In this document: one piece after another, positions 1 to 64,000 of the stretch
Numbering within the stretch: the first letter of the stretch is position 1
How the letters are laid out: the number at the start of each line of letters is the position of its first letter
DNA from: Minisyncoccota bacterium
GTDB taxonomy: Bacteria > Patescibacteriota > Minisyncoccia > Phycocordibacterales > UBA6065
Reading direction: 5' to 3'
Assembly: GCA_035714745.1 (NCBI GenBank)
Contig: DASTLR010000014.1
Location: 30,861-94,860, forward strand
DNA: 64,000 bases
The notes under the pieces: model-generated
What the model was told of the DNA's origin: nothing
Seen by the model: the letters and a program-made list of their open reading frames with translations, nothing else
Database searches by the model: none
Program-made: the position numbers and the translations under genes

Positions 1-7968: not shown

Positions 7969-8370
7969 ATGAAAAATCTCAGCGAGAATACCCTAGCCAG
8001 GATCCGCAGCGTCTGCCTGAAGCCTCATCCGGGCGTTCCCCAGGACCATCTGGAGGCGATGTTCAGCGCGGTGAGCGAAGGTTTCCAGCATGCTCTGCGG
8101 AACGGCGCGGGACTGCAGCCGATCAAGCTTAATCCGCTCCTGGCGGGAGAGATGGACCCGCTCGAAGCCTTGTTGGGAAGAGAGCGCGCCTGCGAGATGC
8201 TTTCCCGTCTGGGTCCGGAAGACAGAAGGCTCCTGGGCCTTGCACCGCTCTTTACCGACGAGAAGCATGACCAATGCCGCCGGGAGATGTGGATGACCTT
8301 CAGCCTCTTTGGCAGGGCGGAGATCACGAGATCGATGGCGGAGCGGAAGCCTGAGCTGGCCACCGCCTGA
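7969..8370 (+). CDS. hypothetical protein
   Basis: ATG at 7969 within ORF 7618..8370. Upstream part of that ORF overlaps the previous gene and terminator. Terminator at 8395..8418. Confidence 0.45.
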   Translation: MKNLSENTLARIRSVCLKPHPGVPQDHLEAMFSAVSEGFQHALRNGAGLQPIKLNPLLAGEMDPLEALLGRERACEMLSRLGPEDRRLLGLAPLFTDEKHDQCRREMWMTFSLFGRAEITRSMAERKPELATA

Positions 8371-8394
8371 TCCGCGATGCGCGGCAGCGCTACA

Positions 8395-8418
8395 GCCGAC
8401 CCCATGGGCCGGCTTTTT
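8395..8418 (+). terminator. intrinsic terminator
   Basis: GCCGACCC-CATG-GGGCCGGC hairpin with one mismatch, followed by T5. Confidence 0.5.
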
Positions 8419-8441
8419 ATTGTGACGGAGTCTCGCGCCGT

Positions 8442-10409
8442 TTATGCCAGGGCGTAGTCGAGGGTGCGCTTCTCCATGTCGGCGCCCATGACCTTGAAGC
8501 GGACGGTGTCGCCGAGGGCGTACTTCTTGCCGGTGCGCTCGCCGACGACGGCGTAGGACTTCTCGAAGAAGTCGTAATGGTCGTCGCTCATGTCCTTCAG
8601 CTTGACCATGCCCTCGCACTTGGTCTCCTTGTCCTCGACGTAGATGCCCCATTCGGTCACGCCGGTGATGGTGCCGTCAAAGACCTGGCCGACGCGGGTG
8701 GACATGTATTCCACCTGCTTGTATTTGATGGAGGCGCGCTCGGCCTCGGCGGCGCGGATCTCCTTTTCCGAATTGTCGACGGCGATCTTCTCGTATCTGG
8801 ACGTCTCGCCGCGGGCGATCTTGCCCCCGGTCAGGTTCCTGTAGAGCAGGCGATGGACGATAAGGTCGGCGTAGCGGCGGATCGGCGAGGTGAAGTGAGT
8901 GTAGTATTCGAATGCCAGGCCATAGTGGCCGATGTTCTGGGTGGAATAGACGGCCTTGGCCATAGAGCGGATGGCGGCGGTCTTGATGAGCGACTCCTCG
9001 GTGGTGCCCTCGATCTGCTTGAAGAGGTGCTTGAGGTCCTTTACGGCCACGCCCTTCTTGCCGATCGGCAGGTGGTAGCCCAGGGCCTTGACCAGGATGG
9101 CCAGGTTGTCGACCTTCTCCATGAGGGGCGAGTCGTGGATGCGGTAGAGGAAGGCGCCGTCGGATTTCTCGTTGGCCTTCCACATGTGGAGGGCGACCTC
9201 GCGGTTCGAGAGGAGCATGAACTCCTCGACCAGCTTGTGGGCGTCCTTGCGGGTCTTCTTGTAGACGCGGATAGGGCGGCCCTCGGCGTCGAGCTCGAAT
9301 TTGACCTCGTCGGTCTCGAAGTCGATGGCTCCGGCGGCCTCCTTTTTCTCCTTGAGCTTTTTGGCGATCTCGTTCAGCTTGAGGAGCTCCTTGGCGTATT
9401 CAGTCGACTTGCCCTCGAGGACGTCCTGGGCGCCCTCGTAAGTGAAGCGCTTCCAGGAATTGATGATGGTCTTGCCGAACCAGCGCTCGAGCACCTCGCC
9501 CTTGTCGTTCATGACGAAGACCGACGAGAAGGTGAGCTTCTCCTCGCGCGGGTTCAGGGAGCAGAGGTCGTTCGAGAGGATCTCGGGGAGCATAGGGATG
9601 GTGCGGTCGACCAGGTAAATCGACATGCCGCGCTCGCGGGCCTCGCGGTCCAGGGCCGTGCCCTCGCGGACGTAGTGGGAGACGTCGGCGATATGGACGC
9701 CGACCTCATACAGGCCGTTCGGCAGGAACTTCATGGAGATGGCGTCGTCGAAGTCCTTGGCGTCGACCGGATCGATGGTGAAGGTCGGGGTGCTCGAAAA
9801 GTCGCGGCGCTCCGCACTTCTTTTGGCGCGCTCCTCGCCGCTGATAGCCTTTTCTTTTTTGCCGATCTCTTCGGCCTCGCGCACGACCTCGTGAGGGAAG
9901 TCGTAGGCCAGCCCGCGCTCCAGGACGATGGCCCGCATCTCGGCGTTGTGCTCGCCATGGCGGCCGATGACCTCCAGGACGCGGCCGACAGGGTAGCCGA
10001 CCTTTTCGTCCCATTCCGTGATCTCGACGTAGACCTTGTCGCCAGCCTTGCCGCCCAGGGCGTCAGCGGCCTTGACCAGGACGTCCTTGTAGAGGCGCTT
10101 GTCGTCGGGCACCAGGGCGAAGTTCTTGCCGGCGGATTCAAGGACGCCGGTGTAGCGCATCTTGGCGCGCTTCTCGATCCGGACCACCTCGCCGAGGGTG
10201 CGGCCGAAGCGGCTCTTGCCGCCGAGGACGCGCACTTCGACCGTGTCCTTGTGCAGGGCGGTGCGGAGGCTCTCCTGGGGTATCTCCAGGTCTTCTGCTT
10301 CCTTGTTCTGAGGGTCCTCGATGAAGCCGATGCCCTTTGCGTTGACGTTGATGATGCCGGTAAAGACGCGCTCTTTTCCTTTTGCCGAAGGCTTGCCAGA
10401 TGGTTTCAT
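8442..10409 (-). CDS. rnr: ribonuclease R (RNase II family, RNB + S1 domains)
   Basis: HYGLAFEYYTHFTSPIRRYADLIVHRLL RNB catalytic motif; C-terminal S1 (VGQVFDGTITGVTEWGIYV). Probable start MKPSGKP at 10409; ORF extends to 10451. Confidence 0.85.
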   Translation of the reverse strand: MKPSGKPSAKGKERVFTGIINVNAKGIGFIEDPQNKEAEDLEIPQESLRTALHKDTVEVRVLGGKSRFGRTLGEVVRIEKRAKMRYTGVLESAGKNFALVPDDKRLYKDVLVKAADALGGKAGDKVYVEITEWDEKVGYPVGRVLEVIGRHGEHNAEMRAIVLERGLAYDFPHEVVREAEEIGKKEKAISGEERAKRSAERRDFSSTPTFTIDPVDAKDFDDAISMKFLPNGLYEVGVHIADVSHYVREGTALDREARERGMSIYLVDRTIPMLPEILSNDLCSLNPREEKLTFSSVFVMNDKGEVLERWFGKTIINSWKRFTYEGAQDVLEGKSTEYAKELLKLNEIAKKLKEKKEAAGAIDFETDEVKFELDAEGRPIRVYKKTRKDAHKLVEEFMLLSNREVALHMWKANEKSDGAFLYRIHDSPLMEKVDNLAILVKALGYHLPIGKKGVAVKDLKHLFKQIEGTTEESLIKTAAIRSMAKAVYSTQNIGHYGLAFEYYTHFTSPIRRYADLIVHRLLYRNLTGGKIARGETSRYEKIAVDNSEKEIRAAEAERASIKYKQVEYMSTRVGQVFDGTITGVTEWGIYVEDKETKCEGMVKLKDMSDDHYDFFEKSYAVVGERTGKKYALGDTVRFKVMGADMEKRTLDYALA

Positions 10410-10444
10410 AATGATGTGCCTTACTATAGCAGAAAGCGCAGAAA

Positions 10445-10473
10445 TTGACATTTTCCGGCCTTTTGGCTAGTAT
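10445..10473 (+). promoter_or_regulatory. rpsP promoter TTGACA-17-TAGTAT
   Basis: Consensus -35 element. ATG at 10482 lies 8 nt after the -10, so leaderless. Confidence 0.6.
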
Positions 10474-10481
10474 AACGACCT

Positions 10482-10850
10482 ATGTTAAAGATTCGACTTC
10501 AGCGCGTCGGCCGAGTGAATGTTCCGACGTTCCGCGTAGTACTGACCGATTCAAAGAACTCGACCAAATCGGGCCGCTTTCTGGAGGTCCTCGGCACCTA
10601 TGACGCCGTCCATAACGTCAAGGAGATCAAGGCCGACCGCGTAAAGCACTGGATGTCCCACGGAGCGAAGCTCTCGGACACCGTCCACAACTGGCTCATC
10701 GACAAGAAGGTCATCCCTGGCAAGAAGGTCAACGCCCTGCCAAAGAAGAAGCCTATCGTCGATGCCAAGGCGGCCGAGGCAGCAAAAGCGGCAGCAGCGG
10801 CCCCAACCGAGGCTCCAGCAGCCCCTGCGGCAGAGGCTCCAAAGGCCTAA
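10482..10850 (+). CDS. rpsP: 30S ribosomal protein S16 with Ala/Lys-rich C-terminal tail
   Basis: MLKIRLQRVGRVNVPTFRVVLTDS matches S16. Confidence 0.9.
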   Translation: MLKIRLQRVGRVNVPTFRVVLTDSKNSTKSGRFLEVLGTYDAVHNVKEIKADRVKHWMSHGAKLSDTVHNWLIDKKVIPGKKVNALPKKKPIVDAKAAEAAKAAAAAPTEAPAAPAAEAPKA

Positions 10851-10975
10851 TCGCGGCCCAGAGCGCCGAAAAAAGCCGGAAAACTTGCCCACAGGGGCGG
10901 TTTTCTTTTCTTGACAGGGTGGTACTATATACGGTGAGAGCTTTTTGCTCGTTTATTTTCAGTAACACAATACAC

Positions 10976-11290
10976 ATGATAGAAGCTGACGCGAAATTCC
11001 TCGACTTCCTGGTAAAATCGCTGGTCGAGAATCCGAACGACGTAAAGATCAATCGAACGGTGGACGAGATGGGCGTTCTCCTCACCCTCGATGTCAATCC
11101 AGCCGACATGGGCAAGATCATCGGCCGCGAGGGCAATACCGCCAAGGCCATCCGAACCCTCCTTCGCATCGTCGGCATGAAGAATAACTCGCGAGTCAAT
11201 CTCAAGATCTCCGAGCCGGCCGGCGCTCCAGCCGTCGCCGCCAAGGCCTCGAAGACCGTAGACGAGGCGATGGCGGACCTGAATCTCTAG
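10976..11290 (+). CDS. KH-domain RNA-binding protein (UPF0109 / YlqC-like)
   Basis: IGREGNTAKAIRTLLRIVG KH motif; typical position between rpsP and trmD. Confidence 0.75.
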   Translation: MIEADAKFLDFLVKSLVENPNDVKINRTVDEMGVLLTLDVNPADMGKIIGREGNTAKAIRTLLRIVGMKNNSRVNLKISEPAGAPAVAAKASKTVDEAMADLNL

Positions 11291-11303
11291 GGGACGAAGA
11301 AAA

Positions 11304-11343
11304 GGAGGTCTTAAGACTAAGAACATAAAGTCATAAGACTAGG
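11304..11343 (+). repeat. conserved 3'-UTR motif, copy 1 (GGAGGTCYWAAGACTAAGAAYATAAAGYCWTAAGACTARG)
   Basis: Lies between the KH-gene stop and its terminator. About 37/40 identical to the 27070..27109 copy after rpoD. Confidence 0.6.
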
Positions 11344-11347
11344 AAGA

Positions 11348-11374
11348 GCCGCCTGAAGGGGCGGTTTTGTTTTT
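11348..11374 (+). terminator. intrinsic terminator
   Basis: CCGCC-TGAAG-GGCGG hairpin followed by TTTTGTTTTT. Confidence 0.65.
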
Positions 11375-11388
11375 GATATACTTTCTTT

Positions 11389-11676
11389 ATGAAACTTATC
11401 ACTCTTAATACCTGGGGCGGCAGAATAAAGCAAGGTTTCTCTGATTTCTTCAAGCGCTATCCGGGAATAGACGCCTGGCTCTTCCAAGAAGTCTATAATT
11501 TGAAAAAAGAGGAGGAATGGGTAAAGGTCGGCGGCAATCTTATGCCCGATTTTCAATTGAATGATACGATCGCTTACGTCTTCGTCTCGCCTGGCATCAA
11601 AGTGAAGGAATTCAAGGTCTTGCCGGACGTGGTGTCCGACCACGCTCCACTTTTTCTGGACTTTGAGGTAGTGTAG
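11389..11676 (+). CDS. mini endonuclease/exonuclease/phosphatase-family remnant (95 aa) in the rimM position
   Basis: N-terminal LITLNTWGG and C-terminal SDHAPLFLDF are EEP-family terminal motifs, but the ~150-aa core is missing. TATACT-N6-ATG leaderless signal at 11377..11382. Confidence 0.45.
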   Translation: MKLITLNTWGGRIKQGFSDFFKRYPGIDAWLFQEVYNLKKEEEWVKVGGNLMPDFQLNDTIAYVFVSPGIKVKEFKVLPDVVSDHAPLFLDFEVV

Positions 11677-11680
11677 GCCT

Positions 11681-12340
11681 ATGACCTTCCACGTCGTCAC
11701 GCTATTCCCGGGCGCCTTTGATTCATATCTGGGGGAGTCGATATTGAAGCGCGCCATCGAGGACAAGAAGATCCGGGTGAAGTTCTACAACCCGCGCGAT
11801 TTCGCTACGGACAAATGGGCCCGCGTCGACCAGAAGCCGTACGGCGGCGGACCGGGCATGGTCATTCAGGCCCTGCCGGTAGCTAAAGCCATCGAGAAAG
11901 CATTGAAAGGCCTGAAAGCTGGAAGCCGAAAGCCGAAAGCCTTGGTAAAGATCGTCTTCTTTAGCCCGGCAGGCACGCAGTTCGATACCGCCTATGCCAA
12001 AGCCGCCGCCAAAAAGTACGACCATATCATCTTTGTCTGCGGCCGCTACGAGGGCATCGACGCCCGCGTAAAGAAGATGTTCAGGATGGAAGACGTCTCC
12101 GTGGGCCCGTACGTCCTGACGGGCGGCGAGCTGCCGGCTATGGTCATGATGGATTCGATCTCGCGCCAGGTAGAGGGCGTGCTCGGCAATTTCGATTCCC
12201 GCGAAGAGGAGCGCATCGCCAGCCCTGATTCCTATACTCGTCCCGAAGTCGTCGAGTACAAGAAGAAGAAATACCGCGTGCCAAAGGTCCTTCTCTCGGG
12301 CAATCATAGATTGATAGACGAATGGCGATCAAACAGATAG
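11681..12340 (+). CDS. trmD: tRNA (guanine37-N1)-methyltransferase
   Basis: MTFHVVTLFPGAF...YGGGPGMV...GRYEGIDARV matches TrmD (SPOUT knot). Confidence 0.9.
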   Translation: MTFHVVTLFPGAFDSYLGESILKRAIEDKKIRVKFYNPRDFATDKWARVDQKPYGGGPGMVIQALPVAKAIEKALKGLKAGSRKPKALVKIVFFSPAGTQFDTAYAKAAAKKYDHIIFVCGRYEGIDARVKKMFRMEDVSVGPYVLTGGELPAMVMMDSISRQVEGVLGNFDSREEERIASPDSYTRPEVVEYKKKKYRVPKVLLSGNHRLIDEWRSNR

Positions 12341-13329
12341 CGGCGGGGGCGTGCGTCGTTCTGGGGGCCCTGGCGGTCCTGGGCGTGGCCCTTCGCCTCG
12401 AGCCTGGCTTGGGAATCGTCGACCATCCCGCGACCATCGTGGCGATGGGGGATATCATGCTCGACCGCACCGTGAGGACGGTCATAGACAGGCAGGGCTT
12501 CGGCTACGTCTTTGACGGCATACGCGAGATCTTTTCCGGGGCCCAGGCCGTCGTCGGCAATCTGGAGGGCGGCTTTACAGATACGCCGTCGATATCGGTC
12601 GTCGACCACACGATTCTCCATTTCACCTTTGACCCGCGCCTGGCTCCCGAGCTCCGGGCGCTGGGATTCGATACTGTCTCGCTCGCCAATAACCATGCGT
12701 ACGACTTTGGGGCCAGCGGCTTTGCTTCCACGCGGCGCTATCTGGGCCAGGCGGGCATCGCTTCGTTCGGCTCGCCTTCGAACGACGAGAACCTCTCTAT
12801 CATCCGCGACGTCGAAGGCCTGAACGTGGCCTTTGTCGGCTATCACGAATTCTACAGCCCCAGCGTGAAGCCCATCGTCGAGCGTATCGCCTCGCTGCGA
12901 GGGTTAGCAGATTTTATCATCGTCTATCCGCACTGGGGCGTGGAATACGAGAAAGGCTTCACGCCTGGGCAGCAGGAGAGAGCCCATGCCTTTATCGACG
13001 CCGGAGCCGACGCGGTCATCGGCGCCCACCCCCACGTCATCGAGCCGATCGAGATCTATCGGGGTAAGCCCATCTTCTACTCGCTCGGCAATTTCATATT
13101 TGATCAGGATTTCTCCCTCGCCACGCGCCAGGGCCTGACGCTCCGCCTGGTCGTCGGGGCCAGGGACGTCGAGTATCGCCTGGTGCCGGTGACTATGCTC
13201 CATTCGAAGCTGTCGATGCCGCCTATGCCAGAAAGGGAGGCGGTCCTGGAAATGTTAGCGAATAATTCTCTACTCTCCGGTTCGCTTAAAGATTCGATAA
13301 GGCAAGGGAAGTTCAGTCTGCCGAGATAA
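12322..13329 (+). CDS. CapA/PgsA-family metallophosphatase (poly-gamma-glutamate synthesis-like)
   Basis: HPHWGVEYE...GADAVIGAHPHVIEPIEIY...LGNFIFDQ matches CapA. N-terminal signal/TM. Overlaps the trmD end. Confidence 0.75.
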   Translation: MAIKQIAAGACVVLGALAVLGVALRLEPGLGIVDHPATIVAMGDIMLDRTVRTVIDRQGFGYVFDGIREIFSGAQAVVGNLEGGFTDTPSISVVDHTILHFTFDPRLAPELRALGFDTVSLANNHAYDFGASGFASTRRYLGQAGIASFGSPSNDENLSIIRDVEGLNVAFVGYHEFYSPSVKPIVERIASLRGLADFIIVYPHWGVEYEKGFTPGQQERAHAFIDAGADAVIGAHPHVIEPIEIYRGKPIFYSLGNFIFDQDFSLATRQGLTLRLVVGARDVEYRLVPVTMLHSKLSMPPMPEREAVLEMLANNSLLSGSLKDSIRQGKFSLPR

Positions 13330-13360
13330 AAAAGCCCGATCATGGATCGGGCTCGAGTTT
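13328..13360. terminator. bidirectional terminator between capA and minus-strand kinase gene
   Basis: AGCCCGATC-ATG-GATCGGGCT perfect 9-bp hairpin with an A-run upstream (T-run on the minus strand). Confidence 0.65.
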
Positions 13361-14300
13361 ACCCGCATGTGTCTGGCATGGTCAGGTAATAAGAGACATA
13401 CTTCCGCGCCGAGGCCAAGCTGGAGTCCTTGCGGCTGCCGTATCTGAGCGGATCCCAGCTGAAATAGCGCTCTTCGAACCAATCGATTGCGAACCTGGCC
13501 GCCAGCTCAAGCGTGATCAGCTTTGTCGCAGACAGGATATCGTCTTCGGTAAAACTCGCTCCCGCCGCCGCGCAGTAGCCTTGGCAGATGCGATGGAACC
13601 TGCGCATATTGAAGCCAGAGCCATCATTGCAGAAGCTGCGGACCATATCGGCTAGGTCGACAAGGGGATTGCCGACCATGAGCGTGTCCCAATCGATGAG
13701 CCAAACCAGGCAGGAATCGCTGTCTGAAATGCCGAAGAGGAAATTCTTCCATTTCGGGTCTCCGTGTATGAGCTGGCCTTCAGCCTGGCAGAGGCGCGCG
13801 GACGCTCGTCCTCGGAGTATATTCTCCGCGAGCCGATTGATATCGACGGCATAGGATGATGCCGCCAGCTGTTCGAGCTTTCCGAATATCGCGGCAGAGT
13901 CGTGAAAGCCGGGTATGGTCGCCGAAGGCTTCAAGGGACAAAGCCTGAGAGAGCTATGGGTCCTGCCGAGGTGCTTTGCGGCGACGATCGAATTGAAGTC
14001 GTTCGCAACGTCCATTTCTATATGGTCTATAAACTCCATGACCCTCCATCCATGACCCTGGCTCTCCCAACAGTCGAATAGCCGGGGTATCTTGACGCCG
14101 CTTTTCCTTAGATGGTCTTCCAGCCGCAGGTAATCCCCATCGGTTATCCCGCCAAGACCGGGAGCCACCTTTTGTAGGAGATACCGTCCCTTTTCCGTCT
14201 CGATCTCATATGTCTGATTTACTATCCCTCCTGAAAGCGGGGCGACCTTACTCGCGCGCCCCACAGCCCTTTCGCAGAGCATGTCGATTATTTCTTTCAT
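13359..14300 (-). CDS. phosphotransferase-family kinase (APH / choline-kinase-like fold)
   Basis: LIHGDPKWKNFLF and LIDWDTLMVGNPLVDLA are Brenner/APH catalytic motifs. Confidence 0.7.
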   Translation of the reverse strand: MKEIIDMLCERAVGRASKVAPLSGGIVNQTYEIETEKGRYLLQKVAPGLGGITDGDYLRLEDHLRKSGVKIPRLFDCWESQGHGWRVMEFIDHIEMDVANDFNSIVAAKHLGRTHSSLRLCPLKPSATIPGFHDSAAIFGKLEQLAASSYAVDINRLAENILRGRASARLCQAEGQLIHGDPKWKNFLFGISDSDSCLVWLIDWDTLMVGNPLVDLADMVRSFCNDGSGFNMRRFHRICQGYCAAAGASFTEDDILSATKLITLELAARFAIDWFEERYFSWDPLRYGSRKDSSLASARKYVSYYLTMPDTCG

Positions 14301-14407
14301 AGTGCTTCTGGTCCCTAGAATCGATCATGAGGCGGTTTAGTTTCAGCTGTCACCTTTCTTTGCGTTGCCGCATTGTAATAGCTCGACAAGCTTATATAAT
14401 GGCCTCA

Positions 14408-14983
14408 ATGAATCCCCACGCTCACAAGGCCGAATTCAGAGAGAAGCGGGACGAAGACGTCCTGGCGGCTTCTTTCAAGTATCCCTATCTCTTCGAGCTC
14501 TTGGTAGAGCGCTACGAGGATGCCTTTCTGCGCAAGGCCCGCTCGATAGTCAGGAACGACGAAGCTGCGCGCGATATCGTCCAGGATACGTTCGTAAAGA
14601 TCTATCTCTATGGCCGAAGCTTCCGCCCGGTCGAAGGCGCCCGCTTTTCGTCGTGGGCCTATCGCGTGCTCATGAACGTCTGCTTCCAGTGGTACAAGAA
14701 GCTCAAGCGGGAGCGCGAGTTCTTTTCGGCCCTGGACGATGACCTCGAGGCCGTGCTGCCCACGGACGACGGCGGCGAAAGGGACCAGCGCCTGGACCGC
14801 GACTATCTGGAATCGATGTTCTCGCGCCTGCCCGAAACCTTTGCCCGCATCCTGCGGTTGTATGTCAGCGAAGGCAAGGATTACAAGGAGATAGCGCGGA
14901 TCGAGGGAGTGACCGAGGGCGCCATAAAGACCAGGATGCACCGGGCCCGCGCCGAGCTCAAAGAGATGTCGAAAGATTATTAG
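14408..14983 (+). CDS. ECF-type RNA polymerase sigma-70 family factor
   Basis: Region 2 (ARDIVQDTFVKIY...FSSWAYRV) and region 4 HTH (YKEIARIEGVTEGAIKTRMHRAR). Start ambiguous: ATG at 14399 overlaps a TATAAT; ATG at 14408 would be leaderless. Confidence 0.75.
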   Translation: MNPHAHKAEFREKRDEDVLAASFKYPYLFELLVERYEDAFLRKARSIVRNDEAARDIVQDTFVKIYLYGRSFRPVEGARFSSWAYRVLMNVCFQWYKKLKREREFFSALDDDLEAVLPTDDGGERDQRLDRDYLESMFSRLPETFARILRLYVSEGKDYKEIARIEGVTEGAIKTRMHRARAELKEMSKDY

Positions 14984-15004
14984 CCTGATAGCTTCTATAC
15001 GTAT

Positions 15005-15316
15005 ATGACACTGATCATGGATAGGGTGATGGCGAAAGTGAGGACGATCTTCCTGCTCCGAAGGCTGGCGGTTCCTGCAATCTTCCTCGTCGTGGCCTGC
15101 GCCGTGGTGGGCAGCACCGTATCGGTCTCCAACGTCATCGCCAATATGCCGAGCCTCGTCGATATCCCGGCCATAGCGGGCTTCTACGCTCGGGCTTTCG
15201 CGCACGCGGATGTCGTGGTCAAAAGTGCGCTGGTTGCGGGAACGCTTTTCTTGCTCTTGACCCTCAAGGGCGTCGTCGACAGCGTCAGGCTCTCGACGGC
15301 TCTGCAGAAGGCCTAG
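15005..15316 (+). CDS. hypothetical membrane protein, putative anti-sigma partner
   Basis: Immediately downstream of the ECF sigma factor; two predicted TM helices. Confidence 0.4.
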   Translation: MTLIMDRVMAKVRTIFLLRRLAVPAIFLVVACAVVGSTVSVSNVIANMPSLVDIPAIAGFYARAFAHADVVVKSALVAGTLFLLLTLKGVVDSVRLSTALQKA

Positions 15317-15335
15317 GCGTTCAGGCGCTTAGGCC
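15310..15335. other. 10-bp hairpin spanning the stop codons of convergent genes
   Basis: GGCCTAGGCG-ttcagg-GCGCTTAGGCC with one G-U pair; no T-runs. Confidence 0.4.
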
Positions 15336-15667
15336 GCGCCCATTTCCAGGCCCGATATACGATCCTCGTGGTCATCGACCCGCGAGATCGTCGGTCCGAG
15401 GATATCCTCTATGCCCGAAAGCCTGTCTTCGACCCTGTCTAGGCGATTCTCGACGCTCGTCAGGCGCCCCTTGACGTCGCCCATATCAGATTTCAGCTCG
15501 TACAGCGAAAGCTCTGTCGCCTGTTTGAATTCGAGGAACTCTTTTCGCTCAAAGATCGTGTCGATCCGTTCGATGACGTCGTCAAAGCCGCGCTTGACCA
15601 TAGCGGCAAAGCTGCCAAGCTCGGCTGAGAGGTATTCTTTTGTGACGAATTCTTGCATGTCTTGCAT
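15329..15667 (-). CDS. hypothetical coiled-coil protein
   Basis: 112-aa ORF with heptad-like repeats (RLDRVEDRLSGIEDIL). TATAAT on the minus strand 11 nt upstream of the ATG. Confidence 0.4.
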   Translation of the reverse strand: MQDMQEFVTKEYLSAELGSFAAMVKRGFDDVIERIDTIFERKEFLEFKQATELSLYELKSDMGDVKGRLTSVENRLDRVEDRLSGIEDILGPTISRVDDHEDRISGLEMGAA

Positions 15668-15690
15668 GGTCGATAGGAATTATACTCCCG

Positions 15691-15717
15691 ATAAAAAGAA
15701 AGGGAGCTTGCGCAAGC
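15691..15717 (-). terminator. alkA terminator
   Basis: GCTTGCGCAAGC palindrome followed on the minus strand by TCCCTTTCTTTTTAT. Confidence 0.5.
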
Positions 15718-15763
15718 ATATAAAACGGGCGATAAAATTTTCATAAAGAAAATTCAACAACTT

Positions 15764-16396
15764 TTATCGCTTTCTGGGAATCCTGTTCTTCTTCGCGTCG
15801 GCGACCTTCCATAATATCTTGGCGGCGTAGGTCCGGTAGGGCGACCAGGCGGCGAGCACCGTATCGATCTTTTTCTGGCTCGGCAGCTTCTTCCAGCCAT
15901 AGAGGCTCATGATCTCTTTTTTCAGGACTAGATCGCCCATGGAGAACACGTCTGTGCGGCCCAAGGAGAACATCAGGATCATCTCGGCAGTCCAGGGGCC
16001 GATGCCCTTGACCCTGGTCAGCTCGATGATGACGTCGACGTCGGGCAGGGAGGGGAGCCGGGCCAGGTCGAGCTCGCCCGAGAGGACTTTGCTCGCGAGG
16101 TCGCGAATGGCGCGCGTCTTGGCTCCCGAAAGTCCGCATGAGCGCAGATCAGCGTCGGCAAGCTTCGAAATATGCTCTGGCACGACCTTGCTGTCGGGAA
16201 AAAGCGCCGCAAAGCGCTCGAATATCGTGTCCGCAGCCTTGCCCGAGAGCTGTTGGCCGATGATGGTCCAGACTATGTCGCGGAACATGTCTCCTGCGGC
16301 TACGATATCGGGAATGACGATGCCCTCCGCCAGGGTATGCAGCTTCGGGTCGTTCTTTTTGAAGTGGGCGAGGGCTTTCTGGTACACAGTGTACAT
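15764..16396 (-). CDS. alkA: DNA-3-methyladenine glycosylase II (HhH-GPD superfamily)
   Basis: ELTRVKGIGPWTAEMILMFSLGRTDVFSMGDL: HhH-GPD motif with catalytic Asp. Confidence 0.75.
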   Translation of the reverse strand: MYTVYQKALAHFKKNDPKLHTLAEGIVIPDIVAAGDMFRDIVWTIIGQQLSGKAADTIFERFAALFPDSKVVPEHISKLADADLRSCGLSGAKTRAIRDLASKVLSGELDLARLPSLPDVDVIIELTRVKGIGPWTAEMILMFSLGRTDVFSMGDLVLKKEIMSLYGWKKLPSQKKIDTVLAAWSPYRTYAAKILWKVADAKKNRIPRKR

Positions 16397-16507
16397 AATA
16401 GGCGTTTATTTGAATTTGAGAAGAATGAGCAGAAAAGATTCGAAAATATTGACAAATAAATTTGATATGTTTTACTGCACTCGGATACGTAAAAAATTGG
16501 AGGTAAC

Positions 16508-16828
16508 ATGAAGGTCATCGAAAGGGGCTTTAAACCCGTTAAATCTATTCGCCAGACCTGGTCTCGGCGCGTCACCTGCACCGGTTCTGGAAGCCAGCTG
16601 AAAGGATGCGGCGCGAAGCTGCAGGTCACTTATTCTGATCTCTACAAGACGCAGAACTGCGCCTGCGGCGAAGTGGAAGAGTTCACCACGTTCTGCTGCC
16701 CGATCTGTGGCACGGAAACTGACATCAAAGGTGTGCATCCTGGTTCTCGCGAGCTTGGAGGTAAACGGCCTTCTGAAGGAGAACGTCGCGCGCTCGCCCA
16801 GAAATGGAATAAGTCGCTGCTTCAGTAG
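16508..16828 (+). CDS. small cysteine-rich zinc-ribbon protein
   Basis: CTGSGSQLKGCGAK...CACGEVEEFTTFCCPICG cysteine pairs. GGAGG Shine-Dalgarno 4 nt upstream. Terminator at 16850..16882. Confidence 0.5.
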   Translation: MKVIERGFKPVKSIRQTWSRRVTCTGSGSQLKGCGAKLQVTYSDLYKTQNCACGEVEEFTTFCCPICGTETDIKGVHPGSRELGGKRPSEGERRALAQKWNKSLLQ

Positions 16829-16849
16829 TAAATCAGCAACTGCTTCACC

Positions 16850-16882
16850 GCCTCGATTGTAGTTAAGCGATCGAGGCTTTTT
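16850..16882 (+). terminator. intrinsic terminator
   Basis: GCCTCGAT...ATCGAGGC hairpin followed by T5. Immediately followed by TTGACT (candidate rpoB promoter -35). Confidence 0.65.
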
Positions 16883-17019
16883 CTTGACTTATCCCCATAT
16901 CCGAGTACACTTATCTCCACTTCGAGCAAGATTGTGTTATTGGGGAAACACGAAGTAAATTAAGGGGATTTTCATCCTTCTCTTGCCAAAGATCTCGTAA
17001 CAGCGGCCAAAACCCGAAA

Positions 17020-17046
17020 GCCTCTCCGTCCATGGAGGCCTTTTTG
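17020..17046 (+). promoter_or_regulatory. attenuator-like hairpin in the 316-nt rpoB leader
   Basis: GCCTC...GAGGC stem followed by CTTTTTG, inside the leader upstream of rpoB. Confidence 0.35.
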
Positions 17047-17144
17047 CGTTTTAGGCGTCTGTATGCGGTTTTTGTCAAATTAGGCGGAAAAGCCCCTCGC
17101 CGCGGCGGTCTTTTAATAACGTCGGTCTTATAAACCTACTGAAC

Positions 17145-20100
17145 ATGATAACTAGGCAGCAGAAGTACTTCGGGCGCTTCAAGGAGGCGCTCGCGGATAT
17201 CCCGGATCTCGTCCAAGCGCAGACGGATTCGTTCAAGTGGCTCGTGGAGAAGGGCCTGGCCCAGATCTTCCAGGAGTTCTCGCCGATCAAGGACTATTCG
17301 GACAAGAAGTTCGAGCTCTCGTTCACGGGCTTCGAGCTCGCCGAGCCGAAATACGACGAGCATTATGCGAAGGAGAATAAGCTCTCCTTCGAGGCTCCCC
17401 TCAAGGTCCGCATCAAGCTCAAGAACAAGATGTTCAATTCGGAGAAGGAGCAGGAGATCTTCCTGGCCGACTTCCCGCTGATGACGTCCCACGGCACGTT
17501 CATCATCAACGGCATCGAGCGCGTCATCGTCCCCCAGCTCGCGCGCTCGTTCGGCGTCTTCTTCACCTCTGACGAGATCAAGGGCAAGACCGTATTCGGC
17601 GCCAAGGTCATCCCAGCCCGCGGCGTCTGGCTCGAGATCGAGACCGACACCGACGGCACCCTCTACGCCCGCATCGACCGCAAGCGAAAGTTCATGGTCA
17701 CGGCCCTCCTGCGCGTGCTCGGCGCCGACACCGACGAGAAGATCCTCTCGTACTTCAAGGGCGACGAGGTTGCCCAGAAGGTCGTGGCGGCATCCCTGGC
17801 CAAGGACACGGCTAAGACCGTCTCTGACGCATACATCGAGATCCACAAGCGCCTCCGCGACGGCGACCTGGCCACGGCGGACAACGCCAAGGAGTTCATC
17901 TCCGGCCTCTTCCACAAGGACCGCTACGACCTCTCGGACGTCGGGCGATTCCGCTTCAACAAGCGCTTTGGGAAGCCGATGGACGACAAGGCTCTGGAGC
18001 GCAAGACCATCGACGCGACTGACCTCGCTACCATCATCGGCAACATCATCCATCTGAACAACAAGCTGGACGCCGTCGAGGACGACATCGACCACCTGGG
18101 ATCGCGCCGCGTGCGCTACGTGGGCGAGCTCATGCAGCAGAAGCTCCGCGTCGGCCTCTCGCAGATGAAGAGGAACATCCAGGACAGGATGTCCACCATC
18201 GAGCCTGACACCACCCAACCCTTGACCTTCGTCTCGCCGCGACCGCTCCAGGCCCGCCTCAAGGAATTCTTCACCACCAACCAGCTCTCGCAGTTCATGC
18301 AGCAGGAGAATATCCTGACCGAGCTCGAGCATCTACGAACGCTCTCGGCCCTCGGCCCGGGCGGTCTTACTCGTGAAAGGGCTGGCTTCGAGGTCCGCGA
18401 CGTGCACCCATCGCACTACGGACGACTCTGCCCGATCCACACCCCTGAAGGTCCGAACATCGGACTCATCCTCCGTCTCTCTACGTACGCCCGTCTCAAC
18501 GATTTCGGCATGATCGAGACGCCGTACGCAAAGGTTAAGAACGGCAAGGTCACCAAGGAGATCGTCTATCTGAACGCCCTGGAGGAGGAGTCGCACCGCA
18601 TCGCCCACGCGGCCACTGCCTACGACAAGTCGGGGACCATCACCGAAGAGGTCGTCGAGGTCCGCTTTAACGGCTCGCCGTCGCTCTGCAAGCCGACCGA
18701 GGTCGACTTCATCGACGTCTCGACGAACCAGGCTTTCTCGATCGCCACGAACATGATCCCGTTCCTGAACCACGACGACGCTAACCGAGCGCTCATGGGT
18801 TCGAACATGCAGAAGCAGGCCACGCCGTGCATCATCCCCGAAGCCCCGCTCGTCGCCACCGGCATCGAAGCAAAGGCGGCTGAGTACACCGGCCGCATCG
18901 TTTTGGCCCCGGAGGACGGTACGATCAGCGCCGTAGACGCCAACAAGGTCGTCTTCAAGAACGCAAAGGGCAAGGAGACGACGTACAAGCTGGTCGCCTT
19001 CGAGAGGACGAACGGCTTTACCGCATACCACCAGCGACCAGTCGTCAGCCTGGGCGAAAAGGTCAAGAAGGGCCAGGTCCTCGTCGACGCCTCATCGTCC
19101 GACGGCGGTCAGATCGCCCTCGGCCAGAACATGCTCGTAGCCTTCATGTCGTGGTCGGGCGCCAACTACGAGGACGCCATCATCATCAGCGAGCGCGTCG
19201 TCAAGAACTCCAAATTCACCTCTATCCATATCGAGGAGTTCGTCGTGAACGTCCGCGACACCAAGCTCGGCCCGGAGGTCACCACCCACGACATCCCTAA
19301 CGTCGGCGAGGGCAAGCTCAGGAACCTGGACGAGGACGGCATCATCCGCATCGGCGCCGAGGTCCGCTCGGGCGACATCCTGGTGGGCAAGATCACTCCG
19401 AAGGGCGAGACCCAGCTCACGCCTGAGGAGCGCCTTCTCCGCTCGATCTTCGGCGAGAAAGCTCGCGACGTGAAGGACACCTCGAAGCGCATGGAAGGCG
19501 GCAAGCGCGGCCGCGTCATCTCGGTCAAGGTCTTTAGCCGCGAGAAGGGCGACAAGCTCGAGTCCGGCATCATCAAGCGCATCCACGTCGAGGTGGCGCA
19601 GCTCCGCACGGTCTCGGTGGGCGACAAGCTTGCTGGCCGCCACGGCAACAAGGGAGTCATCTCGCGCATCCTGCCGGAGGAGGATATGCCATACATGGCG
19701 GACGGCACCCCTGTGGACGTCATCCTCACCCCTCTCGGCGTCCCATCGCGCATGAACCTCGGCCAGATCCTCGAGCTCCACCTGGGCATGGCCGCTCACA
19801 CCCTGAACTACCAGGCCATCGTGCCGCCGTTCGCCGGCGCCACCTCGGCCGAGATCAAGGAGGAGCTCGTCAAGGCGGGCCTTCCCGAGAACGGCAAGGT
19901 GCCTCTCTATGACGGTCGTACCGGGGACAAGTTCCAGCAGGACATCTCCATCGGCTACATGTACATCCTGAAGCTCCACCACATGGTCGAGGACAAGATC
20001 CACATGCGCTCGATCGGTCCGTACTCGCTCATCACCCAGCAGCCTCTCGGAGGCAAGGCCCAGGGCGGAGGACAGCGCTTCGGAGAGATGGAAGTCTGGG

Positions 20101-20324
20101 CCCTCCTCGGACACGGAGTGGCTCACACCTTGCGCGAGATCCTGACCATCAAGTCCGACGACATCACCGGCCGCTCGGCAGCCTTCGACTCTATCGTCAA
20201 GGGCGAGAGGCTCCAGCCGCCGAACATCCCTGCTTCCTTCAACGTGCTGCTTAACAGCCTCAGGGGCCTCGCGCTCGACGTCGAACTGAGGAAAGAGGGC
20301 AAGGATATCAAGAAGGCCAAGTAG
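17145..20324 (+). CDS. rpoB: DNA-directed RNA polymerase subunit beta (1059 aa, compact)
   Basis: Similarity throughout, including FIINGIERVIV, GRHGNKGV, and the NMQRQAVP-like region. Confidence 0.95.
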   Translation: MITRQQKYFGRFKEALADIPDLVQAQTDSFKWLVEKGLAQIFQEFSPIKDYSDKKFELSFTGFELAEPKYDEHYAKENKLSFEAPLKVRIKLKNKMFNSEKEQEIFLADFPLMTSHGTFIINGIERVIVPQLARSFGVFFTSDEIKGKTVFGAKVIPARGVWLEIETDTDGTLYARIDRKRKFMVTALLRVLGADTDEKILSYFKGDEVAQKVVAASLAKDTAKTVSDAYIEIHKRLRDGDLATADNAKEFISGLFHKDRYDLSDVGRFRFNKRFGKPMDDKALERKTIDATDLATIIGNIIHLNNKLDAVEDDIDHLGSRRVRYVGELMQQKLRVGLSQMKRNIQDRMSTIEPDTTQPLTFVSPRPLQARLKEFFTTNQLSQFMQQENILTELEHLRTLSALGPGGLTRERAGFEVRDVHPSHYGRLCPIHTPEGPNIGLILRLSTYARLNDFGMIETPYAKVKNGKVTKEIVYLNALEEESHRIAHAATAYDKSGTITEEVVEVRFNGSPSLCKPTEVDFIDVSTNQAFSIATNMIPFLNHDDANRALMGSNMQKQATPCIIPEAPLVATGIEAKAAEYTGRIVLAPEDGTISAVDANKVVFKNAKGKETTYKLVAFERTNGFTAYHQRPVVSLGEKVKKGQVLVDASSSDGGQIALGQNMLVAFMSWSGANYEDAIIISERVVKNSKFTSIHIEEFVVNVRDTKLGPEVTTHDIPNVGEGKLRNLDEDGIIRIGAEVRSGDILVGKITPKGETQLTPEERLLRSIFGEKARDVKDTSKRMEGGKRGRVISVKVFSREKGDKLESGIIKRIHVEVAQLRTVSVGDKLAGRHGNKGVISRILPEEDMPYMADGTPVDVILTPLGVPSRMNLGQILELHLGMAAHTLNYQAIVPPFAGATSAEIKEELVKAGLPENGKVPLYDGRTGDKFQQDISIGYMYILKLHHMVEDKIHMRSIGPYSLITQQPLGGKAQGGGQRFGEMEVWALLGHGVAHTLREILTIKSDDITGRSAAFDSIVKGERLQPPNIPASFNVLLNSLRGLALDVELRKEGKDIKKAK

Positions 20325-20331
20325 ATTCTTG

Positions 20332-20356
20332 ATTCTAACTTCTACATTCTAACTTC
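20332..20356 (+). repeat. intercistronic motif ATTCTAACTTCTA(C)ATTCT, copy 1 (rpoB-rpoC junction)
   Basis: Pyrimidine-rich motif with an internal TCTAACTTC direct repeat, just upstream of the rpoC ATG. A second copy lies at 55189..55207 upstream of umuC. Confidence 0.5.
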
Positions 20357-20363
20357 AATTACC

Positions 20364-23300
20364 ATGGCATACACACCACGAAACAAGGCCTCGGACGTCA
20401 TCGACTTCGACGCGGTCGCCCTGCGCGTCGCCTCGCCTGAGCGCATCAAGGAATGGTCGTTCGGAGAGGTCACCAAGCCTGAGACCATCAACTACCGAAC
20501 CCAGCGATCCGAGAAGAACGGCCTCTTCGACGAGAAGATCTTCGGCCCGGACAAGGACTACGAATGCTACTGCGGAAAGTACCGCGGCATCCGCTACAAG
20601 GGAATCGTCTGCGAGAAGTGCGGGGTCGAGATCACCCGATCGATCGTCCGCCGCGAGCGCATGGGCCACATCGAGCTGGCCTCGCCGGTCTCGCACATCT
20701 GGTTCCTTCGCTCCATGCCGTCGCGCCTGGGCCTCATCCTCGGCATGACCACCGCCGACCTGGAGAAGGTCATCTACTTCGCCGGCTACATCGTCACCTC
20801 GGTGAACGAAGCCGCTCGCGCCGAGATCATGCGCGACCTGGAATCCGAGTACAAGGCAAAGGTGAAGGGCGCCACCGACGAGAAGACCAAGGAGGCCCTG
20901 AAATCCATGTATACGGCTGCCAAGAAGGAGATCGACGGCATCCAGGAGGGTACGGTCCTCGACGAGATCGAATATGGCAAGTACTCGATGAAGTACTCGA
21001 CCCTCTTCGAGGCGGGCATCGGAGCCGAGGCTATCTATAATATCTGTAAGGCCATCGACCTGAAAAAGCTCGAGGCCCGCGTCGCCGCCGACCTCCAGAA
21101 GGCCAATTCCCTTGAGAAGGACAAGATGAATCGCAGGCTCTCGGTCATTCGCTCGATGATCAAGTCGCAGATCCGCCCCGAGTGGATGTTCCTGACCCGC
21201 ATCCCGGTCATCCCGCCGGCCCTCCGACCGATGGTTCCATTGGACGGCGGCCGCTATGCCACCTCGGACGTCAACGACCTGTACCGACGCGTCATCAACC
21301 GAAACAATCGCCTGATGAAGCTCAAGGAGATCATGGCGCCTGACGTCATCCTGCGAAACGAGAAGCGCATCCTCCAGGAGGCCGTCGACGCCCTCATCGA
21401 CAACTCTATCCGACACGGCAACTCCACGACTGCCGCCGGCTCGCTCGCCTCGAAGCGCGCGCTCAAGTCCCTGGCCGACAACCTCAAGGGCAAGAGGGGA
21501 CTCCTGCGCGGCAACCTCCTGGGCAAGCGCGTCGACTACTCGGGACGATCCGTGATCGTCGTCGGCCCCGAGCTCGCCCTTGACCAGTGCGGACTGCCGA
21601 AGCACATGGCCCTCGAGCTCTTCAAGCCGTTCGTCATCCACGAGCTCCTCAGGCGCGAGCTGGCCTATAACATCCGCGGCGCCTCTCGACTGATCGAAGA
21701 CGGCATCCCCGAGGTCTGGGCCATCCTCGAAGAGGTCATCGACGGCAAGTACGTGCTCCTGAACCGAGCCCCTACGCTCCACCGCCTCGGCATCCAGGCC
21801 TTCCGACCTATCCTTATCGAGGGTAACGCTATCCAGGTCCACCCACTGGTCTGCTCGGCCTTCAACGCAGACTTCGACGGAGACCAGATGGCCGTCCACG
21901 TGCCACTCTCTCCAGAAGCCCAGAAAGAGGCAAAGGAGATCATGGCCTCGGACAAGAACATCCTCAAGCCTGGCTCGGGCGACCCGACGCTCACCAACAA
22001 GATGCTCGACATCATCCTGGGCGTCTATTGGATGACCAAGCTCGTCAAGGAAGACGGCGTGAACGAGAAGGGCGAGGGCAAGATCTTCGAATCCCCGAAC
22101 GCCGCGGTGCTCGCCTCTGACTTCGGCCAGGTATCCAAGCGCGTGGCCATCAAGGTCCTCGCTCCCGACCCTGCCAAGAATCCGAAGTATGCCGAGTACA
22201 AGGGCGGCGTCTTCGAGACGACCATCGGGCGCATCCTCTTTAACGAGGTCCTGCCCGAGGGCTATCCGTTCATCAACAAGGAGATGGACCGCAAGGCCAT
22301 GTCCGCCGTCATGGACGACCTCTTGGTCAAGTACGGCGTAGACCAGGTCCCCGCCATCCTCGACAGGATCAAGAAGTTCGGCTTCAAGTACACCACCTAC
22401 TCGGGCATCACCTGGGGACTGGACGACGTGCGCACGCCAAAGGGCAAGGACGCCGTCATCGCCAAGGCCAAGCAGGAGTCAGACATGGTCACCGAGCAGT
22501 TCAACGACGGCCTGCTCTCGGACGACGAGCGCCTGCGCAAGAACGTCGAGATCTGGCACAAGGCTAAATCCGACGTCGAGAAGCTCGTCCCTGAGGGCCT
22601 CGAGATGAACGTCCTGGACATGGTCAAGTCCGGAGCCCGAGGCTCCATCGGCCACATCACCCAGATGGCCGGCATGAAGGGACTGATCACCAACACGGCC
22701 GGAGAGACCATCGAGTTCCCGATCATCTCGGGCATGAAGGACGGCCTCACCCCGATCGAGTACTTCATCACCACCCACGGCGCCCGCAAGGGTCTGACCG
22801 ACACGGCCCTGAACACCGCTCGCGCCGGATATCTGACCCGCCGACTCTTCGACGTGGCCCAGGACGTCATGGTCACCGAGGAGGACTGCGGCACAAAGGA
22901 TTCCATCGTCATCAGGAAGGAGAGCGCCTCGGGCATCGAGGTCTCGATCGCCAAGAACATCCGCGGCCGCGTCTTGGCCGCTGACATCGCCGGCGCCGAC
23001 GGCAAGGTCCTCTTCAAGAAGGGCCACTTGCTCTCCAAGCAGGACGCCAACCTCATCGAGGGCTCTGGCGCCACGGAGATCAGGGTCCGCTCGCCGCTCG
23101 CCTGCAAGACCCTGCATGGCGTCTGCCAGCAGTGCTACGGCATCGACCTGGGCAAGAACCACCTCATCGACATCGGCGAGGCGGTAGGAACGGTGGCCGC
23201 TCAGGCCATCGGCGAGCCCGGAACCCAGCTGACCATGCGTACCTTCCACGCCGGAGGCACCGCCTCGGTCGGAGGAGACATCACCGCCGGCCTGCCGCGC

Positions 23301-24068
23301 GTCGAGGAAGTCTTCGAAAAGCGCAGGCCAAAGAACCCGGCGGTCATCGCCACGGTCTCGGGCACCGTCTCGTCGGTCAAGGACCTGGGCAAGGAGAAGG
23401 TCATCGCCGTCATCCCTGACCTGGAGGACAAGGGCAAGGCCAAGAAGGGCGCCGCCGAGATCGAATATACCTTCTCGTCCCGCCGCATGGCCCTGGTCAA
23501 GATGGGCGACAAGGTGACGAAGGGCCAATTCCTCACTGACGGCTCGGCCGACATCGACGAGGTCTTCGAGCTGGCCGGCAAGGAGCAGGCCATGGACTAC
23601 ATCATCCGCGAGATCGGCAAGATCTACGAGCTCCAGGGAGAGACCGTGTCCCGAAAGCACATCGAGATCATCGTCAAGCAGATGTTCTCCCGACGCCGCA
23701 TCGTCGACGCGGGCGAGACCCGGTTCTCCATCGACGACGTCACCGACGCCTACGACCTGGAGATCGAGAATTCCCGCGTAAAGGCAGAGGGCAAGGCTCC
23801 GGCGGTAGGCGAATCGGCGGTCATGGGCATCACCGAGGTATCGCTCTCGCGCCAGTCGTTCCTCTCGGCCGCATCCTTCCAGCACACCACCAGGATCTTC
23901 ATCTCGGCGGCCATCCGCGGCACCGAGGACAAGCTGACCGGCCTCAAGGAGAACGTCATCATCGGACGGCTGATCCCGGCAGGCACCGGCTACGCGGGCA
24001 GCAAGAAGAAGGCCATGATCGACGAGGTCACCGCGAGCCTGAAGGACAGCGCGGGATCGGAGTTGTAG
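20364..24068 (+). CDS. rpoC: DNA-directed RNA polymerase subunit beta'
   Basis: Zinc-binding CYCGKYRGIRYKGIVCEKCG, NADFDGDQMAVHVP catalytic motif, and full-length similarity. Confidence 0.95.
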   Translation: MAYTPRNKASDVIDFDAVALRVASPERIKEWSFGEVTKPETINYRTQRSEKNGLFDEKIFGPDKDYECYCGKYRGIRYKGIVCEKCGVEITRSIVRRERMGHIELASPVSHIWFLRSMPSRLGLILGMTTADLEKVIYFAGYIVTSVNEAARAEIMRDLESEYKAKVKGATDEKTKEALKSMYTAAKKEIDGIQEGTVLDEIEYGKYSMKYSTLFEAGIGAEAIYNICKAIDLKKLEARVAADLQKANSLEKDKMNRRLSVIRSMIKSQIRPEWMFLTRIPVIPPALRPMVPLDGGRYATSDVNDLYRRVINRNNRLMKLKEIMAPDVILRNEKRILQEAVDALIDNSIRHGNSTTAAGSLASKRALKSLADNLKGKRGLLRGNLLGKRVDYSGRSVIVVGPELALDQCGLPKHMALELFKPFVIHELLRRELAYNIRGASRLIEDGIPEVWAILEEVIDGKYVLLNRAPTLHRLGIQAFRPILIEGNAIQVHPLVCSAFNADFDGDQMAVHVPLSPEAQKEAKEIMASDKNILKPGSGDPTLTNKMLDIILGVYWMTKLVKEDGVNEKGEGKIFESPNAAVLASDFGQVSKRVAIKVLAPDPAKNPKYAEYKGGVFETTIGRILFNEVLPEGYPFINKEMDRKAMSAVMDDLLVKYGVDQVPAILDRIKKFGFKYTTYSGITWGLDDVRTPKGKDAVIAKAKQESDMVTEQFNDGLLSDDERLRKNVEIWHKAKSDVEKLVPEGLEMNVLDMVKSGARGSIGHITQMAGMKGLITNTAGETIEFPIISGMKDGLTPIEYFITTHGARKGLTDTALNTARAGYLTRRLFDVAQDVMVTEEDCGTKDSIVIRKESASGIEVSIAKNIRGRVLAADIAGADGKVLFKKGHLLSKQDANLIEGSGATEIRVRSPLACKTLHGVCQQCYGIDLGKNHLIDIGEAVGTVAAQAIGEPGTQLTMRTFHAGGTASVGGDITAGLPRVEEVFEKRRPKNPAVIATVSGTVSSVKDLGKEKVIAVIPDLEDKGKAKKGAAEIEYTFSSRRMALVKMGDKVTKGQFLTDGSADIDEVFELAGKEQAMDYIIREIGKIYELQGETVSRKHIEIIVKQMFSRRRIVDAGETRFSIDDVTDAYDLEIENSRVKAEGKAPAVGESAVMGITEVSLSRQSFLSAASFQHTTRIFISAAIRGTEDKLTGLKENVIIGRLIPAGTGYAGSKKKAMIDEVTASLKDSAGSEL

Positions 24069-24078
24069 AATCTACTCG

Positions 24079-25851
24079 ATGTCTACCCATGTTCAGGAGA
24101 TCAAAGAGAAACTGGACATCGCGACGGTCGTAGGCTCCTATATCAAGCTCGACAAGTCGGGAGCCAACTACAAGGCGCGCTGCCCCTTCCACAACGAGAA
24201 GACGCCGTCTTTCTACGTGTCTCCCGAGCGCGCCTCCTTCTACTGCTTCGGCTGCCAGGCAAAGGGCGACATCTTCACCTTCGTCGAGAAGTTCGAGGGC
24301 CTCGACTTCATGGGCGCCCTCAAGGTCCTGGCCGACAGGGCAGGGGTCAAGCTCGACCGCTCGAATGCCGGCAAAGACACCCGCCGCGAGCTCCTCTTCG
24401 ACATCATGGAGAGGGCAGCGCAGTTCTACGAGGAGGCGCTTAGGGCGGATGCTCGGGCCATGGAATACGTCCTGGGTCGCGGCCTCACGGCAAAGACCGT
24501 CGACGAGTTCCGCATAGGCTTCGCCCCGGCCGAATGGCGCGCTCTGCGCAATCACTTGAAGGCCAAGGGCTACCGCGACGAGGACGTGGCCGCTGTCGGT
24601 CTCATAAAAAGGACAGACAAGCCGGGCGGACCCGGCAACGACCCGTACTACGACGCCTTCCGCGGTCGGGTGACGTTCCCGATCGGCGACACCTCGGGAA
24701 GGATCATCGCCTTTACCGGCCGCACATTGGACGAGGATGCCAATCCGCCCAAATACCTGAACAGCCCCGAGACCGTGCTCTTTAGCAAGTCCAAGGCCCT
24801 CTACGGCCTGGACAAGGCCAAGAGCGATATCAGGAAGCGCGACTACTCGATCCTGGTGGAAGGGCAGATGGACCTGGTCATGTCGCACCAGGCGGGCTAT
24901 ACCAACACGGTGGCCGCCTCCGGCACGGCCTTCACCGAGGACGCCGGCATGGACTCGGCCTTCGGCCTCCTCACAAGGCTCTCGGACAATATCGTCCTGG
25001 CCTTCGACTCGGACTCAGCGGGCCAAAAGGCGGTCAGGCGCATCGTCCCGGCCATCTCGCTCGGCATGAACGTCAAGATCGTCGACATCAAGGGCGGCAA
25101 GGACCCTGCCGACATCATCAAGGCCGACCCAAAGGACTGGGCCAAGGCCCTGGAGTCAAAGAAGGACTTCGTCGAGTATCTGGTGGACGCTCTGGTGGAT
25201 TCGAAGGCCAAGCCCGCCGATGTTGCCAAGCAGGTCAAGCAAGACATCTTCCCGTACTTGCGGGCTATCCCTGACGACACGCCGCGCTTCCAGGCCATAA
25301 AGAAGGTGGCCGACCGCCTGGCGATCAGCGAGGACGCGCTCTGGAGGGACCTGCAGGAATATGTGAGGGTGCAGAAGATACAGGGGGCACAAGGAACATC
25401 GGAGACACAGGGATCACAGGGGACACAGAGAATACCAGAGAAGAGGAAGGTGGATAGGCTGGAGTCGATCGAGAGGAAGGTGTTGGGACTGCTCTATTCG
25501 GCCGACTATTTCAAGGGAGACGAGGGGAAGAGGGAGGAACTGAAGAAAGTCGTCGGGGAAGAGCGGTCCAGGGCGTTCGAAGCGCTCTCGGCGGACGATA
25601 TCGGCGAGCTGACCTTGGAGGCCGAGATCACCTACGGAGACGGTCTGGATGCGGCAAAGGAGTGGAAGGTCCTTATCCTCGGGCTGGAAGAGGAATACGC
25701 CAAGGCCAGGCTGGCGTCGGCCATGTCCGAGCTCCACAAAGCGGAAAAGGCGAACGCCTCCACGGCCCAGGTTATGGCAGAGATCAACGCCCTGTCAAAG
25801 AGGATCCACGAGATAAAGAGGGAGGCGGAGAAGATGCAAAGTTTGATATAA
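24079..25851 (+). CDS. dnaG: DNA primase
   Basis: Zinc finger [30 protein letters not shown]; TOPRIM (EGQMDLV...DSDSAGQKA). Low-complexity Q/G linker before the C-terminal domain. Confidence 0.9.
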
Positions 25852-25871
25852 TCCAAAGCACGCGAAACCAT

Positions 25872-27065
25872 ATGGCACACAAGCAGAAAAAGCCCGGAAT
25901 AAAGGCCTCAAAGAAGGCGCCGAACAAGGCGCCAAAGAAGGCCAAGGCAAAGCTCGGCCCAAAGGCCCAAAAGGCCAAGGAAAAAGCCCGCGAGTCCCTG
26001 CGCAAGGCTGACCGCCTGGTGGTAAAGGGCAAGGAGCGCGGCTTCATCACCTACGACGAGATCCTCAAGGAATTCCCGACCATCGAGGACGACATCATGT
26101 TCCTGGACGACCTCTACAAGAAGCTCTCGGCCGCGGGCGTCGACGTCCTGGAGTCGGGTGGCATGCTCGACCTGGAGCCTCAGCAGAAGGACGCGGGCAA
26201 GAAATATACCTTCGGCCGCTCGTCCGAGTCCTCGTACGACTCTATCCAGATGTACTTGAAGGAGATCGGCCAGTATCCGTTGGTCTCGGCCGCCATGGAA
26301 AAGGAGCTGGCTAAGCGCATCGAGTCCGGCGACGAGGAGGCCAAGGGCCTCCTGGCCAAGGCAAATCTCCGTCTGGTGGTCTCGATCGCCAAGAAATACG
26401 TCGGCCGCAGCGCCGACCTGACCCTCCTCGACCTCATCCAGGAGGGCAACCTGGGCCTCTTCAAGGCCGTCGACAAGTTCGACTGGACCAAGGGCTACAA
26501 GTTCTCGACCTACGCCACCTGGTGGATCCGCCAGGCTATCACCCGCGCCTTGGCCGACCAGTCTCGCACCATCCGCGTGCCGGTCCACATGGTCGAGACC
26601 ATCGCCAAGTACAAGCAGGTCGTCCGCAGGCTCTCGCAGGACCTGGGCCGCGACCCCCTGCCCGACGAGATCGCGACCGAGATGGGTTTGGAGGTAGAGA
26701 AGGTCTATCAGATCGAGAAGATCGACCAGGATACCGTGTCCCTGGAATCGCCCGTAGGCGACGACGGCGATGACGGCAAGTCGACCCTGGGGGATTTCCT
26801 CTCGGACGACAAGATCCTCTCGCCCGACCAGGAGTCCTCGCGCCGCATCCTGGCCGACCAGGTCAAGAACATCCTGGGAGACCTCTCGCCAAAGGAGCGC
26901 AAGATCCTGGAGATGCGCCATGGCCTGAACGACGGCATTACCCACACGCTTGAGGAGGTGGGCCGCGAGTTCGGCGTCACCCGCGAGCGCATCCGTCAGA
27001 TCGAAGCCAAGGCCCACGAGAAGATTCGCCAGCACGAGAGGATAAACCAGCTGAAGAACTATTAG
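25872..27065 (+). CDS. rpoD: RNA polymerase primary sigma factor (sigma-70)
   Basis: Regions 2-4 present: [54 protein letters not shown] at 25872 within ORF 25662..27065. K-rich N-terminus. Confidence 0.9.
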
Positions 27066-27069
27066 GGGA

Positions 27070-27109
27070 GGAGGTCCAAGACTAAGAATATAAAGCCTTA
27101 AGACTAAGG
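27070..27109 (+). repeat. conserved 3'-UTR motif, copy 2
   Basis: GGAGGTCCAAGACTAAGAATATAAAGCCTTAAGACTAAGG between the rpoD stop and the terminator hairpin. Paralogous to 11304..11343. Confidence 0.6.
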
Positions 27110-27121
27110 GCATGAAAAAGT

Positions 27122-27147
27122 CGCGGTACGTGGGGTACCGCGGCTTT
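27122..27147. terminator. bidirectional terminator (rpoD and minus-strand membrane gene)
   Basis: CGCGGTAC-GTGGG-GTACCGCG perfect 8-bp hairpin; T5 on the minus strand, TTT on the plus strand. Confidence 0.6.
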
Positions 27148-27165
27148 GCGTGGGTCGGCGCCGTT

Positions 27166-27666
27166 TCAGCGCTCGCTGGCGATGATAGAGGGACCTTGCG
27201 GAGTAGCGGGGCTTTTCTCGCCCGCGCCGTTCTTGCTCTTTGCGAAGGGGTATACCAGAAAGGGTATTCCCGCGCATCCGACGACGAATGTTATCCTTTG
27301 CAGCGCGGCGTCATGGAGGCCCGCCTTGAACGCGACAAAGGCCATTGCGAGCGAGGTCGCGACCATGCCCGCGCCGATGAGGCGCATGACTTTCGTGCCG
27401 TGCCGAACGCATGCCTGCGAGACGGCGCCCTCGAACAGCGAGTCGACGACCAGGAACAGGAAACAGGCGATATATCCCGCGACGAGCATCGCGTGGGCGA
27501 CGCCCTCTGCTTCGACCGCCAGGCCGGCGATCAGGGCGACGGCCGCGGCACATATCGCCTCGTGGCGCCGAGACCCGTTCTGCCCAGAAATCCAGAAGTG
27601 CGCCGCGAGCAGGAGAAAGAGGGCCGTGACAAGGACCTCGAGTATGAAGCCAGGTGTGATGATCAT
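27166..27666 (-). CDS. hypothetical integral membrane protein
   Basis: 166 aa with about 5 hydrophobic helices. TTGACA-16-TAATTT promoter and GAAGG Shine-Dalgarno on the minus strand. Opposite-strand ORFs look like high-GC shadows. Confidence 0.5.
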   Translation of the reverse strand: MIITPGFILEVLVTALFLLLAAHFWISGQNGSRRHEAICAAAVALIAGLAVEAEGVAHAMLVAGYIACFLFLVVDSLFEGAVSQACVRHGTKVMRLIGAGMVATSLAMAFVAFKAGLHDAALQRITFVVGCAGIPFLVYPFAKSKNGAGEKSPATPQGPSIIASER

Positions 27667-27734
27667 GTTGTTTTAGGGACCTGCCTTCAAATTACGCTTT
27701 TTGGACGTTTTGTCAATTTTCAGCTATCGTAAAA

Positions 27735-27761
27735 GAACACCGGGGCTCGAGCCCGGTGTTC
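27735..27761 (-). terminator. FKBP gene terminator
   Basis: GAACACCGGG-gctcgag-CCCGGTGTTC perfect 10-bp hairpin followed on the minus strand by CTTTT. Confidence 0.6.
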
Positions 27762-27787
27762 TTCGCAGTCTTTGCGCTCTGCGTCTC

Positions 27788-28297
27788 CTATTTGACCCCC
27801 AGCAGCTGCACCTCGAATATCAGCGTCGAATTCGCCGGGATAGGGCCGATGGCCTGGGCGCCGTAGGCCAGCTCGGGAGCGATGACCAGGCGTCGGATGC
27901 CGCCGACCTTCATGCCCTGTATGCCCATGTCCCAGCCGCGGATGACGTCGCCGGCGCCGAGCTTGAAGGAGAAGGGCTGGCCCCGGTCTATCGAGCTGTC
28001 GAATTTCGTCCCGTCGGTCAGGTAGCCGATGTAATGCGCGGTGACGGTCTGTCCTGCTTTGGCGGCCGCGCCGCTGCCGACCTGTTCGTCGTAGACCTCC
28101 AGGCCCTTTACCGCGGAGATGTTCGTCATCGCTACGGTCTGTGCGCTCGATGTGGCGCTGACGCCCGCGGCCCGCGAGCCCAGGGGCGATGCCGGGCCGA
28201 CGAAGGCGTCCCAGATCTGTCCGCCAAAGAATAATATGGCTGCGGCGACCAGGGCGATGCCGACCGCGACCTTTTCTTGCTTGCTCATAGTGTTCAT
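27788..28297 (-). CDS. FKBP-type peptidyl-prolyl cis-trans isomerase with N-terminal membrane anchor
   Basis: HYIGYLTDGTKFDSSIDRGQPFSFKLGAGDVIRGWDMGIQGMKVGG matches the FKBP domain. Confidence 0.85.
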   Translation of the reverse strand: MNTMSKQEKVAVGIALVAAAILFFGGQIWDAFVGPASPLGSRAAGVSATSSAQTVAMTNISAVKGLEVYDEQVGSGAAAKAGQTVTAHYIGYLTDGTKFDSSIDRGQPFSFKLGAGDVIRGWDMGIQGMKVGGIRRLVIAPELAYGAQAIGPIPANSTLIFEVQLLGVK

Positions 28298-28390
28298 GAA
28301 AGTGTTACCGCCTGTTAAACGAAGCCTATGCTAACGTCCTTCCATTATAGTACAATGGCCCCATAAGTCACTTAATCCCGCGCACCAATC

Positions 28391-29101
28391 ATGATCAGCA
28401 ACATCTGGAGGAAGAAGCCGGCGGCGACTGACAACCGATTGACCGACCGCGAGGTCTCATACAGGGAGATGAAGGACGGTGCCCGTAGGCGCCTGGCCAC
28501 CATTCAAAGCGAGTTCAGGCACACCTTCAAGTTCCTCAAGAGCTATCCACGCTCGATCTCGTTCTTTGGCTCGTCGCGCTTTGGCGAGACTGACCCGAAC
28601 TATATCCGCTGCAGGGCTCTGGCAAAGCGCATCGTCGAGGAGACTGGCTATGCCGTCGTCACCGGCGGCGGTCCGGGCATCATGGAGGCGGCGAACAGGG
28701 GAGCGTACGAGGCGGGAGGCAAATCGGTCGGTATGAATATCCTCTTGCCCCACGAGCAGAAGATGAACGAATACCTGACCGCCCATATCAGGTTCTATTA
28801 TTTCTTCATCCGCAAAGTGGCCCTGTCGTTCTCAGCCGAGGCGTACATATTCTTTCCGGGCGGCTTCGGCACGCTAGACGAGTTCTTCGAGATCGTCACC
28901 CTGGTGCAAACGCGCAAGATCCCCAAGGTGCCGATCGTCTGCGTGGGCAAAGAATATTGGGGCAAGGTATCGGCCTTCGTCGCCGACCTCCGCGACCAGT
29001 ACAAGACCATCAGCCCTGGAGACGAGAAGGTCTTTCACGTCATCGACAGCGACGACGAGGTCATCCAGATAGTCAAAGAGGCCAAGATGAGGAGGGAGTA
29101 G
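28391..29101 (+). CDS. LOG-family (TIGR00730) nucleotide 5'-monophosphate nucleosidase-like protein
   Basis: VVTGGGPGIMEAANRGAYEAGG and FPGGFGTLDEFFE (PGGxGTxxE) motifs. Confidence 0.75.
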   Translation: MISNIWRKKPAATDNRLTDREVSYREMKDGARRRLATIQSEFRHTFKFLKSYPRSISFFGSSRFGETDPNYIRCRALAKRIVEETGYAVVTGGGPGIMEAANRGAYEAGGKSVGMNILLPHEQKMNEYLTAHIRFYYFFIRKVALSFSAEAYIFFPGGFGTLDEFFEIVTLVQTRKIPKVPIVCVGKEYWGKVSAFVADLRDQYKTISPGDEKVFHVIDSDDEVIQIVKEAKMRRE

Positions 29102-29105
29102 TGAA

Positions 29106-29148
29106 AAGAAAAAAACCGCCGGGCGTCGGGAGGGCGCGGGCGGTTTTG
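29106..29148. terminator. bidirectional terminator
   Basis: A-run, ACCGCC...GGCGGT GC-rich hairpin, then TTTTG. Lies between convergent genes. Confidence 0.5.
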
Positions 29149-29155
29149 TGCGTTT

Positions 29156-30929
<1,774 letters not shown>

Positions 30930-30994
30930 CCACATCTATCCACTGGTTATCCCCGTGATATCCCCGAAAGAGGGCTTGTTCAGCTAGTCCAAGC

Positions 30995-31023
30995 TTTACT
31001 TTTTTATCAGAAACGAGTAGAAT
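30995..31023 (+). promoter_or_regulatory. promoter-like TTTACT-17-TAGAAT at the start of a 585-nt non-coding stretch
   Basis: Good spacing and -10 element; no credible ORF downstream until 31516. Confidence 0.35.
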
Positions 31024-31392
31024 ATGCCCAGAGCGTTAGTAGCTCCTTCAATTTCCAGCTGAAACTTGTCACATAAACAGTAACAAGCAACAGCCTAATG
31101 AAAACGCACACAAACGAAAGTGGAAGAAGGTCGCCGCTCACGATCGGGCCCCGCCCGCCAGTGATTGGTCCTCGCCCTCCCTCGCCGCTCGCCTGAGCAG
31201 CCTGGTCGGCAGACCGGTGTGTTGCACAAGTCTTCGTTCCGCCATTCGGCGGAGCAGGTTCGGACGCTAGTCCATGGATATATGCCCACCTTACACGATG
31301 TTGGTCCAATTTACGTAAGGCGGGAGGGTCCCGGCACATATATTCACTACCTATAGACTTGGCCCCCATGCCATCTTCGTTTCCGTTTTCAA

Positions 31393-31418
31393 GGGTCCGA
31401 TCCGTTCGGGCCCTTTTT
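31393..31418 (+). terminator. intrinsic terminator inside the non-coding stretch
   Basis: GGGUCCG-AUCCGUU-CGGGCCC hairpin (one G-U pair) followed by T5. Confidence 0.55.
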
Positions 31419-31515
31419 GCTTCGTGAAAAGCGGAGAACATGGGCCGTCGTGGGTTCGTACTATCCAGGCATACCCCTTTATCGAACTGAACATACCATT
31501 CAACACACAGGACTC

Positions 31516-31779
31516 ATGGACAGATTTTGGGTATTTTATGCAGGACAGCTCACATGCGAGCCTGTCTATACCAATCAGCACTATTCGGAAGAGGTGAGAT
31601 TCGCGGGGCATGGCCGTCAGGCATATATCTTTCGAGAGAATCGCGACATTACCCTTATCTTTGACGAGGAGAGCCAGGTATTCCATTCCCCGACTATCGA
31701 CCTGAGAAGGTATGAAGGCCTGATCAGAAAGAGGAAAGAGGAATTCAAGCAGCCGCATGATTGCTCCGCCGTCGCCTGA
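31516..31779 (+). CDS. hypothetical protein (88 aa)
   Basis: ATG with AGGA 4 nt upstream; strong terminator at 31794..31819 right after the stop. Confidence 0.45.
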   Translation: MDRFWVFYAGQLTCEPVYTNQHYSEEVRFAGHGRQAYIFRENRDITLIFDEESQVFHSPTIDLRRYEGLIRKRKEEFKQPHDCSAVA

Positions 31780-31793
31780 CGTGTGGAGAACCC

Positions 31794-31819
31794 AGCCTTG
31801 GCAAACCCAAGGCTTTTTT
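31794..31819 (+). terminator. intrinsic terminator
   Basis: AGCCTTGG-caaac-CCAAGGCT hairpin followed by T6. Confidence 0.75.
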
Positions 31820-31948
31820 GTATGATATGGGCATGTCGATGTATTGCACCAAGTTTAATCACATCAAGCGCGTCCTCTGGACTACGGTTCAAAGGCTCAG
31901 TTGTGATTTGGTGCGATAATCCCTACTCTTCTCCGCACGAAAGCAGAA

Positions 31949-31976
31949 CCGAGCCCTCGAACGAAGGCTCGGTTTT
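31949..31976 (+). terminator. intrinsic terminator (second in tandem region)
   Basis: CCGAGCC...GGCTCGG hairpin followed by TTTT. Confidence 0.6.
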
Positions 31977-32066
31977 CTAAACGGAACAGTTCTTTCAACG
32001 GCTAACGACTTTCCGGATCGCTTCCGTTGCGGAAGCGTCCGTCATGCCAACGACTGAAACCTAGAT

Positions 32067-32420
32067 ATGCCCGATATGCCTACCGTATACCGCGACAAGA
32101 CATGCACGGAAGCCATCGAAAAGCCCGAGTTCGGCCGCCACGGATTCCTGAAAGGGGATTCAGGTGAAGCCGAACTCGTCATCTACGACAAGGGAGGCCT
32201 CGAGAGAGCGCCTCGCGAGGACGGCAGCGCCTTCTCGACCAATCCAGCCGGCTGGGTCAGCCCTGCGGAATTCAAACGCCGCAAACTGGCCCGCGCCCGC
32301 GCCTGGAAGAAGTCGCATGAAGGGCAGAGGGATTACTTGATACGGCACTTCCCGGTGCTCTTCAGATCCCAGGAGCGGTATAGCTATCTGGATTGCTACG
32401 GCGGCTGGTCATCGCCGTAG
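32067..32420 (+). CDS. hypothetical protein (117 aa)
   Basis: ORF followed by the terminator at 32432..32465; no Shine-Dalgarno. Confidence 0.4.
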   Translation: MPDMPTVYRDKTCTEAIEKPEFGRHGFLKGDSGEAELVIYDKGGLERAPREDGSAFSTNPAGWVSPAEFKRRKLARARAWKKSHEGQRDYLIRHFPVLFRSQERYSYLDCYGGWSSP

Positions 32421-32431
32421 AATCCGCGCGC

Positions 32432-32465
32432 CCCGCCGGTATGTAACGTACCGCGGGGCTTTTTC
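32432..32465 (+). terminator. intrinsic terminator
   Basis: CCCCGC(C)GGTA...TACCGCGGGG hairpin followed by T5. Confidence 0.7.
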
Positions 32466-32487
32466 TTGCATGGGATATACTTGGAGC

Positions 32488-32802
32488 ATGCCAATTAAGA
32501 ACGTTCCGGAAAAAGGTTTCTATTATCATTACAAGCATGACGATGGCAAGGATGTCTGCAATTATTCCTATGAAGTCATGGGGACTGCCCTCCATACGGA
32601 AGACCGCACATATACGGTGATCTATCGGCCGCTCTATGTGAATAGATTCCTCGACGGCGCCGATTTCTGCTCGCGTCCCTATGACATGTTCATGGGCGAC
32701 GTCGACCTGGGCAACGGTCCGGTGCCGCGCTTCAGGAAGATAGAAGACCCGAACGCGATCGCTCGTTTGAAAGAGATCAGCAAGGAGATGTATGGCGCAT
32801 AA
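32488..32802 (+). CDS. DUF1653-family protein
   Basis: GFYYHYKHDDGKD...YEVMGTALHTEDRTYTVIYRPLY matches the DUF1653 pattern. TATACT-N6-ATG at 32476..32481; an upstream ATG at 32470 is also possible. Confidence 0.6.
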   Translation: MPIKNVPEKGFYYHYKHDDGKDVCNYSYEVMGTALHTEDRTYTVIYRPLYVNRFLDGADFCSRPYDMFMGDVDLGNGPVPRFRKIEDPNAIARLKEISKEMYGA

Positions 32803-32828
32803 AAAAGCCTCCCTTGGGAGGGAGGCTT
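32801..32828. terminator. bidirectional terminator
   Basis: A6, then GCCTCCC-ttggga-GGGAGGC hairpin; T-run on the minus strand. Confidence 0.6.
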
Positions 32829-32846
32829 GAACTAGGACACTACGGC

Positions 32847-33914
32847 TTAGCCGGTGACCGTGACAGGGAACATGTCCCGCAGCATTTTCAGCTGAGCGAC
32901 CGCCTTGGCGTGGTCCTCGGTATTGCCGCAGAGCGCGTTGATGTCGGTCATCTCAGCCTTGACCTGGCGCTTGCGTTCCAAGAGCGCGTCGATCTGGCCT
33001 TTCAGGGTAGTGATCTGGAGGTCGATCTCGGCTTCTTCGGTCTGCAAGGCGCGTCCTTTTTCGACCAAGCTGTCGCGCGCGGCGATCTTGTTGGCCAGGG
33101 TCAGCATCCGTTCCCGGATCGCTTCTGCCGACGGGATGTCCAAGGAAGCGCTGCCCGTCGGCGCCGCGAGCGACGCTGGAACCGCTGGGGCCGGCTGCAC
33201 GGGAGGCTGAGCCGCTTGGTGGGCGATCTGCGGGGCAGACGGCTTTAGGCGGTAGCGATCGCTCTCGCCGTCGAAGTCCAGCATTCCGTGCATCGTAAGG
33301 CTGCGGAGGAACTGGCCGATGCTGCGATTGTTTGCCTTTGGCTCGAGCTTGCGGCAGACGTCGCGCGCTTCATCCCTGCTCATCCAGTCGCCGCCTTTCT
33401 CGATCTTGAAGGCCTCGAGGGTCGAGGCCATGAGCGTCCTGTCGGACGTCCATTCCAGGAAGTAGGAGCGCGAGGCCTCCGCTTCTTGGTCCGGCTGAGG
33501 GGCATTGGCGCCGGCGCTCTTGGTCGGGAACGGAGTCACCTTTGACCCTTCCTCGTCGAGCAGGCAGGTGCCGGTCGGGAAGGCGGCGATGAGCTCGTCA
33601 TACAGCCTTTGCGGGCGGAGCCCCTCCGGGCCTGCTGACGTCAGGAAGCACTTGAAGTGGGAGTCGTTGCTCGTCGAGTGTCGAACGTCGACCAGGACGC
33701 CGGACACTGTGAAGTTGATGATCCTGACCATGGGCGCTTGGCCGCCTCCCGAATGGACTTGGCTTTGGATGAAGACATTGTATTCTCCGCCGAAGCCGCC
33801 GCGCGACAGCATCGTCTTCACGGCTTTCACCACAGGATGAGTCGGCGTGTCCTTGCAGGTAACGGCGAGCGAGCTCGCTTTGGCGCTAGCATGTTTGGTC
33901 GGTTGGGGTAGCAT
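32847..33914 (-). CDS. hypothetical protein with C-terminal coiled coil (start uncertain)
   Basis: Long minus-strand ORF 32847..34049. Its N-terminal 45 codons overlap the uvrB start/promoter, so an internal ATG (33914, 33812 or 33731) is the more likely start. C-terminal heptad-rich segment. Confidence 0.45.
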   Translation of the reverse strand: MLPQPTKHASAKASSLAVTCKDTPTHPVVKAVKTMLSRGGFGGEYNVFIQSQVHSGGGQAPMVRIINFTVSGVLVDVRHSTSNDSHFKCFLTSAGPEGLRPQRLYDELIAAFPTGTCLLDEEGSKVTPFPTKSAGANAPQPDQEAEASRSYFLEWTSDRTLMASTLEAFKIEKGGDWMSRDEARDVCRKLEPKANNRSIGQFLRSLTMHGMLDFDGESDRYRLKPSAPQIAHQAAQPPVQPAPAVPASLAAPTGSASLDIPSAEAIRERMLTLANKIAARDSLVEKGRALQTEEAEIDLQITTLKGQIDALLERKRQVKAEMTDINALCGNTEDHAKAVAQLKMLRDMFPVTVTG

Positions 33915-33996
33915 ATGCGTATGTGTGTTTGAGGGTGCGGGTTTGACTGAATCTGGACTGAACACTACCATATTTATATATATTGTCAAATGTGCT

Positions 33997-36105
33997 ATGA
34001 TTGTGCCCATGGCAAGCCTATCAAAGAGCCCATTCAAGCTCGAGACCAAATATCAGCCGGCCGGGGACCAGCCCCAGGCCATCAAGGCGCTCGTCGAGAG
34101 CGTCCGGAAAGGCGCGCGCCACCAGACCCTCCTCGGCGTGACCGGCTCGGGCAAGACCTACGCCGCCGCGAACGTCATCCAGGAGATCGGCAAGCCCACC
34201 CTGGTCATCGCCCACAACAAGACCCTGGCCGCCCAGCTGGCCCAGGAGTACCGCGAGTTCTTCCCGCATAACGCCGTGCACTACTTCGTCTCGTACTACG
34301 ACTTCTACCAGCCCGAGGCCTATATGCCGGTGACCGACACCTATATCGAGAAGGAGGCCATGATCAACGAGGAGATCGAGCGCCTGCGCCACGCCTCGAC
34401 CCAGGCCCTGCTGACGCGCAAGGACGTCATCATCGTGGCCTCGGTCTCGTGCATCTACGGCCTGGGCTCGCCCGAGAACTACGAGAAGGTCAACATGAAG
34501 GTGGCCAAGGGCGCCAAGGCCGACCGGGCCGAGATGATCCGCCGCATGGTCGGCATCCATTTCGAGCGCACCAACGCCGACCTGGCCCCGGGCCAGTTCC
34601 GCGCCGTGGGGAATATGATCGAGGTCATGCCGGTGAACGAGAAGGCCGTCTACCGCATCGCCTTCGAGGGCGACTCCGTCTCGCATATCGACCTCATCGA
34701 CGCCGTGACCCGCCGCATCGTCCGCGAGCTGGACGTCTTCTACCTCTTCCCGGCCAAGCACTTCATCACCGACAAGGACCAGGTCGAGCGGGCCTTCCAG
34801 TCCATCAAGGCCGAGCTGGACCAGCGCCTCGAGGAGCTGAAGAAATCCGGCAAGAACCTGGAGGCAGAGCGCCTGAAGCGCCGCACCGCCTACGACCTGG
34901 CCATGATCCGCGAGGTCGGCTACTGCAACGGCATCGAGAACTACTCGCGCCACTTCAGCGGCAAGCTGCCGGGCGAGCCGCCTGACAGCCTGCTTTCGTA
35001 TTTCCCGCACAAGGCCGACGGCACGCCTGATTTCCTGACCGTCATCGACGAGTCGCACGTCACCATACCGCAGCTCCGCGGCATGTTCGCCGGCGACCAG
35101 AGCCGCAAGGACACCCTGGTCGAGCATGGCTTCCGCCTGCCCTCGGCAAAGGACAACCGCCCGCTCCGCTTCGAGGAGTTCGAGGAGCGCGTCGGGCCCG
35201 CGGTCTACACCTCGGCCACGCCGGGCGATTTCGAGCGCGAGCATTCTGCCGTCATCGCCGAGCAGGTCATCAGGCCGACCGGGCTCCTGGACCCTATCGT
35301 CGACATCAAGCCGGTGACGGAGAAGGGGGCATACAAGGGCCAGATCTTCGACTCCATCGAAGAGGCGGAGAAGGTCATCGCCAAGGGCTTTCGCGTCATC
35401 CTCACCACTCTGACCAAAAAGATGGCAGAGGACCTCGTCGACTATCTAAAGGAGCGTCGGGTCAAGGCCGAATACCTCCACAGCGACATAAAGACCATCG
35501 ACCGCATCGAGATCCTCACCGAGTTCCGCCGCGGGAAATTCGACGTGCTGGTGGGCGTCAACCTCCTGCGAGAGGGCCTGGACCTGCCCGAGGTCGCCCT
35601 CATCGGCATCCTGGACGCCGACAAGGAGGGCTTCCTGCGCTCCGAGACGTCCCTCATCCAGATCATCGGCCGCGCCGCCCGAAACGCCGAGGGCCGCGTC
35701 ATCGTCTACGCCGACCAGGTCACCGGCTCCATCGAGCGCGCCGTGCGCGAGACCGCCCGCCGCCGCGCCCTCCAGGAGGCCTATAACAGAAAGCACGGTA
35801 TCACGCCGCAGACCATCATCAAGGCAATCAAGTCGATCGCCGACCAGCTCCAGTCCGAGCACCAGAAGGCCGTCAAGGAGCAGATGAAGATCGACGAGGA
35901 GCTCTTCGCCAAAGATCCAAAGGGCTTGATCAAGAAGAAGGAGGCCGAGATGAACGAGGCGGTGAAGATCCTGGATTTCGAAAGCGCGGCACTGCTGCGC
36001 GACGAGATAGAGGAGCTCTACGAGAAGCTCGAGAAGGTAGAAGAGGGAAAGAAGCCGAAGAAAGAAGAGAAGGGAAGGAAGTTGAGTGGGAAGGAGAAAG
36101 AGTAA
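33997..36105 (+). CDS. uvrB: excinuclease ABC subunit B
   Basis: [25 protein letters not shown] Walker A, helicase motifs, and C-terminal UVR motif. K/E-rich tail at the island junction. Confidence 0.9.
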
Positions 36106-36124
36106 AGAATTTATTTACTATTAT

Positions 36125-37003
36125 ATGAACGACAAAGATATTAAAGAAAAAGCAATCTTCGTTGTTGGCTTACTGGCCGCTTTCTTAGCTTTTAGTGCTT
36201 TTAAGGAAGAACTCTCGAAAATAAGTCTGATTATCTTTGGTAGTAATTTTTCACTACTGGGGATAATGATTTTCTTTGCAATCTTACTTTCGATTTCTGT
36301 CTATTTATATGCGCTCGATTATTTACGATATAGTTTGGGTAAGTATCAAAATTTTTTCATACTTCGTTGGATAATTCCTCTAGGAAACTTCTTCTTTTCT
36401 TTAGCAATTCTGTCTCCAATATTAGTTTTGGTTGCATGGATATTTGGTTCAAAAGAAGTAATTGATTTTGCAGAAAGTCACGCTCAATTCGCTAAGAATT
36501 TGGATGTGATTTTGGGATTAGTCCTAGTAGTATTTAGTATTTTCAATGCATACAAGTTAACAAAGGAGACAAAGCGAACAATTGTTAAGTCTTTTGAGAC
36601 AGTTAGAAGTTTGTATCTACAAAGAGCATTAAAGCTTTTTGAAAACAAGTTTTATACAGAAACCGTAATTGAGGTCTATAAAACACTCGAACAGTTTTTG
36701 AAGGAAAGGATATTTGAAGACAAGGGCCTAACAACCAAGAACTCAGGCATGAGAGAACTTATGGATTTAGTAATCAAAAATAAAGTAATTGATAAAAAAT
36801 ATATTCCACTGATTGAAGATTTAAGAGGTCTTAGAAATAAGGCTGCACACTCTTTAAACCCTGCTTCAAAAGAAGATGCTCAGTTTGCTCTAAATTTAGT
36901 AAAGGAACTTCTTGAAAGCGACGCAGCCCGCTTTGATCTTTATAGCGATGAGGCAGGAGATGAGTGGATTCAAAATCAAATTGATCAAGATAGCGGTAAG
37001 TAG
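36125..37003 (+). CDS. membrane-anchored HEPN/DUF4145-like protein (4 TM + cytosolic R-N-x3-H domain)
   Basis: Four N-terminal hydrophobic helices. C-terminal LIEDLRGLRNKAAHSL fits DUF4145 and HEPN (Rx4-6H, RNxxxH). Confidence 0.5.
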   Translation: MNDKDIKEKAIFVVGLLAAFLAFSAFKEELSKISLIIFGSNFSLLGIMIFFAILLSISVYLYALDYLRYSLGKYQNFFILRWIIPLGNFFFSLAILSPILVLVAWIFGSKEVIDFAESHAQFAKNLDVILGLVLVVFSIFNAYKLTKETKRTIVKSFETVRSLYLQRALKLFENKFYTETVIEVYKTLEQFLKERIFEDKGLTTKNSGMRELMDLVIKNKVIDKKYIPLIEDLRGLRNKAAHSLNPASKEDAQFALNLVKELLESDAARFDLYSDEAGDEWIQNQIDQDSGK

Positions 37004-37010
37004 TTTATAT

Positions 37011-37706
37011 ATGAAAAGCACTAGAAAGCTTTTATGGACTGCATATCTGAATACAAATGAGTGTGACAAACATCGTGAGCTGAAATACTTAAACGTAGGA
37101 GTTCTTTCAAATACTATTGAAATAGTAATTAAACCAAAAACAAGTTATATACTTTTTTCACTACCAGAATCACTCTCTATTGACGACAAGATTTATATCA
37201 TCTGTCTAACAGATATAGTTGAGCAACTTATTCAAATTTTAGCCTGGAGGTATGACATATCGTTATCTTTAAATAGAATTGTTAAGGGGAATCCTAGGGG
37301 AATTAAAGTTCTCTGCTCCGCTATAAAAAGCGACAAGAGATTTACGGCAATATTCCCTTACAATTTAACAGAGAGAAATCAACAGTTACTTGAGGCGTAT
37401 AGTGAAATAACAAATGAAGCTAATAGGGCCTTTAAATTTTTAATGTGCTATAGACTAATTGAGGTTTTATCTGCGGAGTTTAATGAAAAAACAGACAATT
37501 TAATTAAAAAAATTTTTCCGGAAATTAAACTAGTTGAAGATAAAAGGAATCCGAAATTTAAAAGAACTATAATTACGCATATTAGAAACAAAATTCACGC
37601 AACAGATAACAGATATACTTTTCCGCGAAGTGATTTTAATAGAATAATCGAGACCACAAAACCTGTTTTGAGGTCTCTTATTCAAAGAAAATTTGCTAAT
37701 GCTTAA
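37011..37706 (+). CDS. hypothetical protein with second RNK-H motif (possible diverged HEPN-like paralog)
   Basis: IITHIRNKIHATDNRY echoes the RNKAAH of the upstream gene. Alternative start at 36960 has a better Shine-Dalgarno and overlaps the upstream gene. Confidence 0.4.
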   Translation: MKSTRKLLWTAYLNTNECDKHRELKYLNVGVLSNTIEIVIKPKTSYILFSLPESLSIDDKIYIICLTDIVEQLIQILAWRYDISLSLNRIVKGNPRGIKVLCSAIKSDKRFTAIFPYNLTERNQQLLEAYSEITNEANRAFKFLMCYRLIEVLSAEFNEKTDNLIKKIFPEIKLVEDKRNPKFKRTIITHIRNKIHATDNRYTFPRSDFNRIIETTKPVLRSLIQRKFANA

Positions 37707-37711
37707 ATATC

Positions 37712-37996
37712 TTATTGATATTTGTTAAGCCATTTCCAAGCATCCATAGGAAGCCATCCATAGTATGTCTTTGGATTTATTTCCACCAGGAGAAAATGGA
37801 GATCACCTGAACATTTTATGATTTGGTTGTATAGACTTATCACATCCAATGGTGAAACTAAAATGTATGTGGAATGTAGATAATGCCACCAATCTTTGAC
37901 TACGTTTGGGTATAAACCGACTAGATTACTATGGAGAATTACATAGTTGTAGTCTGTTCTATTTGTATCGAATGTTAGTATATAAAATTTATTCAT
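37712..37996 (-). CDS. small hypothetical protein (94 aa, Trp-rich C-terminus)
   Basis: AT-rich ORF convergent with the two plus-strand island genes; overlaps the next ORF by 8 nt. Confidence 0.35.
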   Translation of the reverse strand: MNKFYILTFDTNRTDYNYVILHSNLVGLYPNVVKDWWHYLHSTYILVSPLDVISLYNQIIKCSGDLHFLLVEINPKTYYGWLPMDAWKWLNKYQ

Positions 37997-38369
37997 GAGG
38001 GTTTTCGGGAGTATTTAAAAGAAGTGGATTGGCGATACCTGCAAGTAGTTCGGCGTTTTTGTCTAAGGTATGGTCTTTATCGCCCAAAGCATCAATGAAA
38101 TGTTTTTTAATCTGAAACTCTTCAGATCTTAAGTACTCAGGCTTTGTAAGCATAAAGTACAAGTAAGCAACTATAGATAAAATAACCGGGATAAGCCCAA
38201 TTGCCAGAAAAACTATTTTTAACCAAAGTTCAATGCAAAAAATAGCCGCTCCAAAACTTGGCACAGATATCAAACCACAAAGCCAAAGAGCAGCATTAAC
38301 AGCGCTTTTAACACTTACTTTATTTATTGCACCCGAGGCTTTGAAGACGAAACCCTCAGCCATATTCAT
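37989..38369 (-). CDS. small hypothetical membrane protein (126 aa)
   Basis: Two or three TM helices (LWLCGLISVPSFGAAIFCIELWLKIVFLAIGLIPVILSIVAYLYF); first gene of the minus-strand pair. Confidence 0.4.
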   Translation of the reverse strand: MNMAEGFVFKASGAINKVSVKSAVNAALWLCGLISVPSFGAAIFCIELWLKIVFLAIGLIPVILSIVAYLYFMLTKPEYLRSEEFQIKKHFIDALGDKDHTLDKNAELLAGIANPLLLNTPENPHE

Positions 38370-38507
38370 TAAAGAATATCATCAAGGTCCTGCAAAGACC
38401 ACTAAAATTATTACTTTTATGTTCCATAGGTTCGCCAAACAATACTTCAATATGTTAAACTCCCTCATACCGACCCCTAGCCCCCATGCTCGGGCGTCGT
38501 GCCGTAT

Positions 38508-41147
<2,640 letters not shown>

Positions 41148-41154
41148 ATAAAAA

Positions 41155-41175
41155 AGCCCGACACTATGTCGGGCT
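41155..41175. terminator. bidirectional terminator
   Basis: AGCCCGACA-CTA-TGTCGGGCT perfect 9-bp hairpin with an A6 run upstream. The loop contains the stop codon of minus gene 41164..41769. Confidence 0.6.
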
Positions 41176-41769
41176 TCGGGAGAGATACCAATCGGGGTTT
41201 TCTTGATCCACGAGATCGCGGCAGAAAAGCGACCTGTGGGCGAAGAAGAGATCCATGTAAGAGGGTTCTTCTCCGGGGCGGACGATGTCTTCGATCCCCA
41301 TCACTTTTGCCCTGAGCCTGGATTCGTTGACTTCTTCGCCGTAGTGGCGCAGGCACCGGGAACAGATCTCTTTGATCTCGTGCGGGGCGTCCTGCCACGT
41401 CCGGATGCCGCTCTCGCAGATCGACCGGACGACCCCTGTAGTGGTCCCTAGTCTATCCTGGAAGACATCTTCGGCCCTGCCGGACAGTCCCTTGACGATG
41501 GAGACGAAAAGAAGGGCAGTGCACGACAGGAGGATCAGGACCAGTAGGGCGGGGGTGAGCTTGCCGTCGGAGCCGGTGAGCAACGCGGCCGACGCGAGCC
41601 CGGCGAGCATGATGACCATCAAGCATTTGATGCCGGCTCTCCGGAAGCGCAGCTGGCCGTAGGCGATCCCGGCCTTCTTTTCGATGGCCTGGCGGATCTC
41701 CGGCCGGAGCAGTTTCCAGAGGTCCTCGGGAGAGGTCTTGACGCGGAGGTAATCGTGGTCGAGGTTCAT
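41164..41769 (-). CDS. hypothetical membrane protein
   Basis: 201 aa with two central TM helices. TTGCGC-17-TAGGGT promoter-like on the minus strand. Confidence 0.45.
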   Translation of the reverse strand: MNLDHDYLRVKTSPEDLWKLLRPEIRQAIEKKAGIAYGQLRFRRAGIKCLMVIMLAGLASAALLTGSDGKLTPALLVLILLSCTALLFVSIVKGLSGRAEDVFQDRLGTTTGVVRSICESGIRTWQDAPHEIKEICSRCLRHYGEEVNESRLRAKVMGIEDIVRPGEEPSYMDLFFAHRSLFCRDLVDQENPDWYLSRSPT

Positions 41770-41875
41770 GGGTTACAAGGTTTCTTTCGAAACCCTACCC
41801 AATAAGTCGTCCGAGCGCAAGCGGCTTGTCTGGCGTTGAAACATTCAAGCGCCGCAGTAAGTAATAAAGGTACAT

Positions 41876-42982
41876 ATGAAAAGTGCCATCACGCGCCTGA
41901 TGCTGGTAACGTTGCTCGCCGCCGCCTTGCTCTATTTCGAGGCTACCCATGCCTATGCGGCCACGCTCTACTATGACAACAACGCCGGTAGCGGCGACAG
42001 CCACTGGGAGACCCTGGGCAACTGGTGGCAGGATCCGGGCCATGTGACCCTGGCTCCGTCCCTGCCTTCGAACGGCGACCTGGTCTATATCGACGGCTCG
42101 GGCGTCCTGGCCCAGCTCCTGGGATCGCCGCTCTCGCTCGCCCAGATCATCGTCGGCCAGTATTCCGGAGGCTCGGGCGCCGAGCTCTACGGCGTCATCG
42201 GCGACGCGATCTTTAACGGCCATTCGTACAATCAGGGTAACATCATCGGCAATGCCATCTTTGGCCAGTATTCATATAACGGATCGAACGGCGCGGTCAC
42301 GGGCGACGCGGCCTTTAGCGGTGAGACGTACAACCAGGGCATCGTAGGCGGTAGTGCCACCTTTGACGATGTCTCCTATAACGGCTCGGGAGGCACGGTC
42401 GGGGGCGACGCGTCATTCACCGGCCATACCTATAACGAGGGAGGTGTAGCGGGCAGCGGCATGTTTACGGATACCTCCTATAACGGCTCGGGCGGCACGG
42501 TCGGGGGCGACGCCACGTTCACCGATCACACCTACAATGAGGGTCATGTCATGGGCGCGGCCTTTTTGAGCGGCCAGGCATACAACGGCTCGGCGGGCAT
42601 GATCGACGCTAGCGGCATAGCCGGCACGCTCCAGGGCGTCGTCGTCTCGGCAGAGCCCGCTCCCGAGCCTGTCCGTGCCGTGGCGACCGTCTCGGCGTTT
42701 CGCCCTGTCGGATCGTCGATCGTCCGCAGGCAGGCGAACCTGGCTGCCGTGGCGGCTGCGGCAAGCGGCGTGACCGGCGCGGAGCGAGGCGAGGCAGCTT
42801 TCGAACCGTCAGCTCCGGTGGCACAGGCGGCCTCGCTCGATTCCTCGGTGCGCGTCTCGACGGCCGAGGCCCTGGCCTTCGTCCAGCGCTACCAGCAGAT
42901 AGCGAAGATCCTCGAGACCCTCGCCAAGTTTGTCCGGGCGCCGATCTTTGGCCAGAACGGCCATGGCCTCTCGATGCAGTAG
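41876..42982 (+). CDS. secreted tandem-repeat protein (GDAxF-x3-YNxGxV repeats)
   Basis: Signal peptide MKSAITRLMLVTLLAAALLYFEATHAYA. About 8 copies of a 17-aa repeat (34-aa units), encoded by near-identical 102-nt tandem DNA repeats at 42374..42577. AAAGG Shine-Dalgarno; TTGAAA-16-TAAGTA promoter. Confidence 0.6.
   Translation: MKSAITRLMLVTLLAAALLYFEATHAYAATLYYDNNAGSGDSHWETLGNWWQDPGHVTLAPSLPSNGDLVYIDGSGVLAQLLGSPLSLAQIIVGQYSGGSGAELYGVIGDAIFNGHSYNQGNIIGNAIFGQYSYNGSNGAVTGDAAFSGETYNQGIVGGSATFDDVSYNGSGGTVGGDASFTGHTYNEGGVAGSGMFTDTSYNGSGGTVGGDATFTDHTYNEGHVMGAAFLSGQAYNGSAGMIDASGIAGTLQGVVVSAEPAPEPVRAVATVSAFRPVGSSIVRRQANLAAVAAAASGVTGAERGEAAFEPSAPVAQAASLDSSVRVSTAEALAFVQRYQQIAKILETLAKFVRAPIFGQNGHGLSMQ
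42374..42577 (+). repeat. 2 x 102-nt near-identical tandem repeat inside the CDS
   Basis: tcctataacggctcggg(a/c)ggcacggtcgggggcgacgc... recurs with a 102-nt period. Confidence 0.7.
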
Positions 42983-43008
42983 CAAAAAAGCGAGCATGGC
43001 TCGCTTTA
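42983..43008. terminator. bidirectional terminator
   Basis: A6, then AGCGAGC-atg-GCTCGCT hairpin, then TTT. Confidence 0.6.
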
Positions 43009-43028
43009 GCAAAGGCTAGACCGCGGGC

Positions 43029-43274
43029 CTAGTCTCTTTGGATGCGCCCGCGGGCGCTGTTCCGGAGCTGGATATATAGGATGAAGAGCCCCAGCATGAT
43101 GAGCGCCAGGACGGCGTAGACCACGCGCTCCTTGGCCGGGTCGCGGAGCGAGCGGGCATAGATGGCGCCTGGCACGGCCACAAGGGTAAAGACGGCCATA
43201 AGGACGACTCTGACCTTGCGCTTGTAGATCTTGTAATCCGTATAGTGAAAATAATCGGGCGGCGATGGCTTCAT
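43029..43274 (-). CDS. small hypothetical membrane protein (81 aa)
   Basis: Two TM helices; divergent from uvrC. Confidence 0.4.
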   Translation of the reverse strand: MKPSPPDYFHYTDYKIYKRKVRVVLMAVFTLVAVPGAIYARSLRDPAKERVVYAVLALIMLGLFILYIQLRNSARGRIQRD

Positions 43275-43328
43275 AAGAAGAACAGGGGAGATTAGAGGAG
43301 GAAACCGCTTTTAATATATCATATTTTG

Positions 43329-43337
43329 TGGTATAAT
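43329..43337 (+). promoter_or_regulatory. extended -10 TGgTATAAT for uvrC
   Basis: 20 nt upstream of the ATG at 43358. Confidence 0.5.
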
Positions 43338-43357
43338 CACAATCTGGCCGATTTCCT

Positions 43358-44644
43358 ATGACCATCGAAGCCTTCGAACAGCTGAATATGCCCGACGCTC
43401 CCGGCGTCTATTTCTGGAAGCAGGGCGCGACCATCCTCTACATCGGCAAGGCCACCTCCCTGCGCGACCGCGTGCGCTCGTATTTCTCCGCCGACCTCAT
43501 CTCGACCCGAGGGCCGCGCATGGTGGATATGGTCTTTAAAGCCGATACCATCGAATGGCTGGAGACCGATTCGGTCCTGGAGGCCATGATCGCCGAGGCC
43601 AACCTCATCAAGAAGCATTGGCCCGATTACAATGTCAAAGAAAAGGACGGCAAGAGCTGGAACTACGTGGTCGTCACCCGCGACCGCTTTCCCTTGGTCC
43701 TGACCATCCGCGGCCGGACGCTCGAGGTCGAGCGGCAAAAGAAGCTCTTGAAGGTCCGCGCGGCGTTCGGGCCCTTTACCTCGGGCTCGGCCCTGCGCGA
43801 GGCCCTCAAGATCATCCGCAGGATGTTTCCCTTCATCGACCGCGCCTCGTCGACCAAGTACACCAGCACCTTTTACCGTCAGATCGGTCTCTCTCCCGAT
43901 ACGGCCAGCGAGGAGGCGCGCCTGGAATACAAAAAGAACATCGAGCACATCATCCTCTTTTTCAGCGGCCGCAAGAAAGCCCTCTGCCGCAGGCTGGAGA
44001 AGGAGATGAACGAGTATGCCCGGGCCCGGGAGTTCGAGAAGGCCGAGGCGACCAAGCGCAAGCTCTTTGCCCTGGACCATATCCAGGACATCGCCCTCAT
44101 AAAGGAGGACGTCGAGAACTTCGCGCGGACGGCGGGCGGCGCGAACGCGGGCGCGGACGGCGCCGCTGCGCCTGGGTCCGAAGAGGGCTTCCGCATCGAG
44201 GCCTATGACACCGCCCACATGTCGGGCAAGGAATCGGCCGGCGTCATGACGGTGGTCTGCGACGGCGAGCTGGCCAAGGGCGAGTACCGCAAATTCAAGC
44301 TCTCTCCCGAGATCGGCAACAACGACGTCCGGTCGCTCCGCGAGATCATCGAGCGCCGCCTGCGCCATCCTGAGTGGCGCCTGCCCGACCTAATGGTCAT
44401 CGACGGCGGCCAGGGCCAGCTGAATCTGGCGGAGAAGGTCGTCGCCGAGCAGGGCGCCGTCATGCCTGTGGTCTCGGTGGTCAAGGACGAGCGTCACAAG
44501 CCCGCGGACATCCTGGGAAATCCCGAGATCGTGGCACGGCACAAGAAAGCCATCCTCCTCGCCAACAGCGAGGCCCACCGCTTCGCCCTGGCATATCACC
44601 GCAAATTGCGCCGAATGCGAAATCCAAGGAGAGGAAAGCTGTAA
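43358..44644 (+). CDS. uvrC: excinuclease ABC subunit C, short form lacking C-terminal (HhH)2
   Basis: GIY-YIG (GVYFWKQGATILYIGKATSLRDRVRSY), UVR motif (FEKAEATKRKLFAL), and RNase-H-like endonuclease domain (IDGGQGQLN). 428 aa versus ~600. Confidence 0.75.
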   Translation: MTIEAFEQLNMPDAPGVYFWKQGATILYIGKATSLRDRVRSYFSADLISTRGPRMVDMVFKADTIEWLETDSVLEAMIAEANLIKKHWPDYNVKEKDGKSWNYVVVTRDRFPLVLTIRGRTLEVERQKKLLKVRAAFGPFTSGSALREALKIIRRMFPFIDRASSTKYTSTFYRQIGLSPDTASEEARLEYKKNIEHIILFFSGRKKALCRRLEKEMNEYARAREFEKAEATKRKLFALDHIQDIALIKEDVENFARTAGGANAGADGAAAPGSEEGFRIEAYDTAHMSGKESAGVMTVVCDGELAKGEYRKFKLSPEIGNNDVRSLREIIERRLRHPEWRLPDLMVIDGGQGQLNLAEKVVAEQGAVMPVVSVVKDERHKPADILGNPEIVARHKKAILLANSEAHRFALAYHRKLRRMRNPRRGKL

Positions 44645-44689
44645 GCACTCTGGTGATCGCTGTGTTCTCGGTGCTCCCTCTTTCTTTGC

Positions 44690-44695
44690 TATACT
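44690..44695 (+). promoter_or_regulatory. TATACT -10 hexamer, 6 nt upstream of the ddl ATG (leaderless pattern)
   Basis: TATACTTATCCTATG is nearly identical to the umuD upstream TATACTTATCCCATG. Confidence 0.45.
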
Positions 44696-44701
44696 TATCC
44701 T

Positions 44702-45679
44702 ATGTCATTCGCGCACAAGATCCGCGTAGCCGTCCTGCGCGGCGGGCCGTCCTCGGAATACGAGGTCTCCCTCAAGTCCGGCGAGGCCGTGCTCAAGCAT
44801 CTGCCGTCGAAATACGAGGGCATCGACGTCTTTATCTCGCGGGAGGGAGTCTGGCACGTGCACGGCATCGAAAAGAAGCCAGCCGATGCCCTCAAGCACG
44901 TCGACGTGGCCTTTCTCGCCCTCCATGGCCAGTTCGGCGAGGACGGCAAGGTCCAGCGCATCCTCGAGCACCTGGGCATCCCGTACACGGGATCGGCTTC
45001 GTTCCCGTCGGCTGTGGCTATGAACAAGCACCTGGCGAAAGGGGCGCTCAAGGGTCTCAAGGACAAGATAAAGATGGCCGCGCATCGCATATTCACCCGC
45101 GACGAGATTAAAGAGAAGGGCGCGCACGAGATCTTCCGCCTGATCCCTCATCCCTCCATCGTCAAGCCTGCCGCCGCGGGCTCCTCGGTCGGGGTGACGG
45201 TAGTGAGAGATTTCTTTAACTTGCAGACGGCGCTCGACGAAGCCCTCAAGCATTCCGACGCGGTCATCGTCGAGGAGCTGGTCGAGGGCAGGGAGGCGAC
45301 CGTGGCCGTCGTCGACGGCTTCCGGGGGGAGGAGAGCTACGCGCTCCCGCCGGTAGAGATCATCCCGCGCAAGGAGTCGCCGTTCTTCGACTATCAGGCC
45401 AAGTACGAGGGCAAGAGCCAGGAGATCTGCCCCGGAAACTTCGACGAAGCCACCAAGAAAGCCTTGCTGGAAGCCGCTCGCGCCATTCACCGCGAGCTGG
45501 GGCTGCGCCATTATTCACGCAGCGATTTCATCGTCCATCCAAGGCGCGGCGTCTTCTTTCTGGAAGCGAACACGCTGCCTGGCCTGACCTCGGAGTCGCT
45601 CCTGCCGAAATCGGTGGCTGCGGTCGGCTCTTCATTGCCTGAATTTTTGGATCACGTCATAACCTTGGCGCGCTCATGA
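44702..45679 (+). CDS. ddl: D-alanine--D-alanine ligase
   Basis: VAVLRGGPSSEYEVSLKSG...VDVAFLALHGQFGEDGKVQ matches Ddl (ATP-grasp). Confidence 0.9.
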   Translation: MSFAHKIRVAVLRGGPSSEYEVSLKSGEAVLKHLPSKYEGIDVFISREGVWHVHGIEKKPADALKHVDVAFLALHGQFGEDGKVQRILEHLGIPYTGSASFPSAVAMNKHLAKGALKGLKDKIKMAAHRIFTRDEIKEKGAHEIFRLIPHPSIVKPAAAGSSVGVTVVRDFFNLQTALDEALKHSDAVIVEELVEGREATVAVVDGFRGEESYALPPVEIIPRKESPFFDYQAKYEGKSQEICPGNFDEATKKALLEAARAIHRELGLRHYSRSDFIVHPRRGVFFLEANTLPGLTSESLLPKSVAAVGSSLPEFLDHVITLARS

Positions 45680-47964
45680 AAGCGGCTTTCTTTGATATAG
45701 ACAACACCTTGACCGAGAGCCGCGCGCCGATCTCGGAGGAGCTGGCTGGCCTGTTGTCGCGGCTGATAGATGCCGTGCCGGTGGCCCTGATATCGGGCGG
45801 CTCGGCGGCGGACATCGAATCGCAGGTCGTCTCGCGGCTGTCGCATACGCGCCGAGAGAACCTCTATCTCGTGCCCACCGAGGGGGCCGAGCTAAGGGCT
45901 TTCGAGGACGGTTCTTGGAAGACCGTATATGCCCGTCCGATCCCTGGGGACAAGAAGCGCCGGATCCTCGATGCCTTGGAAAGGGTGGCGCCGGCATTCG
46001 GGGGCGCCGGGGCGTACGTCGAGGACCGCGGAGGCCTGGTCGCCTATCACGGCCTCGGCAAGGGCTCGTCTCTTGAGGAAAAGTACGCCTGGGACCCTGC
46101 TCGGGAGAAAAGGATCCCGCTCGTCAAGGCTCTGCGCGCGCTCCTGCCTGATGCGGAGATAGGCATCGCCGGTTCGACGACGGTCAACGTCTCTGACGCC
46201 GGCGTCGATAAAGCATACGGCATAGCCGAGCTGCTCAAGCGGCTCTCGCTCGCTCCGGCCGATGCGATCTTCGTCGGGGACGCTCTCTGCCCGGGCGGCA
46301 ACGACGAGCCGGCGCTCGATAGGGGGGTCCGCGTCCTGCCGACGAGCGGTCCGTCTGAGACCGCGGCGATCATCGGGCGGCTTTTGAATGAAGCAGGGGA
46401 TTCTTCCGGCCGCGCGCGGCCGCGCAAAGTGGCTTACTTTTGCATGGAATATGGATTGGAAGACGATCTACCGATCTTTGCGGGCGGCCTGGGCATCCTG
46501 GCGGGCGATATCGTCCGTGCCGCAGGGACCCGCTCGGACATCAGCCTGACGGCCCTCGGCTTGATCAACAGGCGGGGTATGAAGTCTTCCGAGAACAAAG
46601 GCGACGTCGACTACGCCCTGCAGCTGGCGCAGCGCGGCTATGCCAAGACCGTCACCGTCGAGGTCCCTATAGCGGGGCGCGTCGTGCGCGCGTGCGCGTG
46701 GAGGAAATCCTTCGGCTCGAGCGAGGCATACCTTTTTGATACGGCCCTCCCCGAGAACGCTCCGCAGGACAGGAAGGCGGCCGATTTCCTCTATCAGAGA
46801 GAGCAGGAGCCGCGGATCGTCCAGGAGCTGGTGCTCGGCGTCGGCGGCGTGCGCCTGCTCGGGCGCCTCGGCATCGTCCCCGACGCGTATCATTTCAACG
46901 AGGGCCATACGGGCTTCGGCGCCCTGGCCGCCGAGCTCGAGGCGTCCGCGCCGCGCGGCTCGATCGTCGCCACCAAGCACACCATCCTTCCCGGCGCGGG
47001 GACCTATCTCTCTCGGGCGGATTTCGAGAGATATCTGGGCGCGTACATCCGCGGCTGCGGCGGGTCGGTCGACGGAGTCTTTTCTCGAGGGGCGCTCTCG
47101 CGCGACAAGGATATCTTTTCGACGACGCGCTTCCTGTTGGGCGCGGCGGGCCGGTCGACGGGCGTGAGCCAGGCCCATGTGGCCGCCGAAAAGGTACGAT
47201 ATCCCCACAGCCCGCTCTTTTCTATCGTCAACGGCGTCGACCCTCTGCGCTGGGCCGCTCCGTCGCAGGACAAGGCAGCGCTCCGGGCCGAGCTGGTCCG
47301 CTTCGCCAACCAGGCGGCCGGGTCCCGGCTCGATCCCGGCATCATGACCGTCGTCTGGGCCAGAAGGTTCGTCGCGTACAAGAGGCCGGGTCTGCTCTTG
47401 GGCGATGCCGAGGCTCTCTTGGCCCTGGTCAGCGACCCCGAGCGCCCGATGCAGTTCATATTCGCCGGCAAAGCCTACCAGGACGACGAGGTCGGCGTGC
47501 AGGCCTTGGCGCGGATACGCCGGCTTGCCCAGGACCCGCGCTTTCGGGGCAGGATCGCTTACATACCCGATTATTCGATATCCGCCGCTAAGAAGCTCGT
47601 CCAGGGAGCGGACGTCTGGCTCAATACGCCGATCCCCGGCTTTGAGGCCTGCGGCACGAGCGGCATGAAGGCGGGGCTGAACGGAGCTTTAGTCCTGTCT
47701 GCCGTTGACGGCTGGGTGGCGGAGGCAAAAGGCCTCGCCGAGGCGGGCTGGCTCATGTCTGAGCGGAACATAGAGCGCGAGCTCTATCGATATCTGCGCG
47801 CCGCCGCCGCCGAGTTCGGCTCGGCGCGCTGGGAGGCCAGGGCCGCGGCTATCCGGCGTATCGTGGGCGCCGGCTTTACCGTCCAGCGCATGCTGGATAT
47901 ATACCTCGAAAAGCTGTATACTCCGACAGATGAAGCTTCTACAATTCGCCAAGTCGCCCCGTAG
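45676..47964 (+). CDS. fusion: HAD-superfamily phosphatase + alpha-glucan phosphorylase (GT35, short type)
   Basis: N-terminal FFDIDNTLTE is HAD motif I. From about residue 250, AYFCMEYGLEDDLPIFAGGLGILAGD and GTSGMKAGLNGALVLSAVDGWV are phosphorylase hallmarks. Confidence 0.75.
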   Translation: MKAAFFDIDNTLTESRAPISEELAGLLSRLIDAVPVALISGGSAADIESQVVSRLSHTRRENLYLVPTEGAELRAFEDGSWKTVYARPIPGDKKRRILDALERVAPAFGGAGAYVEDRGGLVAYHGLGKGSSLEEKYAWDPAREKRIPLVKALRALLPDAEIGIAGSTTVNVSDAGVDKAYGIAELLKRLSLAPADAIFVGDALCPGGNDEPALDRGVRVLPTSGPSETAAIIGRLLNEAGDSSGRARPRKVAYFCMEYGLEDDLPIFAGGLGILAGDIVRAAGTRSDISLTALGLINRRGMKSSENKGDVDYALQLAQRGYAKTVTVEVPIAGRVVRACAWRKSFGSSEAYLFDTALPENAPQDRKAADFLYQREQEPRIVQELVLGVGGVRLLGRLGIVPDAYHFNEGHTGFGALAAELEASAPRGSIVATKHTILPGAGTYLSRADFERYLGAYIRGCGGSVDGVFSRGALSRDKDIFSTTRFLLGAAGRSTGVSQAHVAAEKVRYPHSPLFSIVNGVDPLRWAAPSQDKAALRAELVRFANQAAGSRLDPGIMTVVWARRFVAYKRPGLLLGDAEALLALVSDPERPMQFIFAGKAYQDDEVGVQALARIRRLAQDPRFRGRIAYIPDYSISAAKKLVQGADVWLNTPIPGFEACGTSGMKAGLNGALVLSAVDGWVAEAKGLAEAGWLMSERNIERELYRYLRAAAAEFGSARWEARAAAIRRIVGAGFTVQRMLDIYLEKLYTPTDEASTIRQVAP

Positions 47965-49456
47965 GATACTGTTCGTCGGGGCCGAAGCCGCCCCGTTCGT
48001 CAAGGTAGGCGGCCTGGCCTCAGTCATGGACTCCCTGCCTCGCGCCCTGCGGGACAGGGGCTGCGACGCTCGGGTGATGATCCCTAAATACCTCTCTATA
48101 GAGGAGAAGTACGGGCTCTCCCTGGCCCACAAGGGCCTGAACGTCCCCACGGGCAATTCCGCCGGCCCGACCCACCTGGTCTGCAACGTGAAGATCTTCG
48201 AGCCGAAAGGGCCGAAAGAGCCGGTGACCACCTATTTCCTGGAGAACCAGGAATACTACGAGCAGAGGAGCAATGTCTACGGCTACGCCGACGACGCCGT
48301 GCGCTGGGCCCTGCTGTGCCGCGGCGCCATAGAGTTCTTTAGGCTGTCGAAGGACTGGGTGCCCGACGTCATCGTCGCCTGCGACTGGCAGGCGGCCTTG
48401 CTCGTCAACTACCTAAAGACCGAGTACAAGAGCAATCCGCAGGTCAATGGCATCGCCACGGTCTATGCCATCCACAACCTGTATTACCAGGGCATGTTCG
48501 ACCACCGCTTCATCCAGGAGATGGACTATGACGACGGCCGGTCGCCGGTGCCCGCCTTCGAGGACCCGCGCCTGGCAAAGATCAACTGCATGAGGCGCGG
48601 CATCATCCACGCCGACATGGTCACGACGGTCTCGCCGACCTACGCGAAAGAGATCCTCACCCCTGACTACGGAGAGCTGCTCGATACCTTGCTGCGCGAG
48701 AGGAGGAACGTCCTGACCGGCATCCTGAACGGCATCGACTATGCCGTCTGGGACCCCAAGCGCGATCCCTACATAGTCCATAAATACGACAAGGACTCCC
48801 TTTCAGTCCGGGCCAAGAACAAGGCCGTCCTCCAGGAGCGCTTTGGCCTGGAGAAGGACAAGGGCTCGTTCCTGATCGGCATCGCCTCCCGGCTGACCAA
48901 GCAGAAGGGCTTCGAGCTCCTCTATCCGATCTTTGAGACCCTGATGCGCGAGCTGCCGATCCAGCTCGCAGTGGTCGGCAGCGGAGACGCGGAGGTCATG
49001 GGCTTCTTCCACGGCCTGGAGACGAAATACCCGGGCAGGGTGGCGGCGCATCTGTCCTTTGACGCGATCCTGCCGCATCTGATCTTTGCCGGAGCCGACG
49101 CCGTGCTGGTGCCTTCGCAGTTCGAGCCGTGCGGCCTGGTCCAGATGGAGGCTATGAGGATGGGCGCCGTGCCGATCGCCCGCAGGACGGGCGGCCTGGC
49201 CGACAGCGTCCAGGATTACGACGCCGAGGATGACTCGGGCACGGGCTTCACCTTCGAGAAATACGACTCCTCGTCCCTCATGATCGCCCTTATCAGGGCC
49301 TACGAGAACTTCAAGGACAAGAAAGAGTGGGCCAAGATATCCAGGAGGGCCATGGAAAGCGACTTCTCCTGGGACACGTCCGCCGAAAAGTACCTGGAGG
49401 TATTCGAGCGGGCCCTCTCGCTCCGCCAGAGGGAGCTCGAGAAGGAATCCGAATAA
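47930..49456 (+). CDS. glgA: glycogen synthase (GT5)
   Basis: RILFVGAEAAPFVKVGGLASVMDSLPRAL (KxGGL motif). The start overlaps the upstream gene by 35 nt, so the exact start is uncertain. Confidence 0.8.
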   Translation: MKLLQFAKSPRRILFVGAEAAPFVKVGGLASVMDSLPRALRDRGCDARVMIPKYLSIEEKYGLSLAHKGLNVPTGNSAGPTHLVCNVKIFEPKGPKEPVTTYFLENQEYYEQRSNVYGYADDAVRWALLCRGAIEFFRLSKDWVPDVIVACDWQAALLVNYLKTEYKSNPQVNGIATVYAIHNLYYQGMFDHRFIQEMDYDDGRSPVPAFEDPRLAKINCMRRGIIHADMVTTVSPTYAKEILTPDYGELLDTLLRERRNVLTGILNGIDYAVWDPKRDPYIVHKYDKDSLSVRAKNKAVLQERFGLEKDKGSFLIGIASRLTKQKGFELLYPIFETLMRELPIQLAVVGSGDAEVMGFFHGLETKYPGRVAAHLSFDAILPHLIFAGADAVLVPSQFEPCGLVQMEAMRMGAVPIARRTGGLADSVQDYDAEDDSGTGFTFEKYDSSSLMIALIRAYENFKDKKEWAKISRRAMESDFSWDTSAEKYLEVFERALSLRQRELEKESE

Positions 49457-49484
49457 GGGCGACAGATAACCACCTACAACCGAT

Positions 49485-50873
49485 ATGAAATGGGCGAATT
49501 TCCTACACGTATACCAGCCGCCGACCCAGAAGCCTATCTGGGTGAGGAGGATCGCAGACGAATGCTACAGAAAGCTGTTCGCAGGGCTTAGGAACATACC
49601 GCGCGCGCGGGTCACCCTCAATATCAACAGCGTGCTCTGCGAGCTCCTGGAGCAGAACGGGGCAGGCGACGTCATCGATAGCATCCGCGCCCTGGTCGAG
49701 GCAGGCCAGGTCGAGCTGACCGGCAGCGCCAAATACCACGCGTTCCTGCCGCTCCTTCCCGAAGCAGAGATAGAGCGGCAGATCAGGTTGAACGAAGAGG
49801 GGTTGAATAGGTGTTTCGGGACGAAATGGAAGAAAGGCGGCTTTTTCTCTCCCGAAATGGCCTATTCAAAGAAAGTCGCCGCTGTCGCGCAGAGGATGGG
49901 ATATCGATGGATCGTCATCGACGAGATGGCGTTTCCCGCCGATAGAAAGCCGGCGCGCGACAGGATATACGAGATCCAGGGACTCAAGGGATTTTACGCG
50001 TTCTTCCGAGAGAGGAATTTCTCGTTCAAGATACTCTCTGCCTCCCAGCTCTCCACGATGCCGGCTATCATGCGCTTCCTTGAGCCCCGCTTTGGCAAGA
50101 AGGAGTTCACCGTCACCGGAATGGACGGCGAGACGTTCGGCCACCATCGCCCGGGCCTCGAGAAGCTGCTCTTCGACCTGCTCTCGGACGACAAGATCGA
50201 GCCGATCGCGGTGGGCGACGCGCTCGAGCTCGGCTTTCCCGTAGAGGCTATCGAGCCGCGCCAGTCGACGTGGGCGTCGGTGCCGCGCGATTTCACCATC
50301 GGAGAGCCTTTCCTGCGCTGGAACAATCCGAATAACGCCATTCAGAGGTACCAGTGGGAGCTGACCGACCTCGCGATCAGCCTGGTCAATAGGGATGGCG
50401 GGCAGAAGCCCCGCTCTTTGCTCGATTCGTCGCTCCATTCCGATCAGTATTGGTGGTCGTCGGCGCGGCCGTGGTGGAGCCTGGAGATGATCGAGAGAGG
50501 CGCATACGACTTGAAAGAGACCATCCGCGCCTGCGAAAGCGCGTCGCCGGACGAGCTGGCAAAGGCCGACGAGCTCTACAAGGACATACTCTACACGGGC
50601 TTTGAATGGCAGCGGACGGGAGTGGTCGACGAGCTCTCTAGGTCCGAGAACGAAGAGGTCAGAGAGCGGCTCGAGGAGAAAGAGAAGCTCTTCGTCACGG
50701 CCGAAGAGTTCGAAGATATGATCAAGAACCTGCGGGAGCAGATGCGCTCGGCGGCGCAGGCAGAGGAATACCATCGCGCGTCGATGATCAAGGACAGGAT
50801 ACGCGAGCTGGAAGAGGAGATGGAGAGGAACGGAAGCTCTCGGCCGAAACCGGGTTCAGACCTGATGTTCTAG
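49485..50873 (+). CDS. glycoside hydrolase family 57 protein (alpha-glucan branching / amylase-like)
   Basis: HVYQPPTQ...; GH57 core with GMDGETFGHH. C-terminal UVR-like motif (EEYHRASMIKDRIRELEEEMER). Confidence 0.75.
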   Translation: MKWANFLHVYQPPTQKPIWVRRIADECYRKLFAGLRNIPRARVTLNINSVLCELLEQNGAGDVIDSIRALVEAGQVELTGSAKYHAFLPLLPEAEIERQIRLNEEGLNRCFGTKWKKGGFFSPEMAYSKKVAAVAQRMGYRWIVIDEMAFPADRKPARDRIYEIQGLKGFYAFFRERNFSFKILSASQLSTMPAIMRFLEPRFGKKEFTVTGMDGETFGHHRPGLEKLLFDLLSDDKIEPIAVGDALELGFPVEAIEPRQSTWASVPRDFTIGEPFLRWNNPNNAIQRYQWELTDLAISLVNRDGGQKPRSLLDSSLHSDQYWWSSARPWWSLEMIERGAYDLKETIRACESASPDELAKADELYKDILYTGFEWQRTGVVDELSRSENEEVRERLEEKEKLFVTAEEFEDMIKNLREQMRSAAQAEEYHRASMIKDRIRELEEEMERNGSSRPKPGSDLMF

Positions 50874-51428
50874 CGGCGGCACGTCCGCATATCTCGGATT
50901 CCTGACGAATTCAGGCTTGCCGTCCTTTTCAATGACGTAATAGGCCGCGCCGCGGAGGCTTTTGAACGGCCGGTAGTCCGCATGGCCGGGGGAGCCCGCG
51001 GGGTCCTTCTCGGAAAAATCGACCGGGCTGTCGTCCTCGGTGACGAGCCATGTTCTGCCGGTATTCACGGCCAGGTGCCCCGCGCCAGAAGGGATGAAGA
51101 CCGAGTCGCCGGCCTTGACCCTGACGGCTTTGAAAGAACCTATCTCGGCGTCGATAGGAGAGCCGTCGGCGCCGGTCTTCCTGACCTGCATGAGGATGTA
51201 GCCCTCGCCGGCCAGGATCCTGTAGGTCTCGTCGAGACGGCCGACGTGATAATGCCCGTAGGACTTTACATATTCGCCGCCGACCGTGCCCGGTTCCCAG
51301 ACCGTGACGTTGCCCTTGGAGCTGCCGCCACGGATCATGTAGTAATGCGCGGCCGGTCCGTCTGCTGACGGATCCATGAGGACGTCTTTCATCTGCTCGT
51401 GGGAGCGGACGGCGAGCGGCTTTTCCAT
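50856..51428 (-). CDS. pgi: cupin-type (archaeal-type) glucose-6-phosphate isomerase
   Basis: SYGHYHVGRLDETYRILAGEGYILMQ matches the cupin PGI metal-binding motif (GHxH...E). ATG at 51428 (MEKPLAV). Confidence 0.65.
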   Translation of the reverse strand: MEKPLAVRSHEQMKDVLMDPSADGPAAHYYMIRGGSSKGNVTVWEPGTVGGEYVKSYGHYHVGRLDETYRILAGEGYILMQVRKTGADGSPIDAEIGSFKAVRVKAGDSVFIPSGAGHLAVNTGRTWLVTEDDSPVDFSEKDPAGSPGHADYRPFKSLRGAAYYVIEKDGKPEFVRNPRYADVPPLEHQV

Positions 51429-51451
51429 GAATCGATTATACCATCGAATTG

Positions 51452-51524
51452 TGGACCCTACAGGACTCGAACCTGCCACCCCCTCATTGCAAATGAGGTG
51501 CTCTACCAGATGAGCTAAGGGCCC
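51452..51524 (-). tRNA. tRNA-Ala (anticodon UGC)
   Basis: Cloverleaf built by hand. Acceptor GGGCCCU/AGGGUCC with G3:U70, anticodon loop UUUGCAA, T-loop UUCGAGU, discriminator A. CCA not encoded. Confidence 0.85.
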
Positions 51525-51592
51525 GTCATGCGCCGCATTGGCGGTCGTGCGGAGACCGAGACAATATAGCGTAAAAGCCGTAAACTATCAAT

Positions 51593-52168
51593 ATGGATCC
51601 GGTCATCATCGCCCACCTCTCATACTTCGCCCTCTTTGTTATTATGGTCGTCGAGGGGCCGGTCGTCACCTCGGCGGCGGCCTTTGCCGTCCATCTAGGA
51701 TATTTTACCCTGCCGGCCATCTTCCTTTTGTCTGTAGCGGGTGACCTGGTCGGGGATTTCATCTACTATGGCTTGGGCTGGGCGTCGCGCTCGGCCTTGA
51801 TCGACCGGCACGGCCACAGGTTCGGTCTCGACCATGACAAGCTGGGCCGCTTCGACCGCGCTTTTCACAGGCACAAGATCAAGTCCCTAGTCATCGCCAA
51901 GCTCGCCCCGGCCATTCCCGGTCCCGTGCTGATCGCCGCCGGAGCCCTGCGCATGTCGCTTTGGACGCTGGTCTGGATCTCGCTCGTCTTGGCGGTGCCG
52001 AAATACCTCTTCTTTATGGTCTTGGGCTATTGGTTCGGCGACCTGTATGTGACTTTTTTCCAGTATTACGATATCGTCGGGTGGATACTGGCGGCGGCCT
52101 TGATCATAGGGTCGTATTGGATCTACAAGAAGGCGCTGAAGGCCGTCTTGAGCGAAGCGGAGGAATAG
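51593..52168 (+). CDS. DedA-family (VTT domain) membrane protein
   Basis: VVEGPVVTSAAAFAVHLGY...GDLVGDFIYYGLG matches DedA. Confidence 0.75.
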   Translation: MDPVIIAHLSYFALFVIMVVEGPVVTSAAAFAVHLGYFTLPAIFLLSVAGDLVGDFIYYGLGWASRSALIDRHGHRFGLDHDKLGRFDRAFHRHKIKSLVIAKLAPAIPGPVLIAAGALRMSLWTLVWISLVLAVPKYLFFMVLGYWFGDLYVTFFQYYDIVGWILAAALIIGSYWIYKKALKAVLSEAEE

Positions 52169-52175
52169 CACAAGC

Positions 52176-54095
52176 ATGAGGATACTCTTTTATTCGGACA
52201 ACTTCTATCCCGAGACGAGCGGCGTCTCGGACTCGATCATCGCGGCGGCCCGAGGCCTCAAGGCCCGAGGGCACACGGTGGGCTTTGCGGCCCCTCGATA
52301 TTCCGAGGCAAACTACCGTTCGGTGGGCAGGGAGGCTGGCGAGCCCCTGGAGGCAGAGGGCTTCGAGGTGTTCCGCCTGCCGTCCCTGCCGTTCGCCGGT
52401 TCCGCGTCAGGCCAGGCCAGGAACGTCGTCCCTTTGGGAAGGAGCAAAGGCTTCGTCCGCCGCTTCAAGCCTGACGTCATCCATAGCCAGACGCCTTTCG
52501 GCACGGGGTTGGAGGCTCTCTGGGTCTCGCGGTCCTGCGGCATCCCTCTGGTGGGCACGAACCACACCCACATCCGCGAATTCATCAGGATCTACGGTCC
52601 CGTCAGGGCGCGCTGGTTCGAGCGCCTCGTGCAAAGGTACTTCTCCTGGTATTACAACCGCTGCGCCTTCGTCTCGGCGGTGGCGGACAAGCTTCTGGTC
52701 GAGATGAGGGAGCATGGCTTTGCGCGCTCGGCAGAGGTGGTGCCGAATCCGCTCTCGCTCGCGGTCTTCGTCCCTCCCGCGCCGGGCGAACGTTTGGCGC
52801 TCAGGGAGCGCTTCGGCTTGCCGGCCCAAGGACCCGTAACGCTCTACGCGGGCCGCATCGCCGCCGAGAAGCGCCTGGATGCCGCTCTGCGCGGCTTCAG
52901 CGAGTTCGCCGCGGGGCGTCCGGAGGCTCGCTTCGTCATCGCAGGGAACGGGCCGACGGAAGGCGAGACGCGCGCCCTGGCCGCGGATCTGGGCATCGGC
53001 GACAAGGTCGTCTGGACCGGCTTCCTCGACCACGCCGCGCTGTCCCTGTGGTACAAAGCGGCCGACGCCTTCATCGTCATGTGCCCGATCGAGACGCAGT
53101 GCCTGGCCCTGATGCAGGCCTTTGCCGCGGGCCTGCCCTCTGTCGGCGTCGATGCCGGAGCGGTGGGCATCCATATCCAGGACGGTCGGGGCAGGAAGGT
53201 GCTCGACGGGGACCATCGGGCCGTGGCTGGGGCTTTGCAGGAGATCGCCGCTCTCTCGCCGGCGGAGCGCGCAGCCATGGGAGAGAAAGCGCGCGCCTAT
53301 GTCGGGCGCTTCTCCCAGGAAGCCATAGCCGAGCGCTGGGAGGGGATTTACCAGAGCCTCGTGCAGCCAAAGATATCCATCGTCATTCCCGCGCATAACG
53401 AAGAAGAGTCGTTGCCCGCTACTCTGGCCGCCGCTCTGGCCCAGGAGTATCCCGACTACGAGGTCATCGTCGTCGATAACGCCTCGTCTGACCGGACGAC
53501 GGAAGTCGCTCTCGCTCATGCGCTATCCTCGCCGCGGGGCGGGCGGGTGAGGGTCGTCCGGGAGGACCGCAAGGGCCTGCTCCACGCGCGCGAGCGCGGC
53601 CGTCTGGAGGCTACGGGCGAGGTCATCGTCAACATGGACGCGGATTGCTTGCCTGACGCGGGGTGGCTGGCCCGCGGCGCCGCGCACTTCGCGGATTCCC
53701 GGGTCGTTGCCGCCGCGGGCCCGTACTATTACCATGACGGCGACGCCGTCTTTCGCGCCTTCTCGTATGCGGCGCAGAAGCACGTCTATCGAGCGGCTAA
53801 TCTCGCAGCACAGGCCCTGGGCGTCGGGGCGGTGCTCATCGGCGGCAATAGCTTCATCCGGGCCGAAGCCCTGCGCAAGGCCGGCGGCTACAACGTGGCC
53901 CTGGCCTTCTACGGAGAGGACACCGACACCGCCAAGCGCGTCTCTCGTCACGGCCGCGTGGTCTTCGACCCCAAGCTCCGCCAGAACACCTCGGCCCGCC
54001 GCTTCAAGGCCGAAGGCACGCTCAGGATCAGCGTCCTCTACCTTTTTCATTTTTTTAAGGTACTCTATACAGGCGGAAAAACCTCTCGCCAGTAA
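52176..54095 (+). CDS. bifunctional glycosyltransferase: N-terminal GT4 + C-terminal GT2
   Basis: N-terminal MRILFYSDNFYPETSGVS and the E-x7-E region are GT4 features. C-terminal ISIVIPAHNEEESL...VIVVDNASSDRT...DADC is GT2 (DxD). Confidence 0.75.
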   Translation: MRILFYSDNFYPETSGVSDSIIAAARGLKARGHTVGFAAPRYSEANYRSVGREAGEPLEAEGFEVFRLPSLPFAGSASGQARNVVPLGRSKGFVRRFKPDVIHSQTPFGTGLEALWVSRSCGIPLVGTNHTHIREFIRIYGPVRARWFERLVQRYFSWYYNRCAFVSAVADKLLVEMREHGFARSAEVVPNPLSLAVFVPPAPGERLALRERFGLPAQGPVTLYAGRIAAEKRLDAALRGFSEFAAGRPEARFVIAGNGPTEGETRALAADLGIGDKVVWTGFLDHAALSLWYKAADAFIVMCPIETQCLALMQAFAAGLPSVGVDAGAVGIHIQDGRGRKVLDGDHRAVAGALQEIAALSPAERAAMGEKARAYVGRFSQEAIAERWEGIYQSLVQPKISIVIPAHNEEESLPATLAAALAQEYPDYEVIVVDNASSDRTTEVALAHALSSPRGGRVRVVREDRKGLLHARERGRLEATGEVIVNMDADCLPDAGWLARGAAHFADSRVVAAAGPYYYHDGDAVFRAFSYAAQKHVYRAANLAAQALGVGAVLIGGNSFIRAEALRKAGGYNVALAFYGEDTDTAKRVSRHGRVVFDPKLRQNTSARRFKAEGTLRISVLYLFHFFKVLYTGGKTSRQ

Positions 54096-54100
54096 CGCAC

Positions 54101-54730
54101 TTGCGCATGTTCTCACAATTCAGGGATCGGGATTATAGGAAAGCTTTCATCTGGTCATGGGTCATGCTCATCGCCAGCCTTTTCATCAACTATTTCGCCG
54201 GCACCTATGCCACGGCCAAGGCCAGCAACCCCGTCACCGACCTCATCCTGGACAATATCCCGCTCTTCGACGTCGACGGCATCTTTATCTGGGGCTCCTT
54301 CGTCATCCTGGCCTGCATCGTCCTGGCCTGTCTGAGCCGCCCGCGCCGCATCCCGTTCGCCCTGAAATCGATCGCCCTCTTCGTCGTCATCCGCTCGATC
54401 TTCATCAGCCTGACGCATCTGGCGCCCTTTTCTAGCCAGGTCGTGATAGACCCGGTGAAATTCGCCAGCTATTTCATGTTCGGCGGCGACCTCTTCTTCT
54501 CCGGGCACACCGGCCTGCCGTTCCTCATCGCTTTGATCTTTTGGGACGATAGATTCATGAGGCGGGCCTTCATCGTTCTCTCGGCGACCTTCGGCACGGT
54601 TGCGCTCATGGGGCATTTGCATTATTCTATCGACGTGTTCGCGGCTTTCTTCATCACTTATGCCATCTACGGAATCGCGGAGCAGGTCTTCAGGAAGGAC
54701 TGGCAGAGGGGGAGGGAGGAGATAGGATAA
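54101..54730 (+). CDS. PAP2-superfamily membrane protein
   Basis: SGHTG ... HYSIDV motifs (PAP2 motifs 2 and 3) in a 6-TM protein. Confidence 0.55.
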   Translation: MRMFSQFRDRDYRKAFIWSWVMLIASLFINYFAGTYATAKASNPVTDLILDNIPLFDVDGIFIWGSFVILACIVLACLSRPRRIPFALKSIALFVVIRSIFISLTHLAPFSSQVVIDPVKFASYFMFGGDLFFSGHTGLPFLIALIFWDDRFMRRAFIVLSATFGTVALMGHLHYSIDVFAAFFITYAIYGIAEQVFRKDWQRGREEIG

Positions 54731-54741
54731 GATAAAAGAAA

Positions 54742-54812
54742 GGGCCCATAGTTCAGTGGTAGAACGCGTCCATGGCATGGACGAGGTCGGAGTTCGATTC
54801 TCCGTGGGTCCA
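54742..54812 (+). tRNA. tRNA-Ala (anticodon GGC)
   Basis: Acceptor GGGCCCA/UGGGUCC with G3:U70, anticodon loop AUGGCAU, T-loop UUCGAUU, discriminator A. Confidence 0.85.
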
Positions 54813-54836
54813 CAATCGTTTGGCGGGGGATGCCTC

Positions 54837-54865
54837 TTGTAGTGAACTCCAGTTCACCATATACT
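54837..54865 (+). promoter_or_regulatory. SOS promoter with Cheo-type LexA box (GTGAAC-tcca-GTTCAC) between -35 TTGTAG and -10 TATACT
   Basis: Perfect GAAC-N4-GTTC palindrome at 54843..54858 inside a 17-nt spacer. ATG at 54872 lies 6 nt after the -10. Confidence 0.65.
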
Positions 54866-54871
54866 TATCCC

Positions 54872-55174
54872 ATGGGATTTCGAACGGAAGAGGAGGAGGG
54901 CGCTCTGGAGGGCATGTCGCTCGACGAGTATCTGGTGAAGAATCGGGAAGCGACGTTCATGCTGCGGATGCGCGGGAACGGCATGCGGGAAGCGGCGATC
55001 GCCGACGGCGACCTGCTGGTGGTCGACAGGTCTCGCGAGCCGCAGCCGCACGACATCGTCGTCGCCGTCATCGACGGTGCTTTTTGTGCGAGATACATGC
55101 GCGACCTGCAGCGGTCCGACCTTGGCGATGTCCGCGTCGAAGCCGTCGTCATCGCCGTCATCCGCAGGCTCTGA
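54872..55174 (+). CDS. umuD: UmuD-like S24 peptidase-domain protein (no N-terminal HTH)
   Basis: FMLRMRGNGMREAAIADGDLLVVDRS matches the LexA/UmuD S24 Ser-Lys dyad region; 101 aa. Confidence 0.65.
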   Translation: MGFRTEEEEGALEGMSLDEYLVKNREATFMLRMRGNGMREAAIADGDLLVVDRSREPQPHDIVVAVIDGAFCARYMRDLQRSDLGDVRVEAVVIAVIRRL

Positions 55175-55188
55175 TTCCTAGATTCCAA

Positions 55189-55207
55189 ATTCTAACTTCT
55201 AAATTCT
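55189..55207 (+). repeat. intercistronic motif ATTCTAACTTCTAAATTCT, copy 2 (umuD-umuC junction)
   Basis: Matches 20332..20356 upstream of rpoC. Confidence 0.5.
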
Positions 55208-55213
55208 TTCTTC

Positions 55214-56422
55214 ATGCCCTACATCATGCATCTGGACGGCGACGCCTTCTTCGTCTCGGTCGAGATGGCCAAGGACCCGTCCCTGCGCGGCCGGCCGGTG
55301 GTCACGGGGCAGGAGCGGGGCATCGCTTCAGCTTTGTCGTACGAGGCCAAGGCTCTGGGCATCACCCGGGCCATGCCTGTCTTCCAGATTCGGCGGGAGT
55401 TTCCGCAGGTGGCCGTGGTCTCGTCCGACTACGAGGCCTACGCGGTCTTTTCTCGGCGCATGATGAACATCGTCCGCCGCTATACGGACGTCGTCGAGGA
55501 ATACTCCATCGACGAGTGCTTCGCCGAATTTCCTGGCGACCCAGGCCGCCAGACTCTCCAGGAGATCAAATCAGCCATCCGCAGGGAGCTGGGAATCTCG
55601 GTCTCGCTCGGCCTGGGCCCGACCAAGGTCCTGGCCAAGACCGCTTCGAAAAGGAACAAGCCTGACGGCCTGACCATCTTGGCGCCCGGAGAGATCCCTG
55701 CCATCCTGGCTTCCACGCCGGTGGACAAGGTCTGGGGCATCGGCTCGGCCACGGCTTTTGCCCTGCGAAAAAAGGGCGTTAAGACCGCCTATGAGCTGGC
55801 CCAGAAGCCCTTGGCCTGGGTCGAGGAGCATTTTTCAAAGCCCGTGGCCGAGATGTGGCATGAGCTGCGCGGAGTCTCGGTCCATGGCGTCAACGGAGGC
55901 CTCCCTGAGGCCCAGAAATCGATCATGAAGACGCGGACCTTCGTCCCAGCCTCGCGCGACAGGTCCTATGTCTTTTCCCAGCTCTCCAAGAACGTCGAGA
56001 ACGCCTGTCGCAAGGCTCGCGAGCTGGGCTTGGCGGCCTGCGAGCTCTCTGTCTATCTCAAGACCCGCGATTTCTCGTACGCGAGCGGCTCCTGCCGCTT
56101 CGTCATGCCGACCGACAGCCCGTTCGAGGCCATCGAGCAGGCCCGAGCCATCTACGACTCTATCTTTGACCCGCAGGCTCTCTATCGGGCCACCGGCGTG
56201 ACGCTCTTGGGGCTGATGCCGGCCCTAGCCCGCCAGTACGACCTCTTTGGCCAGACAGAGGAGAAGAGGGAAGGCTCAGCGGTCTTTTCGGCTGTCGACC
56301 GGCTGAACAGGAAATACGGCAAGAGCGTCGTCCACATAGCCACGAGCTCGCGCGCCCTGGTGCCCGAGGAGCGCGGGGAGGGCAGGAAGCTCGCCATTCC
56401 GTTCCTGGGCGAGGCCCGCTAG
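55214..56422 (+). CDS. umuC: Y-family translesion DNA polymerase (UmuC-like)
   Basis: HLDGDAFFVSVE...YEAYAVFSRRMMNIVRRYTDVVEEYSIDECFAEF matches the UmuC/DinB palm. Confidence 0.85.
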   Translation: MPYIMHLDGDAFFVSVEMAKDPSLRGRPVVTGQERGIASALSYEAKALGITRAMPVFQIRREFPQVAVVSSDYEAYAVFSRRMMNIVRRYTDVVEEYSIDECFAEFPGDPGRQTLQEIKSAIRRELGISVSLGLGPTKVLAKTASKRNKPDGLTILAPGEIPAILASTPVDKVWGIGSATAFALRKKGVKTAYELAQKPLAWVEEHFSKPVAEMWHELRGVSVHGVNGGLPEAQKSIMKTRTFVPASRDRSYVFSQLSKNVENACRKARELGLAACELSVYLKTRDFSYASGSCRFVMPTDSPFEAIEQARAIYDSIFDPQALYRATGVTLLGLMPALARQYDLFGQTEEKREGSAVFSAVDRLNRKYGKSVVHIATSSRALVPEERGEGRKLAIPFLGEAR

Positions 56423-56501
56423 CTTGTCCACACCGGGGCTTTACAAAAAACGATGCCAGGCGTAATGTGATGAACGGCATCGAAACCCCTTCAATACCCT
56501 T

Positions 56502-56759
56502 ATGTTGAGCCTCGTGCTTATCGCGGCGCTCAGCATGAGGCCGCACGTTCTTTTTAGAATTTCCTGGGAAGACCATCCTCCCCGGGACGTCCCGACGATC
56601 GAGAGCGTCTGCGCGCTCTCGGACGACGAGCCGTTAGTCAAACCCTTCGAGCCGTTGGCCCCTGCACACGCAGCGCCACGCGGCCCGAAGATCGCGACCT
56701 ACACGGGAAAGCGCCTCGCGCGCTATCCCCACGATTGGCTGGCTCCGCCCGCCGATTAA
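56502..56759 (+). CDS. hypothetical small protein
   Basis: 85-aa ORF ending immediately before the hairpin GCTTTGC-CTCG-GCAAAGC at 56765..56782. Confidence 0.3.
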   Translation: MLSLVLIAALSMRPHVLFRISWEDHPPRDVPTIESVCALSDDEPLVKPFEPLAPAHAAPRGPKIATYTGKRLARYPHDWLAPPAD

Positions 56760-56878
56760 CGGGCTTTGCCTCGGCAAAGCTTCTGGAGTACAGACAGTCA
56801 AACACACGCGCGCCCGTAATATGGCGCGCGGTTTCATTTGTCAGGTTTTTCGGTATACTCACAGCAGACTTTCAGGCT

Positions 56879-57418
56879 ATGAAGAACCTCACATATCTGT
56901 CAGCGTTCCTCGCGCTTGCGGTGCAAGCGCTGTTGGCGGCAGACCAAGGGATCATGCGCAAGCTCGAACCCTGGGCGTCGTATGACAAATCCAAGCTCAT
57001 GTTCTCCGTCCCGGCGCGGTCGATCCCCGAAGTCTCGTATTCGACCGAGCGGAGCATGCAGAGCCGATTCGCCGTCCGGCACAGCGACGCGCGCGTCGAG
57101 GCCGTCGTTCCCGTCCAGGACTTCGAGAGCAGGGTCGATTCCTCGCCCTTCATCGATTTCTCGTTGCGCGCTTCCGAGCTGAAAAAGCTCAAGAACGGCA
57201 TCGAGATACCGGGCCTGGGCACCGTGTATTCCGAGGCGGGCGCCCGCTGGAGGGTGGACAAGGACGATCCGAACCTGACCCGGGCCATCGGAACCTACCA
57301 CGGCGGCGCGACCTGGAAGCAGAGCTACCAGTGGAAGGACGAGGATGACCTCTATCGAAAGGGTATCCTTGAGCCCTTCAAGCGCCTGGCCCTACGGATC
57401 GCCTCCTGGTTCGATTAG
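56879..57418 (+). CDS. hypothetical secreted protein (signal peptide)
   Basis: MKNLTYLSAFLALAVQALLAA signal. TTTCAT-16-TATACT promoter-like upstream. ORF extends from 56735. Confidence 0.5.
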   Translation: MKNLTYLSAFLALAVQALLAADQGIMRKLEPWASYDKSKLMFSVPARSIPEVSYSTERSMQSRFAVRHSDARVEAVVPVQDFESRVDSSPFIDFSLRASELKKLKNGIEIPGLGTVYSEAGARWRVDKDDPNLTRAIGTYHGGATWKQSYQWKDEDDLYRKGILEPFKRLALRIASWFD

Positions 57419-57487
57419 CGGCGCTCTCGCGCTTTGGCCCCTATCAGCCCCGACTCGTCGTCGAGGCTTTTCTTTGGCCTGGTCTGC

Positions 57488-57493
57488 TATACT
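57488..57493 (+). promoter_or_regulatory. TATACT -10 hexamer, 9 nt upstream of the zwf ATG
   Basis: Same hexamer as other leaderless starts in the window. Confidence 0.4.
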
Positions 57494-57502
57494 TCCTGAG
57501 TC

Positions 57503-58771
57503 ATGAGGAAAGAAGCGAAAGGCACCGGGACAGCCCTGACGTTCGCACTCTTTGGGGCGACGGGAGACTTGGCCGCGCAAAAGATCTTTCCCGCCCTGGA
57601 GGGCCTCTTTCTGGAAGGCGCCCTGGGAGCGGAGCCGCGCATCGTGGCCATCGGCAGGCGAGATTGGGACGATGCGGCTTTCGCCACGTTCCTGCGGGAA
57701 TCGTCGAAGGTGTCGTCAGGGGCATTCCTGAGCCGCGTCTCGTACGCTTTCGTCGATATCGAGGCGGGAAAAGGCTTCAAGGAGCTAGCTGCGGCTATCG
57801 GTCCTGGCGACGCCGTCTTCTATTCATCTCTCGCTCCGGCGCTCCATGGACCTGCTATCAAGGGCCTGAGGGACGCCGGGCTGCTGCGCCGGGGCTCGGG
57901 CGGCGGCAGGGTCATGGTCGAGAAGCCGTTCGGCACCGATTATCAGAGCGCCTGCGAGCTGGACCGCTTCCTCGCCTCGTTCCTCGACGAAGGCCAGATC
58001 TACCGCGTCGACCACTATCTGGGCAAGGAAACCGTCAGGGCCGTCATGGATGTTCACGAAGGCACCGCGCATTGGGGCAGGCTCATGACGTCCGAAAGCG
58101 TCAAAGAGATCAAGGTCAGGATGTACGAGGAGAGAGGCGTCGAAGGACGGGGCGCTTCGTACGACGGCGTGGGCGCCTTTCGCGACGTGGGGCAGAACCA
58201 TATGCTCGAGATGCTCGCCGCGATAGCCGCCGACTATACCGGCGACTGGCAGTCCGACCGCGCCCTGGCCCTCCGACACCTGGAGCCGCCGGCAAAGACC
58301 TGCGAGCTCTCCCGGCGGGGCCAGTACCAGGGATATCATGCCGAAAAGGGCGTGCGGCCGGGCTCGACGACCGAGACCGCCTTCGAGGTGGTGGCTACCT
58401 TCGCTTCGGGCAAACTGAAGGGCGTGCCGCTCGTCCTGGAGGCGGGCAAGAAGATGGGCGCTTCGGAAGCCTTTATCGAGGTCTTCTTCCAGGATATATC
58501 CGGCTTGCCGCAGGGCATGCGCTTCTCCGTCCAGCCCGAGCAAGAGGTGGCCTTGACCGCTCGGGACGGGTCGGTCGAGCGGTACGCGATACCCCGCCGC
58601 CGCGACGCCTACGGCAACGTCATCCTGGCCGCCCTGCGCGGCGAGAGGCGCTCCTTCGTCGGCCGCCAGGAGATCGAGGCTCTCTGGAGCTATGCCGACC
58701 ACGTCGTGGCCTGCTGGGGCAAGGTGCCGCTGGAAATCTATGGAAAAGACAGGCCGTTCCTGCTAGACTAA
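57503..58771 (+). CDS. zwf: glucose-6-phosphate dehydrogenase (compact, 422 aa)
   Basis: FALFGATGDLAAQKIFPAL NADP-binding motif and RVDHYLGKE active-site motif. Confidence 0.85.
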   Translation: MRKEAKGTGTALTFALFGATGDLAAQKIFPALEGLFLEGALGAEPRIVAIGRRDWDDAAFATFLRESSKVSSGAFLSRVSYAFVDIEAGKGFKELAAAIGPGDAVFYSSLAPALHGPAIKGLRDAGLLRRGSGGGRVMVEKPFGTDYQSACELDRFLASFLDEGQIYRVDHYLGKETVRAVMDVHEGTAHWGRLMTSESVKEIKVRMYEERGVEGRGASYDGVGAFRDVGQNHMLEMLAAIAADYTGDWQSDRALALRHLEPPAKTCELSRRGQYQGYHAEKGVRPGSTTETAFEVVATFASGKLKGVPLVLEAGKKMGASEAFIEVFFQDISGLPQGMRFSVQPEQEVALTARDGSVERYAIPRRRDAYGNVILAALRGERRSFVGRQEIEALWSYADHVVACWGKVPLEIYGKDRPFLLD

Positions 58772-58810
58772 CCCACGACTTACAACCGACGACTAACAAC
58801 CGACAACGAT

Positions 58811-59038
58811 ATGCTGAAGAAATTCTTGATGAAGCAGGCCATGAAGGCCCAGCTAAAGGACATCCCTCAGGATCAGCAGGACATGCTCATCGACATGGTG
58901 GAGAAGAACCCGGCGTTCTTCGAGAACCTGGCCAAGGAGATGAAGGAGGGCGTCGACGCGGGCCGTGACCAGCAGGCCGTGATGATGGAGCTGATGGGCA
59001 AGTACCGCGACGACATCGGAAGGATGATCGGCAAATAG
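58811..59038 (+). CDS. hypothetical small protein
   Basis: 75-aa ORF, helical. Confidence 0.35.
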   Translation: MLKKFLMKQAMKAQLKDIPQDQQDMLIDMVEKNPAFFENLAKEMKEGVDAGRDQQAVMMELMGKYRDDIGRMIGK

Positions 59039-59041
59039 CAC

Positions 59042-59629
59042 ATGGCCCAGACCAAGAAGATATTCATATTCGTCGGCAATCCTGACGGCGACTCGCTGTC
59101 GTCGGCCTTGGCGGACGCGTACGCCCACGGCGCCCAGTCGGCCGGCCACGAAGTGCGCCTGACCCGCATCGGCGAGATGAAGTTCGACCCCATCCTCCAC
59201 AAGGGCTACAAGGTCATCCAGCCCTATGAGCCCGACCTGTCAAAGTTCCAGGAGGACGTCAGGTGGTGTGAGCATTTCGTCTCGGTCTTTCCCGTCTGGT
59301 GGTCGGACATGCCGGCCCTGATGAAGGGTTTGGTCGACCGCGTCTGGATGCCCGGCTTCGGCTTCCGCTTCAGGAAGGGCAGGATCCCCGGCTGGTACCG
59401 CCTCCTGCGCGGCAGGAGCGCCCGGGTCATAACCACGTCCGACACGCATCCGTTCCTCCTCTGGATCCTCTTCGGCGGCAACATCAACAACTGGGTCCGC
59501 GGCGTCCTGCGCTTTTCCGGCTTTGCCCCTGTGCGCAAGACCTGGTTCTCGGGCATGCGCGGCTTGAAGCCTGAGCGAGCGAAAGAGCTGCTCGCCCGCG
59601 TCGAGAAGCTCGGCAGGAAGGGGAAATAA
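59042..59629 (+). CDS. flavodoxin-like fold NAD(P)H-dependent oxidoreductase (NQO/MdaB-like)
   Basis: KKIFIFVGNPDGDSLSSALADAY...HFVSVFPVWWSDMPALMKGLVDRV matches the Flavodoxin_2 family. Confidence 0.65.
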   Translation: MAQTKKIFIFVGNPDGDSLSSALADAYAHGAQSAGHEVRLTRIGEMKFDPILHKGYKVIQPYEPDLSKFQEDVRWCEHFVSVFPVWWSDMPALMKGLVDRVWMPGFGFRFRKGRIPGWYRLLRGRSARVITTSDTHPFLLWILFGGNINNWVRGVLRFSGFAPVRKTWFSGMRGLKPERAKELLARVEKLGRKGK

Positions 59630-59835
59630 TGGCAAAGATGACTCTCGAAAGATTGGCAGAGATGACGATGAACGGCTTCCGGCGTTTGGAAGAGGCTTTA
59701 CGTACGGATCTTGACTTCAAGATAAAAAAGCTTGATGAGAAGTTAGATCGTCGCTTCGACGAGCTCTCGCTGCGCATGGACGGCCTGGCTCTCGACAAGG
59801 CATCATGGAAGGACCACATCGAGCTTTCTAAATAG
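59629..59835 (+). CDS. hypothetical small coiled-coil protein
   Basis: 68-aa ORF; start overlaps the upstream stop (TAATG). Confidence 0.35.
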   Translation: MAKMTLERLAEMTMNGFRRLEEALRTDLDFKIKKLDEKLDRRFDELSLRMDGLALDKASWKDHIELSK

Positions 59836-59996
59836 GTCGACAGATTAGAGGAAAAAGCGCTAAGCATATAAAAGCCGCCTACGCGATGCTCGAAAGGTCG
59901 GAGGAATGAGCATGGCGAAGGAGCTGCCGACTTTATATAGCTAGCACCGCACGGTCCCTGTCAACGAACGGCAGTCTTTGAAAATACGCCCTAAAA

Positions 59997-60005
59997 TGGT
60001 ATGGT
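59997..60005 (+). promoter_or_regulatory. extended -10 TGgTATGGT, 8 nt upstream of the ychF ATG
   Basis: Leaderless arrangement. Confidence 0.4.
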
Positions 60006-60013
60006 GATGGCCT

Positions 60014-64000: not shown

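Follow-up and report, generated by a model that had tools for sequence, protein, structure and literature searches.

The short non-coding repeat found downstream of the KH-domain gene and of rpoD in this genome of an uncultured Paceibacterota bacterium is a young, lineage-restricted family of three members with a 31-nt core, AAGACTAAGAWYATAAAGNCNTAAGACTARG. Two of the members lie in the window (the whole 64,000-nt stretch of DNA that was analyzed; Table 1) and the third lies just outside it, in the 5′ leader of thrS, the gene for threonyl-tRNA synthetase (ThrRS) on the opposite strand. As our best explanation, modeled on predicted pairing and put forward tentatively, copies 1 and 2 would be young duplicates that, as RNA, are antisense to the region where thrS translation starts.

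Table 1. Features around the two copies of the repeat in the window.
Feature	Position	Strand	Basis or remark
KH-domain (KhpA/YlqC-like) gene, 104 aa	10976..11290	+	translation; host of copy 1
Copy 1 of the repeat, KH 3′ UTR	11291..11343	+	
Intrinsic terminator of the KH transcript	11345..11378	+	terminator scan, fold, alignment
rpoD, primary sigma-70 factor, 397 aa	25872..27065	+	host of copy 2
Copy 2 of the repeat, rpoD 3′ region	27066..27109	+	
GC-rich hairpin between convergent genes	27122..27142	.	terminator scan, fold
Convergent hydrophobic (membrane-like) ORF, 166 aa	27166..27666	-	translations; gene call in public record

Both 40-mers quoted in the earlier note were found, at 11304–11343 and 27070–27109, after the stop codons of the KH gene and rpoD and 4–12 nt before a GC hairpin, and their likeness is far beyond chance. 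The 18-mer AAGACTAAGAAYATAAAG, allowed up to 3 mismatches, matched twice in 64 kb, at these two 40-mers only, against a chance expectation of 0.01 matches, and two or more matches occurred in 0 of 100 shuffles. The description of a real, non-random, repeated non-coding element, placed between stop and hairpin at both sites, is thus borne out. The identity between the 40-mers was lower than the roughly 92% given before, namely 35 of 41 aligned columns (85%; 35/39 ungapped), and the likeness begins at the stop codon itself, with TAGGGGA in both. The element had also been described as present twice, and a third copy was found on the same scaffold in the same chromosomal orientation, 3.9 kb upstream of the window (L052 5275–5305, equivalent to window positions −3912 to −3882). 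The count is therefore 3 copies within 79 kb of one metagenome-assembled genome. The copies are dispersed, with unrelated flanks, and the core is all that the three have in common.

The core (11313–11343 in copy 1, AAGACTAAGAACATAAAGTCATAAGACTAGG; 27078–27108 in copy 2, AAGACTAAGAATATAAAGCCTTAAGACTAAG) consists of two direct repeats of about 10 nt, TAAGACTAAG, separated by a spacer of about 12 nt, with 26–28 of 31 positions identical between copies. The internal direct repeat noticed earlier, AAGACTAAG / TAAGACTA(A)G with a start-to-start spacing of 22 nt, proved to be present in 3/3 copies. These 9–10-nt repeats are nearly intact in all copies and variation is mostly in the spacer: the half-sites and a central ATAAAG are invariant, neighboring spacer positions differ, and two of them carry three different bases among the three copies. 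The differences from the thrS copy fall at core positions 11, 12, 19 and 21.

This pattern of invariant half-sites and variable adjoining spacer, the 10-12-10 direct-repeat geometry that is identical in all copies, the single chromosomal orientation and the distance of 4–12 bp from every copy to a GC hairpin would suit a site for a dimeric, sequence-specific protein, with two half-sites set one 22-bp period from each other. Such a site would work in either orientation on double-stranded DNA, for example for a roadblock or nucleoid-type factor beside terminators, or a protein might instead recognize the motif as plus-strand RNA. LytTR-type operators have a similar geometry (9–10-bp direct repeats with a 12-bp spacer), just upstream of a −35 box. 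The geometry is matched in all copies here, but the promoter context is absent at copies 2 and 3: copy 2 lies between convergent genes with no plausible promoter, and copy 3 adjoins a start codon. No candidate binding protein was identified, the thrS transcript shows the complement of the motif and not the motif, which speaks against binding to RNA, and the motif is not kept in relatives (see below). We consider a protein site unlikely.

The KH protein matched P0121 at 100% and carries the Pfam domain PF13083 (KH_KhpA-B). Its C-terminus (...AMADLNL*) is identical in relatives, where the stop codon is TAA; here it is TAG, at 11288–11290. Copy 1 is followed, 4 nt from its end, by a good plus-strand intrinsic terminator, made up of the hairpin GCCGCC-TGAAG-GGGCGG (11345–11368) and the T run TTTTGTTTTT. 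In the closest relative (L035, ~84% nucleotide identity), the KH stop is followed by 7 nt and then by the orthologous terminator. Aligned with this locus, copy 1 is a clean insertion of 50 nt (~11292–11341) between stop and terminator, bounded by TAGG...TAGG, and on this alignment it is derived relative to the L035 state.

RpoD matched P0001 at 100%, with Sigma70 r1–r4 Pfam domains, and its gene ends with TAG at 27063–27065. Copy 2 is identical in contigs of two sibling samples (L006 and L007) and ends 12 nt before a hairpin that meets terminator criteria on the minus strand only (tail ACTTTTTCAT), being weak as a plus-strand terminator (tail CTTTGCGTGGG). Of the two intrinsic terminators proposed before, the one after KH therefore stands, whereas the one after rpoD would at best be a bidirectional terminator. 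This hairpin is the predicted terminator of the convergent minus-strand ORF; a plus-strand ORF at 27112–27732, which overlaps it, was judged spurious. For nearly every other gene in the window the terminator lies 3–25 nt past the stop, and by this measure the KH and rpoD 3′ regions are unusually long. Copies 1 and 2 lie upstream of their hairpins and would therefore be cotranscribed with the KH gene and rpoD. The genes neighboring the repeats are KH, an exo/endonuclease-phosphatase fragment, rpoD, the membrane ORF and thrS. Elsewhere in the window there is an RNase III gene, at 3590–4294.

Conservation in related genomes, which the earlier note had proposed as a check on function, was not found at either gene, an outcome that the note itself had listed as counting against its reading. 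The motif was missing after KH at five loci (L035–L039; three related organisms, with two of the loci duplicating a third) and after rpoD at six loci (L001–L004, L033 and L034; five related organisms). A search of 185,579 species genomes and of the JGI metagenomes, with a single exact pattern for each collection, yielded no homologue. In Rfam, the whole window gave two tRNAs only at the gathering score and no family for the motif, and around copy 3 no credible match appeared, even with E values of up to 10 allowed.

These results bear directly on the conserved, cis-acting 3′-UTR function suggested at first, be it as an mRNA stabilizer or a Shine-Dalgarno-like ribosome holder, and on the related idea of a three-frame translational backstop before the terminator. 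Copies 1 and 2 do share the order of stop codon, motif and hairpin as well as GGAGGTC, and every copy has stop codons in all three frames on the plus strand, but by our estimate about 1 in 3 AT-rich stretches of 35 nt would have such stops by chance. Copy 3 is in the 5′ leader of a gene of opposite sense, and no plus-strand ORF has it downstream. Nor did we find a secondary structure common to copies 1 and 2: copy 1 gave a fold of −11 kcal/mol (z = −3.8), whereas copy 2 (−4.5 kcal/mol, z = +0.16) is essentially unstructured and unlike copy 1. The GGAGG block had been likened to a Shine-Dalgarno sequence, yet it lies outside the 31-nt core, no start codon follows it by 5–10 nt at copies 1 or 2, and only ~5/34 confident genes in this genome have a Shine-Dalgarno-like tetramer upstream of the start. 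Together with the relatives that lack the motif, this makes a cis-acting element improbable.

Of the functions offered earlier, those nearest to what was found are "miniature repeat element" and "small-RNA target", but a classical MITE does not fit. A miniature transposable element (MITE, REP or similar), mobilized by a transposase elsewhere in the genome, would account for dispersed copies with unrelated flanks, and the TA or TA(R)G duplication around copies 1 and 2 formally fits a TA target-site duplication. This duplication is ambiguous, however, as it coincides with the TAAG that belongs to the repeat unit itself. The element lacks terminal inverted repeats and any palindrome, and its ends (GGGGA.../...TAAGAC) are not complementary. 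The common part is only 31–45 nt, the three copies in 79 kb had no match in the two large collections (one exact pattern each), and the copy in the thrS leader is integral to it and apparently ancestral. Mobilization by a transposase is accordingly the reading to which we give least credence. REP/BIME, MIRU, STAR and Correia/MITE sequences are small dispersed intergenic repeats of bacteria, and the repeat resembles them in measuring tens of bases, in occupying transcribed intergenic space near stops and terminators and in being lineage-specific. Unlike them, it has no palindrome or terminal inverted repeats, a very low copy number, two direct 10-mers and one copy in a gene leader. REP/BIME in particular was rejected, since it needs an imperfect palindrome of ~35 nt with a conserved stem-loop and copies 1 and 2 fold differently.

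Copy 3 lies 7 nt from the ATG of thrS, and upstream of it the leader contains a promoter-like site as well as a hairpin that, with its T run, resembles a terminator. The leader reads the reverse complement of the repeat, CUUAGUCUUACGCCUUUAUAAUCUUAGUCUU, a G-poor segment without Shine-Dalgarno sequence between this hairpin and the AUG. The start itself is secure, as the N-terminus MSS(S)L(P/E)xIRHS is kept in dozens of homologues. In a ThrRS homologue of 86% identity (P0242, from a species of ~77% nucleotide identity), an N-terminal mis-call translates the leader as ...AVARALYFLSFTLSSLSLNLYNL-MSS; the resulting peptide is collinear with frame 1 of the thrS leader of the present genome (AVARALFLSLTPL*) and fits CTTAGTYTTAC directly after the T run. 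Judged from that leader, the thrS copy is probably ancestral. The start of the rpoD 3′ region, TAGGGGAG, is also present in L032 and so probably predates the repeat. In the L032/P0242 species, the one other species in which both rpoD and thrS loci were glimpsed, the rpoD 3′ region was not complementary to the inferred thrS leader. The purine-rich left flank of copy 2 has a weak 9-nt match to thrS codons 2–6 (p ~0.02), and the corresponding likeness of the copy 1 flank was not significant.

The explanation by antisense pairing would run as follows. The oldest member of the repeat would be part of the thrS 5′ leader, and copies 1 and 2 would have arisen by later ectopic copying, probably aided by microhomology, into the stop-terminator gaps of the KH gene and rpoD. 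In the orientation of the inserts, both 3′ UTRs would be antisense to the thrS translation-initiation region. The KH and rpoD mRNA 3′ ends, or processed fragments that keep the terminator hairpin, could then form a duplex with the thrS leader between about −45 and +17, and this pairing would block the ribosome-loading site of thrS or make an RNase III substrate. The net effect would be a ThrRS synthesis tuned by the 3′ ends of abundant housekeeping mRNAs. The complementarity spans 28–31 nt and is near-perfect, and structure prediction gave essentially no folding for copy 2 or the thrS leader segment, which would leave both accessible. Predicted duplexes of the two 3′-UTR copies with this region reached −49.9 and −53.4 kcal/mol, compared with −30 ± 4.4 kcal/mol for dinucleotide shuffles, and thrS was by far the best among ~56 initiation regions (next real one, −33 to −36). 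Any inverted copy is automatically complementary to its source, so these energies alone are no argument for function. Against antisense regulation, the 3′-UTR copies are in no relative examined, and the comparison thus offers no evolutionary sign of selection.

A stray, neutral copy is nearly as likely as an antisense regulator. The two 3′-UTR copies would then have been left behind by ectopic gene conversion or by template switching between similar sequences of the type TAAG, A-tract and GC hairpin, and would be neutral or slightly deleterious; the stop-terminator gap would be among the few places in a compact genome that tolerate 45–50 extra bases. Small intergenic repeats with no known function are common in bacteria, which also speaks for this possibility, as do the orthologous sites without motif in all relatives examined. 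Like the repeat unit, the KH 3′ end of the L035 type, CTCTAAGAGAAAAGCCGCC, ends in TAAG, and it is similar to the sequence that flanks the thrS copy on the right, GACTAAGAAAAAGCGCC; this would provide microhomology for mis-templated repair. The insertion edges (TAGG/TAGG in copy 1, TAGG/TAAGG in copy 2) and the mismatches of copies 1 and 2 to the thrS copy, which are uncompensated, point the same way. Several observations argue against neutrality, however. There were two separate insertions, both in sense orientation to a highly expressed housekeeping gene and both before the terminator; the two repeat units have stayed nearly intact while the spacer varied; reduced genomes tend to lose neutral DNA; and for an abundant RNA so extensively complementary to the start of an essential gene, the lack of any phenotype would be unlikely.

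In a further model, to which we assign a low likelihood, the thrS leader would be an atypical T-box and its repeat part would be made only when tRNA-Thr is uncharged. The read-through RNA would pair with the rpoD and rpsP-KH mRNAs at their 3′ ends, from which RNase III could cut off the protective terminator hairpins, and sigma-70 and ribosome-associated expression would be tied to aminoacylation by a recent inverted duplication. If true, this would be a stringent-response-like mRNA-mRNA circuit in a reduced bacterium of the Candidate Phyla Radiation.

A would-be regulator that is an inverted copy of its target has a parallel in plants, where microRNA genes arise by inverted duplication of target genes and are complementary to them from birth. 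Kingdom and machinery differ, and the copy sits here within an existing mRNA 3′ UTR, with no fold-back precursor. Among bacterial systems, the repeat is like the 3′-UTR-derived sRNAs (CpxQ, SdhX, NarS, UhpU) and the mRNA-mRNA regulation by 3′ UTRs (PMC9438474, PMC12704781) in lying single-stranded between a stop and the host's terminator hairpin, with predicted complementarity to the initiation region of another mRNA. It is unlike the former, which use a 7–12-nt seed, in that ~30 nt are nearly perfectly complementary and are not kept between species. No sigma-70-like promoter was predicted inside the KH or rpoD 3′ ends. The closest precedent for a repeat insertion that functionalizes a 3′ UTR is vigR of Staphylococcus aureus, whose 3′ UTR was expanded by STAR repeat insertions and pairs with another mRNA (bioRxiv 10.1101/2023.05.16.541063). 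There too a short dispersed intergenic repeat supplies the pairing sequence, but STAR elements occur in large numbers, are GC-rich and have no sequence likeness to this repeat, whereas the insert here is the mirror image of its target's leader. TIGR arrays, which also occur in the Candidate Phyla Radiation, have repeats of 8–12 nt, spacers of 9–12 nt and a rho-independent terminator, with two alternating repeats (UG...CCA), usually 5–15 units, variable spacers and an adjacent Nop-domain Tas gene (PMC12045711). The likeness in short repeats, short spacer, following terminator and bacterial radiation did not hold further: one repeat occurs twice, without UG/CCA ends, the spacer is largely kept between copies, and the neighbors are KH, rpoD and thrS.

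The repeat could be an antisense regulator that has only recently arisen, or no more than a stray copy. If it is neutral, it illustrates that near-identical non-coding stretches in one compact genome do not amount to conservation, and that 10 kb beyond the window and one close relative are enough to overturn such a conclusion. If the 3′ UTRs do act on thrS, they would represent a very young trans-acting regulator near its birth, with donor and copies still recognizable, in a radiation whose post-transcriptional regulation is almost unexplored. Bacterial 3′ UTRs have been called a playground in which new regulators are born (PMC9438474, PMC12704781), and mis-templated copying beside terminators would then be one way to create them.

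Both 40-mers that the earlier note had placed at 11304-11343 and 27070-27109 were found at those positions, and a motif 18-mer searched with up to three mismatches matched only at these two sites in the window, against 0.01 matches predicted from shuffles. Their identity, put at about 92%, came to 35 of 41 alignment columns. Contigs of two sibling samples were 99.9–100% identical across the copy 2 region, so the motif is no assembly artefact. The window corresponds to approximately positions 30,987-94,986 of its scaffold, and its rpoD and KH proteins match records named Candidatus Paceibacterota in NCBI/ENA at 100%. GC is 59% overall and 80–90% at third codon positions within genes; the intergenic DNA is AT-rich. 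The proposed layout, in which the motif separates a stop codon from its terminator, held for copy 1, whose end lies 4 nt from a canonical plus-strand terminator. The hairpin 12 nt beyond copy 2 qualified as a terminator on the minus strand only, where it terminates a convergent membrane-like ORF. Nearly all other genes in the window have a terminator 3–25 nt past the stop, which makes the KH and rpoD 3' regions conspicuously long.

Coordinates of the repeat copies, their host genes and nearby features (window positions unless a locus is named; negative values lie upstream of the window).
Feature	Position or length	Strand	Description
Scaffold BAND20-1_SAMN13481442_METAG-scaffold_57	100,880 bp		uncultured Candidatus Paceibacterota (Patescibacteria / Candidate Phyla Radiation)
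KH gene	10976-11290	+	104-aa KhpA/YlqC-type protein; copy 1 after its stop
Copy 1, core	11313-11343	+	KH 3' UTR
Gene after copy 1	11389-11676		95-aa remnant
rpoD	25872-27065	+	copy 2 after its stop
Copy 2, core	27078-27108	+	rpoD 3' region
Membrane-like ORF	27166-27666	-	convergent with rpoD
Copy 3, core	L052 5275-5305 (-3912 to -3882)	+	leader of thrS
thrS leader	L052 5268-5480 (~-3919 to -3707)	-	order on thrS strand: promoter-like TTGACC-18 nt-TATGAT; ~160 nt leader; terminator-like hairpin ending GCGCTTTTTC; CTTAGTCTTACGCCTTTATAATCTTAGTCTT; TATCTTC; ATG
thrS ATG	L052 5267-5265	-	
G-free leaders	20325-20363; 55175-55213		rpoB-rpoC spacer; upstream of DinB-like gene at 55214
TATACT-like -10 boxes (examples)	44680-44704; 57480-57505; 795-816		6-10 nt ahead of start
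Second repeat family	L052 ~62-160; L052 5530-5620; 15700-15770	(15700-15770: -)	upstream of small paralogous genes
Low-GC island	36074-38476		2.4 kb, directly after uvrB
Tandem-repeat leader	58772-58810		small ORF at 58811
A-rich rpoD 3' region of a relative	L032 3957-4014		sample DRR673955

Contigs encoding window proteins added 9.2 kb of upstream and 5.9 kb of downstream sequence, and a profile of the two copies recovered a third (E = 2e-4 in 79 kb), which matched copy 2 by blastn-short at E = 3e-6. All three copies share the same chromosomal orientation, and copy 3 lies in the 5' leader of the minus-strand threonyl-tRNA synthetase (ThrRS) gene thrS, its core stopping 7 nt upstream of the ATG. 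The 31-nt core common to the copies, AAGACTAAGAWYATAAAGNCNTAAGACTARG, is identical pairwise at 26–28 of 31 positions, and the three-way alignment left AAGACTAAGA..ATAAAG.C.TAAGACTA.G invariant. It consists of two ~10-nt direct repeats separated by ~12 nt; this 10-12-10 geometry could serve as a site for a dimeric protein, a reading that we regard as improbable. A GGAGGTC block is common to copies 1 and 2 only, and a GC-rich hairpin lies 4–12 nt from each of the three copies, always on the same side. The copy starts are spaced almost evenly on the scaffold (15,225 and 15,765 bp); since no further copy was present at the next evenly spaced positions, this spacing is probably coincidence.

The motif, described earlier as conserved, was missing at all KH and rpoD loci compared in relatives. 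At six rpoD loci from five related organisms (rpoD 88–94% identical; L003 duplicates L002) the terminator follows straight after the TAA stop, and the motif was likewise absent from the KH 3' side at five loci from three related organisms. When the two copies were made into an nhmmer profile, it matched at none of the relatives' loci. In the closest KH locus, L035 (KH protein 96% identical; ~84% nucleotide identity across 11.9 kb), the gene ends in CTC-TAA-GAGAAAA followed by the orthologous terminator; compared with L035, the window carries a clean 50-nt insertion there, with TAGG at either boundary, and the TAA stop has become TAG. At a relative's rpoD locus, L032, a TAG stop is followed by TAGGGGAG, in common with copy 2, but homology of the whole region was rejected because only the first 8–9 nt were significant and the rest was matched by 144 of 1000 shuffles. 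This 3' region is A-rich over at least 55 nt, contains an 8-nt direct repeat (AAGAACAC) in two copies 19 nt apart, and belongs to a contig that stops before any terminator. The gene after copy 1, of the exonuclease/endonuclease/phosphatase family, encodes 251 aa in L035 and has a lowered third-codon-position GC (0.59) in the window; it looks like an internal deletion or pseudogene.

Wider collections were each scanned with a single exact pattern, to which diverged copies are invisible. The pattern AAGACTAAGAAN{8,12}TAAGACTA matched 24 times in 185,579 species genomes, approximately its own chance estimate, and the matches fell in coding sequence or (TAAGAC/TAAGAA)n hexamer arrays of unrelated phyla. 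Long intergenic arrays of this kind (L011, L016, L021, L026, L027) occur in Polaromonas, a cyanobacterium, a Cryomorphaceae bacterium and an unclassified MAG, and resemble the motif's repeat unit in sequence only. In JGI metagenomes, GGAGGTCN{1,2}AAGACTAAGAA gave 11 matches, all unrelated, and the IMG/VR viral scan gave one, also unrelated. Because neither the relatives' loci nor these scans yielded a copy, the element is, on the sequences compared, confined to this lineage, and copy 1 at the least is young.

Several readings of the repeat were rejected. A structured RNA motif does not fit, as predicted folds differ or are absent among the copies (copy 1, hairpin of -11 kcal/mol; copy 2 unstructured, z = +0.2) and there was no Rfam match: the whole window yielded two tRNAs and no other family, and the surroundings of copy 3 nothing credible. 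The GGAGG block likened to a Shine-Dalgarno sequence lies outside the shared core, and such a tetramer accompanies only ~5 of 34 confident genes, many others appearing leaderless or G-poor-leadered, which disfavors a ribosome site or decoy. No start codon follows GGAGG that would open a small ORF; the plus-strand ORF 27112-27732 runs antisense to the membrane-like gene, and minus-strand ORFs starting within the motif count as shadow ORFs of the KH and rpoD genes. Reverse-complemented, ATAAAG fits a TATNNT -10-like hexamer, but a minus-strand promoter would have no acceptable -35 box and would also skip the thrS leader terminator. Every copy contains plus-strand stops in all three frames; as a stop cassette, however, copy 3 would stand behind no ORF, and such stops arise fairly frequently by chance in AT-rich DNA. 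Terminal inverted repeats and a palindrome are both absent, excluding a MITE or REP element, the features of a TIGR array were not found, and the copy number is far too low for a DNA uptake sequence, Chi or Ter-type motif.

Other features were seen nearby. Two G-free leaders without a Shine-Dalgarno site have ATTCTAACTTCTA in common (19 nt, 95% identity), the unit being present twice in the rpoB-rpoC spacer; relatives' rpoB-rpoC spacers differ in sequence and are equally G-poor and CTAA-rich. TATACT-like -10 boxes stand just 6–10 nt ahead of the start in many genes, which suggests that leaderless mRNAs are widespread in this genome. Another small repeat family (AAGTTATTGAATTTTCTTTATC ... TCTAGATGGC ... 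GCATATACTTAT) precedes three paralogous small genes with coiled-coil-like products (...AMAKIDERFEQLDRKMMDGF...) and probably reflects duplication of a promoter or 5' region. The low-GC island (third-codon-position GC ~0.3 vs 0.8–0.9 elsewhere), with one ORF giving a weak HEPN match, was probably acquired horizontally. Ahead of the small ORF at 58811, the leader carries a tandem 14-nt repeat (CGACTTACAACCGA / CGACTAACAACCGA), and its ending ACAACGATATG is similar to ACAACCGATATG, which precedes the gene at 49485.

The 205-nt thrS leader itself shows, by eye, a 6-bp hairpin with a 7-nt loop, CUACCAA, containing the Thr codon ACC followed by A, and a putative T-box core, GGUGGAACCGCG, which precedes a terminator-like hairpin and its run of U. 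It looks like an atypical T-box, as yet unconfirmed; the Rfam T-box model gave no match to the leader even at E up to 10, perhaps owing to an ultrashort Stem I.

The thrS start is secure because the N-terminus MSS(S)L(P/E)xIRHS is kept in dozens of homologues. The homologue P0242 (86% identical, on the same contig as locus L039, from a species at ~77% nucleotide identity) was called from an upstream start, and its first 31 residues are therefore translated leader. This peptide reads ...CAVARALYFLSFTLSSLSLNLYNL-MSS, and frame 1 of the thrS leader in the window genome reads ...RAVARALFLSLTPL*. The match AVARAL-(Y)F-LS-(F/L)-T means that in both species CTTAGTYTTAC comes straight after the T run of the terminator, and LSLNLYNL is the expected translation of CTTAGTCTTAAYCTTTATAATCTT. 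Read at the level of peptide, not DNA, the comparison indicates that the thrS-leader copy is older than the split from the P0242 species and, combined with the KH locus, that copy 1 is younger than the closer split from L035. Relatives differ in leader length, as the mis-called homologues P0248 and P0251 imply only ~21 nt between T run and ATG. The flanks of the copies are purine-rich and their exact junctions ambiguous. The KH 3' end of L035, TAAGAGAAAAGCCGCC, taken as the ancestral state, is similar to the thrS copy's right flank, TAAGAAAAAGCGCC, and template switching or gene conversion may have exploited this microhomology. The left flanks were also compared with thrS codons, and homology was rejected: copy 2 showed only a weak match (p ~0.02) and copy 1 none.

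On the sense strand of their hosts and upstream of the hairpins, copies 1 and 2 should be transcribed; their RNA would then be antisense to the region where thrS translation starts. RNAduplex against thrS from about -45 to +17 gave -49.9 kcal/mol for the KH 3' UTR and -53.4 kcal/mol for the rpoD 3' UTR, compared with -30 ± 4.4 kcal/mol for dinucleotide shuffles, and thrS was the outlier among ~56 initiation regions, the next real candidate reaching -33 to -36. The paired segment is G-poor and has no Shine-Dalgarno site; because other internal leaders, in this genome and in relatives, look similar, it is plausibly the ribosome-loading site. RNase III is encoded within the window. In the model that we favor, abundant housekeeping mRNAs would, through their 3' UTRs or fragments of their 3' ends, pair with the thrS initiation region and so repress or tune the making of ThrRS. 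This would be a variant of regulation already known to reside in 3' UTRs (PMC9438474), and its closest precedent is the S. aureus vigR 3' UTR, enlarged by STAR repeats (bioRxiv 10.1101/2023.05.16.541063). We hold this antisense regulation only tentatively, since any inverted copy is automatically complementary, the mismatches are uncompensated and the motif is not conserved across species. Almost as likely, though itself doubtful, is a neutral stray copy tolerated in the gap between stop and terminator.

The repeat is thus real at both sites, and its reading as a conserved 3'-UTR motif is unsupported, given the thrS-leader copy and the lack of copies in relatives. As judged from these sequences, the copies form a small repeat family, young and specific to this lineage, whose founder is probably the member in the thrS leader. 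It belongs with known kinds of element, namely short dispersed intergenic repeats and antisense sequence embedded in 3' UTRs, and its value lies in offering a concrete, testable hypothesis in a poorly studied radiation.

Follow-up and report, generated by a model that had tools for sequence, protein, structure and literature searches.

Membrane-associated HEPN proteins were described in 2013 by Anantharaman et al., who distinguished three groups (PMC3710099, section 15): (i) proteins with a single TM segment and a WP signature, (ii) proteins combining an alpha domain with one TM segment, and (iii) proteins in which a HEPN domain is followed by two TM segments and a Zn ribbon. A role in stimulus-dependent RNA turnover, instead of defence, was proposed for them (PMC3710099). 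Other HEPN proteins, including AbiD, AbiF, AbiV, ApeA, Tha and HepS, are single-gene effectors that are held inactive without an antitoxin (PMC3710099, PMC11087260; in part established knowledge). Membrane-linked forms are also found in anti-phage defence. Csx28, an accessory protein of type VI-B2 CRISPR systems, contributes to phage defence; it sits in the membrane and has a four-helix HEPN-like domain on the cytoplasmic side (10.1101/2021.11.02.466367). Review PMC12948488 mentions a PICI-encoded 'HEPN-TM' system in which a HEPN domain and transmembrane segments occur together; it is carried by a mobile element and serves in anti-phage defence. Beyond this review, the literature searched on MauJ and HEPN-TM yielded nothing usable.

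The locus analysed here is a low-GC stretch of ~2.4 kb that separates uvrB from uvrA in a high-GC Paceibacterota (CPR) bacterium. It carries four genes, A to D (Table 1), and was studied within the whole stretch of DNA analysed, 64,000 nucleotides long, referred to below as the window. Gene A is a new variant within the described membrane-associated HEPN class, to which it would add a four-TM architecture. Like these proteins, and the DUF4145-type group above all, it fuses an intact cytoplasmic HEPN domain (Rx4H, polar residue, acidic residue) to an N-terminal membrane module in an inner-membrane protein, and the same logic may be proposed for both, with a membrane stimulus governing RNA cleavage. 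Unlike the described groups, it has a conserved four-TM module with a signature of its own and no WP motif. The preliminary description of the locus had seen a candidate novel defence or toxin module in a membrane-tethered HEPN effector with an unknown partner set. Membrane-tethered HEPN proteins are not new as a class, given the three groups of 2013 (PMC3710099), Csx28 and the PICI 'HEPN-TM'.

The remaining HEPN systems are more distant. AbiD, AbiF, AbiV, ApeA, Tha and HepS are soluble, whereas the product of gene A is integral to the membrane, and Pfam and PADLOC searches gave no sign at the sequence level that it belongs to any of these families. Csx28 has one N-terminal TM segment and, where its protomers meet, a HEPN motif that is divergent and non-catalytic; it assembles into an octameric pore and depends on Cas13b. 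In gene A, by contrast, the TM helices number four and the Rx4H motif is canonical, and the locus holds no cas genes or cas13b; the Csx28 model was not matched by gene A, and Csx28 was absent from the top structural matches. Compared by description only, gene A differs from the PICI 'HEPN-TM', reportedly a two-gene system of enterobacterial satellites with separate HEPN and TM proteins, in that its HEPN and TM parts are fused and its host is a CPR bacterium. The HEPN fold is shared with the HepT toxins of HEPN-MNT (HepT/MntA) systems, but HepT lacks the membrane module and gene A has no adjacent nucleotidyltransferase antitoxin; no nucleotidyltransferase domain was found in B, C, D or the flanks. 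Csm6 and Csx1 carry an N-terminal CARF sensor domain and belong to a type III CRISPR context, whereas gene A begins with a TM module and its locus lacks cas genes. Matches of gene A to the PADLOC and NCBIfam models of Csm6/Csx1 covered the HEPN part only, and no full PADLOC system model was matched.

Table 1. Features of the islet and its flanks (positions are those of the window).
Feature	Position	Strand	Description
uvrB (left flank, host)	33997..36105	+	702 aa; GC 0.63, GC3 0.91; Pfam UvrB_inter, UvrB, UVR, Helicase_C; called in source record
Low-GC foreign islet	36106..38459	.	GC ~0.33; delimited by composition and reproduced junctions
Gene A	36125..37003	+	292 aa; four TM helices + HEPN; start 19 nt past uvrB stop
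Gene A membrane module, residues 1-146	36125..36562	+	Hydropathy, loop charges, AF2 helices
Gene A HEPN domain, residues about 161-265	36605..36919	+	Pfam, AF2, Foldseek
Gene A HEPN catalytic motif	36833..36850	+	R237-N-K-A-A-H242 (Rx4H, N after R); sequence, family alignment
Gene B	37011..37706	+	231 aa; soluble, MauJ-like family; 7 nt past A
Gene B motif	37584..37598	+	R192-N-K-I-H196 (Rx3H), in HIRNKIHAT
Gene C	37712..37996	-	94 aa; soluble, without TM segment; phage-associated family
Gene D	37989..38369	-	126 aa; two TM segments; first of minus-strand pair
Divergent spacer, D start to uvrA start	38370..38507	.	Last ~40 nt GC-rich, native-looking
uvrA (right flank, host)	38508..41147	+	879 aa; GC 0.62, GC3 0.88; Pfam UvrA_inter, ABC_tran; called in source record

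The foreign islet and its insertion site

Immediately after the uvrB stop codon at position 36105, the GC content falls from ~0.63 to 0.28-0.36. The region 36106-38498 has a GC content of 0.335, compared to 0.600±0.028 (minimum 0.527) in 285 other 2393-nt segments of the window (z -9.4), and is the only low-GC island of this kind in the 64 kb. At third codon positions, the GC3 values of genes A, B, C and D are 0.30, 0.26, 0.32 and 0.32, respectively, whereas uvrB has 0.91 and uvrA 0.88. The right-hand GC boundary is closer to 38459 than to 38498; the final ~40 nt ahead of uvrA have 70% GC and look native. The preliminary description had recognised a sharp low-GC island of horizontally acquired DNA between uvrB and uvrA, and these values (GC3 ~0.3 versus ~0.9), together with the lack of conservation of the four genes at this site in relatives, confirm both points. 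The DNA of the islet is foreign and recently acquired, its unameliorated composition indicating that the arrival was recent and left scant time for decay.

The left junction of the islet was covered by contigs L011 and L012 and the right junction by L009 and L010, at 99.9-100% identity. These contigs come from four sibling samples, independent Logan assemblies among them, so the islet is not an assembly artefact and a chimera was ruled out. The four-gene arrangement is identical across all sibling samples. Contig ends at positions 36112 and 38490 might hint at island-free alleles; exact-protein look-ups for UvrA and UvrB returned the island-bearing scaffold only.

The hallmarks of site-specific integration (an integrase, flanking direct repeats and a tRNA target) were not found at the islet. 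No boundary repeats were identified at its edges, the closest tRNA is 13 kb distant, and no Rfam family or structured RNA was detected within it; none of these features explains how the islet was inserted. In agreement with the preliminary description, neither Pfam nor the gene calls of the source record revealed an integrase, transposase or MNT domain in the islet, and no HEPN-MNT layout was matched.

The position of the islet was compared with uvrB loci of other genomes. Among 80 such loci, uvrA is mostly located 11-250 nt downstream of uvrB, and in the closest high-GC relative (L030) the gap is 98 nt. In other CPR genomes, the spacer holds unrelated inserts of 0.7-4.8 kb at host GC. The uvrB-uvrA adjacency is therefore ancestral and the spacer naturally variable, and the insertion of the islet splits an operon-like pair. 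The four genes are not retained together at this site in relatives, and from these uvrB loci an ancestral housekeeping cluster was rejected. As the islet now parts uvrA from uvrB, the divergent spacer should contain a uvrA promoter in addition to that of the D→C pair, these roles being inferred, as no consensus promoter was detected in 38370..38507.

Gene A: a membrane module joined to a HEPN domain

The TM helices of gene A were located at about residues 3-22, 44-74, 83-107 and 120-146, giving a module with N-in/C-in topology; no other part of the protein is as well conserved. Across the family, which comprises 13 proteins (twelve besides gene A), the mean pairwise identity is 54% in TM1-3 and 40% in the HEPN domain. 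The module displays a conserved motif on its cytoplasmic face (SVYLYALDY-RYS-GKYQNF) and nine residues that are invariant in the 13 sequences (S58, Y60, A63, L64, Y66, Q75, N76, F90 and P98). In the AF2 model (pLDDT 80.6), TM4 and the first HEPN helix form one continuous helix (residues 120-173). The higher identity, the invariant residues and this continuous helix suggest that the TM module is functional, beyond a mere anchor.

The C-terminal part of gene A matched PF05168 over residues 164-264 (E 3.5e-7, 30.8 bits; gathering cut-off 22) and was modelled as a four-helix up-down bundle. Foldseek assigned a probability of 1.0 to the matches with 2hsb, 1ufb and 1wol, and the HepT toxins 7ae6, 6m6w, 5yep and 8xdj were among the structural matches. 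Catalytic HEPN domains are recognised by an Rx4-6H motif, a polar residue after the arginine and a conserved acidic residue upstream (PMC3710099). Gene A has all three, R237-N238-K-A-A-H242 (in the context LRGLRNKAAHS) and E183, and R237, N238, H242 and E183 are invariant across the 13 family sequences. By its sequence and model, gene A is a membrane-embedded HEPN protein and a predicted RNase whose Rx4H motif is intact. The preliminary description had proposed both the four TM helices and the HEPN domain, and the four hydrophobic segments, the PF05168 match, the motif and the predicted fold all bear this out. As to the proposed DUF4145 likeness, precomputed PF13643 matches exist for three homologs (P0003-P0005), and gene A itself reached 22.2 bits, slightly under the cut-off of 23.1.

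Four independent genomic contexts of gene A homologs were readable, and in three of them defence-type genes adjoin the homolog. These genes code for PDC-M49A/B (E 9e-233 and 7.5e-31), a KAP NTPase of the PDC-S20/QatA/PifA type (E 1e-20), and an OLD/AriA/GajA-like (OLD/Gabija-type) ATPase (E 4e-26) accompanied by an XRE control protein; no recognisable defence neighbour was found in the remaining context (L008). A large serine recombinase is present at one homolog locus. The homologs are located in local low-GC patches of their own hosts, and the distribution of the family is patchy and horizontally mobile. Gene A had no match in the plasmid and IMG/VR collections. A defence role of gene A is plausible, because its homologs adjoin known or candidate defence genes; it should be noted that guilt by association is weak with a family of 13 proteins and four independent contexts.

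Gene B and the D→C pair

A word-indexed homolog search with gene B returned gene B alone, and an exhaustive HMMER search identified a family of 27 library proteins (E <= 0.001, its own cluster counted). The N-terminal half of gene B was predicted to be beta-rich and the C-terminal half to be four-helical. At least 90% of the family retain the Rx3H motif, along with Y147-R148-x-x-E151 and F204-P205. The preliminary description had noted an IRNKIH motif in gene B as a repetition of the HEPN motif of gene A. The motif is present; in the family it reads R-[ND]-x-[IV]-H, that is Rx3H, which is one residue under the Rx4-6H of HEPN proteins. None of the 27 members matched a Pfam family of the HEPN clan, and the family profile gave nothing at E <= 10 against PDB sequences. 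An AF2 model made without an alignment was unusable (pLDDT 38.6). Gene B had also been regarded as paralog-like to gene A, which proved wrong: BLASTP gave no significant similarity (best E 2.3) and the hhalign probability was 0.08%.

The similarity of gene B to MauJ (PF17419) is weak, at 14.7 bits against a gathering score of 28. Weak matches to the same model, all below the gathering score (best E 1.2e-5), were obtained for 13 of the 27 family members, and they span the YRxxE...RNxIH region. No methylamine-utilisation genes are located nearby, and we know of no function for MauJ itself. Gene B had no phage, plasmid or IMG/VR match. Two homolog loci were recovered in a scan with a 10-sequence alignment subset, and their listed ORFs included no A-type neighbour. 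Gene B is probably transcribed together with gene A in this islet through an accident of insertion alone. It may be another effector of a nuclease-like or HEPN-like kind, and its family might represent a new clade of HEPN-like proteins in which the site is shortened to Rx3H and which is tied to SOS loci.

On the opposite strand, the preliminary description had correctly distinguished one membrane and one soluble small protein: gene D has two TM segments, gene C none, and the two genes overlap by 8 nt. Gene D matched phrog_27377 (E 4.4e-21, 76 bits, profile positions 10-120 of 134) and has homologs P0016-P0018; it gave no phage, plasmid or IMG/VR match. Gene C matched phrog_1090 (E 7.6e-5, profile positions 2-86 of 90), with tblastn matches in phages CP51 and phi4B1, and it stands by itself in 18 IMG/VR contigs and in two temperate phages. 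The D→C pair is conserved in L097, where neither A nor B is present; in L113, a 171-aa protein upstream of C has no similarity to gene D. D→C is a conserved, phage-related pair of its own, independent of A and B, and by analogy it resembles moron or superinfection-exclusion-type genes of temperate phages. Gene C is missing from the gene calls of the ENA source record and, judging from accession numbering, appears to be uncalled in the NCBI record as well.

A relationship of gene C to Cas2/VapD-like proteins is weakly suggested by its size (~90 aa), a beta-alpha-beta-beta-alpha-beta-like pattern and a near-invariant Y-D ending the first strand, though there is no CRISPR context. Sub-threshold PF09827 (Cas2) matches were found in 8 of 17 family members (best E 8e-4), the gene C of the window having none. 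Against PDB, a four-sequence family profile found Cas2 at E 1.5, whereas the 17-sequence profile found nothing.

Origin and function of the islet genes

We consider the islet to be a recently acquired mosaic, and not a four-gene system, in which at least three independently mobile modules occupy the variable spacer of an ancestral uvrB-uvrA pair; the probability of this reading is put at roughly 0.55. The modules are independent, because tblastn detected none of B, C and D around the gene A homologs (four independent contexts), no A-type gene was seen among the ORFs listed around the B homologs at two loci, D→C occurs without A and B in L097, and gene C is found alone in phages and IMG/VR contigs.

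The first module would be gene A, a self-contained membrane HEPN protein. We infer that its four-TM module would respond to something happening at the envelope or membrane, for instance the adsorption of a phage, the injection of its genome or a perturbed membrane, and that the signal would be transmitted by the continuous helix linking TM4 to the HEPN domain. The latter, which probably dimerises so that its Rx4H site is composite, would thereupon cut RNA in the cytoplasm and cause growth arrest, the outcome being abortive-infection-type defence. Gene A probably encodes a stand-alone, membrane-sensing RNase of the abortive-infection type. The bolder proposal that the whole family is an unrecognised single-protein immune sensor-effector, in which the four-TM module detects injection or perturbation and switches on the HEPN RNase, and which would give CPR bacteria a compact abortive-infection defence, is tentative and rather doubtful. 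The second module would be gene B, whose soluble, MauJ-like product bears YRxxE and R-[ND]-x-[IV]-H motifs of its own, and the third D→C, a putatively phage-derived two-gene cassette for a 2-TM protein and a small, possibly Cas2-like protein.

Gene A might instead be a membrane-localised signalling RNase which tunes RNA stability to envelope stimuli, with the islet as neutral or niche-adaptive cargo. Such a role was proposed by Anantharaman et al. for membrane-associated HEPN proteins (PMC3710099, section 15), and it agrees with the strongly conserved TM module, which suggests sensing of a ligand or stimulus, and with the L008 context. The patchy, mobile distribution in low-GC patches speaks against it, however, and defence-rich surroundings in three neighbourhoods of four, with a serine recombinase in one, fit conflict systems better than housekeeping regulators; we regard this role as unlikely. 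A decaying prophage or mobile-element remnant with genes that no longer function would be in line with the phage protein families of C and D, the absence of an integrase and repeats, and the splitting of the operon-like uvrB-uvrA pair. This explanation is very improbable given four intact ORFs that have kept their catalytic or conserved family motifs, the 99.9-100% identity among samples, and a composition that points to recent arrival.

The preliminary description had seen in the four genes one novel defence or toxin module, with A as the effector, B as its paralogous partner and, in a fuller form of the idea, the minus-strand pair as regulators or immunity genes. The tight packing (7 nt between A and B, 8-nt overlap of D and C), the uniform low GC and the identical arrangement in all sibling samples would fit this, but the profiles of A and B are unrelated, and the separate occurrence of the genes elsewhere (B, C and D missing from all four A-homolog contexts, B homologs without an A-type neighbour at two loci, D→C on its own in L097 and C alone in phages) makes a single system highly unlikely. 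What survives of the proposal is a plausible defence role for gene A, drawn from the defence neighbours of its homologs; as a four-gene set the module was not supported, D→C being an independent pair with phage relatives. A narrower arrangement would have A and B as an islet-specific, toxin-antitoxin-like pair, in which A is a HEPN toxin and B, on the same transcript, a non-MNT neutraliser or co-effector. The two genes share a strand, lie 7 nt apart without an intervening terminator and could work as a unit in the islet despite the lack of co-occurrence elsewhere, and HEPN toxins usually require a neutraliser, while A has no MNT partner. However, the family has twelve other members and no B-like gene in any of the contexts read, the two B-family loci read have no A-type neighbour, and many HEPN Abi proteins are single-gene effectors kept inactive without an antitoxin, so that such a pair seems quite unlikely.

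The mosaic reading implies that a compositional island can be an assemblage of unrelated cassettes, which calls for caution in taking adjacency for a 'system'. In CPR genomes, accessory genes have repeatedly settled in the conserved uvrB-uvrA spacer, and the gene B family (MauJ-like, Rx3H) and the phage-borne D→C pair are uncharacterised families. CPR bacteria (Patescibacteria) live as episymbionts, have tiny genomes and possess few CRISPR or other known defence systems, and their immunity is little understood. If the proposed function is correct, gene A would be among the few candidate defence genes traced in this group. A single, compact protein would then couple what happens at the membrane to the cleavage of RNA.

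Composition and boundaries of the island between uvrB and uvrA

The window, which comes from a 'Candidatus Paceibacterota' metagenome-assembled genome, is GC-rich overall (about 0.60), and its GC profile falls to 0.28-0.36 immediately past the uvrB stop codon. The interval between uvrB and uvrA has a GC content of 0.335, compared to 0.600±0.028 in 285 other windows of equal size (minimum 0.527), which gives z = -9.4. The GC3 of its four ORFs, A to D, is 0.26-0.32, versus 0.91 for uvrB and 0.88 for uvrA. The compositional edge on the right lies at ∼38459, and the final ∼40 nt ahead of uvrA (70% GC) look native. The foreign character of this DNA, asserted in the preliminary description, was thus confirmed, together with the ORF layout and the 8-nt overlap of D and C. 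Searches at the island found no boundary repeats, tRNA, Rfam family, integrase or transposase, the last two as reported before. Genes A and B lie directly 3' of uvrB, with 19 nt and no terminator between. The last ∼65 nt of uvrB, along which GC falls, encode a lysine/glutamate-rich tail about 13 residues longer than that in L030, the closest high-GC relative; the insertion may have reshaped the very end of uvrB.

Coordinates of the features discussed
Feature	Sequence	Position	Strand	Product or content
uvrB to uvrA	window	33997-41147
uvrB	window	33997-36105	+
uvrB tail	window	36040-36105	+	Lys/Glu-rich
Low-GC island	window	36106-38498
Gene A	window	36125-37003	+	292 aa
Gene B	window	37011-37706	+	231 aa
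Gene C	window	37712-37996	-	94 aa
Gene D	window	37989-38369	-	126 aa
uvrA	window	38508-41147	+
A homolog with PDC-M49	L006	3530-7497
B homolog and lexA	L098	5257-6675
ORF with HEPN-like motif	L099	9635-10069		144 aa
Membrane protein and C homolog	L113	2489-3369
Spacer insert	L018	8031-11214
Spacer insert	L031	6998-11782
Spacer insert	L033	8151-9709

An assembly chimera was ruled out, as both junctions recur at 99.9-100% identity in contigs from sibling samples, independent Logan assemblies included (L011 and L012 span uvrB to the island, L009 and L010 the island to uvrA). Two of these, L009 and L011, start or stop a few bases from the island edges (window 36112 and 38490), as would be expected if strains without the island, or with another in its place, made the assembly graph branch; looking up the exact UvrA and UvrB proteins returned no island-free contig. 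The other alternative, that A-D form an ancestral cluster conserved at this site, had been raised in the preliminary description itself and was addressed with 80 uvrB loci from reference genomes, in each of which uvrA was then located. In Patescibacteria, Bacillota and Actinomycetota, uvrA usually lies 11-250 nt past uvrB; in L030 the tblastn gap is 98 nt, with ∼44 nt from the uvrB stop to the uvrA ATG. Many Patescibacteria (among loci L016-L095) carry 0.7-4.8 kb in this spacer, at host GC and with unrelated content, such as genes for DedA-like and YdcF-like membrane proteins, histidine kinases and response regulators. Since the two genes are close together in most loci and the spacer contents are unrelated, the uvrB-uvrA pair is ancestral, its spacer is variable and A-D are not an ancestral cluster. 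Insertions seem to have hit this junction repeatedly. One insert, in L033, is locally low in GC (0.29 vs 0.39) and holds three small uncharacterised ORFs.

The membrane HEPN protein A and its homologs

Gene A (HEU0081039.1) is named 'HEPN domain-containing protein' by NCBI. Its product matches Pfam HEPN PF05168 over residues 164-264 with 30.8 bits (gathering score 22; E 3.5e-7), so the earlier assignment of A as a HEPN protein stands; DUF4145 scores slightly under its cut-off (22.2 vs 23.1 bits). PADLOC and NCBIfam gave weak matches, confined to the HEPN halves of Csx1/Csm6 models. The family is small: among 5.8 billion proteins it amounts to 13 clusters, which are 34-57% identical to A, and E183, R237, N238 and H242 are invariant in its alignment. 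Judged by sequence, A therefore possesses the Rx4H motif, polar residue after R and upstream acidic residue of a catalytically competent HEPN domain (PMC3710099). Modelling with AlphaFold from the alignment of 13 sequences gave a pLDDT of 80.6, exceeding 90 across the HEPN domain, and Foldseek matched the C-terminal domain to 2hsb, 1ufb and 1wol (probability 1.0, target TM-score 0.62-0.70).

The N-terminal half contains four hydrophobic helices (∼3-22, 44-74, 83-107 and 120-146), and the charges of the loops agree with an N-in/C-in topology and hence with a cytoplasmic HEPN domain. TM1-3 are the most conserved region of the protein (mean pairwise identity 54% vs 40% in HEPN), with nine invariant residues that cluster around the motif SVYLYALDY-RYS-GKYQNF on the cytoplasmic face. 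In the model, residues 120-173 form a single continuous helix, running from TM4 into the first HEPN helix. This continuity and the conservation of TM1-3 argue that the membrane part is probably more than an anchor. Neither the PDB nor the viral models contained a full-length structural analogue, and the TM part matched generic helical bundles only.

Four independent A-homolog neighbourhoods (L002, L004, L006, L008) were examined, and they differ from the window and among themselves. No relatives of B, C or D were detected by tblastn in any of them; the proposal that the four genes make up one system is therefore not upheld. In L006, the homolog lies beside PDC-M49A (E 9e-233) and PDC-M49B (7.5e-31), and a large serine recombinase gene is not far away. 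A KAP NTPase matching PDC-S20/QatA/PifA (1e-20) is encoded 14 nt upstream of the L004 homolog, and the L002 homolog is convergent with an OLD/AriA/GajA-like ATPase gene (4e-26) and has an XRE 'control protein' upstream. No recognisable defence gene was present among the neighbours in L008. Compared with the adjoining DNA, the A homolog has a higher AT content in every host examined. Such contexts and local AT-richness are the signature of a putative horizontally mobile, defence-island-associated single gene. In the L006 lineage (also L005 and L007), the element with the serine recombinase carries the A homolog directly 3' of both PDC-M49 components (A and B) and of a 201-aa gene that is unannotated; the A homolog could be an unrecognised extra component of the candidate defence system PDC-M49.

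Gene B and the D-C pair

Gene B had been described as paralog-like to A. This was rejected, as BLASTP found nothing and the profile-profile probability was 0.08%. Word-indexed search recovered only B itself, and exhaustive HMMER search listed 27 proteins (E <= 0.001, including the query's own cluster). The family keeps the motifs Y-R-[LM]-[LI]-E (R148, E151), R-[ND]-x-[IV]-H (R192, H196) and F-P (F204, P205). Its R-to-H spacing is Rx3H, one residue under the HEPN Rx4-6H, and HEPN-clan models matched none of the 27 members. Weak matches to MauJ, a Pfam family of unknown function, were obtained for 13 of them (best E 1.2e-5); the B of the window scores 14.7 bits against a cut-off of 28. The family profile matched no PDB sequence. 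A single-sequence model (pLDDT 38.6) was usable for secondary structure only; it predicts that beta strands dominate the N-terminal half and that four helices follow towards the C terminus, the R..H lying where helix 3 ends. B may encode a HEPN-like nuclease.

Two further B contexts are known, and no A-type protein was seen among the ORFs listed around either homolog. In L098, the B homolog adjoins a TdeIII restriction enzyme and an N6/N4 methylase, and is divergent from a true lexA (LexA_DNA_bind and Peptidase_S24) across a common 70-nt spacer. In L099, from a genome of 29% GC, it is flanked by a NUDIX gene on one side and a gene for a small membrane protein on the other; ∼3 kb downstream is an ORF without Pfam match that contains RKDRNRYIHH, a HEPN-like Rx4H with N after R. 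SOS genes are touched in two of the three contexts (lexA in L098, uvrB/uvrA in the window), which could reflect SOS-linked expression or chance (n=3).

Neither C nor D was called in the annotation of the source scaffold (ENA ERZ28572737, BAND20-1 scaffold_57), and C is apparently also absent from the NCBI record, because only one accession number, enough for B alone, falls between those of A and D. They are nevertheless real genes: D matches phrog_27377 (E 4.4e-21) and C matches phrog_1090 over its full length (E 7.6e-5). Three D homologs were found. In L097, the only one of their contigs to reach downstream, a C homolog follows (41% identity, E 8e-26) in the order of the window, so D and C are conserved as a pair. 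An XRE regulator lies ahead of a further D homolog. C is found apart from D as well: it is a lone, counter-oriented gene in the early/lysogeny region of Clostridium phage CP51, and an unannotated match lies in a region of this kind in Bacillus phage phi4B1. The C family is present in 18 IMG/VR contigs (GC 0.27-0.64). In the IMG/VR contigs L113 and L114, a 171-aa protein with two hydrophobic segments overlaps the C start by 4 nt; the layout is analogous to D-C, although the protein has no similarity to D. This suggests that the pairing of a membrane protein with C arose more than once, or diverged beyond recognition. Pfam CRISPR_Cas2 was weakly matched by 8 of 17 C-family members (best E 8e-4), and a near-invariant Y-D closes the first strand; profile searches of the PDB gave nothing significant. 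That C may be Cas2/VapD-like is a lead, not a result.

A mosaic island and the proposed action of A

At least three modules with independent distributions, A, B and D-C, make up the island, a mosaic whose parts have only low GC and location in common. Most likely they were acquired recently, from donors of low GC or from the phages of such donors, and entered a permissive spacer; no integration machinery survives. With a convergent gene pair now standing between uvrB and uvrA, the uvrA promoter must presumably lie in the 130-nt spacer.

Membrane-associated HEPN proteins are an established class, with three groups for which stimulus-dependent RNA degradation was proposed (Anantharaman et al., PMC3710099, section 15). 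A shares its logic with these, with Csx28, a one-TM, divergent-HEPN pore dependent on Cas13b (10.1101/2021.11.02.466367), with a PICI-borne 'HEPN-TM' defence system, as cited in a review (PMC12948488), and with Tha and HepS, soluble single-gene HEPN defences switched on by phage tail proteins (PDB 9oik). What sets it apart is a canonical HEPN domain joined to a distinct, conserved module of four TM helices. It is not a HEPN-MNT system, as stated previously, since the nucleotidyltransferase antitoxin is absent; nor is it Csm6/Csx1, lacking a CARF domain, or Csx28, given its four TM helices and the absence of Cas13b.

In the mechanism proposed for A, the identity of the domain, the integrity of its motif, the topology, the pattern of conservation and the neighbourhoods rich in defence genes are shown; its RNase activity, trigger, dimerisation and phenotype are inferred. 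A would be a stand-alone sensor-effector of the abortive-infection type, in which an event at the membrane or envelope would act on the conserved four-TM module, the change would be relayed along the continuous TM4-HEPN helix, and the HEPN domain would then cleave RNA.
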